Made by a program: the position numbers and the translations under genes | The notes under the pieces: model-generated | Told to the model about the DNA's origin: nothing | The model's database searches: none | The model's input: the letters and a program-made list of their open reading frames with translations, nothing else | In this document: positions 1-64,000 of the stretch, in pieces | Layout of the letters: each line of letters starts with the position of its first letter | How positions within the stretch are numbered: position 1 is the stretch's first letter | Assembly: GCA_047606065.1 (NCBI GenBank) | Contig: JASGEU010000133.1 | Span: 28,905 to 92,904 of the forward strand | DNA: 64,000 nucleotides | Direction of reading: 5' to 3' | Origin: Mobilitalea sp. | Lineage (GTDB): Bacteria > Bacillota > Clostridia > Lachnospirales > Lachnospiraceae

Positions 1-234
1 ATGGTTTTTGCTATTTTGCAGGTCATTGCCAAACATTTCTCTCATGATTCTCTTGGTAACAATATGAAAGATGAGCTTTCTTACTGTGAAGCCTTCGTAA
101 ACGATTTTGACCCATTCTCATATTTTGCAGAATTAGAAGGCATCGGTTTATCAGAGGATACTATAGAATTCCCTTCTGATGATGATTGTTCAGATTTTGA
201 GAGTCGACTATTGAAAAAATACGTAAAATCATAA
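1..234 (+). CDS. Hypothetical protein, probably the 3' end of a gene starting before the window
   Basis: Open frame from base 1 to a stop at 232-234, followed by a terminator-like hairpin; no recognisable motif. Confidence 0.4.
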   Translation: MVFAILQVIAKHFSHDSLGNNMKDELSYCEAFVNDFDPFSYFAELEGIGLSEDTIEFPSDDDCSDFESRLLKKYVKS

Positions 235-252
235 CTATAGCAATACCTTGCT

Positions 253-286
253 AAGCACGATGGTTTGGAGGGTGCTTCTTTATTTT
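253..286 (+). terminator. Probable intrinsic terminator
   Basis: AAGCAC(253-258)/GTGCTT(272-277) stem followed by CTTTATTTT. Confidence 0.45.
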
Positions 287-832
287 ACATAATAATACAA
301 ATAAAACAGTATTTCCAGACTATACCACGTAATTTTTATATATGTTATTATATTGAACCAAAGCAGAGTTAAAAGTTGTGTAAACGAACTTTTAACTCTG
401 TCATTTCTGCAAACTTTAACTGCTCAAATCAAGAGTTACTCTACCATATGTTTTTCATTGTTTTTCCAAACTTTACTGTCTTTATTTAAGATTTTTTTGA
501 AGAGATACAATTTTTATTCCAAACTTTATTGTCAATTTAACATTTTAAAAATATAAAAGTACCTTAAAATACATGTATAAAATTCCAAACTTTAATGTTT
601 CTCAACAAGTATTACAGCAAAATAATAGTTTTTGTTTAAGAAACTTCAACACAGATTTATCCTAGCGCTAATAAAACATATTAAACATGTCGAAAAATAA
701 TAAATTAAAAGAAATATTACAATATAAAGTCATATCATGTTATAATGCAACTAAGTAGTAATTTAGTACTGCCTAAAACCGAAGGAGTACTACTACATTT
801 ATTATAGTTTGAAACTATAGCGCAGAAAAGGA

Positions 833-1546
833 GTGTCCACCATTCGCTCATTATTAATTGTTGAAGATAATCGTGATCAGAGAAATTATTTGGTTGAAAG
901 TGCGCTTAAGTTCAATTCTGGCATAACGATACACAGCACTGATAAAAGGTCCGAAGCAATAAAAATTGTAAATCTGGAAGATATCGGGGCATTTTTTATT
1001 GATATACAACTGTTAGACGGTAGCGGGATTGAGTTAGCAAAAGAAATACGTACCATAAAAAAATATCAGTTTACTCCCATCGTTTTTATAACAGGGATGC
1101 GCACGAAAGAATTAGAGGCTTTTCATGATGTCCACTGCTATGATTACATCTTAAAGCCCTATACCAAAAAGACCATAAATGATATCATGACTAAGATTAT
1201 GGTTGATTACTTTGATCAACTAAATGAGGAACCCAATTATTTAACCTTAGATTTTAAAGGTTTAAAACAACGTGTAAACTTAAAGGATATTCTATTGATA
1301 GAAAGCCGGAGCCGTAGAATTATTATTCGGACACAATATGAGGAAATAAAGTACAAATCCATGAACTTAAGTCAGTTTACAAAAGAGTTACCTTCACATT
1401 TCATACAGATTCATCAGTCCTTTTTAGTGAATCGTGAATATATTGAAAAAGTTGATATGCTCAGTAATTGTATCTATTTGAAAGGGGTAACAGACAGTAT
1501 ACCCATTGGTGTAAGTTATAAAAAAAAGGTGGGTGCTCAAATATAA
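833..1546 (+). CDS. agrA: LytTR-family response regulator (AgrA-like)
   Basis: N-terminal REC domain (LLIVEDN, FFIDIQL, PIVFITG, DYILKP) and C-terminal LytTR domain (FIQIHQSFLVN); adjacent to a GHKL kinase. Confidence 0.85.
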   Translation: MSTIRSLLIVEDNRDQRNYLVESALKFNSGITIHSTDKRSEAIKIVNLEDIGAFFIDIQLLDGSGIELAKEIRTIKKYQFTPIVFITGMRTKELEAFHDVHCYDYILKPYTKKTINDIMTKIMVDYFDQLNEEPNYLTLDFKGLKQRVNLKDILLIESRSRRIIIRTQYEEIKYKSMNLSQFTKELPSHFIQIHQSFLVNREYIEKVDMLSNCIYLKGVTDSIPIGVSYKKKVGAQI

Positions 1547-2820
1547 TGGGAAATCTTCAGACAATTGCATTGACGTTATTTGATTATGTAATGACGTTAC
1601 TTTTTGTTCATAGTATTAAAAAAACTTTAAGGATACGAATTATTCCGATAATCCTATATATTGTTGTCGCCTCTGTTCTCATTGCCTTAGTTAATTTTTT
1701 TCAATTAAGTGATATTTTATCCCATATATTATGTACAATCATAAGCATTGTGGCTTTATATATGTATTTCTATGTTAATCAAGCTAAGAATGCTGCCTCC
1801 TGTGCTATGATATATTTTACTATCTCATTAATGATGATTGTTCTTCAATTAGCCGGGGTTGTAATACTCAACCAAATATTAGGAAATGTAGAGTACACTT
1901 TTAGCAACGGGCTTCTTTCTCAAATAGTATGCCTAGTTTTTGTTTTGGTTCTAACACGTTTTGTACCCTTCTCCTTATTTGATATCTATATTGAGGATCG
2001 AAACCCTGTTTTTAGTGTAATTATGACTGCCTCTTTTGTGCTTTCCTATGGAATAACCATCTTATGGTACATTGATGTCAGCAATATTACTAATGTTATA
2101 CTTGAGATTATACTTGTTGTACTCTTTGCCATTGTTATTAATACTATCGTCTTACGAGAAGGCTTTGTAAGCCGTAATTATAAAGAAAAGTTGGCAATCT
2201 ATGATACATATTTCCCAATTATTGATGATATGATTGAAGAAATTCGCGGAAAACAACACGATTATCACAATCAAATACAGACTATTTTAGCAATGAAAAG
2301 AGATGAAGTCTTCACAGATAAATCAATTGAAGATTACATTGATGAGATTAATAGCAATAATATCTGGAAAGATCTCCTCAAACTAGATAACAAAATTATC
2401 AGTGCCTTTCTTTATAGCAAAATGTTAGAAATCATGAACAAGGAAATTAAGGTTAAATTGACCATTCAAGATTTTACGATTACTTCAAGTTACAACTCCC
2501 ATCAATTAGTAGAAATGTACGGTATTCTCATAGATAATGCCATTGAAGCGATTGAAAGCATGAATATTGAAGGAGAGCTTGAACTTCTTATCAATAGAGA
2601 TAATGAAATCAATATTTTTGAGGTTAGAAACACTTATCGATATGTCAGTGTGGCTGAAATTAATAATTATTTTAGTTATGGATATACCACAAAGGGAAAT
2701 GCACCTCGCGGTATTGGTCTTCATAAGCTAAAGAAAATGCTGGAGCATAAAAAGGGTACCATAGATTTTTACTATGATACCACTTTAAGCAAGGTTGTCG
2801 CAAAAATTTGTCATTATTAG
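1546..2820 (+). CDS. agrC: AgrC-like membrane sensor histidine kinase
   Basis: About six TM segments, H-box QHDYHNQIQT, N-box GILIDNAIEA, G-box GYTTKG..RGIGL; 1-nt overlap with agrA. Confidence 0.85.
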   Translation: MGNLQTIALTLFDYVMTLLFVHSIKKTLRIRIIPIILYIVVASVLIALVNFFQLSDILSHILCTIISIVALYMYFYVNQAKNAASCAMIYFTISLMMIVLQLAGVVILNQILGNVEYTFSNGLLSQIVCLVFVLVLTRFVPFSLFDIYIEDRNPVFSVIMTASFVLSYGITILWYIDVSNITNVILEIILVVLFAIVINTIVLREGFVSRNYKEKLAIYDTYFPIIDDMIEEIRGKQHDYHNQIQTILAMKRDEVFTDKSIEDYIDEINSNNIWKDLLKLDNKIISAFLYSKMLEIMNKEIKVKLTIQDFTITSSYNSHQLVEMYGILIDNAIEAIESMNIEGELELLINRDNEINIFEVRNTYRYVSVAEINNYFSYGYTTKGNAPRGIGLHKLKKMLEHKKGTIDFYYDTTLSKVVAKICHY

Positions 2821-2954
2821 TTGCGCAGTGATTCAGGCACTTCAGGTTCACCCCACAAATAAATTGATGCTGATTGTGTTGCAATTACTGGTGCAACCAA
2901 AAGTAACAAACTGAGAATATTACGTATGAAGCTTAATTTCTTTCCTGATTTCAT
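2817..2954 (-). CDS. agrD: AgrD-like autoinducer propeptide, 45 aa (MKSGKKLSFIRNILSLLLLVAPVIATQSASIYLWGEPEVPESLRN); absent from the ORF track
   Basis: Translated by hand. RBS AAAGGAGG precedes the ATG at 2954, inside the agrB 3' end. Amphipathic leader, aromatic core, and the EPEVPESL tail typical of Firmicute AgrD. Confidence 0.85.
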   Translation of the reverse strand: MKSGKKLSFIRNILSLLLLVAPVIATQSASIYLWGEPEVPESLRN

Positions 2955-3510
2955 AGTAGCTTCCTCCTTTCATTGTTAATAATTGAACTGTTTGTAATAT
3001 AATTGTAAAAGGACCAATTAAAAATATTGGTTCTTTTATTATTATAAAAATTAATAAATAGGTTGTAATAAGAACTATGATATTTCGTTTTATATCTGTT
3101 ATATTCTTCTTTAAATTTCGTCCACTTTTATTAGATATTCTGGGAGCTATAAATAGTAATACTATAGCTATCGGTATCGCAATCAATAGCAAATAGATAT
3201 AATATTGTCGTGGAAAAAACACCGTTAAATAAACCAAAAGAGAAAAGTATCCAGTAGAGAACAATAGACAGCTCAGATAAGTATCATAATGCTTACCTCC
3301 AATATTAATACGAAGTAGCGTCGTTGTTAAAAACGCATACAAGTACTCTTGCCAAAACCCTAATAGAGAAAATAAAATTAATAGGATTAGGAATTTAGAC
3401 GTATCTCCCCAGATTACCAGCGCAGAATATTTAATCTGTTCCATCTGAATCTCTGTAAAATACTCATCTTTATTGAATTTATTCAATAGCTTTTGAATAA
3501 TATTGTCCAA
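2920..3510 (-). CDS. agrB: Accessory gene regulator B (AIP-processing membrane protease)
   Basis: LLRINIGGKHYDTYLSC matches the AgrB R..GGxH-x6-C catalytic motif; multi-TM; agrD lies directly downstream. Confidence 0.85.
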   Translation of the reverse strand: MDNIIQKLLNKFNKDEYFTEIQMEQIKYSALVIWGDTSKFLILLILFSLLGFWQEYLYAFLTTTLLRINIGGKHYDTYLSCLLFSTGYFSLLVYLTVFFPRQYYIYLLLIAIPIAIVLLFIAPRISNKSGRNLKKNITDIKRNIIVLITTYLLIFIIIKEPIFLIGPFTIILQTVQLLTMKGGSYYEIRKEIKLHT

Positions 3511-3620
3511 TTATCTTTTTCTCCGCTCGTTATTATGCCTTGATAGTAACATACCGTAAAAAGATATCAATTGATCCCGCAGATTTAATAGATATTTGTG
3601 TCGATTTTTCTGTAAAAAAA

Positions 3621-3655
3621 CAAATCTGCAAAAATAAAAGGCAAATCCGCAGAAA
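3621..3655 (-). promoter_or_regulatory. Putative LytTR (AgrA) binding direct repeat upstream of agrB
   Basis: CAAATCTGCAAAAA at 3621 and CAAATCCGCAGAAA at 3642, 21-bp period, typical of LytTR sites. Confidence 0.5.
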
Positions 3656-3744
3656 ACATTGTTTATGCATCTCAATCTTGCTAAACTTTGTGACATAGTA
3701 ATAATTGATCTCGCAATTCAGCCATATACTGGGGAAAAATAGAG

Positions 3745-3785
3745 CAGCTTAGGACAATAACGAAATATGTTATTGTCCTAAGCTG
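3745..3785. terminator. Strong hairpin, probable terminator of the MCP gene
   Basis: Perfect 17-bp stem CAGCTTAGGACAATAAC/GTTATTGTCCTAAGCTG. Confidence 0.7.
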
Positions 3786-3827
3786 TTTATTCATGACAAG
3801 TGAAACGACTTGTCGTTTCATCTTGTT
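3786..3827 (-). repeat. REP-like palindromic repeat, copy 1
   Basis: Exact reverse complement of 19559-19600 (42/42). Confidence 0.85.
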
Positions 3828-3867
3828 GGATTATATTAAGTTTGAATTTATAATCAGAATTTAAGTA

Positions 3868-5658
3868 TTAGATATCTAGTTTAAAATTAGATATCTCTCG
3901 CTTTAAGAAATCTGAATTACTCTTAGAAATCGCTGCCTGCTGCGCAACTTCTGCAGATAAATTTGTAATATCTGATATCTTTATGGCAATATCTCCTGTT
4001 CCTGTTGCTCCTTCCGTAGATGCTTGAGCCACCTCATTCACTGCTGTCATTATATTTTCAATACCCGCCAAAAGTTCTTCTGCAGTAGCACTGAAATCAG
4101 TAATCAGTTCATCCATATATACAGCATCATTGCTATAAGCTTCCGCAACACTTGAGATATTAGAGAAGCTTTCTGAAACATCCTTAGACACAAAGTCTAA
4201 AAGAGCCTTTGAACTGTCCGACAGATTGGTCATAGCCTCTGTGACATCCTCGGTAACCTCTTGAATTCGAGTAACTGCATCCCTGGATTGTGATGCTAAG
4301 GCACTTATCTCATCTGCTACCACCGCAAATCCTTTACCGCTTTCTCCTGCCCTCGCTGCTTCAATAGAAGCATTAAGCGCCAATAATCTAGTCTTTGCAG
4401 TTATTTTCATAATTGTTTCAGTCAGAACATTAATTTGAGATACTACCTGTGCTTGTTCCAATGCCTGCTCCAGTTTCCTCTCTATCTCATCCCCAATTTG
4501 CTCTGCTTTTTCTTGGGATAAATGAATTTCCTTTTTGTTGCTCTTTGCTCGTTTGCTAATCTCAATTACCTGAAGCGCTGCTTCCTGTGACTTGGTTGCA
4601 ATTGACTTGGTTGCCACTTCAATCTCTGCTGAAGTTGTTGACATCACCTGTGCAGATGCGGCAGTTTCCTGCATTCCTGCTGCCAGCTCCTGTGAGGTAG
4701 CTGCCAGATCCTCTATATTTGAATTTAATACTTTAATATTGCTTGTAATGTGTCCAACAACATCAACAATTCCATCCGCTGCTGATTTTGAACTTCCAAC
4801 CAAGTGTGCTACCGAGCCCTTCATAACTTCTATTTCTTGTGCTAATACTCCAAAATCGTCTTTTCTGGCGAGATATCGCTCGGGTAGCTGCACTGTAAAA
4901 TCACCTGTTGCAAGTGTTTTAAAATATGTACTGATTGCTTTAAAGGAACGATTTAAGTTCAGTGTAAGGTAGATAGTAACAAAGCCTGCTAATACCAGCG
5001 ATATTGTAAATATCACGACAAAATCTATAATATTACTCCTGGCTTCTTTCTCTTCCTGTTCAGCAATAGAAGCAATATAGGTATCAATGTAATCCGTATA
5101 ATTTCCTGTACCAATTACCCATTCAAAGGGTTCAAAGGCTAAACTGTATCCTCTCTTTGGAGAAGCTTCGGTCTCATCAGCCTTAGGAAACCAATAATCG
5201 GTATAGCCGCCCCCCTTACGTCCTGCCTCAATAATTGCTCGAATCATCTGAAAGCCATATTCATCTTCCTGGTCTAAGCGATTCTTTCCTTCAATGGTAT
5301 CCTTACCTAAGCAAACTATATTTAGACCCTCATAGGTATCAATCCAAAAATATCCTTCTTCACCGTAACGCATTTCTCTGACAGAATCAGCTGCAATTTT
5401 CTTCGCTTCTTCCAGAGTATATTCACCATTTTCATATTTGATATAAATAGCATTTATCAATGATACGACACTTTCTACCTGCTCTTTTATATTATTATCA
5501 AAATCTGTACGTATACTTTCTTCTAGTACATTTAAATTCCTATCCATCGTCTTTGATTGATTCATTATGGACAATCCAACCATTAACGACGCAACCACTA
5601 GTAAAACCACTGCAAGTAAAATAACTTTTGTTCTCACCTTGTAATTATTTAATCTCAT
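3868..5658 (-). CDS. Methyl-accepting chemotaxis protein with single Cache sensor domain
   Basis: TM-Cache ([22 protein letters not shown])-TM-HAMP-MCP signalling domain ([29 protein letters not shown]). Confidence 0.9.
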
Positions 5659-5824
5659 ATTGTCTCACCCGTTTCTAATTTCCTCTCAATCATAGGATCT
5701 CCTAAAATACTGCATAAAATTACACTATTATTCTACAGTAATTCGTACAAAATTACAAGATATGTAAACAAAAGTTTCTTGTCTAAGTAAGTATTTCTCC
5801 ATTTAAAATTTATCTGTCTTTATC

Positions 5825-6394
5825 CTACACTACAGTCGCTCTAAGCTTAGGTGGCGTAGTATGAAGAAAGTAATTCGTCTTATTATCCTCTAAAATCCAA
5901 GTTTCCAAATCTTCTTTTGGTATAATTAAAGGCATTCGATCATGAATTCCTTCCATAGATTCGTTGGCATTGGTAGTAAGAATAACATAGCGCATTTCGC
6001 CCTTATAAATAGAATATAAGCCCGCCATATAAAGTGCATTCGTATCCTCAAGTCGAAAGAGATGCTTTCTCTTCTGCTTGTCCCATTCATAAAATCCAGT
6101 GGAGGGAATGATACATCGACGGGTTAGCAGACTGTCACGAAAAGTTTTCTTTTCAAATGCCGTCTCTGATCTGGCATTGATAATTACACCTTTCCCATCA
6201 AATTTAGGAAACCCCCAGGCACATAACATGGGCTTAACAGACTTAGCTTCCTTAACAATAATCGGAGCAAGATCAGTGGGAAATACTTCTCCGATTTTCA
6301 CTAGTGAATTCTGATATTTTTCGTTCAGCTTCTGAAAAATTTCCATGATCTCATCATCATCTTCTTCAAACATAATGTTATATCTGCCACACAT
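5825..6394 (-). CDS. SOS response-associated peptidase (SRAP/YedK/HMCES family abasic-site crosslinker)
   Basis: N-terminal MCGRY, INARSET, GFYEW, IHDRMPLI motifs. Confidence 0.9.
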   Translation of the reverse strand: MCGRYNIMFEEDDDEIMEIFQKLNEKYQNSLVKIGEVFPTDLAPIIVKEAKSVKPMLCAWGFPKFDGKGVIINARSETAFEKKTFRDSLLTRRCIIPSTGFYEWDKQKRKHLFRLEDTNALYMAGLYSIYKGEMRYVILTTNANESMEGIHDRMPLIIPKEDLETWILEDNKTNYFLHTTPPKLRATVV

Positions 6395-6670
6395 CTTATA
6401 TCCTCCCTTTCATAACTGTTAATAAGCACACAAAACATTTTATTATAAATATATTCACCGGTTTTATAAGCAAGCTCATTATTTACGCTTTTTTATACAA
6501 TATTATATTCAAGCTTTTTATCCCATCTTTATATTTAATCGTTTTATTCAAGCCTCATATCCAATCCTTATATGCCAGTTCTTTATTCTTTCCTACCCAA
6601 AGCTTATCATATTATTTATGATATGTAATCATCTAATCCATACTTCAATTATATTAACGATACCTGAAGA

Positions 6671-6784
6671 GAATATTAGTGCATCTATGATCAGATGGCG
6701 CAGACCGGCACCGAATGGTTGCAATTTTTTCAGCAACCATCGGTGGTAAGGCAAGTCCAGATGATTATAGATGCACTAATATTC
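6671..6784 (+). ncRNA. Candidate structured RNA or MITE (about 115 nt)
   Basis: 23-bp terminal stem with one G-U pair, internal bubble, and apical CACCGA(A)TGGTTGC/GCAACCATCGGTG stem. Confidence 0.4.
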
Positions 6785-6803
6785 TTTAGTAATCTTAATC
6801 ATT

Positions 6804-8204
6804 TTAATCTTCAAAGCTTATCTTATTCCAAGCCTCTTCATTAATCACCACATCATATTCTTCTGACCATTCCGAAAATATATCCATAAACATCTCGTTA
6901 CGACGCTCTCCAATAATTCTTTCTTTTACTTGAATTGTTGCATCTTCATTATAATCCGAGACACAGTAGATGATATGCCAGCCATTCTCAGTTGCAATAA
7001 TATCACTTACTTCACCGGTCTTTAACTGAAAAGCAGCTTGTTCAAATATATCTCCAAATTCCTTTGGTGCTTCTCCTTTTCCAAAGGTGTACTCAATGGT
7101 ATCTGCTTCTGAATTTGCTTCTGCTAAAGCAAGGAAATCTGTGGTTTCCTTTGCTTGCCCTGCCAGATTTTGAATTTTTTCATAAGCATCTGCCTTCTCT
7201 TCCTCTGAAAGCGTAACCTTATTGCCCTTCAAATCAAAATGACTGCTGTAAACCACGATATCCTGAACCGTAATCTGTTTTGCAGCTTCTTCCGCCACAT
7301 TATTATCTACATTAATTGTTTCCATTTCAAACATTTTACTTGCCAAAAGATTATCTGCATAAACCTGTGTTAAGAGCTCCTTTGTAATAAGATACTGGTC
7401 GATCTCTTCTTGCGTAAGACTCTCAAAATGATCTTTGGCATAAGAAGCTGCTTCTGCCAGCTCTTCCTCCGTTAAATTAATTTCTTTTTTAAGTGCTTCT
7501 GCCTTAATAATCTTTAATTCTGTCAGTTGGTGTATCACCTCTTCCTTCAGCATACTGCCGAAGGTATCTCCATTTCCAAGAATATCTGCTTGCCAGATGC
7601 CCTTCCCATATTCCTTCTCATACTTTTCCTGTGCCAGCATAAGGTATACCATTGCCTCATTATAATAAACTCTGGTATCTCCAATACTAGCCATAAGATT
7701 TCCGGAGCTAACTGAGGTATCGTCTTCCTCCTGCTTAGGAGCAGCACTCTTATAATACGAAATCTCAATGACAGTTTCTTGTGCACTATCGTAAGTAATG
7801 TATAATTCATTTTCATTCCTAAGGTAAGAATAAGTAACCGTAGACTGATCTGCACTGAATTTCTTTGCAATTTCTGTGCCGAAGTTATCAACTAACAAAC
7901 CATCTGCTTCTTCTTTCTTCATTCCGATGGTAACACCAAATACCTTATATTTTTCTGCCTTCTCAAGCAAGGTAACTGCTGATACCTCTTTTCCGGAGGT
8001 CATAACTTGAATGACATCCTCCTTCTGGTATACACCGCTGCTTAACTCGCTTAAATCAATTCCTGACTTTCGCTCAAAGGTAGACACACTCTTCCCAATA
8101 TAATTTGTAAGCTCATTGCGCTCCGTACCGCCTTTACAAGCAGCCAGCAGCATTATGATTAATAAGATTGGTATCATGCGTACCAACTTCCATCCTCTTT
8201 TCAT
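6804..8204 (-). CDS. PrsA/SurA-like peptidyl-prolyl isomerase lipoprotein with an extra N-terminal domain
   Basis: Lipobox LLAAC; SurA-N-like helical region; parvulin motif FEQAAFQLKTGEVSDIIATENGWHII. Confidence 0.8.
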   Translation of the reverse strand: MKRGWKLVRMIPILLIIMLLAACKGGTERNELTNYIGKSVSTFERKSGIDLSELSSGVYQKEDVIQVMTSGKEVSAVTLLEKAEKYKVFGVTIGMKKEEADGLLVDNFGTEIAKKFSADQSTVTYSYLRNENELYITYDSAQETVIEISYYKSAAPKQEEDDTSVSSGNLMASIGDTRVYYNEAMVYLMLAQEKYEKEYGKGIWQADILGNGDTFGSMLKEEVIHQLTELKIIKAEALKKEINLTEEELAEAASYAKDHFESLTQEEIDQYLITKELLTQVYADNLLASKMFEMETINVDNNVAEEAAKQITVQDIVVYSSHFDLKGNKVTLSEEEKADAYEKIQNLAGQAKETTDFLALAEANSEADTIEYTFGKGEAPKEFGDIFEQAAFQLKTGEVSDIIATENGWHIIYCVSDYNEDATIQVKERIIGERRNEMFMDIFSEWSEEYDVVINEEAWNKISFED

Positions 8205-8348
8205 GCCTGTCCCCTTTCCAGCTGTATTTTACATCAGCTTCTATATAATAAATCCCGAATTTATTGACCCATTTATTCCATTTTCACAATTTAACCCAAT
8301 TATATTATTAAATACTTAAAGTCTACCCAGATTTATAACCTTAACCGC

Positions 8349-11300
8349 TTAATTATCTGAATTTTGTTGCTGAATTAACAGTTTAAAATCCTCTAATAAT
8401 TTCATCAAATGCTCAAAAACAGCTAAGGCATCCATTTTCCCCTTTGGAGTACCTGGTAATTGATATACGAAATAAGGATTTGCCTGTGGTATCAGCTTCA
8501 ATTTATTCTTATATTTTAATACAAGTTCCGGTATTTTCTCTACCGCAAGCTTCGCTTTCGGATACATCATAAGCTTAACTTCATTCTCTTTATGGACGAG
8601 TCCAACGATATAAACTTTGTTGCAGACAGCCTTAAGTAATGCAATATTCAGCAGGTTGTTTACCGCGTTTGGCAGATCTCCAAATCGATCAACCAACTCT
8701 TCCTGCATATCCATCATTTCTTCCTGATTCTCTATTTCTGCAATACGTTTGTAGATATCCAGCTTTTGAATCTCGTTCTTAATATAGGTGGATGGAATGT
8801 AGGCATCCATGTCCATGTCCACGGTAGTTTCATAGGTCTCTTCGTTAAGATCGTTCCCTTTCATTGCTTTTACGGCTTCGTTAAGCATCTTACAATACAG
8901 ATCATATCCTACTGCTTCCATGTGACCACTTTGTTCTTCTCCCAGCAAATTACCCGCACCTCTGATTTCAAGATCTCTCATTGCTATCTTAAAGCCAGAG
9001 CCCAGTTCGGTGAATTCTTTGATGGCATGGAGTCTCTTCTCCGCAATCTCACGAAGCATCTTATCCCTTTTGTACATTAAAAATGCATACGAGGTCCGAT
9101 TAGAACGCCCTACACGACCTCTTAGCTGATAGAGCTGTGACAAGCCAAGTCTGTCAGCATCATCAATAATTATTGTATTTACATTAGAAATGTCCAAACC
9201 GGTTTCAATAATTGTAGTAGAAACAAGTACATCAATCTCCCCAGAGATAAAGTCAAACATAATCTTCTCCAGGGTATGTTCATTCATCTGCCCATGGGCA
9301 AAGGCAACATTGGCATCGGGAACCAGCTTTGCAACGGTATTAGCAATTTCATCAATGCCATTGACACGGTTATAGACATAATAAACCTGACCTTCCCTGG
9401 CTAATTCTCTGGTGATGGCCTCTCGTATAATTTCTTCATTATGTTCCAGCACATAGGTTTGAATTGGAAGACGGTCCACCGGAGGTTCGTCAAGTACGCT
9501 CATATCACGAATTCCAACCAGACTCATATGCAGAGTTCTGGGAATAGGTGTTGCTGTAAGTGTGAGAACATCCACGTCCTTCTTTAACAGCTTCATCTTT
9601 TCTTTATGTCCTACACCAAAACGCTGCTCTTCATCTATGATTAACAATCCGAGATTCTTAAATTTTACATCCTGTGACAATACTCTATGGGTTCCAACGA
9701 TAATATCCAGGCTTCCTTTTTTAATTCGTTCTATTGTCTTCTTTTGTTCAGCCGCACTTCGAAAACGTGATAACACATCAATACTTACCGGGAAATCCAT
9801 CATTCGCTGAACCAGCGTATTGTAATGCTGTTGTGCGAGGATGGTTGTAGGCACAAGAATAACCACCTGTTTTCCATCGGAAACAGCTTTAAAGGCAGCA
9901 CGAATTGCAATTTCTGTTTTACCATAGCCTACGTCACCACAAATTAGACGATCCATAATACGTTTGCTTTCCATATCCCTTTTGGTAGCCTCAATTGCAT
10001 TTAACTGATCTTCTGTCTCCTCATAGGGAAATGCCTCTTCAAATTCCTTCTGCCATACAGTATCCGCTCCAAACTGAAAGCCAATCTTCTCCTGTCTTTG
10101 GGCATAGAGAGCCACCAAATCCTTTGCCACCTCACGCACTGCACCTTTGACTTTTGATTTGGTATTCTTCCACTCAATAGAATTTAGCTTATTCAGCTTC
10201 GGCTTTCTACCTTCAGAACCAGAATATTTTTGTATCACATCAAGGCCTGTTGCAAGAATATACAACACGCCTCCACCGCCATACTCAATCTTTATATAAT
10301 CCTTTGTTACCTTATCAACTTCTATTTTCTCAATACCTTTATAAATTCCCAGACCGTGGTTTTCATGAACAATATAATCACCAGGTGCCAGGTCAGTAAA
10401 GCTATGAATCTTATTTCCCTCATAAGAGGTTTTCTTTCGCTTCTTCTTTTTCTCTGAACCAAAGATATCGCTTTCCGAGATTACTACCAGCTTAATTAAG
10501 GGGTATTCAAACCCTCGCCTCAGATTGCCGTATGCCACCATAATCTCTCCTGGTTGGAGCACTCGGTCCATATCCTCTGAATAGAAAGCACTCAGATTAT
10601 ATTCTCGAAGATCATCACTCAAACGCATGGCTCTGGATCTTGAACCAGAAAGCAGGACCACTCGATATTTATTCTTCTTCCAACGCTCCAGATCTTTTAC
10701 CAGAACTTCAAAATTCTTGTGATAAGAAGCTACTGTCTGAACTGTGAAGTCGTACTTTCTCTTGGGTGTATAAAAATTATTCTTAACTTCCATGGTACTG
10801 ATAAGAATGGAATTCTTATTTGCCAGAAAGCCCATTGCTTCCTTATAGCTAAAGATTACATCAATTTGTCCCGGAAGAATATATCCCTTCTCAATACGAC
10901 CAATCATACCTTCTCGAAACTCAGTTTCAACCGCTTCTCCCTTTTCCACAAGTCTGCCCGGCTCATCCAGGAAGAACAAAGTTTCTTCTTGATCAAAATA
11001 CTGAAAAAAGCTGACCGTCTGTTCATAAAAATAATTAATATAACTTTCCATGGCTACTGAGCCTTGGTAAGCTTCCAGATTTTCTTTGAATTCACCAATA
11101 ATTTGATGTATTCTCGCTGCTTCCTCGGTTTTAAACTGGTCTCTTAAGCCTTTATAATACTTCTTTTCCTCATCCTCCAGCTTCTGAATACCAGCTTTTC
11201 TTCTTTTATCATCAAGGATGATTTCTGTTGCTGGATATATTGTCAGACCTTCCACCTGTTCAATGGAACGTTGACTGCTGATATCAAAGGTACGAATGGA

Positions 11301-11897
11301 ATCTATTTCATCTCCCCATAACTCGATACGGTAAGGAACCTCTTCGGTTAGTGGGAAAATATCAATGATGCCTCCTCTTACAGCAAAATCCCCTGGGGAC
11401 TCCACCTGTGCCTGTCTTTCATACCCAAGGTGGATTAAAGCAGCACTGAATTCCTGTAATTTAATTACTGACTCCGCAGTAATCTTAATGACTCTTTCCT
11501 TTATCATCTGCAAGGGAAGGATACGATCCATACCGCCTTCCAGCGAAACAATGATTGTCGCAACTTTCTTTTCAATTAACTTACGAAGAACTTTTAAACG
11601 TTCTCTGACAATGGCATTCCCATGAATATCCGCACTATAGAATATGATATCTTTTGAAGGATACAGAAAAACTTCTTTATCATATAGTCTATAATCCTCA
11701 TAGATTTCCTTGGCCTTTAAATCATTATAAGTGACAATTACCTTATATTTAAAGCCTTCACTTAAGCCATGGATTAAGTGGCATTTTTGGGAATCAATAC
11801 AGCCGGTAACTTGTACCGGCAGGGTTCTCGTTATAATGTTCTCCCTGATATCATTAAATTCTTTTAATTCCATCAGGGGTGCGCTGAAGGTTTTCAA
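8349..11897 (-). CDS. mfd: Transcription-repair coupling factor
   Basis: UvrB-like N-terminus, CarD/RID (DYIVHENHGLG), CGDVGYGKTE, DEEQRFG, TATPIPRTL, QLRGRVGRS, TRCF C-terminus. Confidence 0.97.
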   Translation of the reverse strand: MKTFSAPLMELKEFNDIRENIITRTLPVQVTGCIDSQKCHLIHGLSEGFKYKVIVTYNDLKAKEIYEDYRLYDKEVFLYPSKDIIFYSADIHGNAIVRERLKVLRKLIEKKVATIIVSLEGGMDRILPLQMIKERVIKITAESVIKLQEFSAALIHLGYERQAQVESPGDFAVRGGIIDIFPLTEEVPYRIELWGDEIDSIRTFDISSQRSIEQVEGLTIYPATEIILDDKRRKAGIQKLEDEEKKYYKGLRDQFKTEEAARIHQIIGEFKENLEAYQGSVAMESYINYFYEQTVSFFQYFDQEETLFFLDEPGRLVEKGEAVETEFREGMIGRIEKGYILPGQIDVIFSYKEAMGFLANKNSILISTMEVKNNFYTPKRKYDFTVQTVASYHKNFEVLVKDLERWKKNKYRVVLLSGSRSRAMRLSDDLREYNLSAFYSEDMDRVLQPGEIMVAYGNLRRGFEYPLIKLVVISESDIFGSEKKKKRKKTSYEGNKIHSFTDLAPGDYIVHENHGLGIYKGIEKIEVDKVTKDYIKIEYGGGGVLYILATGLDVIQKYSGSEGRKPKLNKLNSIEWKNTKSKVKGAVREVAKDLVALYAQRQEKIGFQFGADTVWQKEFEEAFPYEETEDQLNAIEATKRDMESKRIMDRLICGDVGYGKTEIAIRAAFKAVSDGKQVVILVPTTILAQQHYNTLVQRMMDFPVSIDVLSRFRSAAEQKKTIERIKKGSLDIIVGTHRVLSQDVKFKNLGLLIIDEEQRFGVGHKEKMKLLKKDVDVLTLTATPIPRTLHMSLVGIRDMSVLDEPPVDRLPIQTYVLEHNEEIIREAITRELAREGQVYYVYNRVNGIDEIANTVAKLVPDANVAFAHGQMNEHTLEKIMFDFISGEIDVLVSTTIIETGLDISNVNTIIIDDADRLGLSQLYQLRGRVGRSNRTSYAFLMYKRDKMLREIAEKRLHAIKEFTELGSGFKIAMRDLEIRGAGNLLGEEQSGHMEAVGYDLYCKMLNEAVKAMKGNDLNEETYETTVDMDMDAYIPSTYIKNEIQKLDIYKRIAEIENQEEMMDMQEELVDRFGDLPNAVNNLLNIALLKAVCNKVYIVGLVHKENEVKLMMYPKAKLAVEKIPELVLKYKNKLKLIPQANPYFVYQLPGTPKGKMDALAVFEHLMKLLEDFKLLIQQQNSDN

Positions 11898-11923
11898 AAT
11901 GACGTCCTCCTATTTGAAAACTT

Positions 11924-12490
11924 TTATTTTTTTCTATTATATTGATTCATCGCAGCATCAATCCCTGCCGTGATTATCATTTTGCAAGCATCGGAAGTAT
12001 CTTTCAACGCCTCACGTATCGTTAGTTGTTCTGCTGCCTGAAATCTTGACAGAACATAATCTGCAAGATCCCAATCCTTGGGTTTATCGCCAACCCCCAC
12101 CTTAATTCTTGGAAATTCATCGGTGCCAAGGTGACTAATAATGCTCTTAATTCCATTGTGCCCGCCAGCGCTTCCCTTCTTACGAATTCGAAGCTGACCA
12201 ACTTCCAGACTGATATCATCATAAATAATAATAATTTCACTGGGAGTAACCTTATAAAAATCCATTAACTCACGAACACTCTCTCCGCTTAAGTTCATAT
12301 AAGTAATGGGCTGCGCAAGAACCACTTTTTCCCCTTCAATAGAACCCTTCCCACAGATTGCCTTATGTTTTTTTGTATCCAGCGAAATACGATAATCATC
12401 GGATATTCTGGTAATTGCATCCCATCCAATATTATGCCTTGTTGCCTGATATTTACCAGTTGGATTTCCTAAACCTACTATAATGTACAT
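11924..12490 (-). CDS. pth: Peptidyl-tRNA hydrolase
   Basis: IVGLGNP..Y..TRHNIG, TYMNLSG, GSAGGHNGIKS. Confidence 0.97.
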   Translation of the reverse strand: MYIIVGLGNPTGKYQATRHNIGWDAITRISDDYRISLDTKKHKAICGKGSIEGEKVVLAQPITYMNLSGESVRELMDFYKVTPSEIIIIYDDISLEVGQLRIRKKGSAGGHNGIKSIISHLGTDEFPRIKVGVGDKPKDWDLADYVLSRFQAAEQLTIREALKDTSDACKMIITAGIDAAMNQYNRKK

Positions 12491-12538
12491 AACGAAACCT
12501 TTCTTAATGACACAAACTTACTTAATATTTATTAATAT

Positions 12539-13531
12539 TTAACTGGAGGAAGCAGAAGCCGCAGCAACTGCTGCAGAGGATGCCGCAATAGCTGCCATCT
12601 GTTGTGCGATCATAATGACTGTAACATTATTTGATAATGTCATTTTAACTGCATTCTGTTTTGCATCTTCTAAATATTCTATACATAAAAGTGCAATCGC
12701 AAACATGACTCTCTCATCCTTTGTAATAGACCAAGAACCAAATCCTTTTTTATACTTTAGATACTCATAGAATTCAGCAATCTCATCTGCCAATTGATTG
12801 GTATCCATCTCTAACAGTGCTGCAATACCCAGGAAGGATCGCTCAATTCCACTTCCCAACTTACATTTTCTAATCTTTAAAGCCTGATTCAATTCTATGA
12901 CTCTTTTACATTTTATATTGATGTCTTCTTCACTTATTGTGAGTACCTGTGCTAAGGCCTGGAGTGAATTGGAACTTACAAAATCCTGCTTTAAAATTCT
13001 ATAACAAGCCTCTACTTCATTAACTATATTGTTAATCGGCTTTTCCTGCATAGCTAGAAGTGCTGCAAACCCGTAATCATCCGAGGAGGTTAGAATTTTA
13101 TGCTCTTTTTTCATGGCTTTATAGATGTCTTTTGTAGCCGTTACGATTCTTGTATATTCATGTGGTTCTGCTTGAATTGCAATTGAGGTTGCTGCTAACA
13201 CAAGATATGGCGAGGAATGTAGTCCTTCCTGCTTCAATGCTTCATATACTTTTAGGGTATTCAAAAAGTCCGTCTCCGGTTGATCTTGAAGTGATAGGAT
13301 CACTGAGGTGGTAAAGTTGGTTATATCTTTAAACTGTGAAAAGATACCGGTATTTTCTTTAATTATCTTGCGACCACGATTAATTGCATCAACATTCACT
13401 TTTTTCCCATTCAGTGTATAAAACAATGCACCAAATCTAAGATTGGCCGAGCTATTCCATTTTAATTCCTTTGCCAGATCCTGATAATTCTCTGCAATTA
13501 AATTGCATTTCATACGCAAGGTTTCTTTCAT
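12539..13531 (-). CDS. DUF4003-family protein
   Basis: FSQFK..YLVLAA..MKKEHKILTSSDDY..SNSLQALAQVL and an Ala/Ser-rich C-terminus characteristic of DUF4003. Confidence 0.7.
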   Translation of the reverse strand: MKETLRMKCNLIAENYQDLAKELKWNSSANLRFGALFYTLNGKKVNVDAINRGRKIIKENTGIFSQFKDITNFTTSVILSLQDQPETDFLNTLKVYEALKQEGLHSSPYLVLAATSIAIQAEPHEYTRIVTATKDIYKAMKKEHKILTSSDDYGFAALLAMQEKPINNIVNEVEACYRILKQDFVSSNSLQALAQVLTISEEDINIKCKRVIELNQALKIRKCKLGSGIERSFLGIAALLEMDTNQLADEIAEFYEYLKYKKGFGSWSITKDERVMFAIALLCIEYLEDAKQNAVKMTLSNNVTVIMIAQQMAAIAASSAAVAAASASSS

Positions 13532-13617
13532 AGATACACCCTACCTTTATTATTTTAACTGTTTTATTATAATCCCTGGGAGACTTGATGTAAACTGATA
13601 AATGAAAACATGACGGA

Positions 13618-13650
13618 ACAAAAAAAGCAGCCCTGACGCTGCCGTTTTTG
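13618..13650 (-). terminator. Intrinsic terminator of spoVG
   Basis: GCAGC/GCTGC stem followed by a T7 run on the minus strand. Confidence 0.65.
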
Positions 13651-13667
13651 TACTCTTCTCTTAGTTT

Positions 13668-13946
13668 TTACGCTTGTATTTCTTCTGATTCTAAAGCCGC
13701 AATTTCGTACTTTTCAAGGATAATCTTTTGAATCTTATCTCTTGTGTCCGAATTGATAGGATGAGCAATATCACGATATTCACCGTCTCCAGCTTTTCTG
13801 CTAGGCATAGCAATAAATAAACCTTTATCGCCTTCAATAACCTTGATATCGTGAACTACGAACTCGTTATCAAGTGTAATTGAAACAACTGCCTTCATCT
13901 TGCCTTCCTTACTCACCTTACGTACGCGTACGTCGGTAATTTGCAT
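13668..13946 (-). CDS. spoVG: Septation regulator SpoVG
   Basis: [40 protein letters not shown]. Confidence 0.97.
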
Positions 13947-14419
13947 GGAATGATCCCCCTTCTGTCCATATTATCGTTCGTTTTAGCAATGATCAGTACC
14001 AGACTGATTCATATTACAAGTTACAAGTTACCCCACTGAATAATACCTTCAGTTCCCTTACTATTTATTCTTTGTGTTTAGATAGCGCCATTATAACATA
14101 TTTATTACAAAATGTGAATAATATTTACGAAAAAATAACAAATTTTTGCAGATTTCTTACCATTTTCTATTAATTTCACTTCCTTTTTGGCAAGTGGCTT
14201 ACTTTATTTCGTTAATTCCTTATGTTTTCAGGTACGCATACTTTATATTCTGAATATAATGGCTATGAATTCTTACTATCTATTATCGTATCTTTATGCA
14301 CGATTCTGATAACGTAAGGATTTTAATATTGTAATTAATGTTGTAATTTAAGTAAAATGGGTTATAATATCAGTTAGTTATTTGATGAAGATGCTTTACC
14401 GGCATCATGGAGGTTGAAT

Positions 14420-15823
14420 ATGTATAAAATTGATTTTAATAAGCCCTGCCGGATGCACTTTATCGGTATCGGCGGAATAAGCATGAGCGGATTTGCTGAA
14501 TATTTACATACCCTTGGTTTTATTATTAGTGGCTCGGACGCACACCAAAGCAGTATTACCGACCATTTAAGTTCTTTAGGTATTACTTTCTACTTAGGAC
14601 AGAGAGCTTCTAATATAACTTCTGATATCGAAGTTGTTGTATATACAGCGGCTATTTCGGAAGATAACGAGGAATATATGGAAGTGAAACGTCTTAACCT
14701 TCCAATACTTTCCCGTGCTGAAATGATTGGACAGTTAATGCTGAATTATGATAATGCAGTTACTGTATCTGGAACTCATGGTAAAACAACAACTACTTCC
14801 ATGGTTTCACAAGTCTTTATGGATGCTGAATTAGATCCTACCATTTCTGTAGGCGGCATGCTTGATGTCATTGGCGGAAATATTAGAATGGGTAAATCAG
14901 AACACTTTATTATAGAAGCTTGTGAATACACCAACACCTATCATCAGTTTTATCCAAAACGTGCCATCATCTTAAATGTGGATGAGGATCACCTGGACTT
15001 CTTTAAAGATCTTGATGATATTTATCATTCCTTTCATACCTTTGCAACACGAATCCCTAAGGATGGTCAGTTATTTATTAATGGTGAAATTGATCGTTAT
15101 GAAGAGCTTATTAAAGATTTAGATTGTGAAGTATTCTCCTATGGGATTATTGACCCCAAGCACCGTACTTCCACAAAGACATATGACTATGCCGCTGATC
15201 GAATTGAGTTTAGCCGTGAGTGTATCAGCAGCTTTGACTTCTATATAAAGGGAGAATATGTTGACCGCATTGAATTAAATTCAATTGGTGTTCATAATGT
15301 GTCCAATTGTCTTCCTGTTATAGGTCTTGCCCTGCAAGTGGGTGTTCCAATGGAAATAATTAAAAAATCCATGCTATCGTTCCATAATTCAAAACGACGT
15401 TTTGAATATAAAGGGGAAATAGGCGGCGTATCCGTCATAGACGATTATGCACACCATCCCACTGAGGTTGTTGCTACTTTGACAGCAGCGCAAGTTTATC
15501 CCCATAATAAGCTATGGTGTGTGTTCCAACCACATACTTACTCCCGCACAAAACAGCATTTGACGGAATTCGCGGAAGCCTTGTCACATGCTGACAAAAT
15601 CGTGCTTGCAGATATCTATGCGGCACGTGAAAAGAACCCGGGAGACATATCTTCTAAGGATTTACTAAGGGAATTAGAAAAATTAGGTAAGGAAGTTTAT
15701 CATTTTAGTTCCTTTGATGAGATTGAAAACTTTTTATTACAAAATTGTATGAACGGTGACCTGTTGATAACTATGGGCGCCGGAGACATTGTTTCCGTGG
15801 GAGAAAATCTTCTAGGATTGTAG
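14420..15823 (+). CDS. murC: UDP-N-acetylmuramate--L-alanine ligase
   Basis: HFIGIGGISMSG, GTHGKTTTT, EACEY, DDYAHHPTE, VFQPHTYSRT; start moved to the ATG after RBS GGAGG. Confidence 0.97.
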   Translation: MYKIDFNKPCRMHFIGIGGISMSGFAEYLHTLGFIISGSDAHQSSITDHLSSLGITFYLGQRASNITSDIEVVVYTAAISEDNEEYMEVKRLNLPILSRAEMIGQLMLNYDNAVTVSGTHGKTTTTSMVSQVFMDAELDPTISVGGMLDVIGGNIRMGKSEHFIIEACEYTNTYHQFYPKRAIILNVDEDHLDFFKDLDDIYHSFHTFATRIPKDGQLFINGEIDRYEELIKDLDCEVFSYGIIDPKHRTSTKTYDYAADRIEFSRECISSFDFYIKGEYVDRIELNSIGVHNVSNCLPVIGLALQVGVPMEIIKKSMLSFHNSKRRFEYKGEIGGVSVIDDYAHHPTEVVATLTAAQVYPHNKLWCVFQPHTYSRTKQHLTEFAEALSHADKIVLADIYAAREKNPGDISSKDLLRELEKLGKEVYHFSSFDEIENFLLQNCMNGDLLITMGAGDIVSVGENLLGL

Positions 15824-16024
15824 TTATCCACATTATCCACAGTATTATCAACAATTTGGTTGATAACTGCTGTGGATATTTTTTTGTCGAAATTTTATTC
15901 TACAAACATAGTGTTTAGATTTTAACAAGGCTTGATTTTACGTATGTTCTTGTTTATTTTACATTTTTTTACATCATTTGACTTATATTCCATCCACTTT
16001 ATCCACATTATCCACGTTGGATAA
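15824..16024. promoter_or_regulatory. DnaA-box cluster upstream of dnaD
   Basis: Perfect TTATCCACA at 15824, 15833 and 15999; one-mismatch boxes at 15845, 15871 (reverse) and 16008; two-mismatch boxes at 15858 and 16016 (both reverse). Confidence 0.85.
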
Positions 16025-16123
16025 ATATGGCCAAACCCCTGAAAATAGGCTATTTGCAGATGAAATTATCTATGCTATAATGTTGCTGGCATCACTTTGC
16101 CAGCTATATTTAGGAGGGAATTT

Positions 16124-17209
16124 ATGAGTAATATATCATTACATGCTGAAGGCGTATCTGATGTTACTATCGTGCCGAACATCTTCATTGATCAATTTAT
16201 GCCATCTGCAAACGGGGCGTATGTTAAGGTGTATTTATACCTTCTGCGCTGTTTTTTAGGCAACCACCCCGAATTGTCCATTTCCTCCATTGCCGATCGT
16301 TTAGAAGATACGGAGAAGGATATCTTGCGTGCCCTTGCATATTGGGAAAAGCTGCAGCTCCTTACCCTGATTCGTAATGATCAAAAGGATATTATCTCTA
16401 TTCATTTGGTTGATTTAAGTAAATTTCAAAATAGAACTGTACAGCCGGTAATTCCAGCGCCAGAACAGCAAACAGATGAAATTGCAGTCACTGTTGTTAC
16501 AGAGAAAAAACCTGTCTTACGTCAGAATTATTCCCCGGAACAACTTGCACAGCTTGCGAATAATGATGAAATCAATTGGGCCTTACATATTGTTGAAATC
16601 TATCTGGATCGTCCGCTTAAACCCATGGATCTTCAACTTATCCTTTACCTCTATGAGGAATTACACTTTAAGCCCGAGTTGATCATGTTCCTTTATGAAT
16701 ACTGTGTTTCAAAGGGCAAGAAAAATGCTTCTTACATAGAAGCCGTGGCGATTAGCTGGGCAGAGGAAGGTATAGATACCGAGGAAAAGGCAAAGGAAGC
16801 AACAACTGTTTACAACGATCACTTTAATGTTGTCAACAAAGCTTTTGGTCTTAAACGCGCACCCGGTCAAATTGAACGCCAGTACATAACAAAATGGGTT
16901 GAGGTATACGGTTTTACCGATGATATCATAGAGGAAGCCTGTAACCGCACTTTATTAAGGACACAAAAACCGGATTTTAAATATACCGATAAAATCTTAG
17001 AAACCTGGTTTAAGAAAAATGTGAAAACTCAGGCTGACATTGCAAAAGTGGATGAAGATTTTACAAAAGGAAATAAAGCGAGTGAGGCAAGCAAGGTTGC
17101 TGCAATGACAAAACCTGCACCGAACAAGTTTAATCAATTCCCTCAGAGGACTTACACAGCACAAGATTATGCTGAACTGGAAAAGAAGCTTTTGAATAAA
17201 GGCTTATAG
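16124..17209 (+). CDS. dnaD: DnaD/DnaB-domain replication protein
   Basis: N-terminal wHTH (VPNIFIDQFMP.ANG.YVKVYLY) plus two DnaB_2 domains (YIEAVAISWAEEG; YTDKILETWFKKNV); RBS GGAGGG before ATG 16124. Confidence 0.85.
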   Translation: MSNISLHAEGVSDVTIVPNIFIDQFMPSANGAYVKVYLYLLRCFLGNHPELSISSIADRLEDTEKDILRALAYWEKLQLLTLIRNDQKDIISIHLVDLSKFQNRTVQPVIPAPEQQTDEIAVTVVTEKKPVLRQNYSPEQLAQLANNDEINWALHIVEIYLDRPLKPMDLQLILYLYEELHFKPELIMFLYEYCVSKGKKNASYIEAVAISWAEEGIDTEEKAKEATTVYNDHFNVVNKAFGLKRAPGQIERQYITKWVEVYGFTDDIIEEACNRTLLRTQKPDFKYTDKILETWFKKNVKTQADIAKVDEDFTKGNKASEASKVAAMTKPAPNKFNQFPQRTYTAQDYAELEKKLLNKGL

Positions 17210-17261
17210 GTTTCGAATTTTGTGAACCATGCCGTTGAGTATATTAATGGAGGAAAACAAA

Positions 17262-18266
17262 GTGGCATTGAAGAATGAGCAATACAATCAGATATTGCGG
17301 GAATATGACAGCCGTCGTTTAAAAAATAAGCATTTACAGGACAAACGAATAAAAGAAGTATATGATCAAATTCCGGAATTAAAAGCACTGGATGAGGAAA
17401 TAATCAAGGTATCGGCACAGAGTGGTCGCTTAGCTTTAAATGGTGATGATAGTGCTCTTGCAGTTCTTCGAGAGCATTCTCACCAGTTGAAGCAGCAACA
17501 ACAGGAATTGCTGATAAAGCATGATTATTCTGCAGATTATTTGGACATGCCCTATCATTGCAATAAGTGCAAGGATACCGGATATGTTAACAATGAAAAA
17601 TGCAACTGCTTTAAACAGGCTATCTCTGATTTATTGTACTCTGGCTCCAATATTAAAAGCATCCTATCCACTGAGAATTTCAGCAATTTTTCCTTCGCAT
17701 ATTATTCCGATGATTACACGGATGAAACCCTTGGACTTTCACCTCTTTCCAATATGCAAAAAGTAGTTGCCAGCTGTAAGAACTTTATTCGTCATTTTAA
17801 TAAACACAATGAGAACTTGCTTCTGCTTGGCAACACAGGTGTCGGAAAAACCTTTCTTGCAAATTGTATTGCTAAGGAGTTGTTAGATCGCGGCAGCACC
17901 GTAATCTATCTCACTGCCTTTCGCTTATATGATATTCTCGAAAAATATAAATTTAACCGTGATGAAGATTATTCTTATGAAGCTTCTAACCAGTTTGAAT
18001 ACATTCTAACCTGTGATTTACTAATTATTGACGATCTCGGTACCGAGCTTAATAATGCTTTTACAAATTCTCAATTATATCTTATCATAAACGAGCGTTT
18101 ATTAAGACGTAAGTCTACAATAATTTCAACGAATTTGTCCTTAACAAATATCAATACCAATTACGGAGAGCGCATCTTTTCACGTATTGTAAGCAGCTAT
18201 AATATTCATCGTATTATCGGCAAGGACATTCGTCTACATAAGGCGGTCAATAGTACTAATCAATAA
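17262..18266 (+). CDS. DnaC/DnaI-like helicase-loader ATPase
   Basis: Zn motif C.KC.DTGY..C.C, Walker A GNTGVGKT, Walker B LLIIDDLG, ERIFSRI; GTG start after RBS GGAGG. Confidence 0.85.
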   Translation: MALKNEQYNQILREYDSRRLKNKHLQDKRIKEVYDQIPELKALDEEIIKVSAQSGRLALNGDDSALAVLREHSHQLKQQQQELLIKHDYSADYLDMPYHCNKCKDTGYVNNEKCNCFKQAISDLLYSGSNIKSILSTENFSNFSFAYYSDDYTDETLGLSPLSNMQKVVASCKNFIRHFNKHNENLLLLGNTGVGKTFLANCIAKELLDRGSTVIYLTAFRLYDILEKYKFNRDEDYSYEASNQFEYILTCDLLIIDDLGTELNNAFTNSQLYLIINERLLRRKSTIISTNLSLTNINTNYGERIFSRIVSSYNIHRIIGKDIRLHKAVNSTNQ

Positions 18267-18284
18267 TAAATGTCGAAAATCGTC

Positions 18285-18314
18285 TTGACGAAACAATAGT
18301 AATAATGGTATAAC
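18285..18314 (+). promoter_or_regulatory. SigA-type promoter of prs
   Basis: TTGACG-N18-TATAAC with an extended TG. Confidence 0.55.
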
Positions 18315-18362
18315 TTTAATGGCTTTTGAAACCAATTCTTTAAATTCATGGAGGGACATTTC

Positions 18363-19559
18363 ATGTCAAAGCACGAGAAAATTGTTGAAACAATTCCTGT
18401 AGGACCTCTTGGTATTATTGCACTGGAAAGCAGTAAATCATTAGGACAACGCGTGAATGACTATTTAGTTGAATGGCGCGATGCCAGAGAGAGCGAACAT
18501 AAAGGTACGATTGCTTTTTCCGGCTATCAAAGAGATTCATTTTTATTAAAGGCTTGCTGCCCTAGATTTGGCACTGGCGAGGCAAAAGGTCAAATCAAAG
18601 AATCTGTTAGAGGTGCTGATTTGTATTTGCTGGTAGATGTAACAAATTACAGCTTAACCTATACTGTATCAGGACATCTTAATCATATGTCACCCGACGA
18701 CCATTATCAGGATTTAAAAAGAATTATTGCCGCAGTTGGTGGAAAAGCTAGAAGAATAACAGTTATTATGCCTTATCTATATGAAGGCAGACAACATAGA
18801 AGAAGCTCAAGAGAGTCTCTTGACTGTGCTCTTGCTCTTCAGGAATTGACCCAAATGGGTGTTGACAGTATCATTACCTTTGATGCTCATGATCCAAGAG
18901 TTCAAAATGCCATCCCTCTATCCAGCCTTGAAACTGTAGCTCCAAATTATCAGTTTATTAAAGCACTTCTTCATAATGTACCTGATCTTAAGCTTGACGC
19001 TGAACATATGATGATCATCAGCCCGGATGAAGGTGGAATGTCAAGAGCAGTTTATTATGCTAACGTACTGGGTCTTGATATGGGTATGTTCTATAAGAGA
19101 CGTGACTTCACTAAGATTGTGAATGGTCGTAATCCAATTGTTGCCCATGAGTTCTTAGGCACTGATATCGAAGGAAAAGATGTTTTAATCGTTGATGATA
19201 TGATTTCTTCCGGCGAAAGCGTATTGGATGTTGCTCATGAATTAAAGAAAAGAAATGCAGGCAGAATATTTGTTGCTTCCACCTTTGGCTTATTCACAAA
19301 TGGATTTGCTAAGATTGATGAAGCATACGAAAGCGGTCTGATTCACGGTATTCTTACTACAAATCTTATCTATCAGACACCTGAGCTTTTAACTAAGCCT
19401 TGGTATATCAATGTAGATATGAGCAAGTACGTTGCTTTAATTATTGACACATTAAATCATGATGATAGCATTAGTGGCCTTCTTAATCCTGTTGCAAGAA
19501 TTCAAAATATTATGAAAGAGTACAAGCAGGGCCAATATGCAATAGAATCTGCAGAATAA
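18363..19559 (+). CDS. prs: Ribose-phosphate pyrophosphokinase
   Basis: FGTGE..ESVRGAD, MPYLYEGRQH, DAHDPRVQ, SPDEGG, LIVDDMISSGES. Confidence 0.93.
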   Translation: MSKHEKIVETIPVGPLGIIALESSKSLGQRVNDYLVEWRDARESEHKGTIAFSGYQRDSFLLKACCPRFGTGEAKGQIKESVRGADLYLLVDVTNYSLTYTVSGHLNHMSPDDHYQDLKRIIAAVGGKARRITVIMPYLYEGRQHRRSSRESLDCALALQELTQMGVDSIITFDAHDPRVQNAIPLSSLETVAPNYQFIKALLHNVPDLKLDAEHMMIISPDEGGMSRAVYYANVLGLDMGMFYKRRDFTKIVNGRNPIVAHEFLGTDIEGKDVLIVDDMISSGESVLDVAHELKKRNAGRIFVASTFGLFTNGFAKIDEAYESGLIHGILTTNLIYQTPELLTKPWYINVDMSKYVALIIDTLNHDDSISGLLNPVARIQNIMKEYKQGQYAIESAE

Positions 19560-19600
19560 ACAAGATGAAACGACAAGTCGTTTCACTTGTCATGAATAAA
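19559..19600 (+). repeat. REP-like palindromic repeat, copy 2 (reference copy)
   Basis: AACAAGATGAAACGACAAGTCGTTTCACTTGTCATGAATAAA directly after the prs stop. Confidence 0.85.
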
Positions 19601-19624
19601 AGTATCTAAGAAATAGATATCTAA

Positions 19625-19685
19625 GAAAGAAGGTTAGCTTCTATGTACACCATCTATCATTGTACATAGAAGTTAACCTTCTTTC
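19625..19685. terminator. Long, probably bidirectional terminator between prs and the HD gene
   Basis: 25-bp stem with one G-U pair; A-rich and T-rich flanks. Confidence 0.75.
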
Positions 19686-19763
19686 TTTCAGTAAAATAAA
19701 GCCTGTGATATAGAAATTAAAGCAACGTTTCCATTTAGTTATTCTAATTTTAAACTTTATATT

Positions 19764-21692
19764 TTAAATGAGAACTTTTTTCATAACTTCAATACCAATT
19801 CGTTTACCAATGGCACTTAATACTTCTTCTCTTTTTTCCTTTAAAACTCCAGCCTCATCCTTTGCTAAAATGTAAATATAGAAAACAGGAAGATAATCAG
19901 AGTCAAGCTGAAGAATATCAGCAATCCCGCTAATATCTTTCAAAGTACAAATTGCTCCCTTGTGGTTATAAAAATAGATGGGGGAATCTAATCCAATTGA
20001 AATTCGTTTAAATAAAGTAACTGAATCATAGATCTTAAGGTTGTCATCTATATGATTTGCTTCATCTCTAACAATTTCACTGACCTTCTGCTCAAAACTT
20101 TCGATTTTCATTTCCTTCCAATGTCTCGAAATAAAAGATAAAACAAACCCGGAAGAATTTTTTGTCACATTCTCTAACATTTGATAAATTAACTCTGTGG
20201 ATTTTTCCTGACCCGGCAAGTCATTTCCCTTCGCCAGGAATGCTTTTATCTTATCTTTACGTTTTATTATTTCAAGTTTAACAGCATCATCAATAATTTT
20301 AAAATTCTCACTACGTTTTATTAAAGAATGATATCGTTTGCTACTACGCAGTAATTCCGCCAGTCTTTGTGACAACACGAAATCTCTGGTTCCTTCCATA
20401 ATCTCTTTATTATGATAATACTCTGTATAATAAATCTGTCTAAGTACTGTCGTCAACCAGGAATCATTCCATTGTGAAAGTGCATTTGCTTTTATTGCTG
20501 ACTTTTTGTCACCCAATGGGAACCAGAGTCCTGAAATATCAAATGGAATTAATATTTCATTGTCATGCTGCTTCTCCAACCCTTCTTCCTTCAAATATTT
20601 TATCACCAGATCTTTTACGATTCCTTCGAGAATATAATCAGATTGAATAACTCTATGATGATAAACTATATCTTTATAGCTATTATATCTACGTTTAACA
20701 AAATCCTCCACAGAACTAACTGCTTTTAACGGAACACAAAATAAAATATCTCCATTTTTCACAAACAACTGCATATCATTAATAATTCTGCTATATTCGA
20801 TTTTCCCCGAATCTTTTCCCGAATTAATTACATCTCTTGTCACATAATCCAAACGGTCTCCATCTAAGCTGGAATCAATAATTCTATGAAGATATCTGAA
20901 GGCTCCCTCTTCAGCAAAAATTCTTTTTACACTTTCCAATACAAGCAGTTCAAATAAATTCTCATTGTAATTCGAAGCATCTTCTGAAATTGCTGCAATA
21001 ATTTTGCTTAAAATACCCTCACTAATCTCGTCACCCATTTGTTCATGCAATTTCTTATTGCCCTCGAAATATTTTGACATGATATCAACAAATTCTTTTG
21101 CATTTTCCTTTTGAATATCTGCTTTCTCTTTATATTCCATATAAACATCTTTTAAGGCAAACTCTACAATATGACTAAACGGAGGATGTCCGATATCATG
21201 CAGCAAAGCTGCCGCCCGAATAGATTGAATGAGGACAAGATGTATAATTTTATAATGGTCTGGGATATTGTTCGGTATCAAAGAATGTCTCAACTTATCC
21301 AGTTCAATCCACGGCATCTCCTCTGGCAGCCTGCCACCTAATTTTTCTGCACATATCTCAATCTGCTGTCCTAAGCTATCTAAAATATTACCATATTCTT
21401 TATCAAATATATCAAAGAATTCCATTAACGTCGAATCTGTTGTATTCAGTAACGATTGGAAAAACATATCAGAGCAAAGTTTCATAGTTCCAATGGAGTG
21501 TTCAAATCGTTTGGTTCGATTGGTTGGAAACGTAAGATATACCGTAGAATTTTGATATACATCATGAAGACGATTAAATCCAATGGTTGAAACAATTCTT
21601 CTTTCATATTCCGTTAATGAAATCAATCCATGAATGGAATCATTCAAATAAATGCCATTTTTCAAGTTAAGCCTCCTATTGTTTTTATCCAT
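19764..21692 (-). CDS. HD-domain phosphohydrolase, SAMHD1/dNTP-triphosphohydrolase-like
   Basis: DSIHG..FNRLHDVYQ..TFP...RFEHSIG, LLHDIGHPPFSH, DGDRLDYVTRD, VYHHRV. Confidence 0.8.
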   Translation of the reverse strand: MDKNNRRLNLKNGIYLNDSIHGLISLTEYERRIVSTIGFNRLHDVYQNSTVYLTFPTNRTKRFEHSIGTMKLCSDMFFQSLLNTTDSTLMEFFDIFDKEYGNILDSLGQQIEICAEKLGGRLPEEMPWIELDKLRHSLIPNNIPDHYKIIHLVLIQSIRAAALLHDIGHPPFSHIVEFALKDVYMEYKEKADIQKENAKEFVDIMSKYFEGNKKLHEQMGDEISEGILSKIIAAISEDASNYNENLFELLVLESVKRIFAEEGAFRYLHRIIDSSLDGDRLDYVTRDVINSGKDSGKIEYSRIINDMQLFVKNGDILFCVPLKAVSSVEDFVKRRYNSYKDIVYHHRVIQSDYILEGIVKDLVIKYLKEEGLEKQHDNEILIPFDISGLWFPLGDKKSAIKANALSQWNDSWLTTVLRQIYYTEYYHNKEIMEGTRDFVLSQRLAELLRSSKRYHSLIKRSENFKIIDDAVKLEIIKRKDKIKAFLAKGNDLPGQEKSTELIYQMLENVTKNSSGFVLSFISRHWKEMKIESFEQKVSEIVRDEANHIDDNLKIYDSVTLFKRISIGLDSPIYFYNHKGAICTLKDISGIADILQLDSDYLPVFYIYILAKDEAGVLKEKREEVLSAIGKRIGIEVMKKVLI

Positions 21693-21750
21693 ACTAAAGT
21701 ATCTCCATCATAATTCTACTAATTCAGAATTTCTTCCTGACCTTCTTCAA

Positions 21751-21790
21751 TAAGATGATACGCCAAGTCGTTTCACTGGTCATGAATTAA
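21751..21790 (+). repeat. REP-like repeat, copy 3, overlapping the PBP stop codon
   Basis: 35/40 identity to copy 2. Confidence 0.8.
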
Positions 21791-24184
21791 ATCTTCCTCA
21801 CTTAAGCCCTCTCCCTCAGAAGCGCCTTCCCCCTCTAGAAGTGTATCCCCAGAGGTTTCTTCGTTCTCAAGATCGTCAATAGTTTCTGGATTGGTTTCTT
21901 CCTCCTGTATTTCTTCACCTTCTGTGCTATTATCTTCCGAATCGATTTCTTCTGTATCAAGTCCTTCTTCCGAATTATCCTCCTGATAATTATCCTCTTC
22001 CTCCAAACTATCCTCTGGATTTGTATCACTATCTGGTATTTCTGTTTCGATTCCTTCCTCATTGTTGCTTATTTCTTCTTCCGGAATCTCCACTTCTACT
22101 TCATCCTCATTTTCCGTGATACCTTCTTCTGCAGTTTCCTCTTCTATAGTTTCACTTTGCTCTTCCTGGGGTCTCCAATCATAGAATAAGAAGTTCTTTG
22201 TCATAGAATTTGTATGTATCTGCTCCATAAAGTTATGCCAGATACCGCCTGGATATGACGCTCCTCTTAAATCTGACAAGGCTTTGGGCAAATCATATCC
22301 AACCCATACACTGGTAGTATAATACGGTGTATATCCAACAAACCATCCATCCTTCTGATCGTTTGTTGTACCAGTTTTACCTGCGCTTACTGTATTTGAA
22401 AGACCAATCCCCTTTCCTGTACCTTTTTTCATTACACCTGTTAAGGCCTCTGTCATAATCCTTGCTGCTTCTGTCTTATAAATCTGTTTCTCATCAACTG
22501 TTTCGCCAACAACCTCTTCTCCCTGTGAATCCATAATTCTTATAATACAAGTTGGCTCACGATAAAAACCATCATTCTCAATTGCCGCATACGCAGCCGC
22601 CATTTCAACAGAGCTTGCCCCAACAGTTAGTCCGCCAAGTGCGGCTGCAGGAATATAATCACTCTCTGATATTTTTGAAAAATTCATTCTAAGTAAATAC
22701 TCTAAACCTATTTGTGGTGTCAATTCCACGAAAAGTTCCCAGGCAACTACATTTTTTGATGCTTCAATTGCCCTCTGTAATTTTATTTCACCTGCATACT
22801 GTTTATCAGCATTCTTAGGTCCATCCTTACTATATACATCTTCAACAAGGCTATCCGGAGTATATCCTCGTTCAAAGATCGGAGTATAAACAATAAGGGG
22901 CTTAATGGCACTGCCTGGCTGGCGAAAACTCTGGTAAGCCCGGTTCAGGGTATACCCTCCAAGGTCCTGTTCTCTGCCGCCAACAATTGCAACCACTCTA
23001 CCCGTATCATTGTCGATACAGACAGAAGCTGCCTGCAATTTATACACACCCTCTTCATTCACCTCTGTAAATTTTGCCAGAGCATTATCTACTGCTTCTT
23101 GTAATAACTGCTGCTTTTCCAAATCAATGGAGGTATAAATGCGATATCCTTTACTATACAAATCCTTTTGACAGCTATAATATAATTCATCATATGCTGC
23201 ATTGTAGGCTTCTTTATCAGCTTCATCTTCAAACTTATTACGAAACTCAAATCCCTGCTTTTTCATTAAGGCTCGAATTGCACTGTAATAGGTATAGGTT
23301 TCAACATAGTTCTGCTTCTCTAGTTTTGTTCGATTAAGCTCTATCTCCTCCTTAAGAGCCAATTGATAATCCTTTTGATTAATGATACCTGCTTCATACA
23401 TTTGATCCAGGATACGATCTCTGCGCTTCAGGGTGTTATTCATATTTGTTACCGGATTATAAAGATTTGGATTGTTAGGTATCGAACATAAAAACACCAG
23501 CTGTGACATGCTAAGAGAGGACACTCCCTCACCAAAATATCCTTTCGCTGCCGCCTGAATTCCATAGTAACCGTTGGCAAAATAGATTTCATTAAAATAA
23601 AATTCTAAAATATCTGATTTACTATATTTTTTCTCTAATTCCTGTGCTATAAAGATCTCTTCCAGCTTTCTTTCATAAGTAACCTTATGAGTTAAAAATA
23701 CATTACGGGCCAGCTGCTGGGTAATTGTACTGGCTCCCTGGGTAATTTCACCCTTGTGCTTGATCAAAGCTATGGCTGCTCGGATATTTGCCAAGTAATC
23801 CACTCCGTCATGTTGTAGAAAATTGCGGTCTTCCGATACCAACATAGCATCAATTACAGTGGCTGGAATTTCTTTATAGGAAAGATAGTAAACATCCTTT
23901 TCCGTTCTTAGCGTAGAAATTAAGTTTCCTTGTACGTCATAGACTAAACTGGTCTGGTCCTCTTTAAAGGTATCATTGGAAGAAGCACTGACCTTCTGCT
24001 TTGCTTCTGCCTGAAGTTTTAAAATCATCTTACCATAGACCTGATAGAAGTAGAAAAGTCCTGCCGCTATTGCCATAAGAAAGCATAGAACCATAATTTG
24101 CAGGACTAGCCTGCCTTTGCTGCCAGCTTTTTTTCTTGTATTCTTTTCCTGTTTTTTCATACTTTTCTTTTTTTGTCTGGGCAT
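21773..24184 (-). CDS. Class A (bifunctional) penicillin-binding protein with an acidic C-terminal tail
   Basis: Transglycosylase motifs EDRNF, GASTITQQLARN, RKLEE; transpeptidase motifs SAIK, SKN, KTGT. Confidence 0.93.
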   Translation of the reverse strand: MPRQKKKSMKKQEKNTRKKAGSKGRLVLQIMVLCFLMAIAAGLFYFYQVYGKMILKLQAEAKQKVSASSNDTFKEDQTSLVYDVQGNLISTLRTEKDVYYLSYKEIPATVIDAMLVSEDRNFLQHDGVDYLANIRAAIALIKHKGEITQGASTITQQLARNVFLTHKVTYERKLEEIFIAQELEKKYSKSDILEFYFNEIYFANGYYGIQAAAKGYFGEGVSSLSMSQLVFLCSIPNNPNLYNPVTNMNNTLKRRDRILDQMYEAGIINQKDYQLALKEEIELNRTKLEKQNYVETYTYYSAIRALMKKQGFEFRNKFEDEADKEAYNAAYDELYYSCQKDLYSKGYRIYTSIDLEKQQLLQEAVDNALAKFTEVNEEGVYKLQAASVCIDNDTGRVVAIVGGREQDLGGYTLNRAYQSFRQPGSAIKPLIVYTPIFERGYTPDSLVEDVYSKDGPKNADKQYAGEIKLQRAIEASKNVVAWELFVELTPQIGLEYLLRMNFSKISESDYIPAAALGGLTVGASSVEMAAAYAAIENDGFYREPTCIIRIMDSQGEEVVGETVDEKQIYKTEAARIMTEALTGVMKKGTGKGIGLSNTVSAGKTGTTNDQKDGWFVGYTPYYTTSVWVGYDLPKALSDLRGASYPGGIWHNFMEQIHTNSMTKNFLFYDWRPQEEQSETIEEETAEEGITENEDEVEVEIPEEEISNNEEGIETEIPDSDTNPEDSLEEEDNYQEDNSEEGLDTEEIDSEDNSTEGEEIQEEETNPETIDDLENEETSGDTLLEGEGASEGEGLSEEDLIHDQ

Positions 24185-24362
24185 TCTAAACCTCCACCCT
24201 GAACAATTTTCAACTCGTATAATTAATCCAAGCCAGATTATTTAAAATTGAACATTGTTTCTTTCTTATAGGAATATTTCTGATTACATCTAGCTTACTA
24301 CCTGCTATTGTATCTGCGTGAATTCTGTAATCCAGAGGTATCCTGCTCTCATTGTTAAGTTT

Positions 24363-26453
24363 TTAATAGGATAGGTCAATAAAATGGTACGGAATATTTT
24401 GTTCTTCCAATAATTCTTTCTCCCTTTTATGGCAGGTAAATAGTACCACTTGTTCTCTATCTGATATTTTATTTAAGGAAGCTCTTACTCTCATCTCATC
24501 ATAAAGCGCAAAGCTGTCATCAAATAACAATGGCATGCTTCTATTCTCTAGCAGTAAATCCGCAACAGCAAGGCGAAGTGCAAAATATACCTGATCCATC
24601 GTGCCTGCACTTAGGCGATCCAGCATATGATAATTACCATTCCAACCCACTTTAACCTCAAGCTTCTCATCTATTTTAAGATCATTGTATCTTCCATTGG
24701 TAACCTCTTGAATTATATCCGATACAGACTGATTAAGTTGTTCTCCAAAGCTATCATGAATATCGGTGCTTAACTCCTGTATCGTAGTTAGAGCAAGTTT
24801 GACTGCTTCCTGTTCCAGTGCACCTTCCTTCATGGACTGCTCCAGACTACTAAGTCGATCTTTATTGATTAATAACTGTTCCTCATTGGCTTCCAGAGCA
24901 TTTACTTCCCAGGTTATCTTTTCTCTTTGGAGTTTATATGCTTCTAACTTTTGATTTATATCTGAAACCTTTCCCTGCAGCAACGACCTTCGGTGATTAA
25001 TCTCCTCCCGAAGCATACGAATTGCTTCCGAAGTAAGCTCCTCTGCCTGGATGAAATTCTGCATATATTTCATGATCGTCTCATATAGAAGATCACAGCG
25101 GTCTTCCAGCATTGACCTTTGCTGTTCCAAATTCTTTTTCTGATCCTCTGAATGCTCCATGGCATACTGATTCTTTTTTATTTCTTCCTGTTTTTTAAGT
25201 AATTCCTCTACTGATTTAGCCTGATGTTCCTTACATATTTCATTTATTTTCTTTGTAGCATCAGTTAGTTTTGCATTAAGGTCTTTCTCTTTCAGTTTCT
25301 GCTGTGCAAGTGCTTTTCCGCCAGAGTGATTACTCGTCCAGAAAATAAATCCTCCAAGCGATAAAACTCCAATCGCTATTCCTACACCTATCATCTCCAT
25401 ACCACTGACCAGCAGCACAATCATTGCTGCAAGTATGCTAAAACAAAGAATTAAATTGCTATTTCTCTGTTTGGTTTCCAAAGTAGTCGTTTTCTCACCT
25501 TTAAACTCTCGTTGCTGCTTCTCCAGATCCTGCTGAAACCGGTAAAGCTTCTCTGCCACTTTACAAGCGTCTATAAAAATCTCAATCCGGGGGAGTTCTT
25601 TCTCCCATTGAAAAATCTTATTATTCAGCTCCTGTTCCTGCAATTCCAATGCTTCTGCTTGTCTTCTATAGGTTTCATAATTATCATATTTTTCAAATAT
25701 GGCAGGAAACAATTCCATTCTTTCAAGCTCTTTCTTTTCTGTAGCGGTAAGCTTGTCCAGTTCTGCTTTCAACTGCTGCTCTTTATGAAGTAAATCTCTT
25801 CTTTGTAAGGATAGTTCATCCATCCTCTTTTCCTTTTGCATTCCTTCTTCAATATCCAACTGTAACGCCTTTATTTCTTCCTGGCACTTTGTCAAATCTA
25901 ATTGTTTTCTTTTATTATTTAATATGTTAAATGCTTTTGTTACGTCAATCTCCTTGCTTTTTGTAATTGAAAGATTAGTAATATAATTACGAACCTGCGA
26001 AGTTAATTCCAGATCGGTGGAAACTTTCAGCTGCTCAATACTAATGGTATTCTTATAAACAGATTCCGTCAGGTCAGGAATTATTTCACTAATTAAGCCT
26101 TCCTTTAGCTTTATTTCACGACCAGTCGATAAATCCAAAACCGTAAAGTTCTTATTATTTGCATGAAAACTTCGTTGCAAACGATATTCTTTCTCTCCAA
26201 GAACTATATCCATGCTTCCTTCATAGGCACCGGGATAGCCCCAAGGCAGATATCTGGTATAGCTATCCTCCTTAGAAGCGGACCCTCTTCCTCTCATGCG
26301 CTCAATTCCAAATAACATTCCCTTTATAAAAGCATGTATTGTGGATTTACCGGCTTCATTATCGCCATAAATTAAGTTAATTCCCGGCTTTAATTCTATT
26401 TCGCGGTTATGAAAATGACCAAAATAATTTAGTTTCAGTTTCTTAATCAGCAT
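24363..26453 (-). CDS. YhaN/SbcE-like AAA ATPase (Rad50/SMC-like)
   Basis: Walker A GDNEAGKST, long coiled coil, signature LSAGT, Walker B LLFDDSF. Confidence 0.85.
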   Translation of the reverse strand: MLIKKLKLNYFGHFHNREIELKPGINLIYGDNEAGKSTIHAFIKGMLFGIERMRGRGSASKEDSYTRYLPWGYPGAYEGSMDIVLGEKEYRLQRSFHANNKNFTVLDLSTGREIKLKEGLISEIIPDLTESVYKNTISIEQLKVSTDLELTSQVRNYITNLSITKSKEIDVTKAFNILNNKRKQLDLTKCQEEIKALQLDIEEGMQKEKRMDELSLQRRDLLHKEQQLKAELDKLTATEKKELERMELFPAIFEKYDNYETYRRQAEALELQEQELNNKIFQWEKELPRIEIFIDACKVAEKLYRFQQDLEKQQREFKGEKTTTLETKQRNSNLILCFSILAAMIVLLVSGMEMIGVGIAIGVLSLGGFIFWTSNHSGGKALAQQKLKEKDLNAKLTDATKKINEICKEHQAKSVEELLKKQEEIKKNQYAMEHSEDQKKNLEQQRSMLEDRCDLLYETIMKYMQNFIQAEELTSEAIRMLREEINHRRSLLQGKVSDINQKLEAYKLQREKITWEVNALEANEEQLLINKDRLSSLEQSMKEGALEQEAVKLALTTIQELSTDIHDSFGEQLNQSVSDIIQEVTNGRYNDLKIDEKLEVKVGWNGNYHMLDRLSAGTMDQVYFALRLAVADLLLENRSMPLLFDDSFALYDEMRVRASLNKISDREQVVLFTCHKREKELLEEQNIPYHFIDLSY

Positions 26454-26470
26454 TTCCTTACCCTTCCCAG

Positions 26471-27577
26471 CTAATTCTTGGCACCTAACAGTGCTTCTAT
26501 TCCATAGTACAAGGCTTTCCTTGTAATCTCTTCTTTCGTTGTCATTATATCCTTACTATTCATTCCAAGATCATCCATCGAGGTATGCTCTCGAATTCTC
26601 TTAATAAATTGTCCAATCATATTATCTGAATTCTCTCGGTATAAAGCATCAAAATCATAATCAGGAATACTATTATCTATAACTTCAAGAATGTTTCCTA
26701 GTCCTTTCAAAGCCTCCTTATTAAATTGTAGGTCTTCGTCTCTAATCCCTTCAATACAAAAGGAATAAATATGTTGATTGCCTTGACTTCGAACGATTTC
26801 TCTTGCCTCATCCAGAAGTGATCCATTCGTGGTCTCCTGATTTACCCCAAGTGTGATGTTCTTGTACTCTCTTAAAGAACTTGGAATAAATTGAAGTGTT
26901 ATTCTCCTTGCTTCCTGGTCAGTATTAATCTCTCCTTTGACATACCCTCTAGCTCCTGTTTCATTCCTATCCATCGGTTCCAGAGAACCGCTGTATGCCA
27001 TTCTCTCATTTATCAGCTCTGGTTTATGAATATGTCCAAGTGCAATATAATCAAACCCTAATTCTAACATTTTCCTGCGGTTCATTGGAATGTTCTTTTC
27101 GTCTCCGCCATGTGCCAGCAGTATGTTAATTCCACTGGTATCCTTAGGACGAACAAAATCATACATTGGTTCCGTAATATCACGGCTGCAATAACTTAAC
27201 CCATAAACCGTGACATTAAGATCAGGTAATGTTACAGCTCCCATGGATGCACTTAAAAACATATAAACCCTTTCATCCCATTCAAAGTCCTGATAATGTG
27301 ATCTTGGACTAATATAATCGTGGTTTCCTGCCATGAGGATAACCTTAGTAGTTTTAAGTTTGCTTAAGTAATAGTTTGCTTCCTTTAGCTCCCTAAGTAA
27401 CGGCTGCTTATGGAACAGATCTCCCGCAATAAGCAGCAGATCAACATCTTCTTCGTTACAAATATTTATTATATTTTGAAAGCTGCTCCAGATTTCCTTC
27501 TCCCGAAGTACCCCCCAGGCTTGATTAGAATCCGGAACGGCACCGAGATGAACATCTGCAATATGTATGAATTTCAT
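26471..27577 (-). CDS. YhaO/SbcD(Mre11)-like metallophosphoesterase
   Basis: HIADVHLG, AGDLFH, AGNHD, LAHG, ALGHIH. Confidence 0.88.
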   Translation of the reverse strand: MKFIHIADVHLGAVPDSNQAWGVLREKEIWSSFQNIINICNEEDVDLLLIAGDLFHKQPLLRELKEANYYLSKLKTTKVILMAGNHDYISPRSHYQDFEWDERVYMFLSASMGAVTLPDLNVTVYGLSYCSRDITEPMYDFVRPKDTSGINILLAHGGDEKNIPMNRRKMLELGFDYIALGHIHKPELINERMAYSGSLEPMDRNETGARGYVKGEINTDQEARRITLQFIPSSLREYKNITLGVNQETTNGSLLDEAREIVRSQGNQHIYSFCIEGIRDEDLQFNKEALKGLGNILEVIDNSIPDYDFDALYRENSDNMIGQFIKRIREHTSMDDLGMNSKDIMTTKEEITRKALYYGIEALLGAKN

Positions 27578-27952
27578 TTGTTCCTCCTTGTTATATCCTG
27601 AACGTAAACATGTTCAGGATCTTGTTACTCCAATCGGCATTTACAAGCAAGCTTGTAAATACCTCATTCCGCTTTTATTATATCATAATATAATTGATAT
27701 TTTATCAAATTATAGTTATTCTAGCAAGCTTACTACCGAACATTTATTCTATTACAATTTTACTACTTAGCTACTGCATAGTTAACCTCCGTAGAATGAC
27801 GTAAAATGAAAAACGTAGTTATTGTTTGTTCATATATTGTTCATTTCTTTTAATTTATTCTCTAAATATAAAAAACTATATATAAAAAAAGAAAGCTGCC
27901 TGTAGTCTGACTACAACAACTTTCTTTTCATTTTACATATGTACACCGCCAG

Positions 27953-28252
27953 TTAATTATTCATTATCTGGTTGCCCACCGCCGTATTATCCGCTGTGTC
28001 TTTTTTATCTACAATATTTCGAATCATCTCATAAGTTCCTGTGCTGGCAAGACCACTTGCCAAGCCACCAAGTAAAATCTCCGGTGTAAATGTCCACCCG
28101 TTAATCCATACATTAAGAATAGTACCAACAACTGCCATGATGAGCGGGATGTATTTATTCGGAATAAAGGAAATGCTGTTCTTAATCACATATCCAAGGC
28201 ATAAACAGATTGCCAAAACGACAATCACTACGTATCTTGATAAGATCTCCAC
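27953..28252 (-). CDS. Phage-holin-family membrane protein (orphan)
   Basis: CLCLGYVIK..IPNKYIPLI..GLASGLASTG.YE pattern of Firmicute phage holins; RBS AAGGAG before a GTG start. Confidence 0.7.
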   Translation of the reverse strand: MEILSRYVVIVVLAICLCLGYVIKNSISFIPNKYIPLIMAVVGTILNVWINGWTFTPEILLGGLASGLASTGTYEMIRNIVDKKDTADNTAVGNQIMNN

Positions 28253-28384
28253 TCTGCCTTCTCCTTTCTTAGCTTATTCCGTCCACTAGAACAAAAGTGT
28301 GCATTATACACTCTCGCATTCAAATACTTTTAATGCACAACTTTTGTACCGCGCGCGTAGCTGCGCATCATTAGCCCGAAGGGC

Positions 28385-28428
28385 TTTTATATCATAGGAA
28401 ATTCTTTGGAATTTCCTATGATATAAAA
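28385..28428. terminator. Perfect 20-bp inverted repeat (terminator or operator)
   Basis: TTTTATATCATAGGAAATTC-TTTG-GAATTTCCTATGATATAAAA. Confidence 0.55.
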
Positions 28429-28534
28429 TATGTACGAAACTCTCATGAAATGCTAATTATTTATACACAAAACATTAACGAATTCTGCATAGTTTAGACA
28501 CATTTACCGCATATACTATAAACATATCATAACT

Positions 28535-28675
28535 GAAGCCACAACCGCAGCAGTGGTGACTGGCTTCTACAAGACAGCAACTAAACTTTACATAGATTTT
28601 TTTTCATAACTCTCCCCTTTTAAAGCCGACGAAGCTCAGTTAAACTGAACCCAGTTGGCTTTCCCTCTGTCTTGT
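28535..28675. ncRNA. Candidate structured RNA overlapping an 8-codon mini-ORF
   Basis: Hairpin at 28535-28567, long-range ACAAGACAG/CTGTCTTGT helix, internal AAAGCC/GGCTTT stem; minus-strand RBS plus MKKIYVKV at 28581-28607. Confidence 0.3.
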
Positions 28676-28679
28676 GGGA

Positions 28680-29429
28680 TTATCCGAAGTGTCCACTAAC
28701 ATAATCCTGTGTTTTCTGATGCTTCGGACTCGTAAAAATATTCCCTGTCAAGTCATATTCAATTAAATCACCCATTAGAAAAAATGCCGTTTTATCCGCT
28801 ATACGAGATGCCTGCTGCATATTATGCGTAACTATAATTACCGTATAGCTTTTTTTCAGCTCGCCTAATAATTCCTCTATTTTGTAGGTAGAAATAGGAT
28901 CAAGTGCACTGGTAGCCTCGTCTAGTAGAATCACCTCTGGTTGAAGTGCCATGGTCCTTGCTATGCAAAGTCTCTGCTGCTGCCCACCTGATAGAGCTGT
29001 TGCACTTTTTTTAAGACAATCTTTAACCTCATCCCAGAGTGCAGCTGCTTTTAAACTACCTTCTACAATTTCATCAAGCTCGCTTTTCTTTTTTCCATGA
29101 TAACTTGGCGCATAAGCAATATTATCGTAAATACTCATAGGAAATGGGTTTGGCTTTTGAAACACCATTCCAATTTTTATACGTATTAACATTGGGTCAA
29201 TATTTTCATTGTATATATTGATCTCATCAAAAATTACTTCGCCTGTGGTTTTACAATTTGAAATTGTATCATTCATTCTGTTAAGTACACGTAAAAAGGT
29301 GGACTTACCACAGCCTGAAGGACCAATGAACGCAGTAATTTCATTCTTCTCTATCTCCATATTCACATTATTTAATGCTTGTTTTTCACCATAATATAAA
29401 TTTAAGTTATTTGTTGTAAATATACTCAT
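28680..29429 (-). CDS. pstB: Phosphate ABC transporter ATPase
   Basis: [45 protein letters not shown]. Confidence 0.95.
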
Positions 29430-30310
29430 GCATGAAGACTCACTTTCTTTTTAAATATTCCAGCAATCAGATTGGCAGATAAATTAATTATAAAAACCAG
29501 TATCATCAAAATTGCTGCCATAGCATAAGGTACCCAATCCGGAGAGCCTCCTTCTGTTGCATATAAATAAAGCTGTACCGTGAGACCTGCCCCTGGCTCT
29601 GTAATATGTTTTACATAGTTGGAAGGCATTGTATAATCAACACCAGCTGTATAGAGAAGTGCAGCAGATTCACTCACAATTCTGCCGATGCTTAGAATTA
29701 CTGCAACAACGATTCCAGGCAATGCACAAGGAAGCAATACCGTTCGAATAATATGTAATTTTGATGCTCCTAAGGAAAAGGCTGCTTCCCTGTAGGTGGG
29801 ATTTACTTGCAGTAAAGCTTCCTCCGTGGTTCGTATCATAGTTGGTAACACGATCAAAGTACAAGTGAGTGCGCCAGCTAACATAGATCCACTCCCACTA
29901 CCAATTCTTAGGGTGTTAACAAAGAACGCCAGTCCGAATAAGCCATATACAATAGATGGTATTCCAGCCAGTATTTCTATTGAGAAGCGAAAGGCTGAAA
30001 TCAGTTTGCCTGGCTTTGAATACTCTGCAAGATAAATGGCTGTTCCTATTCCAAGCGGTATGGAGATTAGTAGAGTAATTAATACTACGTATAGGGTATT
30101 AATAATCATCGGTGCAATTCCATAGGTCTCATTTAATCTTGATGGAGCTGTGGTTAAGAAATCTATACTAAGATAAGGCATCCCTTTTATAATTAAGAAA
30201 ACAATAACTGAAAGGACAAGTGCAATAACTGCAGCAGTAACTGTATATATTAAGGTACGCACCGCTATAATTCCCGGGCGTATTCGTTTATCGTACATTG
30301 TTTTATCCAT
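29426..30310 (-). CDS. pstA: Phosphate ABC transporter permease
   Basis: [29 protein letters not shown]. Confidence 0.92.
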
Positions 30311-31181
30311 TCACGTTCCCTGCCTTTTTTATTAAAATATGAAAGATAGAATTGATAATAAATACGAACACAAAAAGTACCAGACCAATTCCAATTAATA
30401 CACCTCTCGTCTGCTCTGTCGCATAGGACATTTCTGTAACGATTGCCGTTGTCAAAAAACGAACTGGTTTAAGCAGAGAAGGCATTTGAGGAATGTTACC
30501 TGCCACCATAATAACCGCCATGGTTTCACCAATTGCTCTACCCACACCAAGCAATACTGCTGCCATAATTCCCGATTTTGCCGCCGGCAAAATTATGGTA
30601 AAAAGTGCATACTCTTTTCGAACACCTAAAGCATATGCTGCATCCAGGTAAGTTCGATCCACCGCATTAATGCTGGTTTCACTAACACTAATAATTGTTG
30701 GCAAAGTCATAATGATTAAGACAATAACCGCTGATAGCATGGTAAGCCCTGAAGAAAGATTAAATATTTTCTGAACAAAAGGAACAATGAAGATTAGTCC
30801 AAGAAAACCATAAATTACAGAGGGAATACCTGCCAGCAAGCTGACAATAGAACGTAAAATAGAACCCAATTTTTTGGGTACCAGCTGCCCAATTGCAAGA
30901 GCTACCAAGATAGAAATTGGAACAGCAAATAATATAGTAAAAAACGTTACTACGAAAGACGAAAGAATAAAGGATAATATTCCATATTGAGGAGGTTCAT
31001 TGGCAGAATTCCATACAGATCCAAATAAAAACTCCTTGATTCCCACCTTTAGAATACTTGGACCTCCATTGGCAATCATAAAAGCTCCAATTAGAACTAC
31101 TGAAATAATTGTAATTAATGCAAAGAAGAATACAATTGCCTTAAATATTTGATTATATAGCTGTGTTTTTTGCTTTTTCAT
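30303..31181 (-). CDS. pstC: Phosphate ABC transporter permease
   Basis: LAGIPSVIYG, GRAIGETMAVIMVAGN. Confidence 0.92.
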   Translation of the reverse strand: MKKQKTQLYNQIFKAIVFFFALITIISVVLIGAFMIANGGPSILKVGIKEFLFGSVWNSANEPPQYGILSFILSSFVVTFFTILFAVPISILVALAIGQLVPKKLGSILRSIVSLLAGIPSVIYGFLGLIFIVPFVQKIFNLSSGLTMLSAVIVLIIMTLPTIISVSETSINAVDRTYLDAAYALGVRKEYALFTIILPAAKSGIMAAVLLGVGRAIGETMAVIMVAGNIPQMPSLLKPVRFLTTAIVTEMSYATEQTRGVLIGIGLVLFVFVFIINSIFHILIKKAGNVNG

Positions 31182-31387
31182 AACTTCTCCTTTGAAACAG
31201 TGTTAGTGGAGGACTTTGCCAGTGCAGAGACAAGTATCTTCCTTTTATTAAGCTTTTTATACGACTAAAGGGAAAAGAATGTATAGCATCTATACGTTCT
31301 TTTCCAGCTTTAGCTAAACTTTATAACAAATTCACTCTATTTATCTGGATCCCAGTAACTTCTAAAACCAAGTCATTTCATCTAATC

Positions 31388-32764
31388 TTACTTAGACACG
31401 GTAATCTTGCTGGTTGCAGTATATTTGCCATCTTTAGTTGTAACGGTGATGGTTACGCTTCCTGCCTTCTTTGCAGTCACAACTCCAGTTGCAGAAACGG
31501 TTGCGATTGATGTATTAGAAGATTTCCAGGTAACTGCAGGATTTGTTGCATAGGAAGGTTCAATCGTAGCTTTCAGTGCAAGAGTCTTACCAACCTGTAA
31601 CTTAGCGCTAGTCTTATTTAGTTTAACGCTGCTAACCGGATAGGAAACTGTTACTTTACATTTCTTACTAATTCCAGATCCATCCTTAGTATATGCTGTG
31701 ATGGTTGCAGTTCCTTCACCGACTGCTGTAACCATACCTGTTGCTGTAACAGTAGCTACACTTGGATTTGAACTAACGAAAGTTAAGGTCTGGTTACTTG
31801 CATCTTCAGGAACAATAACAGGTGTTAAAGAGTATTTGTTACCTGGCATAATTGTAACGGACGTACTTCTTAAAGTAATATCAGTAGCTTTAATTTTTAC
31901 AAGGTTGTTCTTAACAAAGCCCATCTTATCAATAACCTTCTGACCATCTGCACTTGCAATATAATCTAAGAATGCCTGTGCTGCAGGGGTAGTTGCTTTT
32001 TTCTTGTTAGATACAAGTAAGAAAGGTCTTTTAATTGCGTAGGAACCATCTGCTACAGTATATTTGGAAGGCTCAACACCCTCAACTTTTAATGCCTTTA
32101 CCTTAGTCTCATCCATATCACCAAGTGACATGTAACCGATTGCTCCGGAGTTATTCTGTACGGAGGTCTGCATAACACCTGTACTTGCAAGTGATCCATC
32201 AAGATTTGCATCATAACCACTTGGAAGTGCTGTGCCATAATCTACTTTGAAGAAATCTTCAAAGCAACTTCTGGTACCAGAGCCAGCTTCACGTCCGAAA
32301 GGAGCAATTTTAACACTTGTGGTATAGGAACCACTAATTTGATTCCAATTTACTGCTGCAGTATCTCTGGTAAATATTTTAAATAATTGAGCAGGAGTCA
32401 CTTCATTAATTGGGTTACTTTTGTTAACAACAACTGCAAGTCCATCAAGACAAATCTGAACTTTATTTAAAACTTCTTCTTCAGCACTTGTTAACTCTCT
32501 GCTGGACATACCAAAATCAACTTTTGAATCTTTTGCATCTGTAATACCAGCGCCTGAGCCAGTAACATTCTGTTCAACAATTTTGATACCTGGATATTTT
32601 GCCATAAAAGCTTCTGCAAGAGCCTGAATTAGTGGATTAACTGAGGTTGAACCGGATAATACAACTGTTCCTGTTATTTCTGCTGCTTCAGCAGTCTTTG
32701 GTGCATATGTAATGTTTGAAAACATTACAGCTACTAACAAAATTAACGATAATAATTTCTTCAT
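31388..32764 (-). CDS. pstS: Phosphate-binding protein PstS fused to two C-terminal Ig-like (Big_2) domains
   Basis: SGSTSV, GSGAG, DFGMSSR, REAGSGTR, RPFLLV; two repeats of the W/F.SSNP.VATV...G.VTA...G.ATIT pattern. Confidence 0.88.
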   Translation of the reverse strand: MKKLLSLILLVAVMFSNITYAPKTAEAAEITGTVVLSGSTSVNPLIQALAEAFMAKYPGIKIVEQNVTGSGAGITDAKDSKVDFGMSSRELTSAEEEVLNKVQICLDGLAVVVNKSNPINEVTPAQLFKIFTRDTAAVNWNQISGSYTTSVKIAPFGREAGSGTRSCFEDFFKVDYGTALPSGYDANLDGSLASTGVMQTSVQNNSGAIGYMSLGDMDETKVKALKVEGVEPSKYTVADGSYAIKRPFLLVSNKKKATTPAAQAFLDYIASADGQKVIDKMGFVKNNLVKIKATDITLRSTSVTIMPGNKYSLTPVIVPEDASNQTLTFVSSNPSVATVTATGMVTAVGEGTATITAYTKDGSGISKKCKVTVSYPVSSVKLNKTSAKLQVGKTLALKATIEPSYATNPAVTWKSSNTSIATVSATGVVTAKKAGSVTITVTTKDGKYTATSKITVSK

Positions 32765-32886
32765 GAGATCGCTCCTAATCTAATTTTTTATTTACAACAC
32801 AATTTCTTTTATTGCCTGAAATTTGTTGTTCTCTGTTTACTTACTCATTATAGCGATTCCAATGTGAAATCTAATATCACACAAAG

Positions 32887-32944
32887 GTTAAATATTTGCC
32901 TATTTTTGTTAAATCTGGGTTAAGCTTTCTATTAAATATGTAAA
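32887..32944 (-). promoter_or_regulatory. Pho-box-like direct repeats upstream of pstS
   Basis: Minus-strand TTTACA, TTAACC, TTAACA, TTAACC units at 11- or 21-bp spacing. Confidence 0.55.
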
Positions 32945-33245
32945 TTATGTTATTTCTCTTATTTTGTAACTGCTTGAGATTAAGCAACTTAGAACTTATT
33001 CCTTTCTATTCATTTATTGTTTTATTTTTACATTTACTGTATAGTGGAAGAGAGGAGGTATATCCTGATTTTGCGATGGCTTTCTGGGTAAATACGGACT
33101 GATGCTGAATCCGCATTAAAAATATTAGACGAGAATAATGTGAATAAAGATATTTATAAGAAAACTACATTTGAGGATTACAATTATGAATCTGACGAAC
33201 CAAAATAGTTATTTAAATACTTACAAATCTAACAAGGAGTGAAAA

Positions 33246-33533
33246 ATGAAAAAGAAATTGATTGTCTCTGTAATTTTAGCTGCCTTTATCATCTTGTGGT
33301 TTTCTGATTTCTTACCAAAACAAGTTGTTAAAGTGGTAGCAAGTAATTATATCTCTAAACAAGAAGACGGTGATAACTATAAATTTAAACTCGTGGAATA
33401 CTCCCCTGCACATGATAGTTATATGGTATATTTTTATGACACAGAGAATTCAGATGCAGAATTAAGAAATCTCGGAGTATATTATCGGTGGTTTCCCTTT
33501 AAGGTTTACTATGATTCAGTGTTTCCAGGATAA
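33246..33533 (+). CDS. Small membrane-anchored hypothetical protein
   Basis: RBS AAGGAG, N-terminal hydrophobic segment, followed by a repeat copy and a terminator. Confidence 0.7.
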   Translation: MKKKLIVSVILAAFIILWFSDFLPKQVVKVVASNYISKQEDGDNYKFKLVEYSPAHDSYMVYFYDTENSDAELRNLGVYYRWFPFKVYYDSVFPG

Positions 33534-33569
33534 ATGAAATAACAGGTCGTTTCACTTAACATGAAAAAG
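33530..33569 (+). repeat. REP-like repeat, copy 4 (degenerate)
   Basis: 30/40 identity to copy 2; the GTCGTTTCACTT..CATGAA core is retained. Confidence 0.6.
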
Positions 33570-33603
33570 GATTGGCGTATTTTTACACACCAATCCTTTT
33601 TCA
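33562..33603. terminator. Bidirectional terminator
   Basis: TGAAAAAGGATTGG..CCAATCCTTTTTCA stem between convergent genes. Confidence 0.7.
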
Positions 33604-33637
33604 TATTTATAATTTATAACATTAATAATAGACTACA

Positions 33638-35626
33638 TTATCTCGCCTCTTCCAATACATTCTTTCGAAATCCAATCCAAGTCGCCACAAAGTATAGACA
33701 ATAGATAAGTAAGAATATTCCTACCGAAGTTGCTAAGGATGTCAACAAGATTCCCGAAAAGAAGGCTTCAAATAACTGATGAATACACGCAGTAATGAAG
33801 CTACTAAAAACAACTGGCAGCAAAATCGGGAATCCAAAGTAAAAAAGCAACTGCTTCAGGATAAAGGAATCCATGCGTTGTCGTTCCATTCCCAGGTTAT
33901 GCAAAATCTTATATCGGAATTTATACTGTACGGCATCACTCAACTGCTGAACAGAAAGTATCGCTGCTGCTACACATACAAACACCAAACCCAGATAAAA
34001 CAAAGAGAATATAATAATTGTAAAGGTAGTTCGATTTTCAGATAAAAGAGCACCTTTTACAGTAATATCATCTGCAAAAAGGGAGTAATTCCCATCCGAT
34101 TCCTGTTTTCTATGCGTGACGGCATTAAGGGCGTTTAACTCTTCATAATCCTGTGATGTGGTTTCCTCTACTGTATCAATTGCTAGTACCTCTCCTCTTA
34201 CCTCCATGGACTGTACTATTTCATCAGGCAGAATAATGATGTAATAAGCTCCATTAATTCCATATAATGCAAAATCCTCAGTTCTAGTCTCTTGATAAAG
34301 AAAACTTTTATCCATAAAGGTTAAATTAAAATTGCTAACCTTCTTAATTACTTCCTCTACCTTTACACTCCCTTGGACAATAAAGTAACCCTCCTGTAAA
34401 TCCACTTCCTGGTATCCTAACATTTCACGCAGACGCTTATAATCGCTGTAAGCCATTACTGTATCATCCTCGTAGTAAGAACCTCCCATTGGAGTATCTT
34501 CCAACAAATCATAGAGTCCCCTGCTGTCACTACGATAAATGGTATATTTCCATTCATCTTTAATTTCAAAGTTCTCCTTTATATACTCCTGATACTCCTG
34601 AAAATCACGCCCCTCTACCACACTGCCTAATGCGATATCAAAGGGCATCACAGCATCCACCTGCGTATCAAAAAAGCCCTTAAATAAAATACCCACCGAA
34701 AATGCAGTCATAGTTAAAGTTAGTATAATCCCCAGTGTTCCAAGCGTAATTCTCATGGTGTTCATTTTTGAAGACAAGCTTCGAATTAATAGGAATCGTC
34801 CTTTCTGATATTTCTGTTTTTTGTTCTGTATAAATGCTTTGATTAAGATTGAAGATAAGGAGATATAAAACCCATAGTTACTAAAAACACACAATAAAAA
34901 TACTATTCCAAGTCTTGATGGTGAAACATTACTGTCTCCATCTGAAAAAATATACCATAAGAGTCCTCCTCCGATGATTGCTGCCAGAATGGATAGTAAG
35001 AATAGAAGTATACTCCCCTTTGTGGATTTAAACTTCATAGTTTCATTTTTCTTATCCGCATATAAAAGATCATGTATTTTCATTTTCCGTAATCTGCGTT
35101 TTGACCGAAATATAGAAAAGCCATAGATTAACACCAGGTAAAGTATGGTCAATAAAAGTGCTTCAAAAGAAAAAGTTATTTTTACCCTATAATTTGCTTC
35201 AAATATATTCATAATGATTAAGGTTAAAAACTGGTATAGAAAGGTTCCAGCAACCAAACTAAGCAAAAACGAAATGGTACCCATAAGTATATTTTCTCGA
35301 AGAAACAGCTTTGAAATTGCTCGGTTACTAATACCTAAGGTCATATAAATACCGAATTCCCGACTCCTTCTCTGCAGCATGAAATGATTCATATAATGAA
35401 CCATCCAAGCACAGACAAATACAATAAAAACTGAGGCCATTATGATCGTATACTTCATGGATGTCATCAGTTTATTAAGCATCTGAATGTCCTCTGAGTA
35501 CATAATCATATTAAAGGCATAGAGCAGGGAGAAGATCAAGGTAACCGTTAATAAATATATTCCATAATCCTTTGCGGAGCGTTTAGCATTACGAAGTGCC
35601 AGCTTAGAAAGCATGGGAATCCTCAC
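33638..35626 (-). CDS. BceB-type (FtsX-domain) ABC permease
   Basis: LALRNAKRS..Y.IY, RSREFGIYMTLG, large extracellular loop, ILHNLG..QLLFYFGFP. Confidence 0.85.
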   Translation of the reverse strand: MRIPMLSKLALRNAKRSAKDYGIYLLTVTLIFSLLYAFNMIMYSEDIQMLNKLMTSMKYTIIMASVFIVFVCAWMVHYMNHFMLQRRSREFGIYMTLGISNRAISKLFLRENILMGTISFLLSLVAGTFLYQFLTLIIMNIFEANYRVKITFSFEALLLTILYLVLIYGFSIFRSKRRLRKMKIHDLLYADKKNETMKFKSTKGSILLFLLSILAAIIGGGLLWYIFSDGDSNVSPSRLGIVFLLCVFSNYGFYISLSSILIKAFIQNKKQKYQKGRFLLIRSLSSKMNTMRITLGTLGIILTLTMTAFSVGILFKGFFDTQVDAVMPFDIALGSVVEGRDFQEYQEYIKENFEIKDEWKYTIYRSDSRGLYDLLEDTPMGGSYYEDDTVMAYSDYKRLREMLGYQEVDLQEGYFIVQGSVKVEEVIKKVSNFNLTFMDKSFLYQETRTEDFALYGINGAYYIIILPDEIVQSMEVRGEVLAIDTVEETTSQDYEELNALNAVTHRKQESDGNYSLFADDITVKGALLSENRTTFTIIIFSLFYLGLVFVCVAAAILSVQQLSDAVQYKFRYKILHNLGMERQRMDSFILKQLLFYFGFPILLPVVFSSFITACIHQLFEAFFSGILLTSLATSVGIFLLIYCLYFVATWIGFRKNVLEEAR

Positions 35627-36371
35627 CTCCTAATAAGGTCACAGTATCTAAGATTCCTTGAAAGAATTCCTTACGACTTTGTTTTCCTCTTTGGATTTCA
35701 CTAAATAACTTTCCATCCTTTAAAAATATAATTCTCTTGCAGTAACTGGCGGAGAATACGTCATGGGTAACCATTAAAATCGTTGCTCCAAATATGTCAT
35801 TCATACTGGTTAAAGTATTTAATAGAATACCAGCAGATTTCGAATCCAGTGCACCGGTTGGTTCATCGGCCAGAATAATCTTTGGCTGGTTGATGAGAGC
35901 TCTGGCACAGGCACAGCGTTGTCTTTCTCCGCCAGAAACCTCATAGGGGAATTTAGATAAAAGTTCACTTATACCTAGTCTTGAAGCGATTTCATTAATT
36001 CTTTTTTCTAATTCGGTTAAGTTCTCCTTCGCAATGGTAGGTGCCAAGGCAATGTTTTCTTCTAAAGTCAGTGTGTCTAATAAATTGAAATCCTGAAAAA
36101 TAAAGCCTAAATTCTTCTGCCGAAAGAGTGCAAGTTCATGGTCTTTCAGCGTGGTGATATCTGCTCCCTCCAAATAAATATGCCCTGCACTTACTGTATC
36201 AATTGTTGCAATGCAATTTAGCAGAGTAGTCTTACCACTGCCAGAGGCTCCCATGATTCCTACGAATTCTCCTTCCTCCACCTCAAAGGAGATTCGGTTA
36301 ATTGCTTTTGTAATAACTGATTTTGAACCATAATACTTCTCCACATTATCAACTCTTAGTAATGTCTCCAT
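35604..36371 (-). CDS. BceA-type ABC ATPase
   Basis: GIMGASGSGKTT, VSGGERQR, ADEPTGALDSKS. Confidence 0.9.
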   Translation of the reverse strand: METLLRVDNVEKYYGSKSVITKAINRISFEVEEGEFVGIMGASGSGKTTLLNCIATIDTVSAGHIYLEGADITTLKDHELALFRQKNLGFIFQDFNLLDTLTLEENIALAPTIAKENLTELEKRINEIASRLGISELLSKFPYEVSGGERQRCACARALINQPKIILADEPTGALDSKSAGILLNTLTSMNDIFGATILMVTHDVFSASYCKRIIFLKDGKLFSEIQRGKQSRKEFFQGILDTVTLLGGEDSHAF

Positions 36372-36514
36372 ATATTAGCCATACCTTTCTTAGTCCCTGC
36401 AAACTTATTGCAGACAAAGATTATGTCCTTTCTTCTATAAATAGGAGGATCTACGTTAATTCTTCGATTATCTCCTGATGAAACTAATATAGCAGATAGT
36501 TACTCAAAATTTTA

Positions 36515-36530
36515 CTTACACTTTTGTAAG
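36515..36530 (-). promoter_or_regulatory. BceR-type binding site upstream of the ABC genes
   Basis: CTTACA-N4-TGTAAG inverted repeat matching TNACA-N4-TGTAA; candidate -10 TATATT at 36486-36491. Confidence 0.7.
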
Positions 36531-37547
36531 TCCAGCGGATATCTCTGCAGTTAAATTTCCGATGGGAAAAAAGATGATTATTTCGGTAAATACATTTTTA
36601 TCTGATTTTGCCATAATAGATAAACCTAATTTATTACATAGTTTTTTGCACAGATATAACCCGATACCTGTGGCTTGCTTGTTCTTCCGGTCAGAACCTG
36701 TAAAGCCTTTCTCAAAAATTCTTGGCAGATCATACTCTGTAATACCAATTCCATTATCCTTAATGGATAGATAGATACCCTCACTACTCTGACTCGAATA
36801 GATATTTAAACAGGGAGAATCTTCCTTCTGATACTTAATCGCATTTGCTACAATTTGATTTAGAATGTATCCCAGCCACTTTTCATCTATCCAAACCGTA
36901 TCTTCTGTTTCTTCTACCTGTACTGAAAACCTATTCTCAATTAAAGAAGCTTTTTGCTGCAGGATAACCGACTGAACCACATCAAACAGACGAATTTGCT
37001 TGATAAAATAATCCTGCTCCACCGTCTCACTTCTGGCATAATAGAGGGTTTGCTCCACCAAATAATAGATTCTTTGAAGCTCCTTGGAAATCCTTTTCGT
37101 CTCTTCTGTCTCATGGTTGGCGCAAATAAGAGAAATTGCTGTAATTGGGGTTTTGATTTCATGTATCCATTTTTCTATGTATTCCTTATAAGAGCTCTGT
37201 CCATCTCTGGATTTACCGACCTCCTCCAGCATGGATTTTGTTCCCTCCCGAAGCAGGGTATAGTACACCTTCTCCAATTGGGTTACAGGTTTACCCATCA
37301 CTTCACTGATCAGATATTTCTGATCCATTCCATCAAGAAGTCGAAGAATTGCTCTCTGCCTTTTCTTAATACCCAGGAAGTTAACCACCAAGCAGGTACT
37401 TAGGATAACCAACCAGCTTAATAAAACCAGAGCCACTGCACTATTTGATATTCCTAGCATCTTTAAAAAGAGCACCAGTGCAAGAGCCGAAAATATATGT
37501 ACGAAAAGAAGTGATAGCTTCTCGTAGAGATAATCAAAGAAACTCAT
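36516..37547 (-). CDS. BceS-type intramembrane-sensing histidine kinase
   Basis: Two close TMs, WIHEIKTPI, ILNQIVANAIKY, DNGIGI, GFTG..ATGIGLYL; start reassigned to ATG 37547 (RBS AAGGAGG). Confidence 0.88.
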   Translation of the reverse strand: MSFFDYLYEKLSLLFVHIFSALALVLFLKMLGISNSAVALVLLSWLVILSTCLVVNFLGIKKRQRAILRLLDGMDQKYLISEVMGKPVTQLEKVYYTLLREGTKSMLEEVGKSRDGQSSYKEYIEKWIHEIKTPITAISLICANHETEETKRISKELQRIYYLVEQTLYYARSETVEQDYFIKQIRLFDVVQSVILQQKASLIENRFSVQVEETEDTVWIDEKWLGYILNQIVANAIKYQKEDSPCLNIYSSQSSEGIYLSIKDNGIGITEYDLPRIFEKGFTGSDRKNKQATGIGLYLCKKLCNKLGLSIMAKSDKNVFTEIIIFFPIGNLTAEISAGLTKV

Positions 37548-38217
37548 TGGCATCCTCCTTGCGTAATCGATATCCTTCTTTCGGAATAGTCTCAATAAAA
37601 TCAGAGTAGCCATAATCGGATAATCGCTTTCTTAATCTTGATAAGTTAACATGAAATATATTCTCATCTACATAGAACTTATTCTCCCACAAAAACTCTA
37701 TAAATTCTTCCCGGGAAATAATCCGGTCTTGATTAAGGAACAGGCAGGAAAGAAGTTTTATTTCATTCTTTGAAAGTTCAATTAATACTTCTTTAATTCT
37801 TAACTGACCCTTTACAATGTTAAGACAGGCTTCCCCAGAAGTCAGTTCCTCCATATAATTAACATTTCCTCTCTCCAGCATACGTTTTACCTTGGCAAGA
37901 AGAACAGGGAGACTGTAGGGTTTTCTAACATAATCATCTCCTCCAAGCTTCATTGCCCGCAGCTCATCTGCCTCCTGGTCACGTCCTGTAACAAAAAGGA
38001 TTGGAACTTGTGATATTTCTCTAATTCTTTTACAGATCTGAAACCCATCTTCTTCAAATAAATTTATATCTAAAAGCACGACATCTGTCTTGATAATAAG
38101 TTGCTCCAGGTGACTAAATTCCTTCGGGCATATGGTATAAAAGCCATTATTAATAAAATAATTAGCTACCTCAGTACGTATATTATCATTATCTTCAATT
38201 ACCAGTATAGTTGGCAT
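37534..38217 (-). CDS. BceR-type OmpR-family response regulator
   Basis: ILVIEDN, LLDINL, GGDDYVRKPY, wHTH with IETIPKEGY; start reassigned to ATG 38217. Confidence 0.88.
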   Translation of the reverse strand: MPTILVIEDNDNIRTEVANYFINNGFYTICPKEFSHLEQLIIKTDVVLLDINLFEEDGFQICKRIREISQVPILFVTGRDQEADELRAMKLGGDDYVRKPYSLPVLLAKVKRMLERGNVNYMEELTSGEACLNIVKGQLRIKEVLIELSKNEIKLLSCLFLNQDRIISREEFIEFLWENKFYVDENIFHVNLSRLRKRLSDYGYSDFIETIPKEGYRLRKEDANEFL

Positions 38218-38665
38218 AGAATCCCCCCTTAAATAACCCTTTCCGGTTAATATTTTATCACTAGACATCACTATCAAATATACTCTCTGCTTTTCCATTA
38301 CTTGTCAATACGCTTATTCTTAATTTTATTACTTAAGCAGCATTTATCCTTAATTCTTATTATACCATTTTTTAGCAGTCAGATAATAATAGATTAATGC
38401 AGATACCAATGCCTGTATACAGTCATGAGAAACTCACACAGCGTGTTTCTTTCAGTTTCAATCCCATACCTCTCATACTGACACAAAATGAAAGGCTTTT
38501 AGGATTAGAGAAGCAATCTATGTATAATGCGTGTAAAATATTTGAAATTATACCTCCACATATTATATAATAAAATAAATAGCGAATTGAAGATTTTTGT
38601 GGCACAATGGTACGAAATGTGAAGCGAAGAAAGTTTATATAATATACATAATGAGGAGGATTTTT

Positions 38666-39202
38666 ATGAAGAACCCATATGAAATATGCCCCACTTTTGA
38701 AACAGAAAGTTTTATTTTAAGACTCGTTTCAGAAGAAGATTCCGAAGGTCTACTTAAATGTTATTCTGATAGTAAGGCACAAAAAATTTTTAACTCTGAT
38801 CGGTGTACAGGTGATTTTTGTATTTACACAATTGAGGATATGTTACAATGTACTAAAGCTTGGCTTTATGCATATTCTCAACAAGAATTTATACGCTTTG
38901 CAATTATAGATAAATCACTATCTAAAGCTATTGGAACAGTAGAAATGTTTGGTTATGCTGGTAAATATAAAATTAAAACGGGAATACTCCGAGTTGATGT
39001 TTCTTCTGAATACGAAAATGCAGATTACTTAAACGAAATATTTAGTGTTTGTAATGAGAACTTTTTTGATTTGTTTGAGGTTGATATGATTGCAACTAAG
39101 GCAATACCTCAAGCTGTTGAAAGACGGAATACATTATTAAAAATTGACTTCTGTGAAGGCAATGCATATGAAGGAGAGCACTATTTTTTGCGTTCAAAAT
39201 AA
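38666..39202 (+). CDS. GNAT (RimJ/RimL-like) family protein
   Basis: CPTFETESFILRLV..D..L..YSD opening typical of this family; RBS GAGGAGG. Confidence 0.6.
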   Translation: MKNPYEICPTFETESFILRLVSEEDSEGLLKCYSDSKAQKIFNSDRCTGDFCIYTIEDMLQCTKAWLYAYSQQEFIRFAIIDKSLSKAIGTVEMFGYAGKYKIKTGILRVDVSSEYENADYLNEIFSVCNENFFDLFEVDMIATKAIPQAVERRNTLLKIDFCEGNAYEGEHYFLRSK

Positions 39203-39442
39203 ACATAATCTACAGTAAACTTAATACATAATATTCTTAAAATGTGCATTACACCCCCTTTACTATGATGGCTCTATTCTTTTATTAGATACTAAGGACT
39301 ATGTTGATAGGTCTTATATAAATGATGAGGATACCGTTTTCTCCGTTGATCCCAGTCAATTTACCCGAATATATTTGGATTAATACGCCAGCTTCATTTT
39401 CTGTAATCAATCATTTTTTATAAACTATAAGGTATAAAAAGC

Positions 39443-39484
39443 AAGCATGGATAATAACACTTAGAGGGGTTGTTATCCATGCTT
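39443..39484. terminator. Bidirectional terminator
   Basis: AAGCATGGATAATAAC/GTTGTTATCCATGCTT stem. Confidence 0.65.
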
Positions 39485-39546
39485 TTCTCTTTATACTTTT
39501 TTATATTCTCATTTAGCTTATTACAGTATGTTTTACCATTATTTTT

Positions 39547-40440
39547 TTATTTTCTAATCCTGCTAAGGACACTATCATGAATAACAAACTCAACCCTTCC
39601 CATATACCCTGGTGCAACTTCATACTCATCGAAAGCAATCACAAGCTGATTGTCAGTATTAAAGTAAAAGTTTTGATCGGGTTTAATTGCCTCAAAGTTA
39701 TCAAGTCCATCCTCCGTATCAATGAAGTACATTTTGTCTTCCTTCTCTATTTGATCTCTCATTTGCTCCTTAATATTCTCACTGATGACTCCGACATAAT
39801 CTGCATCTGATTTGAACAAATCACTTAGGGTCGCTATTTTACCAGTCTGTTTATTAAAATGATAGAACTTACTATACTCATAGCCGCTTGCCTGTACCTC
39901 AAGAACATTAATTCTAAGGGTGAACCATTCCTTGGTATCGGTAACCACCTCCCAGGTTACATCAAGTTCCTTATGCAGATCCGTAGAATCTCCAACTTCT
40001 TTTTCAAACTGTTTCACCAATAAATCAGTGTAGTCAACAATCTCTTGGTTGGTCTCATCAATAGCATTTGTATTGGTACCCTCTTCCTTTGTGCTATCTA
40101 TATCTGTTTCTGCAATTTGAGGTATCTCCACATTCGCTTTACTATTTCCATTATCAAACACGTATTTATCAATGGTTACCACACGTACAATACTGCCCAG
40201 GATTGGTATATCCCCCATGGCTTCCGCAATTTTGCTATTGGTATTTGGTAATACTACTAAGAGAAGTGCTGCTGCCGCCACAGCACTGCCACCTACCCTG
40301 AACTTATTTATTTTACTTCTGCGTTTTTTCTCGATTTTTGCTAAACTTATGCTCTTATGTACTTCTTCCAGCCCTGCTTTTGGAGCTTTCACTGCGTTAT
40401 ACTTTTCCTTTAATTCATATATTTTTCTTTTATTTTGCAT
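39547..40440 (-). CDS. RsiV-like anti-sigma factor (DUF4163/DUF3298)
   Basis: Basic N-terminus, TM, IPILGSIVRVVT, C-terminal FYF..DNQLVIAFDEYEVAPGYMG. Confidence 0.8.
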   Translation of the reverse strand: MQNKRKIYELKEKYNAVKAPKAGLEEVHKSISLAKIEKKRRSKINKFRVGGSAVAAAALLLVVLPNTNSKIAEAMGDIPILGSIVRVVTIDKYVFDNGNSKANVEIPQIAETDIDSTKEEGTNTNAIDETNQEIVDYTDLLVKQFEKEVGDSTDLHKELDVTWEVVTDTKEWFTLRINVLEVQASGYEYSKFYHFNKQTGKIATLSDLFKSDADYVGVISENIKEQMRDQIEKEDKMYFIDTEDGLDNFEAIKPDQNFYFNTDNQLVIAFDEYEVAPGYMGRVEFVIHDSVLSRIRK

Positions 40441-40451
40441 CTTTAATCTCC

Positions 40452-40934
40452 TTATTCTTCTAAACTTATTTGTAATTTTTTCAGTGTTCGATACATTTTG
40501 CTTTTTACTGTATTTAACTTTTCACCCGTCATGTCTGCTATTTCTTCCAACGTATACTCTTCGTAAAATTTTAAAATTATAATTGTCTTATCCGTAGCAT
40601 CCAAGTTATCTATCGCTTTCTCCAAATCATAATCTACATAATGGTCCGTCTGTGAAATATCTATAGCGGATATGTCATAGGAGTCTTTTTTGTGCTTCTT
40701 AATAAAAGCCAATGCTTCGTTAATCATAATTCGATAGATCCAGGTGTTTGCATAATCAGGATTTTTCAAGGTTTCACTTTTAAGGATTGCTTTGTAGGCG
40801 CCTTCTTGAACTATGTCCATAGCATCCGTCTCATTATGCACATAACTGTAAGCCAATCGATAATATTTGTCATAATTCCTAATTAAGTAATTCTCAATTA
40901 GGCTCTCCATAATATTCTTCATTTTAATATTCAT
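40452..40934 (-). CDS. ECF sigma factor (SigV-like)
   Basis: YYRLAYSYV.NE.DAMDIVQE..TWIYRIMIN..TVKSKMYR; directly upstream of the RsiV-like gene. Confidence 0.85.
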   Translation of the reverse strand: MNIKMKNIMESLIENYLIRNYDKYYRLAYSYVHNETDAMDIVQEGAYKAILKSETLKNPDYANTWIYRIMINEALAFIKKHKKDSYDISAIDISQTDHYVDYDLEKAIDNLDATDKTIIILKFYEEYTLEEIADMTGEKLNTVKSKMYRTLKKLQISLEE

Positions 40935-41190
40935 ACCTTTCTATCTATCTGAAAACTTTGTGCCGCGGACACAGAGCTTTGTGTGAAAAATTCAGCTTCA
41001 CGCTTATCATTTGCAGCCCTCTATCTATTAGATTATTAGTTTTACAAAATAGTTGCATTGTATGAAAATATTTATAATAAAATATCGCAACAAGATTTAT
41101 TGATACTTTCCTTTACCCTTGCAGATGCAAAAAAAGAAGGCTGATACTGATGCCCTCTTTTCCTTGCCCACTACATTAAGATATCCTATT

Positions 41191-41745
41191 TTACAACTGG
41201 CACTTCTCGCAAATATATATACTTCCGCCCAAGTAGCTTTCTTTTTTAATTAAAGTATGGCATACCGGACAGGGTTGATTCACTGTATTCTTACTTAAAA
41301 TTGTTCTATAACCTCCCTTACTTCCGTACAAATCATATTCCGTATCCCTCCCACCCTTCTGATACATCTCTGTAAGTACTCTTTTAATTGTCTTGTACAG
41401 GGTGTCCAATTCCGTATCCTGCAAAGTAGACATTTTACGTTTGGGATGTAATCCGGAATGAAATAGGATATCTTGAGCCGAGCCGTTACCGAGTCCGGTA
41501 ATACGCTGTTCCGTTGTAAGAAATGCCTTTACCGAAAGCGACGAAAGCTTTTCCTTATGAATTAGAGCTGTAAAATATTCTTCGTTAAAGGCTTCCTCCA
41601 AAGGAGAAGGATTATGATTAAATTTGTATTCATTAGGGATACCCTTGCTATCTCCTTCTTTAAAGCAGAATAAGGAACCCCACATCTGAATTGTGCAAGT
41701 TATAAAAGTTGAATCCTCAAATTCAATTAGAAGCTGATGTTCTTT
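41191..41745 (-). pseudogene. 5'-truncated Fpg/Nei (endonuclease VIII-like) glycosylase
   Basis: HQLLIEFED..QMWG, H2TH motif EQRITGLGNG..DILF, C-terminal C4 zinc finger; the N-terminal catalytic region is absent. Confidence 0.75.
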
Positions 41746-41839
41746 GAGATACTTCAAAATATTCCGCAAGCTCTTTTGCACTTACTTGATTTTTATTAAG
41801 CAGCAGCATTATAATTGCGAGCAATCTTTCCAGTTTCAT
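41723..41839 (-). pseudogene. Truncated YafY/WYL-type HTH regulator (38 aa)
   Basis: RBS GAGGTG, then MKLERLLAIIMLLLNKNQVSAKELAEYFEVSQRT, then a shift into Nei sequence and a stop. Confidence 0.75.
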
Positions 41840-41915
41840 ATATCACCTCTGTATTTTATATGGGTTATACAATCTACCATTAATATAGATATTTTTAGTA
41901 GATTGATGCGCTTTA

Positions 41916-42293
41916 TTATATGGCAATCCACCAGAACACACCGAATTTATCTACAACATCCGCACAGTATTTATTCCATTCAACAGGTCCCAAGGAATGA
42001 ATCACCGTTCCTCCCTCACTCAATACTTCAAAGGCGTGTCGGACAGCCTCTTCACTCCCCATTTCATATACATTAAAGGCAGTGGTCTGCCAGGCTTGTC
42101 CTTTTGTACGTTCACAATCCTCCGGTGCTTCGCTCACTGCCATAAATAACTGGTCATCAACCATTAGTTCGCAATGTGCATATGTATTCTCCGGTGTTGT
42201 AAAATTTAAGCCTATTTTTGCACCAAAGGCATCACAATAACGTTCTACTGCTTCAAAACTGTTTTTCACATATACCTGTGCCCCGATTTTCAT
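41916..42293 (-). CDS. VOC/glyoxalase (PhnB-like) protein
   Basis: EAVERYCDAFGA..YAHCEL..F..LSEGG.VI..W...A.VVDKFGV.WWI; start after RBS AAGGAGG. Confidence 0.8.
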   Translation of the reverse strand: MKIGAQVYVKNSFEAVERYCDAFGAKIGLNFTTPENTYAHCELMVDDQLFMAVSEAPEDCERTKGQAWQTTAFNVYEMGSEEAVRHAFEVLSEGGTVIHSLGPVEWNKYCADVVDKFGVFWWIAI

Positions 42294-42448
42294 CACTAAC
42301 ATCCTCCTTAAATTATTATCCAACTACTATTGATTATAACATATAAAAATATAATTTCCAGCATATCCCTCCGTCACTGAATTACTATGATAACTTTTTA
42401 CTACTACCCATGATAGAATTGTATTAAAAATAACTTCTTGCACGGACC

Positions 42449-42477
42449 TGAAACTTTTTTCACTGAATTATAGTATT
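42449..42477 (+). promoter_or_regulatory. Putative ECF autoregulatory promoter
   Basis: TGAAAC followed by a T-tract, N16 spacer, then TAGTATT, upstream of the ECF gene. Confidence 0.4.
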
Positions 42478-42499
42478 GATAGTTGAAAGGAGGGTATGA

Positions 42500-43051
42500 A
42501 TGGAAGATTGTACAATCATAAAAAAAATGAAGCTAAATAAAGAGAAAGCTCTTGAGGCTTTGATGCAACGCTACACTTCTTATGTTGTTACTATAATTAT
42601 GAGAATTGGCGGCCAACTTTTATCCGCCCAGGATGTGGAGGAAATTGCATCAGATGTATTTTATGCCGTATGGAAAAGGCGAGAAAGCTTAATTGAGGCA
42701 GATAGTCTAAAACCCTACATTGCACAGATAGCAAGAAATATGACAAAAACACGATTGACTCAAACCCGAGAAGAAGAACCTTTGGAAGAGGACATTCTTG
42801 TCCTCATTTCTAACGATATTGATGAACAGCTCATACAGAAGGAACAATTGGAATTTCTACGTGAAACCATTTTACGGTTTGAATATCCTGATAAGGATAT
42901 CTTACTGGCTTATTATTTTTGGAATTATAAATTAGCTGATATTGCAAAGTTGTTTGAATTGCCGCTCTCCACGATTAAATCAAAACTTTATCGTGGTCGT
43001 AGCGAGCTTGTAAAAAGATTTGAAAAAGGAGGTTATCATTATGAAGCATAA
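42500..43051 (+). CDS. ECF sigma factor
   Basis: Region 2 (DVEEIASDVF..W..LKPYIAQIARN) and region 4 (STIKSKLYRGR). Confidence 0.85.
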   Translation: MEDCTIIKKMKLNKEKALEALMQRYTSYVVTIIMRIGGQLLSAQDVEEIASDVFYAVWKRRESLIEADSLKPYIAQIARNMTKTRLTQTREEEPLEEDILVLISNDIDEQLIQKEQLEFLRETILRFEYPDKDILLAYYFWNYKLADIAKLFELPLSTIKSKLYRGRSELVKRFEKGGYHYEA

Positions 43052-44129
43052 AATTAATTTGCACCAATTATTTGTTAAACTGGATCTGGAAGACATGCCT
43101 TTAGAAGACAGCACCTCTCCCTCCCACCAGATAAATATGAAACGCATACGCCAATTAACTATGGAAAAAGTGCAAAAAGATAAGAAATCAATATTACCCT
43201 TTCAAAGGCACCTATTTAAAGCATCTCTTGCAGCCTGTATTATATTTTGCATCAGCGGTGTAACCGTATTTGCTGCGACCAATGAAACCGTGCGCCAAAC
43301 CATCAGTGAATTACTTGGTATTTCACAAACTGAAATACTTACAGTGGGCAAAAGTATAGAAAGTAAAGATTATAAGCTAACTGTTGACGAAATTGTTTGT
43401 GATTCCTACACCGGTATTGTAACAATATCCGTGGAAGCTTTAAGTTCAAATGCTAAAGAAACCTTTATAACTGATAATATTATTGAGAAATTAGGCCATC
43501 TGGGTTCTGTTGGTTACGGTCTTAGAGAACTGGAAGAATTACAGACGGAATATACCAGATGTTTTTCCTTTTCCTTTAATATAGGGAATGTACGACATAA
43601 AGCTGATGGATTAAATTTTTCTATGGAAGGTATTTCGAAAGAAATAAAAATACCAATCACACAGACCTTAGAATTAACTGAATTAGATGTTAACATACCA
43701 ACAGCGGAGGGTTATTCTGTGTCGTACCAGAAGCTATGCTATTCGGAACTTGGCTTTACTCTATTGGGTAAAATAGAAAATCAGGATTTTAATATTGAAA
43801 ATTTCTTAATATTGTTTGAGTCTATGGATGGCAGTAACAGTGAATTTTATCAGTACCATGCAGAACAGGATAATTTGATAAACGATCCCAGCGTGAACAC
43901 CGCTCAAACACAGGCTAGCAGCAAAGGCATTGAAACAACTGTCAGTAGCCCTACTGAAGAGTCCCCCAAAGACAATTCAATTATCGAATTTGATGACAAA
44001 TGGTTTTCAGGAGGTGGGGAATCTACTGATTCGGATAAAGTAACTTCTATCTTCAGCTTTTCTAAAAAAATGGATTGGTCTACGGTGAAATCTATTACGA
44101 TTAATGGAACAACGATCAGAGTTAATTAG
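43041..44129 (+). CDS. Anti-sigma factor (DUF4179-like), single TM
   Basis: Overlaps the sigma stop; TM ending VFAA; extracytoplasmic beta-rich domain. Confidence 0.65.
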   Translation: MKHKINLHQLFVKLDLEDMPLEDSTSPSHQINMKRIRQLTMEKVQKDKKSILPFQRHLFKASLAACIIFCISGVTVFAATNETVRQTISELLGISQTEILTVGKSIESKDYKLTVDEIVCDSYTGIVTISVEALSSNAKETFITDNIIEKLGHLGSVGYGLRELEELQTEYTRCFSFSFNIGNVRHKADGLNFSMEGISKEIKIPITQTLELTELDVNIPTAEGYSVSYQKLCYSELGFTLLGKIENQDFNIENFLILFESMDGSNSEFYQYHAEQDNLINDPSVNTAQTQASSKGIETTVSSPTEESPKDNSIIEFDDKWFSGGGESTDSDKVTSIFSFSKKMDWSTVKSITINGTTIRVN

Positions 44130-44449
44130 TATGTACCTAATCTTGTATTAAAACAGAATCTTATGAGCCTTTATCTCTCCTTGAGATAAGGGCTTTTTAT
44201 CATAAAAATCTGGATTATTCGTCCGATTCTTTAAAGAGATATGCCTTACTTTTTATTGTTACTGCAAGAAATCAGATTTTATATTGAATAACTCACCATT
44301 CTGATTTAGTATATATATGATGATTTTCTAAGTTATGGTAAAATTATTTCCAGTTTATATAAAGCAGAGAAAGCATAATGTAATTATTTTATGCAGAAAT
44401 ATTTTACTAACACTTAAATTTATGCTTTTCGTAACAATGGAGGATTACT

Positions 44450-46159
44450 ATGTCTTACAAAGATCTTCATAAATTTATAGAAGAGTTAGAGCAGCACGGT
44501 GAGCTAAAGCGAATAAGTACGGAGGTTTCCTCTGATCTTGAAATTACAGAGATTACAGATCGAATATCCAAAGCTCATGGACCAGCTTTGTTATTTGAAA
44601 AGGTACGTGGTTCCAAGTATCCTGTACTAATTAACGCAATGGGCAGTTATAAGCGTATGAGTATGGGGCTGGGTGTTAAGGAGTTGGACGAGCTTGGTGC
44701 TTTGATAACTGACTACTTAAATTTAGGCAACTACTTATCCATAAAGAAATTAATAAAAAGTATACCTCGTTTATTACGACTATTGTATGTATTCCCTTCC
44801 AAATCAAGAAGAAAAGGGAAGTGTCAAGAGGTCATAGAACGAGAGGTGGATTTGGACACCCTTCCTGTTCTACAATGCTGGCCGGAGGATGCAGGTAAAT
44901 TCGTAACTCTGCCCCTGGTCTTTACAAAGGATATCAAAACCAAGAGACAGAACGTAGGAATGTATCGACTGCAAATTCTTAATAAGACCAGTACCGGTAT
45001 GCACTGGCATAAGCATAAGGATGGTTCTGAAATCTATAAGGGCTATCAGGAGTCAGGTAAGAGAATGCCCGTATCAGTAGCACTGGGCTGTGATCCTGCA
45101 ATTACCTATTCCTCTACCGCACCCCTTCCCCCTATGCTGGATGAAATGATGTTAGCAGGCTGGTTGCGTAAATCCAGAGTCAAAATGGTAAAATGTATCA
45201 CCAATGATATCTATGTGCCTGCAAATGCTGAATTCATTTTAGAAGGTTATGTGGACCCCACAGAGGAACTGGTATTGGAAGGTCCCTTTGGCGATCACAC
45301 CGGATATTATTCTCTGGCTGATTACTATCCAAGATTTCACGTCACCTGTATTACCCATAGAAAAGATGCTATTTATCCTGCTACCGTAGTTGGAAAACCT
45401 CCCATGGAGGATTGTTATATGGCAAAGGCAACCGAGCGAATCTTCCTACCCATGCTTCGTATGATAATCCCTGAATTAGTGGATATGAACTTACCGCTTG
45501 AGGGAGTCTTCCATAACTGCGCGATTGTATCCATTAAGACGAAATACCCCGGTGCTGCTATTAAGACAATGAACAGTATCTGGGGCATGGGGCAAATGAT
45601 GTACACTAAATTGATCATTGTCGTGGATGACTCTGTTAATGTACAGGATATCAGGCAAGTGCGTGAAGCTGTACTTTCACATGTAATTGCGGACAAAAGC
45701 CTCGTAATAGCAGAAGGTCCTTTGGACGCTCTGGATCATTCCTCCAATGAAGCCTTATATGGTTACCGCCTTGGGGTGGATGCAACCAGCAAAAACACTT
45801 TGCAAAAAGAAAACACAGTAACTAACACCTATCATATTATGTCCATATGCAAGGAACGTCCCGGACAAGGGAAAGAGGTTTTATCCGACTATATGGATAC
45901 TCATTCTGATAAGTTTGTGATTGCCGTTGACGAAGAGGTTAATCCTTTGGACTTGTCTACGGTAATGTGGAAGGTCTTTAATAATATAGATGCAAAGAGA
46001 GATCTCCTTATCCTTGATGGCAAAATCGGTATTGACGCTACTAAGAAATGGCGAGAAGAAGGCATTACCAGGGACTGGCCAAACGACATCGAAATGTCAC
46101 AGGAGATAAAGCAGCAGGTTAACGAAAGATGGAGGCAATATGGTATTGACATTGACTAA
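44450..46159 (+). CDS. UbiD-family prFMN-dependent decarboxylase, menaquinone (MqnL-like) subtype
   Basis: NVGMYRLQ, MHWHKHKDG, EGPFGDHTGYY, ATVVGKPPMED, duplicated C-terminal domain ending GIDATKKW..G..R.WP..I.M. Confidence 0.85.
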   Translation: MSYKDLHKFIEELEQHGELKRISTEVSSDLEITEITDRISKAHGPALLFEKVRGSKYPVLINAMGSYKRMSMGLGVKELDELGALITDYLNLGNYLSIKKLIKSIPRLLRLLYVFPSKSRRKGKCQEVIEREVDLDTLPVLQCWPEDAGKFVTLPLVFTKDIKTKRQNVGMYRLQILNKTSTGMHWHKHKDGSEIYKGYQESGKRMPVSVALGCDPAITYSSTAPLPPMLDEMMLAGWLRKSRVKMVKCITNDIYVPANAEFILEGYVDPTEELVLEGPFGDHTGYYSLADYYPRFHVTCITHRKDAIYPATVVGKPPMEDCYMAKATERIFLPMLRMIIPELVDMNLPLEGVFHNCAIVSIKTKYPGAAIKTMNSIWGMGQMMYTKLIIVVDDSVNVQDIRQVREAVLSHVIADKSLVIAEGPLDALDHSSNEALYGYRLGVDATSKNTLQKENTVTNTYHIMSICKERPGQGKEVLSDYMDTHSDKFVIAVDEEVNPLDLSTVMWKVFNNIDAKRDLLILDGKIGIDATKKWREEGITRDWPNDIEMSQEIKQQVNERWRQYGIDID

Positions 46160-47018
46160 ATTTATTCACAAAATCATGGATTATGGAAAGCTGGTTATGT
46201 TCTCCCATACCATATTTTCATTAAGTTTTGCTCTCTTGTCTATGCTGTTGGCAGCAGGAGGGCTTCCAAAGTTAGAGACCTTATTTTGGATTATGATCTG
46301 TCTTTTAGGTGCCAGAACTGGTGCCAATGCAATTAATCGTGTTATTGATGCGGAAATAGATGCTAAGAATGCGAGAACCGCAAACCGCCAGATACCCAAA
46401 GGTGAGTTTAAGAAAAAGGAAGTCCTTGTCTTTACTGCCTTCTGTTTTCTGCTCATGCTGGTTGGTGCATATCAATTAAATATGATTTGTTTCGTCCTAT
46501 CACCTGTTGCGTTATTTTTAATGATTATCTACTCTTATTGCAAGCGCTTTACGTTCCTTTGCCACTTGGTCTTAGGTATTACATGTGCCTGTGCGCCTGT
46601 TGGAGCCTGGCTTGCTGTAACTGGCAAATTAAGCCTTCTTCCTCTGTTTATGGGTGCAGCCAATACTCTGTGGGTTGCAGGCTTTGATATCATTTATGGG
46701 TCACAGGATTATGACTTTGATAAAGCAAATCATCTGCATTCCATACCGGTCAAATTCGGTGTTAAGGATGCCCTAAGAATCGCTATGCTATTTCATATTA
46801 TAACTGTACTTTGTCTCGTAGTAATTGGTTTACTGGCAGCCCAGCTGGGAGTAATCTACCTGATAGGAATTCTGATTATTTGCTGTTTATTTGTAGTTGA
46901 ATACCGTTTGGTTTCGCCCACAAATCTAACAAATGTTAATATTGCCTCCTATAGTATTAACCAGTTAATCAGCATTGTTCTACTAATCAGCGGTTTACTT
47001 GATGCTTTTATCTTATAA
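46140..47018 (+). CDS. UbiA-family aromatic prenyltransferase (MqnP-like)
   Basis: FSHTIFSL.FA, GARTGANAINRVIDAEIDAKNART.NR.IP, YSYCKRF, GFDIIYG.QD..FD. Confidence 0.88.
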   Translation: MVLTLTKFIHKIMDYGKLVMFSHTIFSLSFALLSMLLAAGGLPKLETLFWIMICLLGARTGANAINRVIDAEIDAKNARTANRQIPKGEFKKKEVLVFTAFCFLLMLVGAYQLNMICFVLSPVALFLMIIYSYCKRFTFLCHLVLGITCACAPVGAWLAVTGKLSLLPLFMGAANTLWVAGFDIIYGSQDYDFDKANHLHSIPVKFGVKDALRIAMLFHIITVLCLVVIGLLAAQLGVIYLIGILIICCLFVVEYRLVSPTNLTNVNIASYSINQLISIVLLISGLLDAFIL

Positions 47019-47056
47019 ATAATAATGTAATAATAATGAATGAGGTGTATACTACA

Positions 47057-48001
47057 ATGTTAAAAAAACTACAATTGCTTTTTCTATTTATCTTACTTGC
47101 TTTATTTTTAATCGGTTGCAAGGGGAAAGATGCTCAAACTCTTTCCGAAAAAACTGTTATTCGTATTGGAATGATGTCCTCTTACGATGTTATTCCTTAT
47201 GTTATGATTAATGAACTTGGTCTTGCCGATCAGTATCAGCTTGATTTACAGCTCGAGGTATTTACTTCTGCCAAAGACCGAGATGCGGCACTTCTTGCCG
47301 GAGAACTTGATGGGGTGCTGACGGATTACATCGGCGTATGCATGTATCAGAATGCTGATTTTGATGTAAGAATTACGGGTATTACCGATGGAGACTATGT
47401 TCTGGTAGCCGGCAAAAACAGCGGAATTACCTCTATTAATGATATTGCAGGGCGTAGCATTGCCATATCACAGAATACCTTAATTGATTACACCCTGGAT
47501 CAAATCCTCGAAAAGAATTCTATGGAAAGCGATGCTGTCGTTAAGGAAATCGTACCACGTATCCCGGACAGAGTAGAATTACTTCGAAACGACCAAATTG
47601 ATCTTGGACTTTTACCAGAACCCTTTGCTTCTATTGCTTTAAATGATGGTGCCGTATACTTAGGCAGTGCCAACGATATTAATCTGTATCCTGCTGTATC
47701 TGCTTTCACCAAAGAATTTTTGGATTTTAAATCTGAAGCTGTTAAGAATTTATACAAGGCTTATAATGAGGCTGTTGAATACCTTAACAAAACCGATATC
47801 TCCAACTATGAGGATACTGTAATTAAGACAGTAGGTTACCCTGCCGAGATGAAGGGTCAGATAACGATAGAGCCTTTCCGCACCAGTGAGCTCCCTCCGA
47901 TGGAGGATGTAGCTTCCGCCATCACCTGGGCAAGTAATAAGGAGTTATGCAGCTCTGACTTAACCTATGATAATCTCGTATTTGATGTATATTCTAAATA
48001 A
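47057..48001 (+). CDS. ABC transporter substrate-binding lipoprotein (NMT1/SsuA-like fold)
   Basis: Lipobox LIGC; F.SAKDRDAALLAGELDG; LPEPFAS. Confidence 0.8.
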   Translation: MLKKLQLLFLFILLALFLIGCKGKDAQTLSEKTVIRIGMMSSYDVIPYVMINELGLADQYQLDLQLEVFTSAKDRDAALLAGELDGVLTDYIGVCMYQNADFDVRITGITDGDYVLVAGKNSGITSINDIAGRSIAISQNTLIDYTLDQILEKNSMESDAVVKEIVPRIPDRVELLRNDQIDLGLLPEPFASIALNDGAVYLGSANDINLYPAVSAFTKEFLDFKSEAVKNLYKAYNEAVEYLNKTDISNYEDTVIKTVGYPAEMKGQITIEPFRTSELPPMEDVASAITWASNKELCSSDLTYDNLVFDVYSK

Positions 48002-48078
48002 TTTGTAACTGTTCAGAACCAAGCAGAATATTTAATAATTTAGCCCTGAAAGCTTGCTTTCTAAGGATAATTTTTATA

Positions 48079-48118
48079 CAAGGCGAAACGACAATTCGTT
48101 TCACTTTTCATGAGTATT
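48079..48118 (+). repeat. REP-like repeat, copy 5
   Basis: 33/40 identity to copy 2. Confidence 0.75.
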
Positions 48119-48213
48119 CCTGTTTGGCGAGAGCCGAATAACGAGGAAACCTGTGGTTTTCGAACTTGGTTTTGAATAGTTTTTCATAATATAAGAATGA
48201 AAGGTGGACAACT

Positions 48214-48966
48214 ATGCTTATTATCAATGATTTGTCTATTCGATATAAATCCAAGCAATCAACTGACCTGGTAATCAGCCATCTTTCCTTTCAGTTAAAG
48301 AAGGGTGAGTCACTGGCAATCCTTGGACCTTCCGGCTGTGGCAAATCCACTTTGATAAATGCCCTTGCTGGATCTCTATCGATAGAAAGCGGCACCATTG
48401 AATATGCTGCCTTGGAACAGCTCTGCCCTTTAAAACAAAAAGTACATAAAATAGGACTAATCCCACAAAACTATGGCTTACTGCCTTGGAAGACTGTTAA
48501 AGAAAATTGTGAACTGCCCTTAAAAATCCGCAAGGAAAATTATAATGGTGAAGGTAACAAGGAAATGTACCAAATATACGAATCGCTTAACATTCAACAT
48601 ATCCTTGGCAAATATCCAAAGGAATTAAGCGGGGGGCAACTCCAAAGAACCGCTATTGCAAGAGCTTTTCTTCTAAAGCCTGATTTACTGTTAATGGATG
48701 AGCCTTTTTCTGCCCTTGATGCTATCACCAGAGAAGAAGCCAGAGAATTGTTTTTAAAAGTATGGGAACATCAAAAACCTACCACCCTTCTTGTAACTCA
48801 CAGCATAGAGGAAGCCCTTTATTTGGGGAATACCATTTATGTTATGGCTCCACAGGGCGGTGATATCAAATATCAGATGAACAATCCCTATTTTGGAGAG
48901 TTACATCCGAATCATATGGATTATCTCATGGCAAAGCAAATACTTCGGGAGCAATTGATAGCCTAA
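48214..48966 (+). CDS. ABC transporter ATPase (SsuB/TauB-like)
   Basis: [40 protein letters not shown]. Confidence 0.9.
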   Translation: MLIINDLSIRYKSKQSTDLVISHLSFQLKKGESLAILGPSGCGKSTLINALAGSLSIESGTIEYAALEQLCPLKQKVHKIGLIPQNYGLLPWKTVKENCELPLKIRKENYNGEGNKEMYQIYESLNIQHILGKYPKELSGGQLQRTAIARAFLLKPDLLLMDEPFSALDAITREEARELFLKVWEHQKPTTLLVTHSIEEALYLGNTIYVMAPQGGDIKYQMNNPYFGELHPNHMDYLMAKQILREQLIA

Positions 48967-48982
48967 GAGAGGACGGAAGCCT

Positions 48983-49744
48983 TTGAATAAATTACTAAAG
49001 CAATGTATGATCTTTCTACAGGGATTTTTGTCGGTGAATTTAATCTGGTTAATTGCTTATCTATTCACCGACACCACTGTAATTCCTAACCCCCTCCGGG
49101 TTTATCAAAGCTTTCCTGTGGTTTTGAAAGATCACATGTTAATACATATCTTGTACAGTTTAAGAAGAATTGGAGCTGGGTTAGCCCTGTCCCTAATCAT
49201 TGGCATCCCTCTTGGAATACTTCTAGCCTATTCAAGGAAAGCCAATCGAATTTTATATCCGTTGATCTATTTTAGTTATCCTATTCCTAAGACAGCCTTA
49301 CTTCCTATTGCAATGCTGCTGCTTGGTATGAGGGATGGATCAAAAGTAGTAATTATGGTGCTGGTTCTTGTATTTCAAGTTATCATATCTGTTCGTGACA
49401 GCATTCAGACCATTGATAAATCCATGTACCAGGTTATAAAAAGTGTGGGGGCAAATAAGCTCTCAATCATTCACCATGTTACTATTCCTGCCATTCTACC
49501 CAATTTACTAACCAGCCTTCGGGTATCTCTTGGAGCTGCGCTGTCCATACTATTCTTTGTAGAAGGTTATGGAACAACCTATGGAATCGGCTACTATATT
49601 CAGGATGCCTGGTCCAGAATTAATTATATTGAAATGTATATTGGAATCATCACAATTGCCATAATTGGTTTTTTCTTATTTGTGGCTGTTGATTATCTTG
49701 CCTATCGTATGTGTAAATGGAATTATACTACGGATAACAATTAG
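48983..49744 (+). CDS. ABC transporter permease (SsuC/TauC-like)
   Basis: YPIPKTALLPI, HV.IPAILP.LLTSLR, GIGYYI..AW. Confidence 0.88.
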   Translation: MNKLLKQCMIFLQGFLSVNLIWLIAYLFTDTTVIPNPLRVYQSFPVVLKDHMLIHILYSLRRIGAGLALSLIIGIPLGILLAYSRKANRILYPLIYFSYPIPKTALLPIAMLLLGMRDGSKVVIMVLVLVFQVIISVRDSIQTIDKSMYQVIKSVGANKLSIIHHVTIPAILPNLLTSLRVSLGAALSILFFVEGYGTTYGIGYYIQDAWSRINYIEMYIGIITIAIIGFFLFVAVDYLAYRMCKWNYTTDNN

Positions 49745-49806
49745 CAATAATTTTTACTCTTATTTTAAAACCAAAAACCTTTAGTGATAGAAAGAGGAAC
49801 TTACCC

Positions 49807-50403
49807 ATGCAGAATAACCTGACTGATACTATGAAAAAGAAATTGGTCGTTGGAATGAGTGGTGCCAGCGGCGCAGTCCTTACCATAAAACTTCTTCAAA
49901 TGATGAAAACTTACCCCGATTGGGAAACTCATCTGGTAATTTCAAAGGGTGCCCAAATGACAATAGATCAAGAGACAACCTATCGTCTCACTGAAATAGA
50001 GTCTATGGCTGATTTTTCATATGATATTAATGATTATGGTGCAAAGATAGCCAGTGGCACCTTTCAAACGGAAGGCATGGTTATTATTCCCTGCAGCATG
50101 AAGACTATGGCAGGTATTGCCTGCGGTTATTCAGATAACTTACTTTTGCGTGCAGCAGATGTAACCATTAAAGAGCGTAGAAAACTGGTGCTTGTCCCAA
50201 GGGAAAGTCCTCTTAGCACTATCCATTTAAGAAATATGCTGACCGTAGCAGAAGCCGGAGCATTTATAATGCCTCCTGTAGCACCTTATTATACCCAGCT
50301 TGACAGCCTCGAGGATATGAATGTACAAATTGTTGGAAAAATTCTGGATAAGTTTCATATCACACTAAAGGATTTTCAGCGTTGGGGAGAACCTATTAAT
50401 TAA
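49807..50403 (+). CDS. ubiX: Flavin prenyltransferase
   Basis: VGMSGASG, ASG, PCSMKT, RAADVTIKERRKLVLVPRESPLS.IHL.NM. Confidence 0.93.
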   Translation: MQNNLTDTMKKKLVVGMSGASGAVLTIKLLQMMKTYPDWETHLVISKGAQMTIDQETTYRLTEIESMADFSYDINDYGAKIASGTFQTEGMVIIPCSMKTMAGIACGYSDNLLLRAADVTIKERRKLVLVPRESPLSTIHLRNMLTVAEAGAFIMPPVAPYYTQLDSLEDMNVQIVGKILDKFHITLKDFQRWGEPIN

Positions 50404-50451
50404 ACTGTTGCAACCTTTGTACTACTTTAAATAATTTATTTAATATTTCTA

Positions 50452-50480
50452 TTGACAAATATTGTTTGCCATGTTATGGT
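50452..50480 (+). promoter_or_regulatory. SigA promoter of the cold-shock gene, with a long 5' UTR
   Basis: TTGACA-N17-TATGGT with an extended TG, about 110 nt upstream of the ATG. Confidence 0.6.
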
Positions 50481-50593
50481 TACAAGGTATTTTAAATAAG
50501 ATTTGATTTCACATATTTACGTAGATCATTTTTTGATTTATAGAAATATGTGTTTTTTATTGAAATATAATAATATTAAGGAGGTATCTTTTC

Positions 50594-50794
50594 ATGAATA
50601 AAGGTACTGTAAAATGGTTTAACTCACAAAAAGGATTTGGATTTATTACTGACGAACAGGGCAATGATGTATTCGTACATTTCTCAGGACTTGCTATGGA
50701 TGGTTTCAAGTCAATAGATGAAGGACAGAATGTAACATTCGAAGTGACTAAGGGCGCTCGTGGTATGCAGGCTGTAAACGTACAGATAGCATAA
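50594..50794 (+). CDS. cspA: Cold-shock protein
   Basis: [21 protein letters not shown]. Confidence 0.95.
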
Positions 50795-50952
50795 TAAATA
50801 CTACTATTGGAAGGATCGCTTTTTAAGTGGTCCTTTTTTATTACCCTCATTTATGATTTCAAACCATCGACTTTTTCTAACTATTGTGCTAAGATATTTC
50901 AATAATAAATTTTGTACTGTGGCAAAACGTCAAGCCGGAGGACTATACACGA

Positions 50953-52158
50953 ATGAATACCAGTAAAAATACTCTTAAGAAAATAACGAACCTACTCTGT
51001 TGTCTACTTACCACTTTAATTATACTGTTGTCAAGTTCAAATCTAATTCTTCCATATTTCTTCCACCTGGAGCCAGAAGCTATTCCTTTGATAGTTGTAT
51101 CTTCAGCCCTAAATCTGTACTTTGCAGTCATTTTTCTATTCATTGGTGCCTTTCTTTCTGATAAAGGTTTTTTCCTGTCACGTAAGTTGTTGTTCGTCTT
51201 TAGTTTAGCCGAGTTAATCATTGGCTTGTTACAGGGAAAGCCCAAAGCAGTTAAATTACATAGAAGCAAAAAACACATGACCAAAGAATGGAATGCTTCA
51301 GGTATCCTGATTATTGGTATCCTTCTGACCTGTATTAATATCATATCAATGATGCCAGTCACCGGCTCAGAGACATTAATCGCCGCTTTAATTCCCTCTG
51401 ATTTCACTGCAACTCCTTTCGGTCTGATTATGGCTGCTTTGTGTATCAGCTGGTTTCTGTTCATCCTTTTCTCACAGATTTGGCGTTCCATTGATAGAAA
51501 AGAAAGCAAGTTGTCCGAGAACGAGAAGTCTACGGAGCAAGAAAAGGATACCCTACTAAATGTTCCCGAAAAGGATGTCCTTTTAAAATGCGTTAACTGT
51601 TCAAAAGTGTACAACTATAGCCGCTCTGATGGTATCTGTCCCGAATGTGGAAAATACAACACTCCTTCCACAGCCTTTTACCTTGAAAACAGTGTTCAGA
51701 AAAAAAAGACTGCACTAAGTCTATATAAAATAGCTATAGGGCTTATCCTCATCATTCCCATTATAATTATTGCTTTGCATTTAAACTCTTTTGTAAAATG
51801 GCTTGGAACCTTGGAAGAAACCTCTGTAGAAACTATCATAGAACCTCCCCTTTCTACCTTTAATATAGATGACTATAGCTCTGAATCTTTTACCTCCGAG
51901 GAAGTAGATCAACTTCTTCAGTCAATTCAGGAGGAAAATAATATAGATATTGTTTATCACAAAGAGATATATACTAATAATGAGGAAGACGAGGAAGGCG
52001 AACCAGTTAACAAAATAACCATAATAGTCACAACAGCTGAAAGCAGCCAATCATTATATTACTTCCAATACTATAAATACGTAGCCACAACTGAAAAACA
52101 TAATGAGGGAGATATTGTACCTGTCGAGACAATAAGTCCAGATATATCAGGTAAATAG
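50953..52158 (+). CDS. Hypothetical multi-pass membrane protein with an internal CxxC..CxxC zinc ribbon
   Basis: About five N-terminal TMs, CVNC-x12-CPEC, one further TM, acidic C-terminal domain. Confidence 0.65.
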   Translation: MNTSKNTLKKITNLLCCLLTTLIILLSSSNLILPYFFHLEPEAIPLIVVSSALNLYFAVIFLFIGAFLSDKGFFLSRKLLFVFSLAELIIGLLQGKPKAVKLHRSKKHMTKEWNASGILIIGILLTCINIISMMPVTGSETLIAALIPSDFTATPFGLIMAALCISWFLFILFSQIWRSIDRKESKLSENEKSTEQEKDTLLNVPEKDVLLKCVNCSKVYNYSRSDGICPECGKYNTPSTAFYLENSVQKKKTALSLYKIAIGLILIIPIIIIALHLNSFVKWLGTLEETSVETIIEPPLSTFNIDDYSSESFTSEEVDQLLQSIQEENNIDIVYHKEIYTNNEEDEEGEPVNKITIIVTTAESSQSLYYFQYYKYVATTEKHNEGDIVPVETISPDISGK

Positions 52159-52406
52159 GATTATCCCTAACGAAATCCACTTCCTCTACAAATCAACTTG
52201 ACAAACTATCCGAATTTATATGGACTAACCCGACAAGCAAAAGGACAGCTGCAAAACATCTGTCCTTTTTATATGCTATTTTTTCTCCAATAAATATGAC
52301 AGGAGGCTTTTTATATTCTCACCTTGTAAATATTGATTAATCCTTGTAACATTTCTTTAGTACGATTGTTATATCCTTATAGGCTGAAAAAAGGAGGGTA
52401 ATTCTG

Positions 52407-52916
52407 TTGGATAATCGAATCTTAAAGCAGCTATATGAGCAGTTCGGCACTGAACTTTATCTCTATCTCTACTCCCTTTGTCATAATCACAGCCTGGCAG
52501 AAGACTTAAGGCAGGAAACTTTTTTAAAAGCACTTTTGGCTTTACCAGATTATCATACCAACATGCGGGCATGGCTTTACCTTGTGGCACGAAATCTTTA
52601 TTTTAACCGCAGAAATAAAGATAAACGGCTCATATCTTTGGAGGGAGTGTCTCATGAGATTATGCATCTTGATGGGGCAGACGATATTCTCAATCGCTTT
52701 ATAGCGAAAAGACAAATTCGTATGTTGTACCATTCATTATCCATATTGCCTCTACAAAAACGTGAAATTTTGATGATGCAGTATTTTGGAGATATGACTC
52801 AACGAGAAATTGCAGCTATCTTGCATTTAACACCGGAGAATGTGCGTGTATTATCGTATCGAGCAAAAAAAGAGCTAAAAAAATATATGGAGGCGAACGG
52901 ATATGACTTATCGTGA
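52407..52916 (+). CDS. ECF sigma factor
   Basis: LYLYLYSLC.NH..AEDL.QETF.KA..AWLY.VARN..NVRVL.YRAK. Confidence 0.88.
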   Translation: MDNRILKQLYEQFGTELYLYLYSLCHNHSLAEDLRQETFLKALLALPDYHTNMRAWLYLVARNLYFNRRNKDKRLISLEGVSHEIMHLDGADDILNRFIAKRQIRMLYHSLSILPLQKREILMMQYFGDMTQREIAAILHLTPENVRVLSYRAKKELKKYMEANGYDLS

Positions 52917-54147
52917 ACTTTTGGATTTATACAAGAGAAATGAATTGGAATTGGATAAGAAGCATCAGGTTGAGGCAGATATTGAAAAACACGAGGCAAT
53001 CAGCGATTATCTATATGAAAAAGATGATATTCCTGCCTTGTCTGGAATCCATGATGAGCAAGGACGTGTTGCTGATGAGTCTTTAGAAAGTTCTGAACAG
53101 GCACGCCGTTTTATGAAAATGGTAAATCAGTCAATCCGCAGAGCATTTGTGAAAATGGGATTTATCACTTCTGTAGTTGCATTAGTTATTTTATTATTAA
53201 TACAATTTGTTTTACCACAAGTAATTTCAATCTTTTATTATGACCCTGGTAAAGAGGTTGCAGGTAATACCAATCAGATGAGCCTGGATATCGCCATATA
53301 TACTGAATTGCTGGTTCCCCAGTACATTAGATTTAATGCAATAGTGGAAGATTTAGGTTATGGTAACTATGATTTTTGCATCACGCAGAACTCAACCTAT
53401 AACGGTGTATTTACCAATGTATCCGGGCGAATCGAACGGGGTCGAATGATTAAGTATGACGCAAATGCACTTACCCGTCCGACACCAAATGCCTTTGCTT
53501 ATAGTCTTGCTTATGAAAATCCCTCTCGCTCTTTGAGTGAATTGGAGGCTGCCAGTCAAGTCAGCATGAGCGCTGCCGGATTTTCCACCGAGAATTTATC
53601 AAGCCTAAATGCTTTATCTGATGACACTAAATATGTTGCCTACGTAACACTGGAAAAGCCGATGGGATATCTCCCATTTATTCACTTTTTAAAAAATAAT
53701 TCAATTAATAATGCCTGGTGTGCAGTAAGCACTAATTGGAATCCGACAACTTCGACTATGTTATCTACCGAAAACATTGGATTTCAATATGGCCTAAGCT
53801 CTTATAATATCAAATGGGATAAAGAACGCTACCCTGACCTGATATTGGATGATTATGATATATTATCTGCGGATCCTGAACTCTATTTAAAACAGATGCT
53901 TGAGAATCTTAATAGTGAAGATTTTATGCAGAAGCACTTCATTAGTATGCTGCGCTATATGTCAGAGCAAAAGAATTTTCTTCAAATGATGGATACAGAC
54001 CCAAATATGTTTACTGATGCAGCTGACTATGTAGAAGAAAACGGATTACTTATTTATGGGTTTTCAATTACTACAGATAAGGAGCAATTATTGAAATTGG
54101 CTGAACAGGAAGATGTATTTATTATCTATACGCAGCCCTTACGGTAG
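52903..54147 (+). CDS. Anti-sigma factor with N- and C-terminal regulator domains
   Basis: Overlaps the sigma gene; single TM; C-terminal F..HF.SML.Y..IYG motif seen in this anti-sigma class. Confidence 0.65.
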   Translation: MTYRELLDLYKRNELELDKKHQVEADIEKHEAISDYLYEKDDIPALSGIHDEQGRVADESLESSEQARRFMKMVNQSIRRAFVKMGFITSVVALVILLLIQFVLPQVISIFYYDPGKEVAGNTNQMSLDIAIYTELLVPQYIRFNAIVEDLGYGNYDFCITQNSTYNGVFTNVSGRIERGRMIKYDANALTRPTPNAFAYSLAYENPSRSLSELEAASQVSMSAAGFSTENLSSLNALSDDTKYVAYVTLEKPMGYLPFIHFLKNNSINNAWCAVSTNWNPTTSTMLSTENIGFQYGLSSYNIKWDKERYPDLILDDYDILSADPELYLKQMLENLNSEDFMQKHFISMLRYMSEQKNFLQMMDTDPNMFTDAADYVEENGLLIYGFSITTDKEQLLKLAEQEDVFIIYTQPLR

Positions 54148-54262
54148 AATAATCCGTATGTTAATCAATCGCAGCTATAGTTAACCACAGCTGATTTCTA
54201 TGAGCCTTTATCCTTACCATGGGTAAAGGCTATTTAAGATGTATCAAAATTTTTAGCACTAC

Positions 54263-54290
54263 TTGACAACCCCCATTCACATGCTATACT
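54263..54290 (+). promoter_or_regulatory. SigA promoter of queT
   Basis: TTGACA-N16-TATACT with an extended TG. Confidence 0.65.
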
Positions 54291-54336
54291 TAATAAGTTG
54301 CAAACCCTTAAAAACAAGGTCTATACAATGGGTAAT

Positions 54337-54378
54337 CGTGTGTTCGTGACCTTCCACACGTAAAACAAAACTAAAGGA
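54337..54378 (+). ncRNA. preQ1-I riboswitch
   Basis: P1 CGTGTG/CACACG, loop TTCGTGACCTTC, A-rich tail AAAACAAAACTAAAGG running into the RBS of queT. Confidence 0.88.
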
Positions 54379-54387
54379 GAATTCCAT

Positions 54388-54876
54388 ATGAAACAAAGAA
54401 AGACTCAATTTCTAACTGAGGCTGCAATTATCGCGGCCATCTATACCGTACTGGTATTCATTTTTCAGTGGTCCAGCTTTGGACCTGTACAATTTCGTAT
54501 TGCAGAGGCTTTGACAATACTTCCGTATTTCACTCCTGCTGCTATACCCGGTGTTACCATTGGATGCTTTTTAAGTGCTGTTTTCGCAGGCGCAGACGTC
54601 CTTGATATGGTATTCGGTTCATTAGCAACTTTAGTTGCCGCACTTCTTTCCTATTCCCTAAGACGCTATAAATACCTGGTTCCTATTCCTCCTATCGTAG
54701 TAAATGCCTTAGTTATTCCTTGGGTATTGAAGGCAGCTTACGGAGAAGCACAGCCAATTCCGCTCATGATGCTTTCTGTAGGAGCAGGTCAGTTATTAGC
54801 AGCAGGCGTACTAGGTATGATTTTATTATTAGCACTAGAGCGTGTTCGTCACATAATATTTAGAAACAATAAATAG
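54388..54876 (+). CDS. queT: QueT queuosine-precursor transporter (ECF S-component)
   Basis: AAIIAAIYTVL..FGPVQFRIAEALTILP..G.TIGCF; downstream of a preQ1 riboswitch. Confidence 0.9.
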   Translation: MKQRKTQFLTEAAIIAAIYTVLVFIFQWSSFGPVQFRIAEALTILPYFTPAAIPGVTIGCFLSAVFAGADVLDMVFGSLATLVAALLSYSLRRYKYLVPIPPIVVNALVIPWVLKAAYGEAQPIPLMMLSVGAGQLLAAGVLGMILLLALERVRHIIFRNNK

Positions 54877-55087
54877 TACATTTGCACCTTAAGTATCTGG
54901 ATGTTATTTATCCTTACTTAAGGTGTTTTTATATAGAAAAGTTTATATCAGGTACAAATACCCAGGGTTATAAATAGTATTAACTTGTTTAGATTCACCT
55001 TTAGGATTTACAGCCGGCTATTTTAATGTTACCATTAAACAGTTGATAAAATGCAAATATGTAAATAGTAACCCCTAGGAGCGACCC

Positions 55088-56272
55088 ATGAATAACAATA
55101 ATAAAAATAATAATGAAAAAAATTATATTGATATACCAAGCTTTATGAATCAAAAGCCGGTGGAGGATTATTCCTTTATGAAAGACCTCAATTCTTCGTT
55201 GTCTGATCAGGTAAATTCCTTTTATGAAGAGGATCGGACACCACCAACAAGAAGACCAAACAGAAAGAAAAAAAAGAAAAAGAAATTTCTAAAGATTGCA
55301 TCCATAGTTCTTTTGGTCTTAGTTGCTATTGGCAGTTTACTTGTATTCACCAAGCCCGGTAATCGTTTAATCATACAATTAGCCGGTAAATATATTTATA
55401 GCAATTTTCAATTTCAACCTACCAATAATGAGGAAGATGCTAACAAGTTATCGAAGCCGGTAATTAACATTCTTTTAATTGGTGTCGAAGAAATCGGTGG
55501 AGCCCAAAATACCGATTCCATGATAATTGCAACAATGAATACAACAGACCACACTTTAAAGCTAACCTCTATTATGCGCGATATTTATGTTCAAATTCCA
55601 GGATATAATGATAACAAATTAAATTCTGCCTACCCAAAAGGCGGTATTGATTTATTATATCAAACCATAGAGTTAAACTTTGGTGTCGACCTGGATGGCT
55701 ATTGTCTGGTTAACTTCGATGTCTTCCAAACCATCATTGATAAAATCGGTGGTGTTGAAATTACACTAACCAAAAAAGAAGCCGAATATCTTAACACAAC
55801 CAATTACATATCCAAAAAGTCAAATCGTCATATGGTGGAAGGAAAACAGCTCATGAACGGTAATCAAGCTCTTGGCTACTGTAGAGTACGTAAGGTTTCC
55901 ACCGGAACAGAAAACAATGACTTCGGAAGAACTCAAAGACAGCGAATTGTATTGCAGGCAATCTATGATAAGGTAAAATCCAAGAACATTGTGAGCCTTG
56001 CTTTATTGATGAATAGTATGTTTGCTGAGGCAAAAATTAAAACTGATATAACACAAGCAGAGTTTAATACTTATCTGGAAGTGGCTGCTGGCCTTAAAGT
56101 AAAGAGCTTGGAAACACATCGAATTCCTAGTGATGGCAGCTTCGAGAACGCTTCTGTACCTATTGGGTCAAGAAATGTATCCGTATTAAAAATAAAAGAT
56201 TGGGATGCTACCCGTAAGGAAATTGCAGAATTAATTAATGGTAAAATCGTTACTGCAGAAGTCAGTGAATAA
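55088..56272 (+). CDS. LCP (LytR-CpsA-Psr) family protein
   Basis: Poly-K plus TM, NILLIGV, NTDSMI, SIMRDIYV, KLNSAY..GG, ALGYCRVR, DFGRTQRQR. Confidence 0.92.
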   Translation: MNNNNKNNNEKNYIDIPSFMNQKPVEDYSFMKDLNSSLSDQVNSFYEEDRTPPTRRPNRKKKKKKKFLKIASIVLLVLVAIGSLLVFTKPGNRLIIQLAGKYIYSNFQFQPTNNEEDANKLSKPVINILLIGVEEIGGAQNTDSMIIATMNTTDHTLKLTSIMRDIYVQIPGYNDNKLNSAYPKGGIDLLYQTIELNFGVDLDGYCLVNFDVFQTIIDKIGGVEITLTKKEAEYLNTTNYISKKSNRHMVEGKQLMNGNQALGYCRVRKVSTGTENNDFGRTQRQRIVLQAIYDKVKSKNIVSLALLMNSMFAEAKIKTDITQAEFNTYLEVAAGLKVKSLETHRIPSDGSFENASVPIGSRNVSVLKIKDWDATRKEIAELINGKIVTAEVSE

Positions 56273-56466
56273 TCTTAGATTTTAATTATTTAAGTTAATA
56301 TAGGATAGAGTTGTTAGATACTTTGCCACAGGTGAGTATTTAACAGCTCTATTTTTCTGCGAAAACAATTAACAAAAATATGAGTTACATTTGACCTATC
56401 TTTCAGATTATAAACGAAATAGTATTGTATAATAGAAATGTAAGTTGGTTTATTTTATAAGGGAGA

Positions 56467-57048
56467 ATGCCTATGTATTTTTTCACACACCTTTATATGT
56501 CAGACATATTGTACCATCATTTTAAGAATATGATTTACTTGGATCAAGCAGCATTTTCGTATGGGAATATTAAGCCCGATTTGCCCTGGAACAAACTTGG
56601 CCATCACACTCTGAAAAACTCTCTGCCATCTGTTCTAAAATTAAAAGAAAGCCTTGAAAAAGATGACTTATCTCTTAAAGATTTCTCCACCTCACTGGGT
56701 GAATTATGTCATTACTTGTGTGACTTCTTTTGCTATTATCATTTAAATGAGGAGATTCACAATCATCACTTACAACATGCTTTATATGAACTTCAACAAC
56801 ATATTAAGCTTTATCAAACTCATTATAATAAGCGTTATAAAATCCATACAAAAACACATCCATATAATAATGATATAGCCTCTATCATATTGTATTTACA
56901 AATAGAATATCTGGCACACGCTCCAAATATGATAAAAGATATTGATTATGCGATCTCAGCCGCTGTACTGGTGGGTGAAGCAATTATTAAAAACATTAAA
57001 TTTCCTACCGTATTTCAGGAAGAAAACCCTGCACTTAATCTGTCATAA
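56467..57048 (+). CDS. Zinc-dependent phospholipase C family protein
   Basis: F.TH, F.YGNIKPDL, H, LG.LCHYLCDFFC.YH, H..YE motifs; no signal peptide. Confidence 0.7.
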   Translation: MPMYFFTHLYMSDILYHHFKNMIYLDQAAFSYGNIKPDLPWNKLGHHTLKNSLPSVLKLKESLEKDDLSLKDFSTSLGELCHYLCDFFCYYHLNEEIHNHHLQHALYELQQHIKLYQTHYNKRYKIHTKTHPYNNDIASIILYLQIEYLAHAPNMIKDIDYAISAAVLVGEAIIKNIKFPTVFQEENPALNLS

Positions 57049-57160
57049 TGAAAACTTCCAACCCTTCCTTTATTATCTGTTTACAGACATACTCCTGCTT
57101 TTTGAATGCAGATTAAATCTGCACTAGGAAAGACAGGAGTATTTATTTTCCACGCTTCTT

Positions 57161-57361
57161 TTGCAAGTGGAAGTTGAACGGTTAAAAGAATTATATAATA
57201 ATGGTGTGGAGGTCAAATTCCAGAGTGGCCTTCCTTCAAAATATGAGTTTATACAAGAGGAATCCCTGGACTATATTTATCAATTGGATTATGTGAAAGA
57301 GGAAGAGAACACCGATAGCTATCACCAGTTATTTGCCGACGCAGGTTGGGAAGAGGTTTAA
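57161..57361 (+). pseudogene. DUF2812-like fragment
   Basis: YEF..EE..DYIYQLDY...Y..LF.DAGWEEV core; no RBS or proper start; sits between two terminator hairpins. Confidence 0.55.
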
Positions 57362-57473
57362 GATATAAAAACTCCTAAGTCTGCTTTATAGGCAAACGTA
57401 GGAGTTTTCTATCAATTTAATCTATATAGGTTATTAAATCAAACTCTGACTAAACTTCATAAACAGAATCTTA

Positions 57474-58865
57474 TTATAAATCACAATTACCAACGGTTCT
57501 AGGGAATGGAACAACATCTCTGATGTTACCCATACCGGTGAGATACATTACCGTACGTTCAAAACCAAGTCCAAAACCAGCATGTCTTGCAGAGCCATAT
57601 TTACGAAGATCTAAATAGAACTCATAATCTTCTGCATTCAGCTTCATCTCTTCCATTCTCTTCACAAGCTTATCGTAATCGTCCTCTCTCTGGCTTCCAC
57701 CGATAATCTCTCCAATTCCAGGAACCAATAAGTCCATTGCTGCTACCGTCTTGTTATCGTCGTTCATCTTCATGTAGAAAGCTTTGATATCCTTAGGATA
57801 ATCTGTAACGAATACAGGCTTTTTAAATACCTGCTCTGTCAAATAACGCTCATGCTCTGTCTGAAGATCACAACCCCAGGTAACTTTATAATCAAAGTTA
57901 TCGTTATTCTTTGTTAAAATCTCAATAGCTTCCGTATAAGTAACATGTCCAAACTCGGAACTAACTACATTTTGAAGACGTTCTAAAAGTCCCTGATCGA
58001 TGAATTGATTAAAGAACTGCATCTCTTCCGGCGCATGCTCCAACACATAGTTGATCACGTATTTCAGCATTCCCTCTGCCATTGCCATGTCATCTTGAAG
58101 ATCAGCAAATGCGATCTCTGGCTCAATCATCCAGAACTCTGCTGCATGACGTGTGGTATTGGAATTCTCTGCACGGAAGGTTGGTCCAAACGTATATATA
58201 TTCTTAAATGCCATAGCATAAGTCTCACCATTTAGCTGACCGCTTACGGTAAGGTTAGTTTCCTTGCCAAAGAAATCCTGTGTCTTATCAATCTCGCCTT
58301 CCTTGGTCTTTGGCAAGTTGTTAAGATCCAGGGTGGTTACTCTGAACATTTCACCTGCACCCTCGCAGTCACTGCCAGTAATAATTGGAGTATGCACATA
58401 TACAAAGTCTCTATCCTGAAAATACTGATGAATTGCATAAGCAATTAAAGAACGAACACGGAAAACCGCCTGGAAGGTATTTGTTCTTGCTCTTAAATGT
58501 GTCATAGTACGAAGAAACTCTAAAGTATGTCTCTTTTTCTGTAATGGATAATCCGCAGTGGAAGTACCTTCAACGATAATTTCCTGCGCCTGTATTTCAA
58601 AAGGTTGCTTTGCTTGTGGAGTAGCAACCAATTCACCTTTAATAATAATTGCAGATCCAACATTCAACTTAGATATAGTTGCAAAATTATCTAAAGCATC
58701 ATGATATACAACCTGGAGTGTCTCAAAATAGGTACCATCATTTACAACAATAAATCCAAAAGTTTTAGAATCTCGAATACTTCTAACCCAGCCGCCAATT
58801 TCTACTGTTTTGCCAATGTACTGTTCTTTGTTACGATATAGTTCTCTAATATCAATTAAATTCAT
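57474..58865 (-). CDS. asnS: Asparagine--tRNA ligase
   Basis: [61 protein letters not shown]. Confidence 0.97.
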
Positions 58866-59065
58866 ACAGTAAACTCCTTTGTCCAAATAAATACTATATT
58901 TTTCTAACTTGGTAATAATTCAGCCATAAGCTCGATTTCGCTTAGCTACAACTATATCGATTATAACATATCATTATAATAATACAAGTATGTCAAAGCA
59001 GATCAAATACCACCTGATATTATTTCAATTCACACACTTCGCTTCACAAGACTGTTATATCCACA

Positions 59066-59782
59066 TTACCTTAATGTTATCCTCTTAAGGATATCTTCTT
59101 TCTTCCTGCCGGGACTTTCCATAAAGTGGATTGCCTCATTAATATTACCCAGCATATGTGCATCGGAATTTGAAATGATATTACATTGTTTCAAATACGG
59201 ATTTCGAATGACTATTTCTTCCTGGTGCGTTAAATTTGCAAGTTCCGCCACCGTAAAATCCGATTCCGGCGGCACAAATCCAAGATTGGAAAGTAAACTG
59301 TTTGAATTCTTATCAAGATGTGCAGGAATGTAGATACCATGAAATTCTCTCATTAGCTCGCCTAAATCTGAGAAGGGTATCTCTGTCGCATTAATAAGCA
59401 AATACGGCTCTGTACCTACTACTTCTTCCAATTCATTATAAATTTCCTGTTTACCAAAGACACTTTCTTTATTCTGGATTTTAATCAACTTGGAATACAC
59501 ATAGTCATCAAATCTCATTGCAGCATCTAAGTCAGCAAATAAGCATAGGGCATGGACCTCTTCAATTGTACAAAGTTCCATACCCGGAAGTGCTATCAGG
59601 TTATAATTCTCTGCCCAATGCAAAACAGCAGGGCAATTTTTGCAGGAATTATGATCTGTAACTGCTATTACATCTAAGTTTTTCAAAGCTGACATCCCGA
59701 CTATATTAGCTGGAGTCATATCCTCATCACCGCAGGGAGATAGGCAGGAATGAATGTGCAGATCGTAGGAAAGTCTATGCAT
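59066..59782 (-). CDS. PHP-domain phosphoesterase
   Basis: DLHIHSCLSPC, AVTDHNS, EEVH, PAHLD, NSDAH. Confidence 0.85.
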   Translation of the reverse strand: MHRLSYDLHIHSCLSPCGDEDMTPANIVGMSALKNLDVIAVTDHNSCKNCPAVLHWAENYNLIALPGMELCTIEEVHALCLFADLDAAMRFDDYVYSKLIKIQNKESVFGKQEIYNELEEVVGTEPYLLINATEIPFSDLGELMREFHGIYIPAHLDKNSNSLLSNLGFVPPESDFTVAELANLTHQEEIVIRNPYLKQCNIISNSDAHMLGNINEAIHFMESPGRKKEDILKRITLR

Positions 59783-60122
59783 TTAACTTTAGGTGAATAA
59801 GTAAAGCTGCTTCAAATATAGGAAGCTCCGTCTTATATACTGTAATTCCCTGCTCCTTTGCTTTACTCAAGGCTGCGTCATCCAGATTACTGCCTTCGGC
59901 AAGAATAATACAGGCTGCGTCTGCTAAAGCACCGACAGCAAGTGTATTCATGTTGCCCATAACAGTTACCCAGGCGGAATTTGCCGGCATTCTCCCCATT
60001 GCAATACTAAGCAAATCACAACAATAGACTCCACCTATTTCCCTGTCTGAATCAAAGCCCTGATTAACTAATTGAAAATCACTTACTTGGGTCAAATCTT
60101 TAACCTTCATCCTAATAACCAT
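59775..60122 (-). CDS. DRTGG-domain protein
   Basis: YCCDLLS..M..WVTVMGNMN..AVG.LAD..CIILAEG. Confidence 0.8.
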   Translation of the reverse strand: MVIRMKVKDLTQVSDFQLVNQGFDSDREIGGVYCCDLLSIAMGRMPANSAWVTVMGNMNTLAVGALADAACIILAEGSNLDDAALSKAKEQGITVYKTELPIFEAALLIHLKLNA

Positions 60123-60215
60123 GCCTTTCTAAATACCTGCAAACTTTGTGCCCTATGCCCAGTATTTGCAAAGTTAATTTTATTATATTTGCCTTTATAG
60201 ACCTGCTTACGTTCT

Positions 60216-61499
60216 CTATTTCTTAATATCCAGTTTTGATAATTCATCCGAAAGCTTATGTATATAATCCCTAAGAATGTGAATACAATCCTGTTCATGT
60301 GCAACGCCACGAACGATATCTTCAGCCAACGCTTTACAGGAGGGTGCTCCGCAGGAACCGCAATCGAGACCCGGGAACTTCTGACAAAGCTCCTCAACTC
60401 TTGCCATATTGGCAATACTCTCTTTCATATTCTTTCCTATATTAAAAACAGGCTCATAATGCACTCCGTTTGTCCAATAAGTGCTTTCGTCCTTTACTTG
60501 TTTTAAATGGTTACAAGCAACAGGTAAATATTTTCTAAGTCGTTTTAACTTCACCTTGGCAAGATACGGATTTTCTACTGTTAGAACTCCTCCCACACAG
60601 CCGCCTGCACAGGCATTTAGTTCTATGAACTCCAATTGGTCAAACTTATCATCTTCCAGATCCTCTAAGATTCGAATGACATTCTCTATTCCATCTGCCG
60701 CCAGGTAACTATCGGAAAATAAGCCGCCTGCTTCTCCACCTGTTACTCCCCAGCCAATTCCTATTCGTCCGGAATTACTTAGTTCTTCTGCATCATCAAT
60801 ACTTTGCTTCATAAGCGGCAGTAAGATCGGATAGACTTCCTTCATGGCTAAGACTCCATCAATTTCACTATGATCCACCCCAATCGCAGATTTTACAGCT
60901 GTAACTTTTGCAGGACAGGGGGATATAAAAATAATCCCGATCTTCTCCCTTGGGAGTCCCGTTTTTTCCATAGCAATATCCTTAGCTTTTGAGGCTGCCA
61001 GGTCAACCGGGGCGCAGATCGGTAGCAATTGTTCTATTAAATTGGGAAATCTTACTTGAATCAGACGTACTACGGAGGGACAGGCGGTACTAATGATTGG
61101 CCATTTCTCTCTATGCTCGGAGACATAAACTCTAGAAGCTTCAGACACTAATTCGGCAGCGCTGCTTACCTCATAAACATCATCAAACCCCATTTTTCTA
61201 AGGGCTGTTAATATAATATTTACATCTTCCAAGTGATTAAACTGACCATATAGTGAAGGCGGCGGTAATGCCACCGTATATTCAAACTTCTTCATGATAT
61301 CAGGTGAATCATAGGTTGCTTCTTTTGCATGATGAGGGCAGATTCGAATACATTCTCCGCAATCAATACAGAACTCTTTTGTAATTACAGCTTTTCCATT
61401 CCTTACTCTAATTGCCTGGGTCGGACAACGTTTGATACAGTTGATACAGCCCATACATAAGTCTTCCTTAAGGTGTACTGAAGTAAAAAACTCCCCCAT
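60216..61499 (-). CDS. Sensory-type [FeFe]-hydrogenase-like protein (2x4Fe-4S, H-domain, C-terminal FeS)
   Basis: Two CxxCxxCxxxC motifs; H-cluster motifs STACP, SPCPAK, ELNACAGGCVGG; C-terminal LDCGSCGAPSC..C. Confidence 0.8.
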   Translation of the reverse strand: MGEFFTSVHLKEDLCMGCINCIKRCPTQAIRVRNGKAVITKEFCIDCGECIRICPHHAKEATYDSPDIMKKFEYTVALPPPSLYGQFNHLEDVNIILTALRKMGFDDVYEVSSAAELVSEASRVYVSEHREKWPIISTACPSVVRLIQVRFPNLIEQLLPICAPVDLAASKAKDIAMEKTGLPREKIGIIFISPCPAKVTAVKSAIGVDHSEIDGVLAMKEVYPILLPLMKQSIDDAEELSNSGRIGIGWGVTGGEAGGLFSDSYLAADGIENVIRILEDLEDDKFDQLEFIELNACAGGCVGGVLTVENPYLAKVKLKRLRKYLPVACNHLKQVKDESTYWTNGVHYEPVFNIGKNMKESIANMARVEELCQKFPGLDCGSCGAPSCKALAEDIVRGVAHEQDCIHILRDYIHKLSDELSKLDIKK

Positions 61500-61575
61500 G
61501 CTCTTACCTCCCTATCCTACACAATACTGTAGCTTCTTCCTTGGAATTGTTTGTTATAAATTTAACTATCTAAAA

Positions 61576-62031
61576 TCAATTACTGGTAACTTCCTCGGGC
61601 TCCATCATTCTGACCTTCATCGTAACTGTTGTTCCAACCCCCAGAACCGTATCGATTTCCATTTCATCGGAATATTTTTTCATATTGGGCAGCCCCATTC
61701 CTGCTCCAAAACCCAAGGAGCGGATATTATCAGGAGCAGTGGAATAACCAACTTGCATTGCAAGTTCAACATCTGCAATTCCCGGTCCTTGATCCTTTAG
61801 AATCATCTCAATTTCATCCGGTGAAACAATGACATCTATTTTACCTCCATAAGCATGGATTACCATGTTGATTTCACCTTCATACATAGCAATTGCAACT
61901 TTACGGATAATTTCAGGCTTTACACCCATTTTCTTTAATTTACTTTTCACACTGCTGGAGGCCTCACCCGCCCTTGTAAAATCATTTGCAGGGACCTCAT
62001 AGGACATTATAATTGTATTTTCGTCGCTCAC
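61576..62031 (-). CDS. RsbT/SpoIIAB-like Ser/Thr kinase (anti-sigma regulatory factor)
   Basis: YEGEINMVIHA.GG, DQGPGI.D, GYSTA, GFGAGMGLPN. Confidence 0.85.
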   Translation of the reverse strand: MSDENTIIMSYEVPANDFTRAGEASSSVKSKLKKMGVKPEIIRKVAIAMYEGEINMVIHAYGGKIDVIVSPDEIEMILKDQGPGIADVELAMQVGYSTAPDNIRSLGFGAGMGLPNMKKYSDEMEIDTVLGVGTTVTMKVRMMEPEEVTSN

Positions 62032-62381
62032 TTATAATCCGGACCTCCTCGAAGACCATTTTCATACAACAATCCGCACGCCGAGAACATCCGATGTCCG
62101 GAAGTCAATAAAACAATCTCTTTCTCTTTTGCCAATTGTATCATTATTTCATCCGGATATTTTCCACGGACAAAAACGACACAAATAATATCCATCATTT
62201 CACACGTTCGAATTACCTGTGGATTACACAGACCGGTAAGTAACACCGATTGATCCTTCATAAATGCCAGCACATCACTCATCATATCAGAACCACAGGC
62301 TGTATGAACTTCTTTGTCCTTCCACTCTTCACCGACAACCCATTTTGCTTCCAGTATGTCTCTTACATCCGCAATTGTCAT
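62028..62381 (-). CDS. DRTGG-domain protein
   Basis: ACGSDMMSDVL..LLTGL.N.QVIRT..M.D...VFVRGK. Confidence 0.8.
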   Translation of the reverse strand: MTIADVRDILEAKWVVGEEWKDKEVHTACGSDMMSDVLAFMKDQSVLLTGLCNPQVIRTCEMMDIICVVFVRGKYPDEIMIQLAKEKEIVLLTSGHRMFSACGLLYENGLRGGPDYK

Positions 62382-62444
62382 ATCCTACCATGCCTTTCTT
62401 AATATCTGTAGAACTCGAGCCTTTGGTGCTAAGTTACATTTAAA

Positions 62445-63749
62445 TCAGGAAAGCATTGAGCCGCTAAACACTTCAAAGGAGCTATTTGCTACTTTCTTTG
62501 CCATGATTAGTGCTGTATTAGCATTTGCAAGCAAGTTCGCATAATCCTCTGCGCCTCTATGAAATGCAATTCCAATACTTACATTAAGATTGCTCTTTGT
62601 ATTTGTATAGGAGTGCAGAGCCTCTACTTTCTTGCAAAGACGTTCCGCAAGTTCATACACAATTCTATCTGTGGGAAGTTCTTTCACATAGATTACAAAT
62701 TCACTTACTCCCAATCTTCCAATAATATCACTGGTTCTAACCTGGCTTTTAAGAACACTGCCGATTGTGGTCAGTATGTTCTCTCCATTCATTATTTTTT
62801 TAACTTCATTAATACCTTTATAATTACGAATATCAATTAGTAAGAATGCAGAAAAAATATCCTCTTTTTGTTTTGAAGCAAAACTTTGTATTAAATTTAC
62901 CGCGGAATCCTTCGTACATACATTGGTGGTGGCATCTAGTACAACTTCCGGCTGTATTTCTACAGTTTCATAATTCACCATATTCATTGGTGAAAATTTA
63001 CCAACAACCTTAACGGGATTTTTATTTTCATCAAAAATTATAGAGGCATAACAAATGTACCAAACAGGAATACCATCCTTGGGAATTAGTCTAACTTCAA
63101 ACCTCGCCAATTTCCTTCCACTCATCATACTATTATAAATGGAGATGATCGCTGGAAGCTCTTCATCATGAACTATCTTGGTTTTCTCTAATCTTTTTCG
63201 AAAATTAGGAACTGTAGACTCCTTGCCAAATAACTCACGAAAATGCTCTGAAAAAGACATCGTATCGGTGGCTATTTCGTATTCAAAATACAAGTCTCTC
63301 GATAATTCTGATATAATTCTATGATAATCATTGCTCTGTTCCAGCTTTTTATATTTTTGCATCAGATTGGTTATATCAATTGCTATGCATGAATATACAG
63401 GATATGCTTTTGCACCTGGCTGATAAGCTTCCTCTGTTTTACTTCCATTTATAATTATCCATTTAAAACTGCCATCCTGTTGTAACGTTCGAAAATTTAA
63501 GCTAATCAAATTATCCTTACGTTGTTTTTGAGATGCGATTTGCTGAGTTAAATTTATAATATCTGCTGAATACACCATTCGTAACAGCGAGGTTAAACCC
63601 TTAACGTCCTTGTCCGTAACACTTTTAATTAATTTATAAAATGTATCTGTAGCATACAGGATGGAAAGCATATCATCCAGAGCTAATGTCGCAATCCCAC
63701 CTGGGGTGGTTTGTAATAGTCCATCTAATTGTTTATTTAATTCTTCCAT
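62445..63749 (-). CDS. PAS-PAS-GGDEF protein with a degenerate active site
   Basis: Two PAS-like segments; LIDIRNYKGINE; RTSD-IIGRL-GVSEF in place of GG(D/E)EF. Confidence 0.8.
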   Translation of the reverse strand: MEELNKQLDGLLQTTPGGIATLALDDMLSILYATDTFYKLIKSVTDKDVKGLTSLLRMVYSADIINLTQQIASQKQRKDNLISLNFRTLQQDGSFKWIIINGSKTEEAYQPGAKAYPVYSCIAIDITNLMQKYKKLEQSNDYHRIISELSRDLYFEYEIATDTMSFSEHFRELFGKESTVPNFRKRLEKTKIVHDEELPAIISIYNSMMSGRKLARFEVRLIPKDGIPVWYICYASIIFDENKNPVKVVGKFSPMNMVNYETVEIQPEVVLDATTNVCTKDSAVNLIQSFASKQKEDIFSAFLLIDIRNYKGINEVKKIMNGENILTTIGSVLKSQVRTSDIIGRLGVSEFVIYVKELPTDRIVYELAERLCKKVEALHSYTNTKSNLNVSIGIAFHRGAEDYANLLANANTALIMAKKVANSSFEVFSGSMLS

Positions 63750-64000
63750 TTATAACGCCTTCCTAAAGTTCATCAGACATTTTTTCTTCAAAAAATTCTA
63801 ATAACAGCATAAAATTACTATTTTCTTTTACTTTGTATTATAATACATTTTGCTAATAAATACAATGCAGGAATAACCGAGGTTATGGTACCTTTCCTGC
63901 GTTAGTAAATTGTTGTAAATCAAGTTTGTACATGTTGTATATTCTTAAATTTTCAAAAATAGTTAACGTTGTTAATATTTTTTGTAGATTTTTTAACACG

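Follow-up and report, generated by a model that had tools for sequence, protein, structure and literature searches.

A predicted serine-type AgrD precursor without cysteine in an agr-like locus of Mobilitalea sp.

Autoinducing peptides (AIPs) closed through a serine lactone are established in Staphylococcus pseudintermedius (PMC4774685), in Enterococcus faecalis as GBAP (PMC12312760), and as a tail-less pentapeptide in Clostridium (Acetivibrio) thermocellum (PMC5322536). The C. thermocellum precursor, AgrD Clo1313_2818, yields a tail-less cyclic pentapeptide that was detected by LC-MS/MS and is active only in its cyclic form (Verbeke et al. 2017, PMC5322536). Here, we analyzed a 64-kb stretch of Mobilitalea sp. 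DNA (the window), which carries an AgrD that is likewise clostridial and shares the Ser at the ring-closing position, the five-residue ring and a Pro-containing recognition tail. C. thermocellum is a cellulolytic thermophile, and the Herbinix and Mobilitalea relatives of the window locus probably are as well. However, the C. thermocellum ring ends in Phe followed by Tyr (S25..F29, Y30) instead of Trp-Gly, which places that precursor in another subfamily, and its gene is an orphan without adjacent agrB, agrC or agrA, whereas the window holds the full set side by side.

The AgrD of S. pseudintermedius and S. intermedius, source of RIPT-c(STGFF), also has 45 residues and, five positions ahead of where AgrB cuts, a Ser (PMC4774685, PMC12312760). 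Its tail, DEPEIPAELLEEDK, is very similar to GEPEVPESLRN of the window, and if the window leader were cut after Ala25 the architecture would be identical, with a 4-residue tail and a 5-residue lactone. The staphylococcal leader is amphipathic, whereas that of the window is Sec-like; a single agrBDCA operon with RNAIII, a host among the Bacilli, and a ring ending in Phe are further points on which the window differs. With E. faecalis FsrD/GBAP, the window would share a Ser lactone formed by an AgrB homolog, but GBAP has a 9-residue ring within an 11-mer rather than a five-residue ring. The fsrD gene of E. faecalis is in frame with fsrB. A distant relative of the window locus (L013) mirrors this arrangement, with agrD fused in frame to agrB, whereas in the window the two genes overlap out of frame. 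LamD558 of Lactiplantibacillus plantarum is reportedly c(CVGIW). It is similar to the predicted window peptide in having a five-residue ring ending in Trp; it is tail-less and is a Cys thiolactone from lactobacilli, whereas the window peptide is Ser-type and from Clostridia. Finally, clostridial homodetic cAIPs such as Ruminiclostridium cellulolyticum Rc-AIP1 also derive from AgrB/AgrD pairs and are tail-less, so that the ring-closing residue becomes N-terminal and an acyl shift can turn the ring into a lactam (PMC8251862). In those peptides, Cys undergoes an S-to-N shift, and the O-to-N equivalent for Ser is hypothetical.

The agr-like locus and its cysteine-free precursor

The features of the locus are collected in Table 1. 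As the initial annotation had proposed, a Cys-free ORF with its own ribosome-binding site inside the 3′ end of agrB was recovered, and we add that it lies on the (−) strand. It scored 23.9 bits against the NCBIfam model TIGR04223 (AgrD family cyclic lactone autoinducer peptide; cut-off 19), the family check that had been suggested for it, and 12.3 against the narrower Pfam model PF05931 (Staphylococcal AgrD), below the threshold of 22.7. AgrDs are defined as peptides of 40–50 aa with a membrane-targeting N-terminal leader, a core and a C-terminal tail that carries charge (PMC12312760), and the ORF has this three-part layout, with a Lys-rich hydrophobic leader, the core SIYLW and the tail GEPEVPESLRN. 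The description of the gene as unannotated applies only to the first ORF track: the exact 45-aa protein is already an NCBI gene product in a public collection, on a 95,082-bp contig, and its homologs bear the JGI and NCBI name cyclic lactone autoinducer peptide.

Table 1. Genes and predicted regulatory features of the agr-like locus in the window
Feature	Position	Strand	Description
Predicted regulator-kinase promoter	717..746	plus	sigma-70-type; TTACAA-18-TATAAT, extended -10 TG
AgrA-like response regulator	833..1546	plus	237 aa; receiver and LytTR DNA-binding domains (PF00072, PF04397)
AgrC-like sensor histidine kinase	1546..2820	plus	424 aa; polytopic N-terminal sensor of ~200 aa; GHKL ATPase domain
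Candidate intrinsic terminator of agrD	2748..2781	minus	hairpin GGTATCATAG-7 nt-CTATGGTACC, then CTTTTTA
agrD	2817..2954	minus	ATG start; 45 aa, MKSGKKLSFIRNILSLLLLVAPVIATQSASIYLWGEPEVPESLRN; no Cys (ORF listing)
AgrD parts			leader 1-25/29; ring S30-I-Y-L-W34; AgrB-recognition tail G35-EPEVPESLRN45
agrB	2920..3510	minus	membrane cysteine peptidase/cyclase; 196 aa, TTG start; R67, G72, H74, C81
Shine-Dalgarno sequence of agrD	2963..2967	minus	GGAGG, 8-nt spacer to ATG; context AAAGGAGGAAGCTACT-ATG
Promoter-like site inside agrB	3041..3069	minus	ATTACA-17-TATAAT; candidate driver of an agrD-only transcript
Predicted agrBD promoter	3543..3570	minus	-35 TTGATA, 16-nt spacer, extended -10 TGtTACTAT (consensus scan)
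Four candidate LytTR-regulator boxes	3578..3651	.	footprint conserved in 5 loci
Terminator of upstream chemoreceptor gene	3745..3785	minus	17-bp perfect inverted repeat, then T-run

The first codons of agrD overlap the 3′ end of agrB by 35 nt in a different reading frame, an overlap that is kept in relatives, and the Shine-Dalgarno sequence is encoded by the AgrB codons K-G-G within those last 35 nt. Among five aligned loci (the window, L003, L004, L010 and L012), AAAGGAG upstream of agrD was invariant (5/5), while the full GGAGG was found in the window, L003 and L004 only, with GGAGA in L010 and L012. In 5 diverged loci, an agrD ortholog occupies the equivalent position. The tail is under strong purifying selection, as seen against L012, where its codon changes comprised six synonymous and one non-synonymous, and the Ser30 codon itself varied among orthologs (TCA, TCT or TCC). 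Given the TIGR04223 score above cut-off, the positional orthologs and the purifying selection, the ORF is far beyond what chance would produce. Taken as a whole, the locus probably encodes a functional AgrD of a serine-type, Trp-terminated subfamily distributed across the Clostridia, acting through the autoinduction mechanism proposed below.

The partner genes were also examined. AgrB matched PF04647 (E 4.5e-24, 85.3 bits), and its R67, G72, H74 and C81 were invariant and aligned with R70, G75, H77 and C84 of S. aureus (with a real staphylococcal AgrB as the reference), which are needed for proteolysis there (PMC10196373); a PDB sequence search with AgrB returned no solved relative. The kinase has an H-box at H238 (QHDY) and a hydrophobic N-terminal stretch of 200 aa by hydropathy, and it matched PF14501 (HATPase_c_5 type) and, weakly and partially, NF046015 (HisKinAgrCStaph), while the regulator was a partial match to NF046049 (quorum_RR_AgrA). 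By its gene content, the agr-like locus is complete, with an AgrB carrying the four predicted catalytic residues, an AgrC-like kinase and a LytTR regulator. Instead of a single agrBDCA operon, we found two convergent units with overlapping stop codons (agrB-agrD facing regulator-kinase), and this order is kept in relatives with the same overlaps. Clostridia are known to vary in this way, with the genes split between operons (PMC12312760), so the two-unit layout is no argument against function.

In comparison with L004, identity was 89–96% for the regulator and 88–93% for the kinase core but fell to 62–72% for the first 150 sensor residues, 74–79% for AgrB and 43% for AgrD residues 23–29. Read from these alignments, the divergence is of the agr-style hypervariable kind, the sensor domain being more diverged than the kinase core. 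We also searched the window for a leader peptidase: the motif matches were large soluble proteins, and no MroQ/CPBP-like membrane protein is encoded within the 64 kb.

Ring closure and the AgrB cut site

To place the ring-closing residue, we compared 38 distinct relatives sharing the core xxxxW-GE-x-x-x-P, in which the Trp at the ring end is invariant. Ser30, which the initial annotation had named as the ring-closing residue, aligned with the AIP ring Cys of the S. schweitzeri AgrD, and its column held Ser in 30 relatives, Cys in 7 and His in 1. Near-identical precursors differ by a Cys/Ser swap at this position, as in ...ATQSA-CATFW against ...ATQSA-SIYLW, and in NMQ-CTMLW against NMQ-STIFW. 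With one representative per species (18 genomes), the residue was Ser in nine and Cys in nine. The staphylococcal alignment, the column of 38 relatives and the swaps together leave ring closure from Ser30 to Trp34 well supported. The nucleophile column holds Ser and the precursor lacks Cys, as would fit closure by an ester (lactone) rather than a thioester.

A cut before GEPEVP (W34|G35), suggested earlier for this ORF, agrees with the alignment of GEPEVPESL to DEVEIPKEL of the S. schweitzeri AgrD, and by eye the tail also resembles DEPEIPAEL of S. pseudintermedius (PMC4774685). In S. aureus AgrD, D33 and E34 are required (PMC10196373); the equivalent of E34, E36, is invariant along with P40, while Gly35, which hardly varies within the subfamily, takes the place of D33, a point against the main reading. 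As a possible AgrB determinant of Ser versus Cys, we considered the residue after the catalytic His, seemingly aromatic in Ser-type loci (alignment A2), and rejected it: among 17 distinct loci it was uncorrelated with ring type, since five of the six Cys-type loci have F there and four of the 11 Ser-type loci have L or M.

Searching the literature for the rings SIYLW, STYLW, STFLW, SMYLW and SMILW returned only irrelevant string matches, and the specific peptide SIYLW appears to be uncharacterised. The suggestion of a possibly new quorum-sensing chemotype was not borne out, since the serine type is the majority state in this subfamily, is already annotated and common in clostridial relatives, and has characterised precedent elsewhere.

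Regulatory DNA and transcripts

The agrBD unit is bounded at its 5′ side by the chemoreceptor terminator, and the elements TTGA and TG.TA.TAT of its predicted promoter were conserved in 5 loci. Read in the agrB sense, the candidate regulator boxes begin with a direct pair of TGCRGATTT copies at 22-bp spacing, followed by an inverted pair (AAATCGACA and AAATCTGCG) at 21-bp spacing, the last copy lying 7 nt from the -35 element. They form the sole cluster of that motif in the 64 kb and are putative binding sites of the regulator. The predicted regulator-kinase promoter coincides with a conserved block in 5 loci. Repeats of TTCCAAACTTTA at 404–600, which in reverse complement look like the AgrA box of S. 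aureus, had also been considered as regulator sites, but they are missing from all related loci and the conserved part of the region is an ordinary promoter; we discarded them as part of an insertion specific to the window.

Some features hint, weakly, at a short transcript that covers agrD alone and stops at a hairpin within the kinase gene. The promoter-like site within agrB scored 10/12 in the scan, joint-best of the region, although its TATAAT is common to the window, L003 and L004 and not to L010 and L012. An RNA-seq contig covers the agrD ortholog of L004 and starts 12 nt past the intra-agrB -10 element, a few nucleotides beyond the expected start. The candidate terminator (MFE -19.1 kcal/mol, z -3.36) lies antisense within the 3′ coding end of the kinase gene; across 5 loci its stem did not vary, even at synonymous sites of kinase codons, whereas its loop did. 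The window's own sequence was found in one DNA metagenome run only, with no match in RNA data, and there was no Rfam family match across the 64 kb.

Proposed maturation, alternatives and significance

We propose that Cys81 of AgrB attacks the W34-G35 bond, which would release GEPEVPESLRN and leave an acyl-enzyme thioester for the Ser30 hydroxyl to resolve into the five-residue macrolactone S-I-Y-L-W. The Lys-rich hydrophobic leader would be removed at the membrane by a putative peptidase, and the mature peptide would be sensed by the AgrC-like kinase. The probable targets of the regulator are the TGCRGATTT boxes upstream of agrB, and its binding there would close the autoinduction loop. For the N-terminal cut, clostridial precedent and the -3/-1 signal-peptidase rule indicate different sites. 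That the cut falls immediately ahead of Ser30, the pattern of all clostridial AIPs yet detected, is in our estimate slightly better than an even bet. Cleavage after Ala25, giving TQSA-c(SIYLW) with the same 4+5 layout as RIPT-c(STGFF) from S. pseudintermedius, has a smaller though appreciable probability; this TQSA tail, offered as an option in the initial annotation, is consistent with the -3/-1 rule, which favours V-I-A|T and disfavours Q-S-A|S.

The N-terminal cut also bears on whether the sensed signal is a lactone at all. A tail-less product would have a free amine beside the ester, so the acyl group should be able to move from O to N and give homodetic cyclo(SIYLW), and O-acyl isopeptides do shift to amides at neutral pH. 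The S-to-N route has been shown for clostridial cAIPs, of which O-to-N would be the oxygen analogue (PMC8251862), and the idea, already raised for this ORF, matches a question posed in that work, where it is said of Ser lactones without a tail that their fate "remains to be clarified" (PMC8251862). That the Ser lactone is transient and an all-amide ring is what the kinase senses is a possibility to be taken seriously, if a minority one. No clostridial AIP detected so far carries an N-terminal extension, and those built on Cys are homodetic (PMC8251862); the Ser-type AIP of C. thermocellum is tail-less (PMC5322536); and 28 of the 38 relatives have a small residue (A, S, G or T) ahead of the ring. 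Against it, we infer from the -3/-1 preferences that the required cut is disfavoured, and oxo-esters are less reactive than thioesters. A more far-reaching version, to which we give a slightly smaller probability, combines the cut before Ser30 with a spontaneous shift throughout this widespread subfamily: the lactone would be only a primed intermediate on the way to homodetic cyclo(SIYLW), AgrB would be in effect a head-to-tail cyclase that works with Cys or Ser, and the frequent Cys/Ser swaps between near-identical precursors would set how long the reactive form lasts, not the final scaffold.

Two further explanations dispute the role of Ser30 itself. The ring might instead close through Thr26 (9 residues) or Ser28 (7 residues), making a lactone comparable to E. 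faecalis GBAP, a 9-residue Ser lactone (PMC12312760), with Ser30 just one residue of the ring. The five closest AgrDs do have Thr or Ser at position 26; among the 38 relatives, however, Thr/Ser occurs at -4 in 18 and Ser/Thr at -2 in 13, compared with Ser/Cys at position 0 in 37, and the alternative nucleophile Cys occurs at position 0 only, bar one Cys at -3 (P0020), so that we regard this ring as improbable. Least probable of all is that the Ser marks a loss-of-function Cys-to-Ser change in a decaying or silent agr system, or that the ORF arose by chance. The ORF is short, its Pfam AgrD score is sub-threshold and the genome has no direct expression match, but Ser is the subfamily majority state and is retained via three synonymous codons, the four partner genes are all intact with catalytic residues present, the NCBIfam cut-off is passed, and an ortholog is seen in RNA-seq.

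The predicted Ser30–Trp34 macrolactone precursor reveals no new type of system; it adds a well-supported member, together with a sizeable, mostly uncharacterised Trp-terminated subfamily, to the few serine-type agr signals. The host organisms are related to plant-biomass-degrading anaerobes, and the C. thermocellum AgrD peptide has already been tied to growth control. The repeated exchange of Cys and Ser amounts to a natural experiment on how the choice of nucleophile affects signal stability and rearrangement, and its effect on rearrangement is a question raised in the literature (PMC8251862). Since Clostridium grantii DSM 8605 is cultured and has a very similar ring, STFLW, this question is directly testable.

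Gene content and arrangement of the agr-like locus

The initial annotation had proposed a 45-codon, cysteine-free agrD with its own ribosome-binding site inside the 3′ end of agrB, and we found exactly this ORF on the (−) strand of the window (GC content, 36.5%). The GGAGG motif is contained in the last 35 nt of the 196-aa ORF, in a different reading frame. In the HMM comparison suggested there, against the cyclic-lactone-autoinducer family, the peptide scored 23.9 bits with NCBIfam TIGR04223 ("AgrD family cyclic lactone autoinducer peptide"; curated cutoff, 19) and a subthreshold 12.3 bits with the narrower Pfam "Staphylococcal AgrD" model. The gene had also been described as unannotated, which holds for the ORF track used at that stage only: public protein data already include the identical 45-aa sequence, as the product of an NCBI gene on a 95,082-bp contig, and both JGI and NCBI call homologs "cyclic lactone autoinducer peptide" (e.g., in Herbinix sp., Mobilitalea sp., and Alkalibacter rhizosphaerae). 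One 52-aa AgrD homolog (P0033) carries the JGI name "ABC-type sulfate transport system permease subunit," an evident misannotation.

The AgrB protein was compared with S. aureus AgrB and with a second staphylococcal locus, that of S. schweitzeri. Residues R67, G72, H74, and C81 align with R70, G75, H77, and C84, which are required for proteolysis by S. aureus AgrB (PMC10196373), and do not vary within the AgrB alignment. The residue following the catalytic His, considered as a signature of Ser use, failed as such across 17 loci, and a PDB sequence search returned no match.

The kinase and regulator genes converge on agrD, and the stop codons overlap (agrD, 2817-2819 [−]; kinase, 2818-2820 [+]), leaving no intergenic space between the convergent units. 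All related loci that we recovered keep the order agrB > agrD < kinase < regulator, and their overlaps are likewise 35 nt and 4 nt long. Directly upstream of agrB lies a methyl-accepting chemotaxis protein gene with an sCache_2 sensor (3868-5658 [−]), which is syntenic in loci L004 to L006 and missing from L010 and L012; we saw no evidence of a functional link between this chemoreceptor and the agr locus. In a distant relative (L013:2959-3645), whose AgrB is 36% identical, the 3′ end of agrB continues in frame into agrD, an arrangement that resembles fsrB-fsrD of E. faecalis; gene calling yielded a single protein (P0019), with the sequence ...MKSKLMKLGKIIALIVPVLVATTA-SMILW-GEEEYPQD.

Features of the agr-like locus in window coordinates
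Feature	Position	Strand	Description
Predicted regulator-kinase operon promoter	717-746	plus	TTACAA-18-TATAAT, conserved; without TGCRGATTT boxes
Response regulator	833..1546	plus	Receiver and LytTR domains
AgrC-like histidine kinase	1546..2820	plus	HATPase_c_5 domain; H-box QHDY at residue 238; hydrophobic N-terminal ~200 aa
Hairpin	2781..2748	minus	10-bp stem, then CTTTTTA; downstream of agrD, inside kinase 3′ coding end
agrD	2817..2954	minus	ATG start, 45 codons, product MKSGKKLSFIRNILSLLLLVAPVIATQSASIYLWGEPEVPESLRN, without cysteine
GGAGG motif	2967..2963	minus	8 nt upstream of agrD ATG
agrB	2920..3510	minus	196 aa; PF04647, E 4.5e-24
Promoter-like site in agrB	3069..3041	minus	ATTACA-17-TATAAT; joint-best in region
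agrB −35 and extended −10	upstream of agrB	minus	TTGA.. and TGtTACTAT; conserved in five loci; predicted
Inverted TGCRGATTT copies	3599-3607, 3578-3586		21 bp apart; last is 7 nt from −35
Direct TGCRGATTT copies	3651-3643, 3630-3621		22 bp apart; five-locus footprint
Chemoreceptor-gene terminator	3785..3745	minus	Bounds region upstream of agrB

Sensor divergence and candidate transcriptional signals

Against the STYLW-type locus (L004), identity is 89-96% in the regulator and 93% and 88% in the DHp and catalytic domains of the kinase, but falls to 62-72% in the first 150 sensor residues, 74-79% in AgrB, and 43% in AgrD residues 23-29. These identities follow the hypervariable-cassette pattern known from agr specificity groups and would be compatible with, though no proof of, a kinase co-evolving with its peptide.

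Footprinting across the five aligned loci revealed the elements upstream of agrB, including the only cluster of TGCRGATTT boxes in the 64 kb. LytTR regulators use box spacing of 21-22 bp, so that these boxes are candidate autoinduction sites. Upstream of the regulator promoter, a ~450-bp stretch holds four copies of (T)TCCAAACTTTA(n)TG (404-600; 53-67 bp apart) found neither elsewhere in the window nor in related loci, which have a dinB-like (IMS family) gene in its place. The TTCCAAACTTTA repeats of 404-600 were dropped as regulator sites because they are missing from all relatives. An Rfam search gave no match.

The window's own sequence was absent from the RNA data searched. One RNA-seq run (X2) contained a single 235-nt contig, 100% identical to L004:4926-5160 (window ~3029-2795), which covers agrD with flanks of 75 nt on the upstream and 22 nt on the downstream side and is the sole part of the 10-kb L004 locus in that run, as an abundant agrD-only transcript might leave. 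Its 5′ end, at window ~3029, falls 12 nt past the −10 of the promoter-like site in agrB, a few nucleotides beyond the expected start; the TATAAT of this site is common to the window, L003, and L004 and missing from L010 and L012. The downstream hairpin (−19.1 kcal/mol, z −3.36) keeps the same stem in all five loci, even at synonymous sites of kinase codons, and its loop varies together with the kinase protein sequence; it looks like an agrD terminator embedded in the kinase coding sequence. Taken together, the contig, the internal promoter-like site, and the hairpin give a faint hint of a discrete agrD transcript of ~290 nt, from a single unstranded contig whose ends are not transcript ends. 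Within agrB (3008-3045; codons E-P-I..I-G-P), a second conserved palindrome, GAACCAAT...ATTGGTCC, is flanked by T-runs, with arms invariant in four of the five loci and a variable loop (alignment A3); it may represent either a stem-loop in the 5′ region of the putative agrD transcript or a (+)-strand terminator of the kinase operon. Given the overlapping stop codons, and since the first (+)-strand terminator-like site in a scan past the kinase is at 3793-3816, transcription of the kinase gene may continue antisense across agrD and agrB; if so, transcriptional interference or antisense control would be possible.

Predicted ring-closing residue and AgrB cleavage site

Four sources supplied AgrD relatives: AgrB-linked loci, an indexed profile search, species-representative genomes that we scanned, and 1.84 billion representative proteins searched exhaustively with a profile. 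Each relative has the core xxxxW-[GD]-[ED]-x-x-x-P together with an "AP" motif located nine residues ahead of its ring. Among 38 distinct relatives, the last ring position is invariably Trp, and the first is Ser (n = 30), Cys (n = 7), or His (n = 1); the 18 species-level genomes divide into 9 with Ser and 9 with Cys. Most telling for the predicted ring residue are near-identical precursors that show a Cys/Ser swap at just this position, namely ...APVLATQSA-CATFW-GEPEIPESLRG versus the window's ...APVIATQSA-SIYLW-GEPEVPESLRN, and ...NMQ-CTMLW-... versus ...NMQ-STIFW-.... Moreover, Ser30 aligns with the AIP cysteine of a real staphylococcal AgrD (YSTC-YFIM/DEVEIPKEL, slash marking the cut), and the nearby hydroxyl residues at −4 and −2 are unconserved in the 38 relatives. 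The Ser30-Trp34 ring and the W34-G35 cleavage site put forward by the initial annotation are well supported at the sequence level. The Ser30 codon is TCA, TCT, or TCC across five diverged loci, and the C-terminal tail shows 6 synonymous versus 1 non-synonymous codon changes between the window and L012; Ser30 is therefore under selection and not a recent lesion. Two relatives are unusual at or near this column: P0034 has His followed by Ser (HSFFW), pointing to a ring of 4 residues or to a register shift, and P0020 has Ser but also carries Cys three positions earlier (TCHA-SMYLW), and the two nucleophiles could compete.

Predicted maturation and relation to known serine lactones

By analogy with the established S. 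aureus pathway (PMC12312760, PMC8251862), AgrB Cys81 would attack the W34-G35 bond to form an acyl-enzyme thioester, the Ser30 hydroxyl would resolve it to a lactone, and the leader would be taken off at the membrane. The window encodes no MroQ/CPBP-like protease. Two N-terminal cuts are plausible. We lean toward a tail-less product, cut directly before Ser30: the clostridial AIPs detected so far all lack an N-terminal extension, though tails of up to 4 residues were sought (PMC8251862), the Ser-type peptide of C. thermocellum likewise carries no tail (PMC5322536), and 28 of 38 relatives have a small residue just ahead of the ring. The −3/−1 rule, however, is not fitted by Q-S-A29 before S30 and is fitted by V-I-A25 before T26, a cut that would give TQSA-c(SIYLW); 26 of the 38 have Ala or Ser at position −5, and position −7 is aliphatic. 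This tailed product, which we regard as a tentative second reading, would share the 4+5 architecture of S. pseudintermedius RIPT-c(STGFF), made from a 45-aa precursor with the C-terminal end DEPEIPAELLEEDK (PMC4774685). If the product is instead tail-less, its free α-amine would adjoin the ester, which should permit an O-to-N acyl shift, as O-acyl isopeptides undergo, to cyclo(SIYLW). The fate of tail-less Ser lactones "remains to be clarified" (PMC8251862), and our literature search found no later paper that settles it.

The suggestion that the peptide is a possibly new quorum-sensing chemotype is not supported, since Ser-lactone AIPs are established in S. pseudintermedius, E. faecalis (GBAP; PMC12312760), and C. 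thermocellum (PMC5322536), and the TIGR04223 name itself speaks of a cyclic lactone. The window peptide belongs to a Trp-terminated AgrD subfamily present in Lachnospiraceae-like, Peptostreptococcaceae, Clostridiaceae, Oscillospiraceae, and Tissierella genomes; our search turned up no characterized member, and the ring sequences appear in none of the papers of the searchable literature. The main interest lies in the O-to-N question and in the repeated Cys/Ser exchange, for both of which C. grantii DSM 8605, whose ring in the species-representative genome scan is STFLW, offers a culturable system.

Follow-up and report, generated by a model that had tools for sequence, protein, structure and literature searches.

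Repeats of the REP type are defined by a tetranucleotide located 5' of the foot of a hairpin (PMC6006769, PMC3733652). A survey of tagged REPs did not include the Bacillota, the host phylum of the element described below, among the phyla that contain them (PMC3733652). Insertion sequences of the IS200/IS605 family are excised as circles of single-stranded DNA; they integrate on the 3' side of a short target, which is not duplicated, and prefer the lagging-strand template (PMC5027513). The IS200-type subclass of the TnpA transposases is well represented in the Clostridia (PMC6006769). The debate on the spread of REP-like hairpins still relies largely on indirect evidence from Proteobacteria. 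Bacterial MITEs, such as Correia, RUP and bcr1, are 50-500 bp long, constantly generate a target duplication and have a recognizable parent IS. Class C group II introns, which are ribozymes of ~0.7-2 kb usually accompanied by a reverse transcriptase, home to sites just past the hairpins of intrinsic terminators.

The element described here is a palindromic DNA repeat of 36-40 bases with a mobile unit of ~36 nt and no coding capacity. It was studied in a 64,000-nucleotide stretch of DNA from Mobilitalea sp., the whole of which is called the window, and in related genomes. All five copies that a first-pass annotation of the window had listed are present where it had placed them (Table 1). An exact 40-mer occurs at 3786-3825 (-) and 19561-19600 (+), with 0 matches expected from shuffled sequences; a search with the hairpin core that tolerated up to 3 mismatches adds the matches at 21757, 33536 and 48085, for a total of 5 versus 0.03 expected. 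A covariance model yields scores of 75.5, 71.8, 52.1, 51.4 and 42.7 bits in the window (E values from 2.5e-12 to 5.6e-6) and detects no sixth copy there. Copies 1 and 2 are identical, as the annotation had reported, over 40/40 positions plus a flanking A/T and not over 42/42; copies 3-5 are decayed.

Table 1. Repeat copies and adjoining features in the window
Feature	Position	Strand
Copy 1, canonical core (ACAAGATGAAACGACAAGTCGTTTCACTTGTCATGAA)	3790..3826	-
Locus-specific terminator hairpin (CAGCTTAGGACAATAAC...GTTATTGTCCTAAGCTG, then T-run), abuts tail of copy 1	3745..3785	-
Copy 2, canonical core, directly after the TAA stop of prs	19560..19596	+
Long bidirectional terminator hairpin, prs (+) / HD-domain gene (-)	19625..19688	+
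Copy 3, decayed core, antisense within the 3' end of the PBP1 gene	21750..21786	+
PBP1 gene	21773-24184	-
Copy 4, most decayed (42.7 bits), overlaps the stop of a 95-aa ORF	33529..33565	+
Bidirectional terminator hairpin (AAAAAGGATTGG...CCAATCCTTTTT), abuts copy 4	33565..33601	+
Copy 5, decayed core, interval between ABC substrate-binding-protein gene and ATPase gene	48078..48114	+
Small palindromic repeat "B", distinct from the main element (core GAAAGCTTGCTTTC, within an AT-rich palindrome)	48020..48075	.

The fold agrees with the earlier description: the stem has 13 bp and a single bulged base and is closed by a CAAG loop. The folding energy amounts to -13.7 kcal/mol as RNA and to about -10.5 to -10.6 kcal/mol as single-stranded DNA (z about -4.6 to -5.1). 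In the alignment, 93.8% of the cells are paired, and 5 pairs display compensatory changes versus 1.3 in shuffles. The tail, which had been called conserved, is so in CATGAA(T), whereas the sequence beyond it is variable flank, and between non-orthologous loci no conservation was found past ~40 nt. The reverse strand reads 5'-CATG, an imperfect palindrome of 13-14 bp with one bulged base, and T(T)-3'; the CATG at the hairpin foot is invariant (columns 35-38). That the repeat is not itself a terminator was also confirmed: the hairpin is followed on the forward strand by CAUGAAUAAA and on the reverse strand by only 2-3 U, and separate locus-specific terminators adjoin it. A match to a described Rfam family, raised as a possibility by the annotation, was not found; at gathering thresholds Rfam 15 has no match in the window, and the sole match of a permissive scan around copy 2 is the neighbouring terminator hairpin and is spurious.

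Copy 1 lies 41 nt past the stop of an MCP gene and is common to the window and the metagenome-assembled genome (MAG) OH_HFB_53 (locus L015). Its tail faces the adjacent terminator, which is separate from the repeat and has a dG of -25.9 in the L015 orthologue. The tail of copy 4 likewise runs into a terminator hairpin, and separate strong hairpins follow copies 1, 2 and 4, as had been stated. Orthologues of copy 5 at L001 and L008 are better preserved than copy 5 itself. Repeat B is situated directly 5' of copy 5 and is also found beside copies of the main element at L018 and L019.

In a scan of 185,579 species genomes, canonical copies turned up in three MAGs and no others; these belong to related, uncultured Bacillota and have 12, 11 and 10 copies (33 in total). 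The hosts are a few uncultured Lachnospiraceae-like gut and soil bacteria; no copies were found in outgroup genera or in metagenome, viral, phage and plasmid collections. The 254 kb around the canonical copies contain ~8 further diverged copies, such that the total per genome, including decayed copies, is probably a few dozen. The family is thus low-copy, and these numbers come close to the few copies genome-wide that the first-pass annotation had named as speaking against its own proposal. Apart from a tail-to-tail pair around a terminator at L012 and a tandem of a decayed and a canonical copy at L010, the copies are singletons. Canonical copies are nearly identical in sequence and occupy mostly species-specific positions, and most of them have no canonical counterpart at the matching site in the sister MAGs.

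Comparison with the sister genomes, a check proposed by the annotation, revealed filled and empty orthologous sites. Copy 3 is an exact 36-nt indel in the last codons of the PBP1 gene: the number of mismatches is minimal only at a size of 36, and one placement of the inserted block is 21753-21788. Species A (L059-L062) shares it with the window, and species B/OH_HFB_53 lacks it. The present stop codon of PBP1 is supplied by copy 3. Without copy 3, the C-terminus reads ...FIEEGQEEILN followed by a stop, which matches ...FIKEGQEEILN and stop in the empty genome. Because removal of the copy restores the conserved C-terminus, the event is polarized as an insertion. The window is closer to species A (90.1%) than to species B (88.3%), and this phylogeny is consistent with one gain. 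Copy 2 is perfect and restricted to the window lineage; since the orthologous site is empty in both sister species, it is a young insertion, in contrast to the older, shared copy 3, which carries 5-7 changes. The sister species that lack copy 2 retain the terminator next to it. Between anchors the copy 2 site shows a net gain of 36 nt, although an extra 4-nt indel is needed. Conversely, L030 carries a copy that the window lacks. The element therefore inserts at new chromosomal sites. Only copy 3 offers a clean pair of filled and empty sites; three further sites (L030 and two in L018) are messy replacements.

At the clean site there is no target duplication and at most 1 nt of microhomology, with which the copy 2 site is compatible. 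Owing to the similarity between the target and the ends of the element, the limits of the 36-nt block are defined only to within ~7 nt. Insertion sites are AT-rich and read approximately ...TWATT^ (reverse strand) or TAA^AATAA (forward strand); the consensus of the flanks is TAA^ ... ^AATWAA.

The position of the copies was analyzed in 37 independent cases by scoring hairpins of at least -10 kcal/mol strength within 55 nt of either side of the element. A strong hairpin was present on the side of the CATGAA tail in 30 of the 37 and on the other side in 4 (sign test, p=1e-7), compared with 14% of background intergenic 55-mers. The gap between CATG and the stem has a median of 7 nt. The adjoining hairpins differ at every locus and are usually terminators. 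For ~80% of the copies, the site of insertion coincides with the outer end of the T/A-run belonging to a strong hairpin that was already there, in most cases an intrinsic terminator, and among these the CATG end always faces the hairpin; at L012 one bidirectional terminator is flanked by two copies, tail-to-tail. The co-orientation with the preceding ORF noted for four copies holds in the window (MCP, prs, the 95-aa ORF and the ABC substrate-binding protein, with the antisense copy 3 as the exception) but not in the family, in which the ratio is about 50:50 (23 same, 20 opposite). Relative to GC skew, the forward strand coincides with the non-coding, C-rich strand in a ratio of 28:9 (p=0.0026), a bias that is confounded with terminator orientation, which follows gene orientation. 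Given the mixed gene orientation and the bias toward the non-coding strand, the protein-binding motif at mRNA 3' ends that the annotation had considered is unlikely.

A RAYT/TnpA gene flanked by copies, also suggested earlier, was not found in ~46 copy neighbourhoods. No gene for a Y1/HUH or other transposase was found, either in the window or within ~4 kb of the copies; the neighbourhoods of the copies have no recurrent protein family, and Pfam scans of the adjoining ORFs identified only housekeeping genes. A parent IS with these ends was not seen at the sampled copy loci.

The earlier assignment to a REP/MITE-like mobile family is supported by the filled and empty sites, the near-identical, species-specific copies, the absence of Rfam, phage and plasmid matches and the REP-like reverse strand. 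With a probability of roughly 0.55, the repeats form a low-copy, non-autonomous, REP-like family of mobile DNA hairpins that move as single-stranded DNA through a putative enzyme acting in trans. It is proposed that the folded hairpin would be cut and rejoined as single-stranded DNA by "peel and paste", that the enzyme would be of the HUH/Y1 type and encoded elsewhere in the genome, and that the preferred landing place would be a folded terminator with an exposed T-tract on the lagging-strand template. For the host the consequences seem incidental; they include an extra hairpin in the 3'-UTR, an occasional change of a gene end, as in PBP1, and possibly a site within the rpmA-obg operon that serves processing or stability. 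A bolder version, which we advance only tentatively and consider doubtful, holds that the single 36-nt hairpin is a complete and currently active mobile unit and that a trans-acting single-strand enzyme recognizes the folded terminator together with its T-tract, thereby systematically tagging the distal foot of intrinsic terminators.

A different mode of transposition could be read from the flanks. Identical triplets border columns 4-40 in 12 of the 36 independent copies, whereas 6.0 are expected (p about 0.001), which hints at a 3-bp duplication that is not made by the HUH mechanism. Three of the identical triplets deviate from the consensus (TAT/TAT, TAC/TAC, TTA/TTA), and the flanks show a preference for AT-rich targets. 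All of this would suit a classical MITE mobilized by a DDE transposase, in which the 14-bp arms serve as terminal inverted repeats and a 37-nt double-stranded insert (ACAAG...CATGAA) generates a 3-bp TWA duplication. Arguing against such a MITE is the only clean site, an indel of 36 nt and not of 40 nt, as are the many perfect and presumably young copies without matching triplets (CCA/TTA, GCA/TAT, AAA/TTA). Moreover, the element is asymmetric past the hairpin, with CATGAA on a single side, its 36-40 bp are below the sizes described for MITEs, and the sampled loci revealed no parent IS with matching ends. A DDE-type origin is considered improbable.

The strikingly precise and polar adjacency to terminators would also be accounted for if the repeat were not mobile and instead a motif selected by the host, such as a stabilizer or processing site of mRNA 3' ends, a terminator helper or insulator, or a protein-binding site, rare new copies of which are kept by selection. 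REPs are known to influence mRNA stability and termination (PMC6006769). The copy in the rpmA-obg operon is identical in three species, although ~5 substitutions are expected, and the L026/L029 copy has 0 changes versus 2.5 expected, but these conserved copies were chosen by a pattern that requires conservation. In several other orthologous copies, decay keeps pace with that of the flanks or exceeds it (7 changes versus 2.5, 6 versus 4.8), and most copies decay after insertion at a roughly neutral rate. Host selection is unlikely on further grounds: the copies have no consistent gene orientation and are mostly antisense to local transcription, one lies within a coding region and truncates a PBP, the neighbouring genes share no functional theme, no Rfam family corresponds to the repeat, and the sister species live without copies 2 and 3. 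Perfect conservation at some orthologues is, for its part, not predicted by pure selfish drift.

Least probable is a spread without a dedicated enzyme, by template switching during replication or short-patch gene conversion at forks stalled by hairpins, using AAYAA/AATAAA microhomology that brackets the 36-nt unit: both characterized targets (GAATAA^ATAA, TTTAATA^AAAT) resemble the bracketing sequences, the insertions adjoin fork-stalling hairpins, at several sites the adjoining sequence has been replaced in an untidy way and no transposase was found near the copies, but accident would hardly produce 30 or more independent insertions that are full-length, sharply bounded and of fixed polarity to the hairpin, other palindromes of these genomes, including terminators, are not dispersed likewise, and confinement of the family to one clade suggests a clade-specific factor.

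A mobile hairpin family of this kind, low-copy and apparently young, extends the discussion of REP-like spread to a different phylum, with a clean 36-nt, duplication-free insertion polarized by a restored reading frame and with a simple positional rule, namely that the tail faces a terminator hairpin ~7 nt from its stem. Were the 36-nt hairpin indeed the active unit, it would be among the smallest mobile DNAs known and would represent a REP-type system in Bacillota; it would provide direct comparative evidence that REP singletons, and not doublets alone, transpose, and hairpin plus T-tract would constitute a new rule of target selection. If the enzyme were found, the system would be small enough to be reconstituted with oligonucleotides, which would test folded terminators as landing pads of single-stranded DNA. 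For genome annotation, it matters that the repeats are neither terminators nor sRNAs nor operators, that they can modify the ends of genes, as in the truncated PBP1 tail, and that they mark strain-level differences in these uncultured Lachnospiraceae-like bacteria.

Among known systems, class C group II introns resemble the element in target choice only: it lands right beyond the T-tract of a terminator with fixed polarity, but it lacks intron features. With MITEs, which are mobilized in trans, it shares a dispersed, non-coding, mostly intergenic character, inverted-repeat arms and AT-rich targets; it differs in its 36-nt unit and the missing duplication at the clean site. Similar to IS200/IS605 elements (IS608, ISDra2) are the hairpin with an extrahelical base as recognition element and the one clean insertion without target duplication. 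Those elements, however, have two unlike hairpinned ends (LE, RE) tens of nucleotides from the tips and carry or derive from tnpA/tnpB, whereas here there is one hairpin of 36 nt and no parent IS was seen. Compared with REPs, the tag is CATG and not the described GT[AG]G, CGTC or CnGA (PMC6006769, PMC3733652), there are 10-12 canonical copies per genome and not tens to hundreds or more, and almost all of them are singletons in contrast to the inverted doublets of BIMEs and REPINs. Nor is a tnpA_REP (RAYT) gene flanked by copies in the sampled regions, whereas in a REPtron it lies within ~1 kb, and the definition of REPs does not include a polar contact with terminator T-tracts. Nevertheless, the element is a short imperfect palindrome with a bulge, within the REP size range of 20-65 nt, and carries a conserved tetranucleotide (CATG on the reverse strand) directly 5' of the hairpin foot. 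Like REPs, it is extragenic, mostly at gene 3' ends, clade-specific in sequence and polymorphic in presence or absence among close relatives (PMC6006769, PMC3733652). It behaves like a tiny mobile element and represents a new variant, with a new tag, of the known REP/MITE kind and not a new kind of system.

The first-pass annotation had described five dispersed copies of a palindromic repeat in the window, and this description is confirmed by exact matching, by mismatch search and with a covariance model. The 40-mer CAAGATGAAACGACAAGTCGTTTCACTTGTCATGAATAAA occurs exactly at copy 1, 3' of the MCP gene, and at copy 2, after prs, where shuffled sequence is expected to contain none. A search for the hairpin core that allowed at most three mismatches added copy 3, in the 3' end of the PBP1 gene, and copies 4 and 5 (five matches versus 0.03 expected). 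The covariance model, built from 38 copies, scored the five at 75.5, 71.8, 52.1, 51.4 and 42.7 bits, and a sixth copy was not found with it in the window. In the predicted fold a 13-bp stem carries a single bulged base and ends in a CAAG loop; the energy of this fold is -13.7 kcal/mol as RNA and -10.5 kcal/mol as single-stranded DNA (z about -4.6 to -5.1).

The surrounding DNA (36% G+C) encodes mfd, pth, spoVG, murC-like, dnaB/dnaI-like, prs, PBP1, MCP and agrB genes, and, judged by prs and RNR homologues, it belongs among Lachnospiraceae-like Bacillota close to Herbinix and Mobilitalea. The agrB homologue, which adjoins the terminator of copy 1, and three ECF-type sigma-factor genes within 12 kb are ordinary, though of use to annotators. 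Since all close homologues of prs have 398 amino acids, the true start of prs is probably the ATG at 18363, not the first ATG at 18348. The cluster member P0122 matches the 398-aa reading with 100% identity.

Positions of the repeat copies and associated features, with core divergence at orthologous copies
Feature	Location	Core differences	Expected at flank rate
Copy 1, exact 40-mer	window 3786-3825 (-)		
Copy 2, exact 40-mer	window 19561-19600 (+)		
Copy 3, hairpin core	window 21757 (compared with L059)	6	4.8
Copy 4, hairpin core	window 33536		
Copy 5, hairpin core	window 48085		
rpmA-obg copy	L009 6774-6820; L017 7223-7269; L033 6228-6274 (L009 vs L033 compared)	0	4.7
Orthologous pair	L026 vs L029	0	2.5
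Orthologous pair	L027 vs L010	2	6.6
Orthologous pair	L009b vs L033b	7	2.5
Tail-to-tail copies	L012 6070-6212		
Third copy, overlapping 3' end of Rrf2-family regulator gene	L012 7621-7667		
Tandem copies	L010 5115-5194		
Variant hairpin	L001 1974-2016		
Repeat B	window 48020-48075; L008 ~4085-4135; L018 ~165-205		
Repeat B	L019, downstream of copy at 346-392; L001 1863		
NrdR-box-like palindromes	L018 100-305 vs L063 5850-6000		
agrB homologue	window 2920-3510		
prs	window 18348-19559		
HD-domain gene	window 19764-21692 (minus)		
PBP1 gene	window 21773-24184 (minus)		
Exchanged PBP1 end	window 21700-21790		
ECF-type sigma-factor genes	window 40452-40934; 42500-43051; 52407-52916		

A degenerate pattern fitting all five copies was scanned in one genome per species from 185,579 species. 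The 33 matches all fell in three MAGs labeled uncultured 'Bacillota bacterium', OH_SBrB_32 (12 canonical copies), OH_SBB_49 (11) and OH_HFB_53 (GCA_023407575.1; 10). Syntenic identity between the window and these MAGs is 88-90%, which marks the window as a third species of this small clade. The covariance model detected about eight more, diverged copies in the 254 kb surrounding the pattern matches; in the next-closest genera, 135 kb of syntenic DNA yielded no copy. A metagenome collection yielded 17 matches to the hairpin core, which are attributed to chance because none has the tail; in viral contigs, phage records and plasmid records the element was not found. The family is thus real, restricted to one clade and low in copy number. 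Rfam gave no match to the element with gathering thresholds over the whole window or with permissive thresholds around copy 2, and a known RNA family was rejected on this basis.

Mobility is documented by the filled and empty orthologous sites whose existence the first-pass annotation had proposed as a check. Syntenic loci of the sister species were retrieved via prs homologues. Copy 3 is shared by the window and species A (L059-L062, essentially OH_SBrB_32) and absent from species B (OH_HFB_53; L051 and L052), and the difference is exactly 36 nt, the mismatch minimum being found only at that size. The site lies on the opposite strand within the last 11 codons of the PBP1 gene. In filled genomes the protein ends in ...LIHD(Q/N)* with a stop codon supplied by the element; removal of the 36 nt from the window yields an end, ...GEGLSEEDFIEEGQEEILN*, that agrees with ...GEGLIDDNFIKEGQEEILN* of the empty genome. 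This restoration of the C-terminus polarizes copy 3 as an insertion. As the identity of the window to species A (90.1%) slightly exceeds that to species B (88.3%), one insertion in the common ancestor of the window and species A suffices. The site shows no duplication and microhomology of at most 1 nt. Owing to the likeness between the target, TTTAATA^AAAT, and the ends of the element, the boundaries can shift by about 7 nt. In the window the exchange replaced the PBP1 end ...FIEEGQEEILN* by LIHDQ*, and the displaced tail persists downstream as an intact open frame in both the window and species A (EGQEGILN* in L059). All three species of the clade have, between prs and PBP1, a gene for a 642-aa HD-domain protein that is absent at this position from the next-closest genera (L054-L058).

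Copy 2, which is sequence-perfect, occurs in the window only; in both sister species the same prs stop codon is followed at once by a short AT-rich stretch of unrelated sequence. Between the anchors the net gain is again 36 nt, with a separate 4-nt indel nearby. A perfect, young copy 2 and an older, shared copy 3 with 5-7 changes fit decay after insertion. For most canonical copies of a given MAG, the matching site in the others holds no canonical counterpart. At L030 there is a copy, inside a 70-nt indel, that the window lacks. Two sites around the RNR gene of L018 are untidy in comparison with L063 and did not sharpen the boundaries: in the first an intergenic stretch was replaced, and the second is a composite insertion of about 125 nt that contains the element and a second repeat, B. 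In OH_SBrB_32 this composite, which also holds extra sequence, separates NrdR-box-like palindromes (ACAATATATTGTGT), located upstream of a B12-dependent RNR gene, from the ribosome-binding site.

The conserved unit of about 37 nt reads ACAAG(A)TGAAACGAC-AA-GTCGTTTCA-CTTGT-CATGAA, and conservation drops off sharply at both edges. Because the search pattern itself partly dictated an invariant 3' arm in the initial alignment, 42 model matches that included diverged copies were realigned. Paired bases occupy 93.8% of the cells, and both sides have changed in five pairs, compared with 1.3 in shuffles, as in GCAAG/CTTGC (L014) and ATAAC/GTTAT (L012). The bulged base is missing in three copies (L014, L015 and L031). 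Read on the reverse strand, the element is a 5'-CATG followed by a hairpin with a bulged T and by T(T). REPs are defined by this shared structure, a short hairpin with a conserved tetranucleotide at its 5' foot (PMC6006769), and their described tags are GT[AG]G, CGTC or CnGA (PMC6006769, PMC3733652). At L001 a variant hairpin, AGGAAGT(C)GAAAGC-AA-GCTTTCACTTCCT-ATG (22 bits against the model), has the same architecture, AAGTGAAA...TTTCACTT: the position of the bulge, the AA loop and the ATG tail agree, and only the inner stem differs. This hairpin may represent a sister subfamily recognized by the same factor.

The one constant contextual feature of the family is its polar adjacency to a strong hairpin. 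After orthologues were collapsed to 37 independent copies, the 55 nt past the CATGAA tail had a mean fold energy of -16.1 kcal/mol versus -4.8 kcal/mol on the other side, and a hairpin of -10 kcal/mol or stronger was found on the tail side of 30 copies and on the other side of 4; 14% of random intergenic 55-mers from the same loci contain one. The adjoining hairpins are different at every locus, start at a median of 7 nt past CATG, are bidirectional in about half of the cases and nearly always have an A-run before them, corresponding to a terminator's U-run on the opposite strand. Read in the sense of the terminator's own gene, the usual order is therefore gene, terminator hairpin, TTTTWATT, CATG-hairpin. 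The separate terminators noticed earlier after three window copies are genuine. The co-orientation with genes applies to the window, where four copies follow a co-oriented ORF, but not to the family, in which the upstream gene is co-oriented 23 times and opposite 20 times. The strand originally read as forward coincides with the C-rich strand in 28 of the 37 copies and with the G-rich strand in 9 (p=0.0026), so the element is mostly antisense to local transcription. Among public RNA-seq runs, none contained more than 9% of the sampled words of the window region.

Some copies also lie close together. Two copies at L012 flank one bidirectional terminator tail-to-tail and resemble a BIME/REPIN doublet; this locus has three copies in 1.6 kb around a dsbA-like gene. 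At L010 a canonical copy begins directly after the ...CATAA tail of a decayed copy, an arrangement suggesting that insertion can target the tail of the element itself. Repeat B, a second small palindromic family with the core GAAAGCTTGCTTTC within the AT-rich palindrome GAATATTTAATAAATTAGC...TAATTTATTAAATATTC, directly adjoins the element, in one orientation or the other, at three non-orthologous loci, which again places the element beside hairpin-forming DNA.

A DDE-type MITE that duplicates 3 bp of its target is unlikely. The triplets bordering columns 4-40 are identical in 12 of 36 independent copies versus 6.0 expected (p ~0.001), among them TAT/TAT, TAC/TAC and TTA/TTA; many perfect copies lack matching triplets (CCA/TTA, GCA/TAT, AAA/TTA), and the clean site of copy 3 has no duplication. 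The excess may reflect a preference for TWA-rich targets rather than duplication. It is likewise improbable that the repeat is a terminator-associated motif maintained by host selection. Divergence of the core relative to the flanks at orthologous copies is heterogeneous (see table), the fully conserved copies having been selected via a pattern that demanded conservation, and the copies show no consistent purifying selection. A few copies may have been co-opted. The best candidate is the co-oriented copy in the rpmA (L27)-obg operon, which has no adjacent hairpin and is identical in three MAGs whose flanks differ by 13-15%; it could be, for example, a site of mRNA processing or stability. Enzyme-free template switching is the least probable explanation.

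Other readings were rejected. Against a transcription-factor regulon or operator, the genes next to copies encode unrelated products (MCP, prs, PBP1, DsbA, AraC, Rrf2, S41 peptidase, RNR, PstS, RsfS, L27/Obg, Asp23 and YtfJ), the 40-nt sequence varies too little and its dyad symmetry is interrupted by the bulge. To our knowledge, parS, Ter, NBS, cre, CIRCE, Rex, LexA and NrdR boxes, considered as leads only, do not fit in half-site or spacing. A small ORF in either orientation lacks a ribosome-binding site and a frame conserved past the core, and as a promoter the element offers weak -35-like hexamers only and no conserved -10.

The family inserts at new sites as a 36-nt unit without duplication at the clean site, uses AT-rich targets, turns its tail toward a hairpin in about 80% of copies, is biased in strand and decays after insertion. 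That it is a mobile, non-autonomous palindromic element is very probable; that it travels by a specific single-strand HUH route is a tentative proposal, and we assign the two combined a probability of roughly 0.55. On this route the unit, folded as single-stranded DNA, would be moved by a 'peel and paste' reaction of the HUH/Y1 type. IS200/IS605 elements excise precisely as single-stranded circles, prefer the lagging-strand template and, without duplicating it, insert on the 3' side of a short target (PMC5027513); related TnpA_REP enzymes are thought to be required by REPs (PMC6006769). Speculatively, both candidate cleavage sites on the reverse strand would end in TRTT^, at ...TWATT^CATG in the flank and at ...CTTGTT^ at the end of the element, and a folded terminator would expose a single-stranded T-tract at the hairpin foot. 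The RAYT/TnpA gene flanked by copies that a REPtron would predict did not appear in the sampled DNA: no transposase gene was found in the window or in the vicinity of a copy, the 761 ORFs of all loci, compared all against all, included orthologues and generic paralogues only as related pairs, and Pfam scans of 40 neighboring ORFs yielded housekeeping functions only. If a single 36-nt hairpin were an active transposon with terminator-directed targeting, the family would be considerably more interesting.

A survey of tagged REPs names, among other groups, Proteobacteria, Cyanobacteria, Chloroflexi and PVC phyla, and makes no mention of Firmicutes (PMC3733652). In the way it works the element is like a REP or an IS200-type hairpin, but it differs from REPs in its tag sequence, its low copy number and the lack of doublets and of a copy-flanked RAYT, and it does not share the two-ended architecture of IS200/IS605. 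The IS200-type element IS1541 is said to adjoin terminator-like hairpins. Class C group II introns choose targets in a manner to which abutment to terminator T-tracts can be likened, and the polar position of the element recalls their target choice, though not their structure.

Follow-up and report, generated by a model that had tools for sequence, protein, structure and literature searches.

The stretch of DNA analyzed here (64 kb, hereafter the window) carries six co-directional genes on its plus strand between positions 44450 and 50403, all of which were recovered as open reading frames where the initial annotation had placed them. They encode a 569-residue prFMN-dependent decarboxylase of the UbiD family (44450–46159), assigned to the MqnL type by its Pfam domains, a TIGR03701 match and an internal repeat; a 292-residue MqnP-like membrane aromatic prenyltransferase of the UbiA family (46140–47018; Pfam UbiA, TIGR01475); the lipoprotein substrate-binding protein of a NitT/TauT-type ABC importer (47036–48001), identified by NMT1_2, NlpA and NMT1 matches, its lipobox and its fold; an ABC transporter ATP-binding protein of 250 residues (48214–48966) and a TauC/SsuC-like permease of 253 residues (48983–49744), both recognized by Pfam and NCBIfam models; and a 198-residue UbiX flavin prenyltransferase (prFMN synthase) of a VdcB/PRK06029-like lineage (49807–50403; PRK06029). 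A strong terminator-like hairpin with a 13-bp stem and a T run (44165–44195, plus strand) ends the upstream anti-sigma gene and forms the 5' limit of the transcription unit to which the cluster belongs, setting it apart from that gene. A hairpin repeat of ~40 nt (48075–48116, plus strand) lies in the 213 bp that separate the binding-protein gene from the ATPase gene; further copies occur at 3788–3826 and 19557–19598, and the repeat may serve as an intra-operon stabilizer or attenuator.

The decarboxylase comprises the Pfam domains UbiD_N, UbiD and UbiD_C, the last of them in two stretches, and qualifies as an MqnL equivalog with a score of 641 bits against the NCBIfam model TIGR03701 ('menaquinone biosynthesis decarboxylase'; cutoff 496). 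The duplication of its C-terminal domain proposed earlier is real but partial, with residues 450–569 repeating residues 322–449 (E=7e-6). This C-terminal extension aligns with that of MqnL from Campylobacter coli, which shows 35% identity over the full length (residues 6–553), and the alignment with E. coli UbiD ends at residue 448; second-tier orthologs of 482 residues lack the extension, and a second-tier ortholog scores 656 against TIGR03701. The motifs EGPFGDHTGYY and RQNxGxYR align with E. coli UbiD, which is also the closest solved structure (366 bits), and the score against the ubiquinone-route model NF008175 is 419 (cutoff 788). The prenyltransferase, whose start overlaps the UbiD stop by 20 nt, has both Asp-rich motifs intact in an alignment with ApUbiA (4OD4). 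It passes only the generic model TIGR01475, scoring below the cutoffs of all three NCBIfam MqnP models (289 vs. 430, 236 vs. 420 and 215 vs. 375) and of the ubiquinone-route model TIGR01474 (126 vs. 275), and is 35–39% identical to MqnP proteins (38.6% for that of Alistipes). As judged from these comparisons, the two enzymes are nearer to MqnL/MqnP than to proteobacterial UbiD/UbiA.

The binding protein, for which the database start at 47057 (instead of the ORF start at 47036) gives a length of 314 residues, has a signal peptide and a lipobox (LFLIGC), whose cysteine is invariant in 22 homologs; two arginines are likewise invariant across the family. A sequence search of the PDB returned no relative. 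Its AlphaFold2 model (pLDDT 86.8) was matched best by SsuA, TauA, Thi5, PqqT and ThiY in Foldseek, at 12–18% identity, which places the protein, on the basis of predicted structure, in the SsuA/TauA/ThiY/PqqT fold class. It shares with SsuABC, TauABC, ThiXYZ and PqqT the fold and the three-component architecture, since an NMT1/SsuA-fold lipoprotein, a BPD_transp_1 permease and an ABC ATPase occur together, as in NitT/TauT-type importers. However, it stays below all curated cutoffs, including those of SsuA_fam (81 vs. 163 bits) and PRK11553 (20 vs. 299), and its partners are quinone enzymes rather than sulfur, thiamine or PQQ genes. Ligands carried by proteins of this fold class include anionic and heteroaromatic compounds, and PqqT shows that the fold can accommodate a carboxylated quinone cofactor (PQQ). 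Members of the family also carry sulfonates, taurine, nitrate, thiamine pyrimidines and, reportedly, riboflavin.

Among relatives identified through the binding protein, the arrangement proved to be strictly conserved. All 80 first-tier loci (reference genomes, one per GTDB species, with flanks of up to 10 kb fetched on each side) have UbiD-UbiA upstream and ATPase-permease downstream of the binding protein on the same strand, a count that measures the probability of UbiD-UbiA given the binding protein and not the converse; each missing gene falls at a contig end. The hosts belong to the Lachnospiraceae, Oscillospiraceae, Sedimentibacter, Eubacteriaceae and Acetivibrio, and the anaerobic Clostridia that keep the cluster thus number at least 80 species; so constant an arrangement is far beyond chance. 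The importer is a constant component of the module across the 80 species sampled. Moreover, its parts co-diverge with the enzymes, as matrices of pairwise identity for the five core proteins are correlated (Spearman 0.59–0.87; 49 complete loci).

The only variable member of the cluster is UbiX, which occurs in two lineages and two positions. In 49 loci, the gene between those for UbiA and the binding protein encodes an MqnM-like form, 47% identical to Alistipes MqnM; in 22 loci, a VdcB-like form follows the permease. UbiX is absent from five clusters that do contain the transporter. The window protein belongs to the second group: it passes PRK06029 (252, cutoff 188), scores 255 against the VdcB model (cutoff 290) and is only 35–36% identical to the MqnM proteins of Alistipes and C. 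coli, so that it falls into a UbiX lineage other than MqnM. That UbiX has been replaced non-orthologously shows selection for co-expression.

The six genes contain the same three enzyme families as the late part of the futalosine pathway, for which MqnP, MqnL and MqnM were predicted by Ravcheev and Thiele in 2016 (PMC4746308; Streptomyces SCO4491/4490/4492; also Campylobacter). The cluster could, in principle, represent just this part (mqnL-mqnP-mqnM), with mqnA-E located elsewhere in the genome and the importer as an optional scavenging add-on. Apart from the MqnL-type UbiD, this idea would agree with the order UbiD-UbiA-UbiX, which matches that of Streptomyces SCO4490-4492, and mqn genes are often dispersed in genomes. 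However, no homolog of MqnA, MqnC, MqnD, MqnE or MenG was found in the window and 91 loci (~1.6 Mb from ~90 genomes), and an optional accessory would not stay in all 80 species. In addition, the UbiA protein fails each of the MqnP models, and the U32 oxidase and aminotransferase encoded in the operons of relatives have no place in the futalosine route. In the survey by Ravcheev and Thiele, no mqn or men gene was scored in any of the Lachnospiraceae and Clostridium genomes included (PMC4746308), and we consider an ordinary futalosine pathway highly improbable. The claim that early men or mqn genes and a methyltransferase are missing from the window held in a Pfam survey of nearly all ORFs of at least 90 aa and in tblastn searches, which gave no match to MqnA/C/D/E, MenB or MenG; no other quinone-related gene was detected in the 64 kb outside the cluster.

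A functional context is provided by the genes adjoining the cluster in other species. In 21 of the 80 loci, it comes immediately after a Listeria-type extracellular electron transfer (EET) locus with the order Ndh2, polyprenyl synthase, (MenA/DmkA-like), EetA/EetB-like, PplA-like and ApbE/FmnB, and in Lacrimispora sp. HJ-01 the joined stretch comprises ten genes separated by gaps of at most 36 nt. Electron-transfer loci with Ndh2, polyprenyl synthase, PplA and FmnB require a membrane quinone. No MenA/DmkA-type gene is present in the fetched region of 10 of the 21 EET-linked loci, leaving UbiA, UbiD and UbiX as the sole quinone-forming enzymes there. Including L091, a locus with the order Ndh2-like, polyprenyl synthase, U32, aminotransferase, UbiD, UbiA, UbiX and binding protein, the cluster is fused to Ndh2, polyprenyl synthase or EET genes in 22 cases. 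The importer clearly belongs to a prenyl-quinone module. These loci resemble the FLEET systems of Listeria and Lactiplantibacillus in their Ndh2, DmkB-like, PplA-like, FmnB/ApbE and EetA/EetB-like components and, in concept, in that a fermenter would build the quinone for EET on a head group supplied by other organisms (FLEET loci encode DmkA/DmkB and depend on exogenous DHNA). They differ in that UbiA and UbiD/UbiX join or replace the MenA-type DmkA and in that they encode an importer, a component not known from FLEET organisms. Within its 64 kb, the window contains no gene for Ndh2, a polyprenyl synthase, PplA-like protein, FmnB/ApbE, DmkB or EetA/EetB and hence does not represent a FLEET locus.

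The same associations bear on the question of whether the product is an electron carrier at all. It could instead be a prenylated phenol, another membrane lipid or a secondary metabolite, or the cluster could act in the detoxification or catabolism of plant phenolic acids. The window lacks a hydroxylase as well as a methyltransferase, many hosts come, to judge from their names, from plant-biomass-degrading habitats, and small LpdD/VdcD-like genes lie near the cluster in L083 and L091. The pairing of a UbiD-type with a UbiX-type protein is shared with the hydroxyarylic acid decarboxylases VdcBCD/LpdBCD. Nevertheless, the window and the first-tier loci are devoid of VdcD/LpdD genes, the decarboxylase scores 254 against the VdcC model (cutoff 650), and its translational coupling to an integral-membrane prenyltransferase points to a lipid product. 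Given that the fusions to Ndh2, polyprenyl synthase and EET genes point to an electron carrier, a non-quinone product appears hardly probable.

The initial annotation had regarded the importer as embedded among only the late enzymes of quinone synthesis, a description that the operons of certain relatives render incomplete. A tandem U32 oxidase is located inside the operon in L037, L081, L085, L086, L087 and L091, and in L082 and L084 it adjoins the genes of the transporter; in several relatives it shares the operon with a class-III aminotransferase. The Fe-S motif CX6CX15CX3C is intact in nine operon or transporter-side copies (that of L091 left out) and one free-standing copy. These proteins are nearest to TrhP and UbiU/UbiV, although their scores lie far below the UbiU and UbiV cutoffs. 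Neither a U32 protein nor an aminotransferase is needed to convert 1,4-dihydroxy-6-naphthoate to demethylmenaquinone, and their presence implies that additional reactions on the ring take place in these lineages at least. A head group of the hydroxybenzoate type, or an aminated one, is accordingly at least as likely. The earlier idea of uptake and conversion of an aromatic acid is thus partly supported, namely with respect to an importer within a prenyl-quinone module, whereas the U32 and aminotransferase partners do not fit a simple route from dihydroxynaphthoate to demethylmenaquinone. In the window and the fetched flanks of 78 of the 80 first-tier loci, the U32 oxidase is absent, as is the aminotransferase in those flanks; the exceptions are L037, with both genes, and L017, with a weak aminotransferase-like match.

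The two second-tier loci L082 and L084 combine the binding protein with the U32-aminotransferase pair, with no UbiA or UbiD gene within 10 kb, suggesting that this pair may be the closest partner of the transporter. It is conceivable that the enzymes make a quinone whose ring is synthesized inside the cell from the shikimate pathway, while the ABC transporter imports something other than the ring precursor, such as riboflavin or FMN (needed for prFMN and for flavinylating EET proteins), or a compound with an amino or sulfonate group that the aminotransferase and U32 pair would process. In line with this scenario, the fold class of the binding protein takes in taurine, sulfonate and pyrimidine binders as well as the riboflavin binder RibY, the class-III aminotransferases include taurine:pyruvate aminotransferase, and U32 oxidases use prephenate, so that the shikimate pathway must be active. 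However, the window lacks an FMN or TPP riboswitch, synteny tracks UbiD-UbiA rather than UbiX, with the UbiX-less clusters keeping the transporter, almost all first-tier flanks lack the aminotransferase and U32 genes, and the neighborhoods scanned show no recurrent gene for chorismate lyase or another head-group enzyme close to the cluster. The import of a compound other than the ring precursor thus seems unlikely.

From the identities of the genes, the intact motifs of the enzymes, the strictly kept synteny, the co-divergence of the proteins and the fusion to Ndh2, EET and polyprenyl-synthase genes, we infer the direction and substrate of transport, the order of steps and the identity of the product, and we favor, on balance, the view that the six genes form the core of a conserved clostridial operon that makes a polyprenylated quinol-type membrane electron carrier from an imported aromatic carboxylic acid. 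The surface-anchored lipoprotein would take up the extracellular acid and pass it to the permease and ATPase for import; the UbiA/MqnP-like enzyme would then add a polyprenyl chain at the membrane, and the UbiD/MqnL-like enzyme would remove the carboxyl group with prFMN supplied by UbiX. The product could serve a type-II NADH dehydrogenase and flavin-based EET or other quinone-dependent reactions. Its head group may quite conceivably be of the hydroxybenzoate type, with 1,4-dihydroxy-6-naphthoate or another naphthoate, on the one hand, and a head group of another kind, on the other, each being possible but more doubtful.

Prenylation followed by prFMN-dependent decarboxylation also characterizes UbiA, UbiD and UbiX of E. 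coli, and the tandem U32 proteins of relatives have TrhP as well as UbiU and UbiV, from the O2-independent UbiU-UbiV(-UbiT) hydroxylation route, as their nearest matches. However, the clostridial proteins score far below the equivalog cutoffs of E. coli UbiD, UbiA, UbiU and UbiV, the U32 domains are fused, UbiT, UbiG, UbiE and UbiB were not seen, and the hosts are strict anaerobes of the Bacillota, beyond the known range of ubiquinone. It is tempting, if rather speculative and on present evidence unlikely to hold in full, to suppose that Clostridia have an unrecognized oxygen-independent route to their own isoprenoid quinone, in which the ABC importer, UbiA, UbiD/UbiX, a fused UbiU/UbiV-like U32 oxidase and a class-III aminotransferase generate a product that feeds Ndh2-driven EET, with the window containing the six-gene core. 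This product may be a benzoquinone, possibly aminated like rhodoquinone. The searchable literature yielded no account of this module and, as far as our searches reach, no chemical demonstration of a quinone in these organisms. Importers for quinone precursors are described as unknown in papers from 2016, 2017 and 2023, and Lactiplantibacillus plantarum and other fermenters depend, for the same EET system, on a quinone precursor from outside the cell, with uptake routes 'yet to be identified'. Conserved in so many species and often located next to electron-transfer genes, the cluster is a strong candidate, open to testing, for an importer of quinone building blocks that has long been sought.

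The six plus-strand open reading frames at positions 44450-50403 agree in every detail (frames, coordinates, protein families and the repeat in the C-terminal part of UbiD) with the initial annotation, which had described genes for a UbiD, a UbiA, a lipoprotein binding protein, an ABC ATPase, a permease and a UbiX. The product of the first gene is a UbiD-family protein of 569 aa, in which Pfam recognizes UbiD_N, UbiD and two UbiD_C stretches. It reaches 641 bits on the NCBIfam model TIGR03701 ('menaquinone biosynthesis decarboxylase', SCO4490/MqnL type; cutoff 496) and stays below the cutoffs of the models for E. coli UbiD (419 vs 788) and VdcC (254 vs 650). Its final 120 residues form a degenerate copy of the preceding C-terminal domain (E=7e-6). 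They align with the C-terminal extension of Campylobacter coli MqnL; E. coli UbiD, by contrast, can be aligned only up to residue 448. The reading frames of the first and second genes overlap by 20 nt, and the second encodes a 292-aa UbiA that retains both Asp-rich motifs. The only NCBIfam model that this UbiA passes is the generic TIGR01475. Its scores on the three MqnP models (289, 236 and 215 bits) remain under the cutoffs, yet exceed that on the model for proteobacterial UbiA (126 bits), and its identity is 38.6% with Alistipes MqnP and 35% with the C. coli protein. The third gene product carries a lipobox (LFLIGC) and shows weak NMT1/NlpA/SsuA-family matches, and genes four to six encode, by family matches, an ABC ATPase, a TauC/SsuC-like permease and a UbiX flavin prenyltransferase. 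The cluster comprises MqnL/MqnP-type late-step enzymes of isoprenoid-quinone synthesis together with a dedicated ABC importer.

The remainder of the window has a gene content unremarkable for Bacillota (mfd, pth, murC, dnaB/dnaI, prs, PBP, pst, agr-type genes and ECF sigma factors). As initially proposed, early quinone genes are absent from it: our survey found no quinone-related gene outside the cluster within the 64 kb. Genes for extracellular electron transfer (EET) are likewise absent from the window, which carries the six-gene core alone. Upstream of the cluster, a strong terminator-like hairpin (44165-44195) closes the preceding gene. No Rfam family matched the window at the gathering threshold, and thus no FMN, TPP or preQ1 element hints at the ligand; a gene for a QueT queuosine-precursor transporter (54388-54876, +) also has no preQ1 riboswitch at this threshold. 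Three ECF sigma/anti-sigma pairs surround the cluster (39547-40934, -; 42500-44129, +; 52407-54147, +). They were considered as its regulators, but are conserved only in the nearest metagenome-assembled genomes (MAGs; loci L001 and L002), so that a regulatory link is unlikely. A hairpin repeat of ~40 nt occupies three intergenic sites (3788-3826, -; 19557-19598, +; 48075-48116, +), the last of them in the 213-bp spacer between the binding protein and ATPase genes, within a segment of ~118 bp that is missing from the close MAG L002. Elsewhere, the window contains an agr-type quorum-sensing set comprising a LytTR response regulator, a GHKL histidine kinase and AgrB (833-3510), as well as a PBP_like_2 phosphate-type binding protein with two C-terminal Big_2 domains (31388-32764, -), followed by genes for two permeases and an ABC ATPase that are pst-like by context. 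A [FeFe]-hydrogenase-like protein with ferredoxin domains (60216-62381, -) adjoins a small HATPase protein and a DRTGG-domain protein, a set that resembles a sensory hydrogenase module.

The module is widely conserved. Close homologs of the binding protein number in the hundreds at 62-96% identity (Herbinix, Anaerocolumna, Mobilitalea, Konateibacter and many MAGs), with generic public annotations throughout, and an exhaustive search of representatives shows a graded family, with 159 members at E<=1e-30 and identities falling from 49% to ~28%. When a profile of the binding proteins was run against one genome per GTDB species, it retrieved 80 loci from Lachnospiraceae, Oscillospiraceae (Caproiciproducens, Caproicibacter), Sedimentibacter, Eubacteriaceae (Alkalibacter), Acetivibrio and Hungatella/Lacrimispora. 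In all 80, UbiD-UbiA, the binding protein and ATPase-permease lie on one strand in the same core order, and each apparently missing gene coincides with a contig end. As the search for loci started from the binding protein, the value measured is the probability of UbiD-UbiA given the binding protein, which is 1, in that direction only. Across 49 complete loci, pairwise identity values correlate among the five core proteins (Spearman 0.59-0.87), indicating that enzymes and transporter are inherited as a unit. The sole variable gene is UbiX: an MqnM-like form (47% identical to Alistipes MqnM) lies between UbiA and the binding protein in 49 loci, a VdcB/PRK06029-like form lies 3' of the permease in 22, including the window, and five clusters have none. 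That two distinct prFMN synthases were recruited, each at its own position, is a good indication of selection for joint expression with the decarboxylase.

The fusion of the module to EET loci provides the strongest evidence that its product is a membrane electron carrier. Clustering of all flanking open reading frames revealed a recurrent gene set beside the cluster in 21 of the 80 loci, directly upstream of UbiD in nearly all of them (L045 being the exception). It comprises a type-II NADH dehydrogenase (~675 aa, ending in a membrane domain), a polyprenyl diphosphate synthase, a repeat lipoprotein that matches no Pfam family, an ApbE-family flavin transferase, a NusG_II-domain protein and an Hpre_diP_synt_I membrane protein, joined in Oscillospiraceae-type loci by a MenA-like 1,4-dihydroxy-2-naphthoate prenyltransferase. 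We take this set to be the gene content of the flavin-based EET locus of Listeria (Ndh2, DmkB, PplA, FmnB, EetA, EetB, DmkA; Light et al., 2018). The complete Lacrimispora sp. HJ-01 genome shows the two merged into a run of ten genes with gaps of <=36 nt (ndh2-dmkB-pplA-fmnB-ubiD-ubiA-ubiX-SBP-ATPase-permease, SBP denoting the binding protein). In 10 of the 21 EET-linked loci (Hungatella/Lacrimispora and Caproicibacter types), the fetched region contains no MenA/DmkA-type gene, leaving UbiA, UbiD and UbiX as the only candidate makers of the quinone used by Ndh2.

Indirect evidence favors salvage of the ring precursor over its internal synthesis. If the cell made the precursor itself, the retention of a binding protein-dependent importer in all 80 species would be difficult to account for. 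Homologs of MqnA, MqnD, MqnE, MenB and MenG are absent from the window and the 91 fetched loci (~1.6 Mb). In the survey of quinone pathways by Ravcheev and Thiele (2016; PMC4746308), the Lachnospiraceae and Clostridium genomes are all zero for every quinone gene; its Table S1 includes none of the cluster-carrying genera, and all of its Clostridia are zero. Among other surveys, Rodionov 2019 omits quinones and a 2024 vitamin survey does not cover these taxa, while a literature search for the futalosine pathway in Lachnospiraceae returned only microbiome papers, none of them relevant. As a precedent for salvage, Lactiplantibacillus plantarum and other fermenters operate the same EET system on cross-fed DHNA, by uptake pathways that the authors call as yet unidentified.

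The nature of the imported compound could not be assigned by homology: the binding protein profile found no sequence relative in the PDB at E<=0.01, and structural matches are at the level of the fold family. An AlphaFold2 model (pLDDT 86.8) matches the SsuA/TauA/Thi5-NMT1/ThiY/thiamine-binding fold at 12-18% identity, a range that also includes PqqT with bound PQQ. Further matches in this identity range are presumably MqnA, although their depositor title reads just 'enzyme of biosynthetic pathway'. As judged from these model-based matches, ligands of the fold family are small and either anionic or heteroaromatic, one of them being a carboxylated quinone cofactor, which makes an aromatic carboxylate a plausible cargo, with homology being compatible with such a compound without specifying it. 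Gene identity and context give good support to a pathway, in our view slightly more likely than not, in which a ring precursor would be taken up by the ABC importer, prenylated and then decarboxylated with the help of prFMN, to yield a lipid carrier that would be delivered to Ndh2. One candidate for the head group is 1,4-dihydroxy-6-naphthoate, as suggested by the MqnL equivalog score and MqnL-type extension of UbiD and by the MqnM-like UbiX of most loci. Moreover, the resulting demethylmenaquinone requires neither a methyltransferase nor a hydroxylase, and the EET operons of the Hungatella type contain neither.

More distant relatives complicate this picture. Profiling of binding proteins with 35-49% identity and inspection of their gene neighborhoods identified orthologous clusters (UbiD 67%, UbiA 68% and binding protein 51% identical to those of the window) in Geosporobacter ferrireducens, Anaerosolibacter, Clostridium folliculivorans, Clostridium sp. 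JN-9, Clostridia bacterium BRH_c25 and oral taxon 876. A UbiD of 482 aa, without the C-terminal duplication, is encoded in at least C. folliculivorans and BRH_c25. In five of the six loci, the cluster is joined by genes for a class-III aminotransferase and for a tandem U32 protein of ~645 aa (two Peptidase_U32 domains). The nearest models to the tandem U32 protein are TrhP and UbiU/UbiV, with scores far below their cutoffs; U32 proteins of the UbiU/UbiV type are prephenate-dependent, O2-independent hydroxylases. The CX6CX15CX3C Fe-S motif, diagnostic of U32 oxidases according to a 2024 review, is intact in all ten copies examined. The aminotransferase is ArgD-like but falls under every cutoff. 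This pair is a conserved two-gene unit in Clostridia (7893 matches at E<=1e-30), located among the fetched loci at L037:3980-7118, L087:10001-13230, L085:3326-6770, L086:12558-15833, L081:12507-15740, L084:12506-15725, L082:6770-9985 and L091:6001-9229. It lies immediately 5' of UbiD in L037, one of the 80 loci, and opens an eight-gene operon in L087, from another organism of that group (U32-aminotransferase-UbiD(566 aa)-UbiA-UbiX-SBP-ATPase-permease), while it is free-standing in Clostridium sp. KNHs205, an Anaerocolumna MAG and another MAG (L088-L090). The window contains neither gene. Thus, some lineages extend the cluster with a U32 oxidase and an aminotransferase, and this repeatedly fused unit matches no described quinone pathway. 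The initial proposal is partly supported: the module and its importer are real and linked to quinone use (80/80 synteny, 21 EET-fused loci), the substrate, the product and the dependence on other microbes are putative, and the restriction to late Mqn enzymes is incomplete.

The recurrent U32 oxidase, of which the synthesis of demethylmenaquinone has no need, speaks for a second candidate, a hydroxybenzoate-type precursor, which would require such an enzyme to convert the prenylphenol to a quinol. The position of UbiA under the MqnP cutoffs and the presumed plant-biomass habitats of many hosts also point to hydroxybenzoates. The aminotransferase has no place in any known quinone pathway; its role might be to aminate the ring, giving a rhodoquinone-like product, to convert the imported compound ahead of prenylation or to handle the prephenate by-product.

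Several of these loci have peculiarities of their own. In G. ferrireducens (L081:8136-8543), the UbiD position holds only a 135-aa UbiD_N fragment, which may be a pseudogene, beside full-length UbiA, UbiX and transporter genes. A tocopherol-cyclase-like gene (PF14249; L085:242-1261, -) lies 2 kb from the U32-aminotransferase-UbiD-UbiA cluster of C. folliculivorans; this gene and a nearby MerR-methyltransferase fusion were dismissed as partners, being single occurrences that do not recur in other loci, as were LpdD-like genes, which are absent from the window and the 80 loci. L091 (GCA_039713385.1, low-GC contig JBDLCU010000017.1), labeled Clostridioides difficile, has the order Ndh2-like protein, polyprenyl synthase, U32, aminotransferase, UbiD, UbiA, UbiX, binding protein. 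C. difficile therefore failed as a negative control for the U32-aminotransferase pair. Strains of this species are listed in two papers as devoid of ubiA, ubiD and ubiX, which makes the label doubtful; the label or assembly may be wrong, or the strain may have acquired the locus.

The cluster falls outside the canonical futalosine, ubiquinone and flavin-based EET (FLEET) systems, since defining features of each proved absent when tested. Literature searches found neither the module nor its connection to EET loci described, nor any importer for quinone precursors, and no paper on pplA/ndh2 EET that also mentions UbiD; a survey of flavinylation (PMC8238504) makes no mention of UbiA, UbiD, UbiX or ABC transporters. 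That an importer for quinone precursors is unidentified was stated as a gap in papers of 2016, 2017 and 2023.

Collectively, the module represents a concrete, widely conserved candidate for such a transporter, accompanied by the enzymes that would act on its cargo. Gut and food bacteria rely on quinone precursors from their neighbors. Fermentative Clostridia are, to our knowledge, usually regarded as quinone-free, yet many of them carry genes for quinone-dependent electron export. The transport of quinone precursors and the presence of quinones in fermentative Clostridia, a long-standing gap, are now directly testable, with cultivable carriers including Lacrimispora, Hungatella, Anaerocolumna and Caproiciproducens. 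Should the U32 oxidase and the aminotransferase indeed share the pathway, they would represent a new anaerobic quinone chemistry outside the Proteobacteria.
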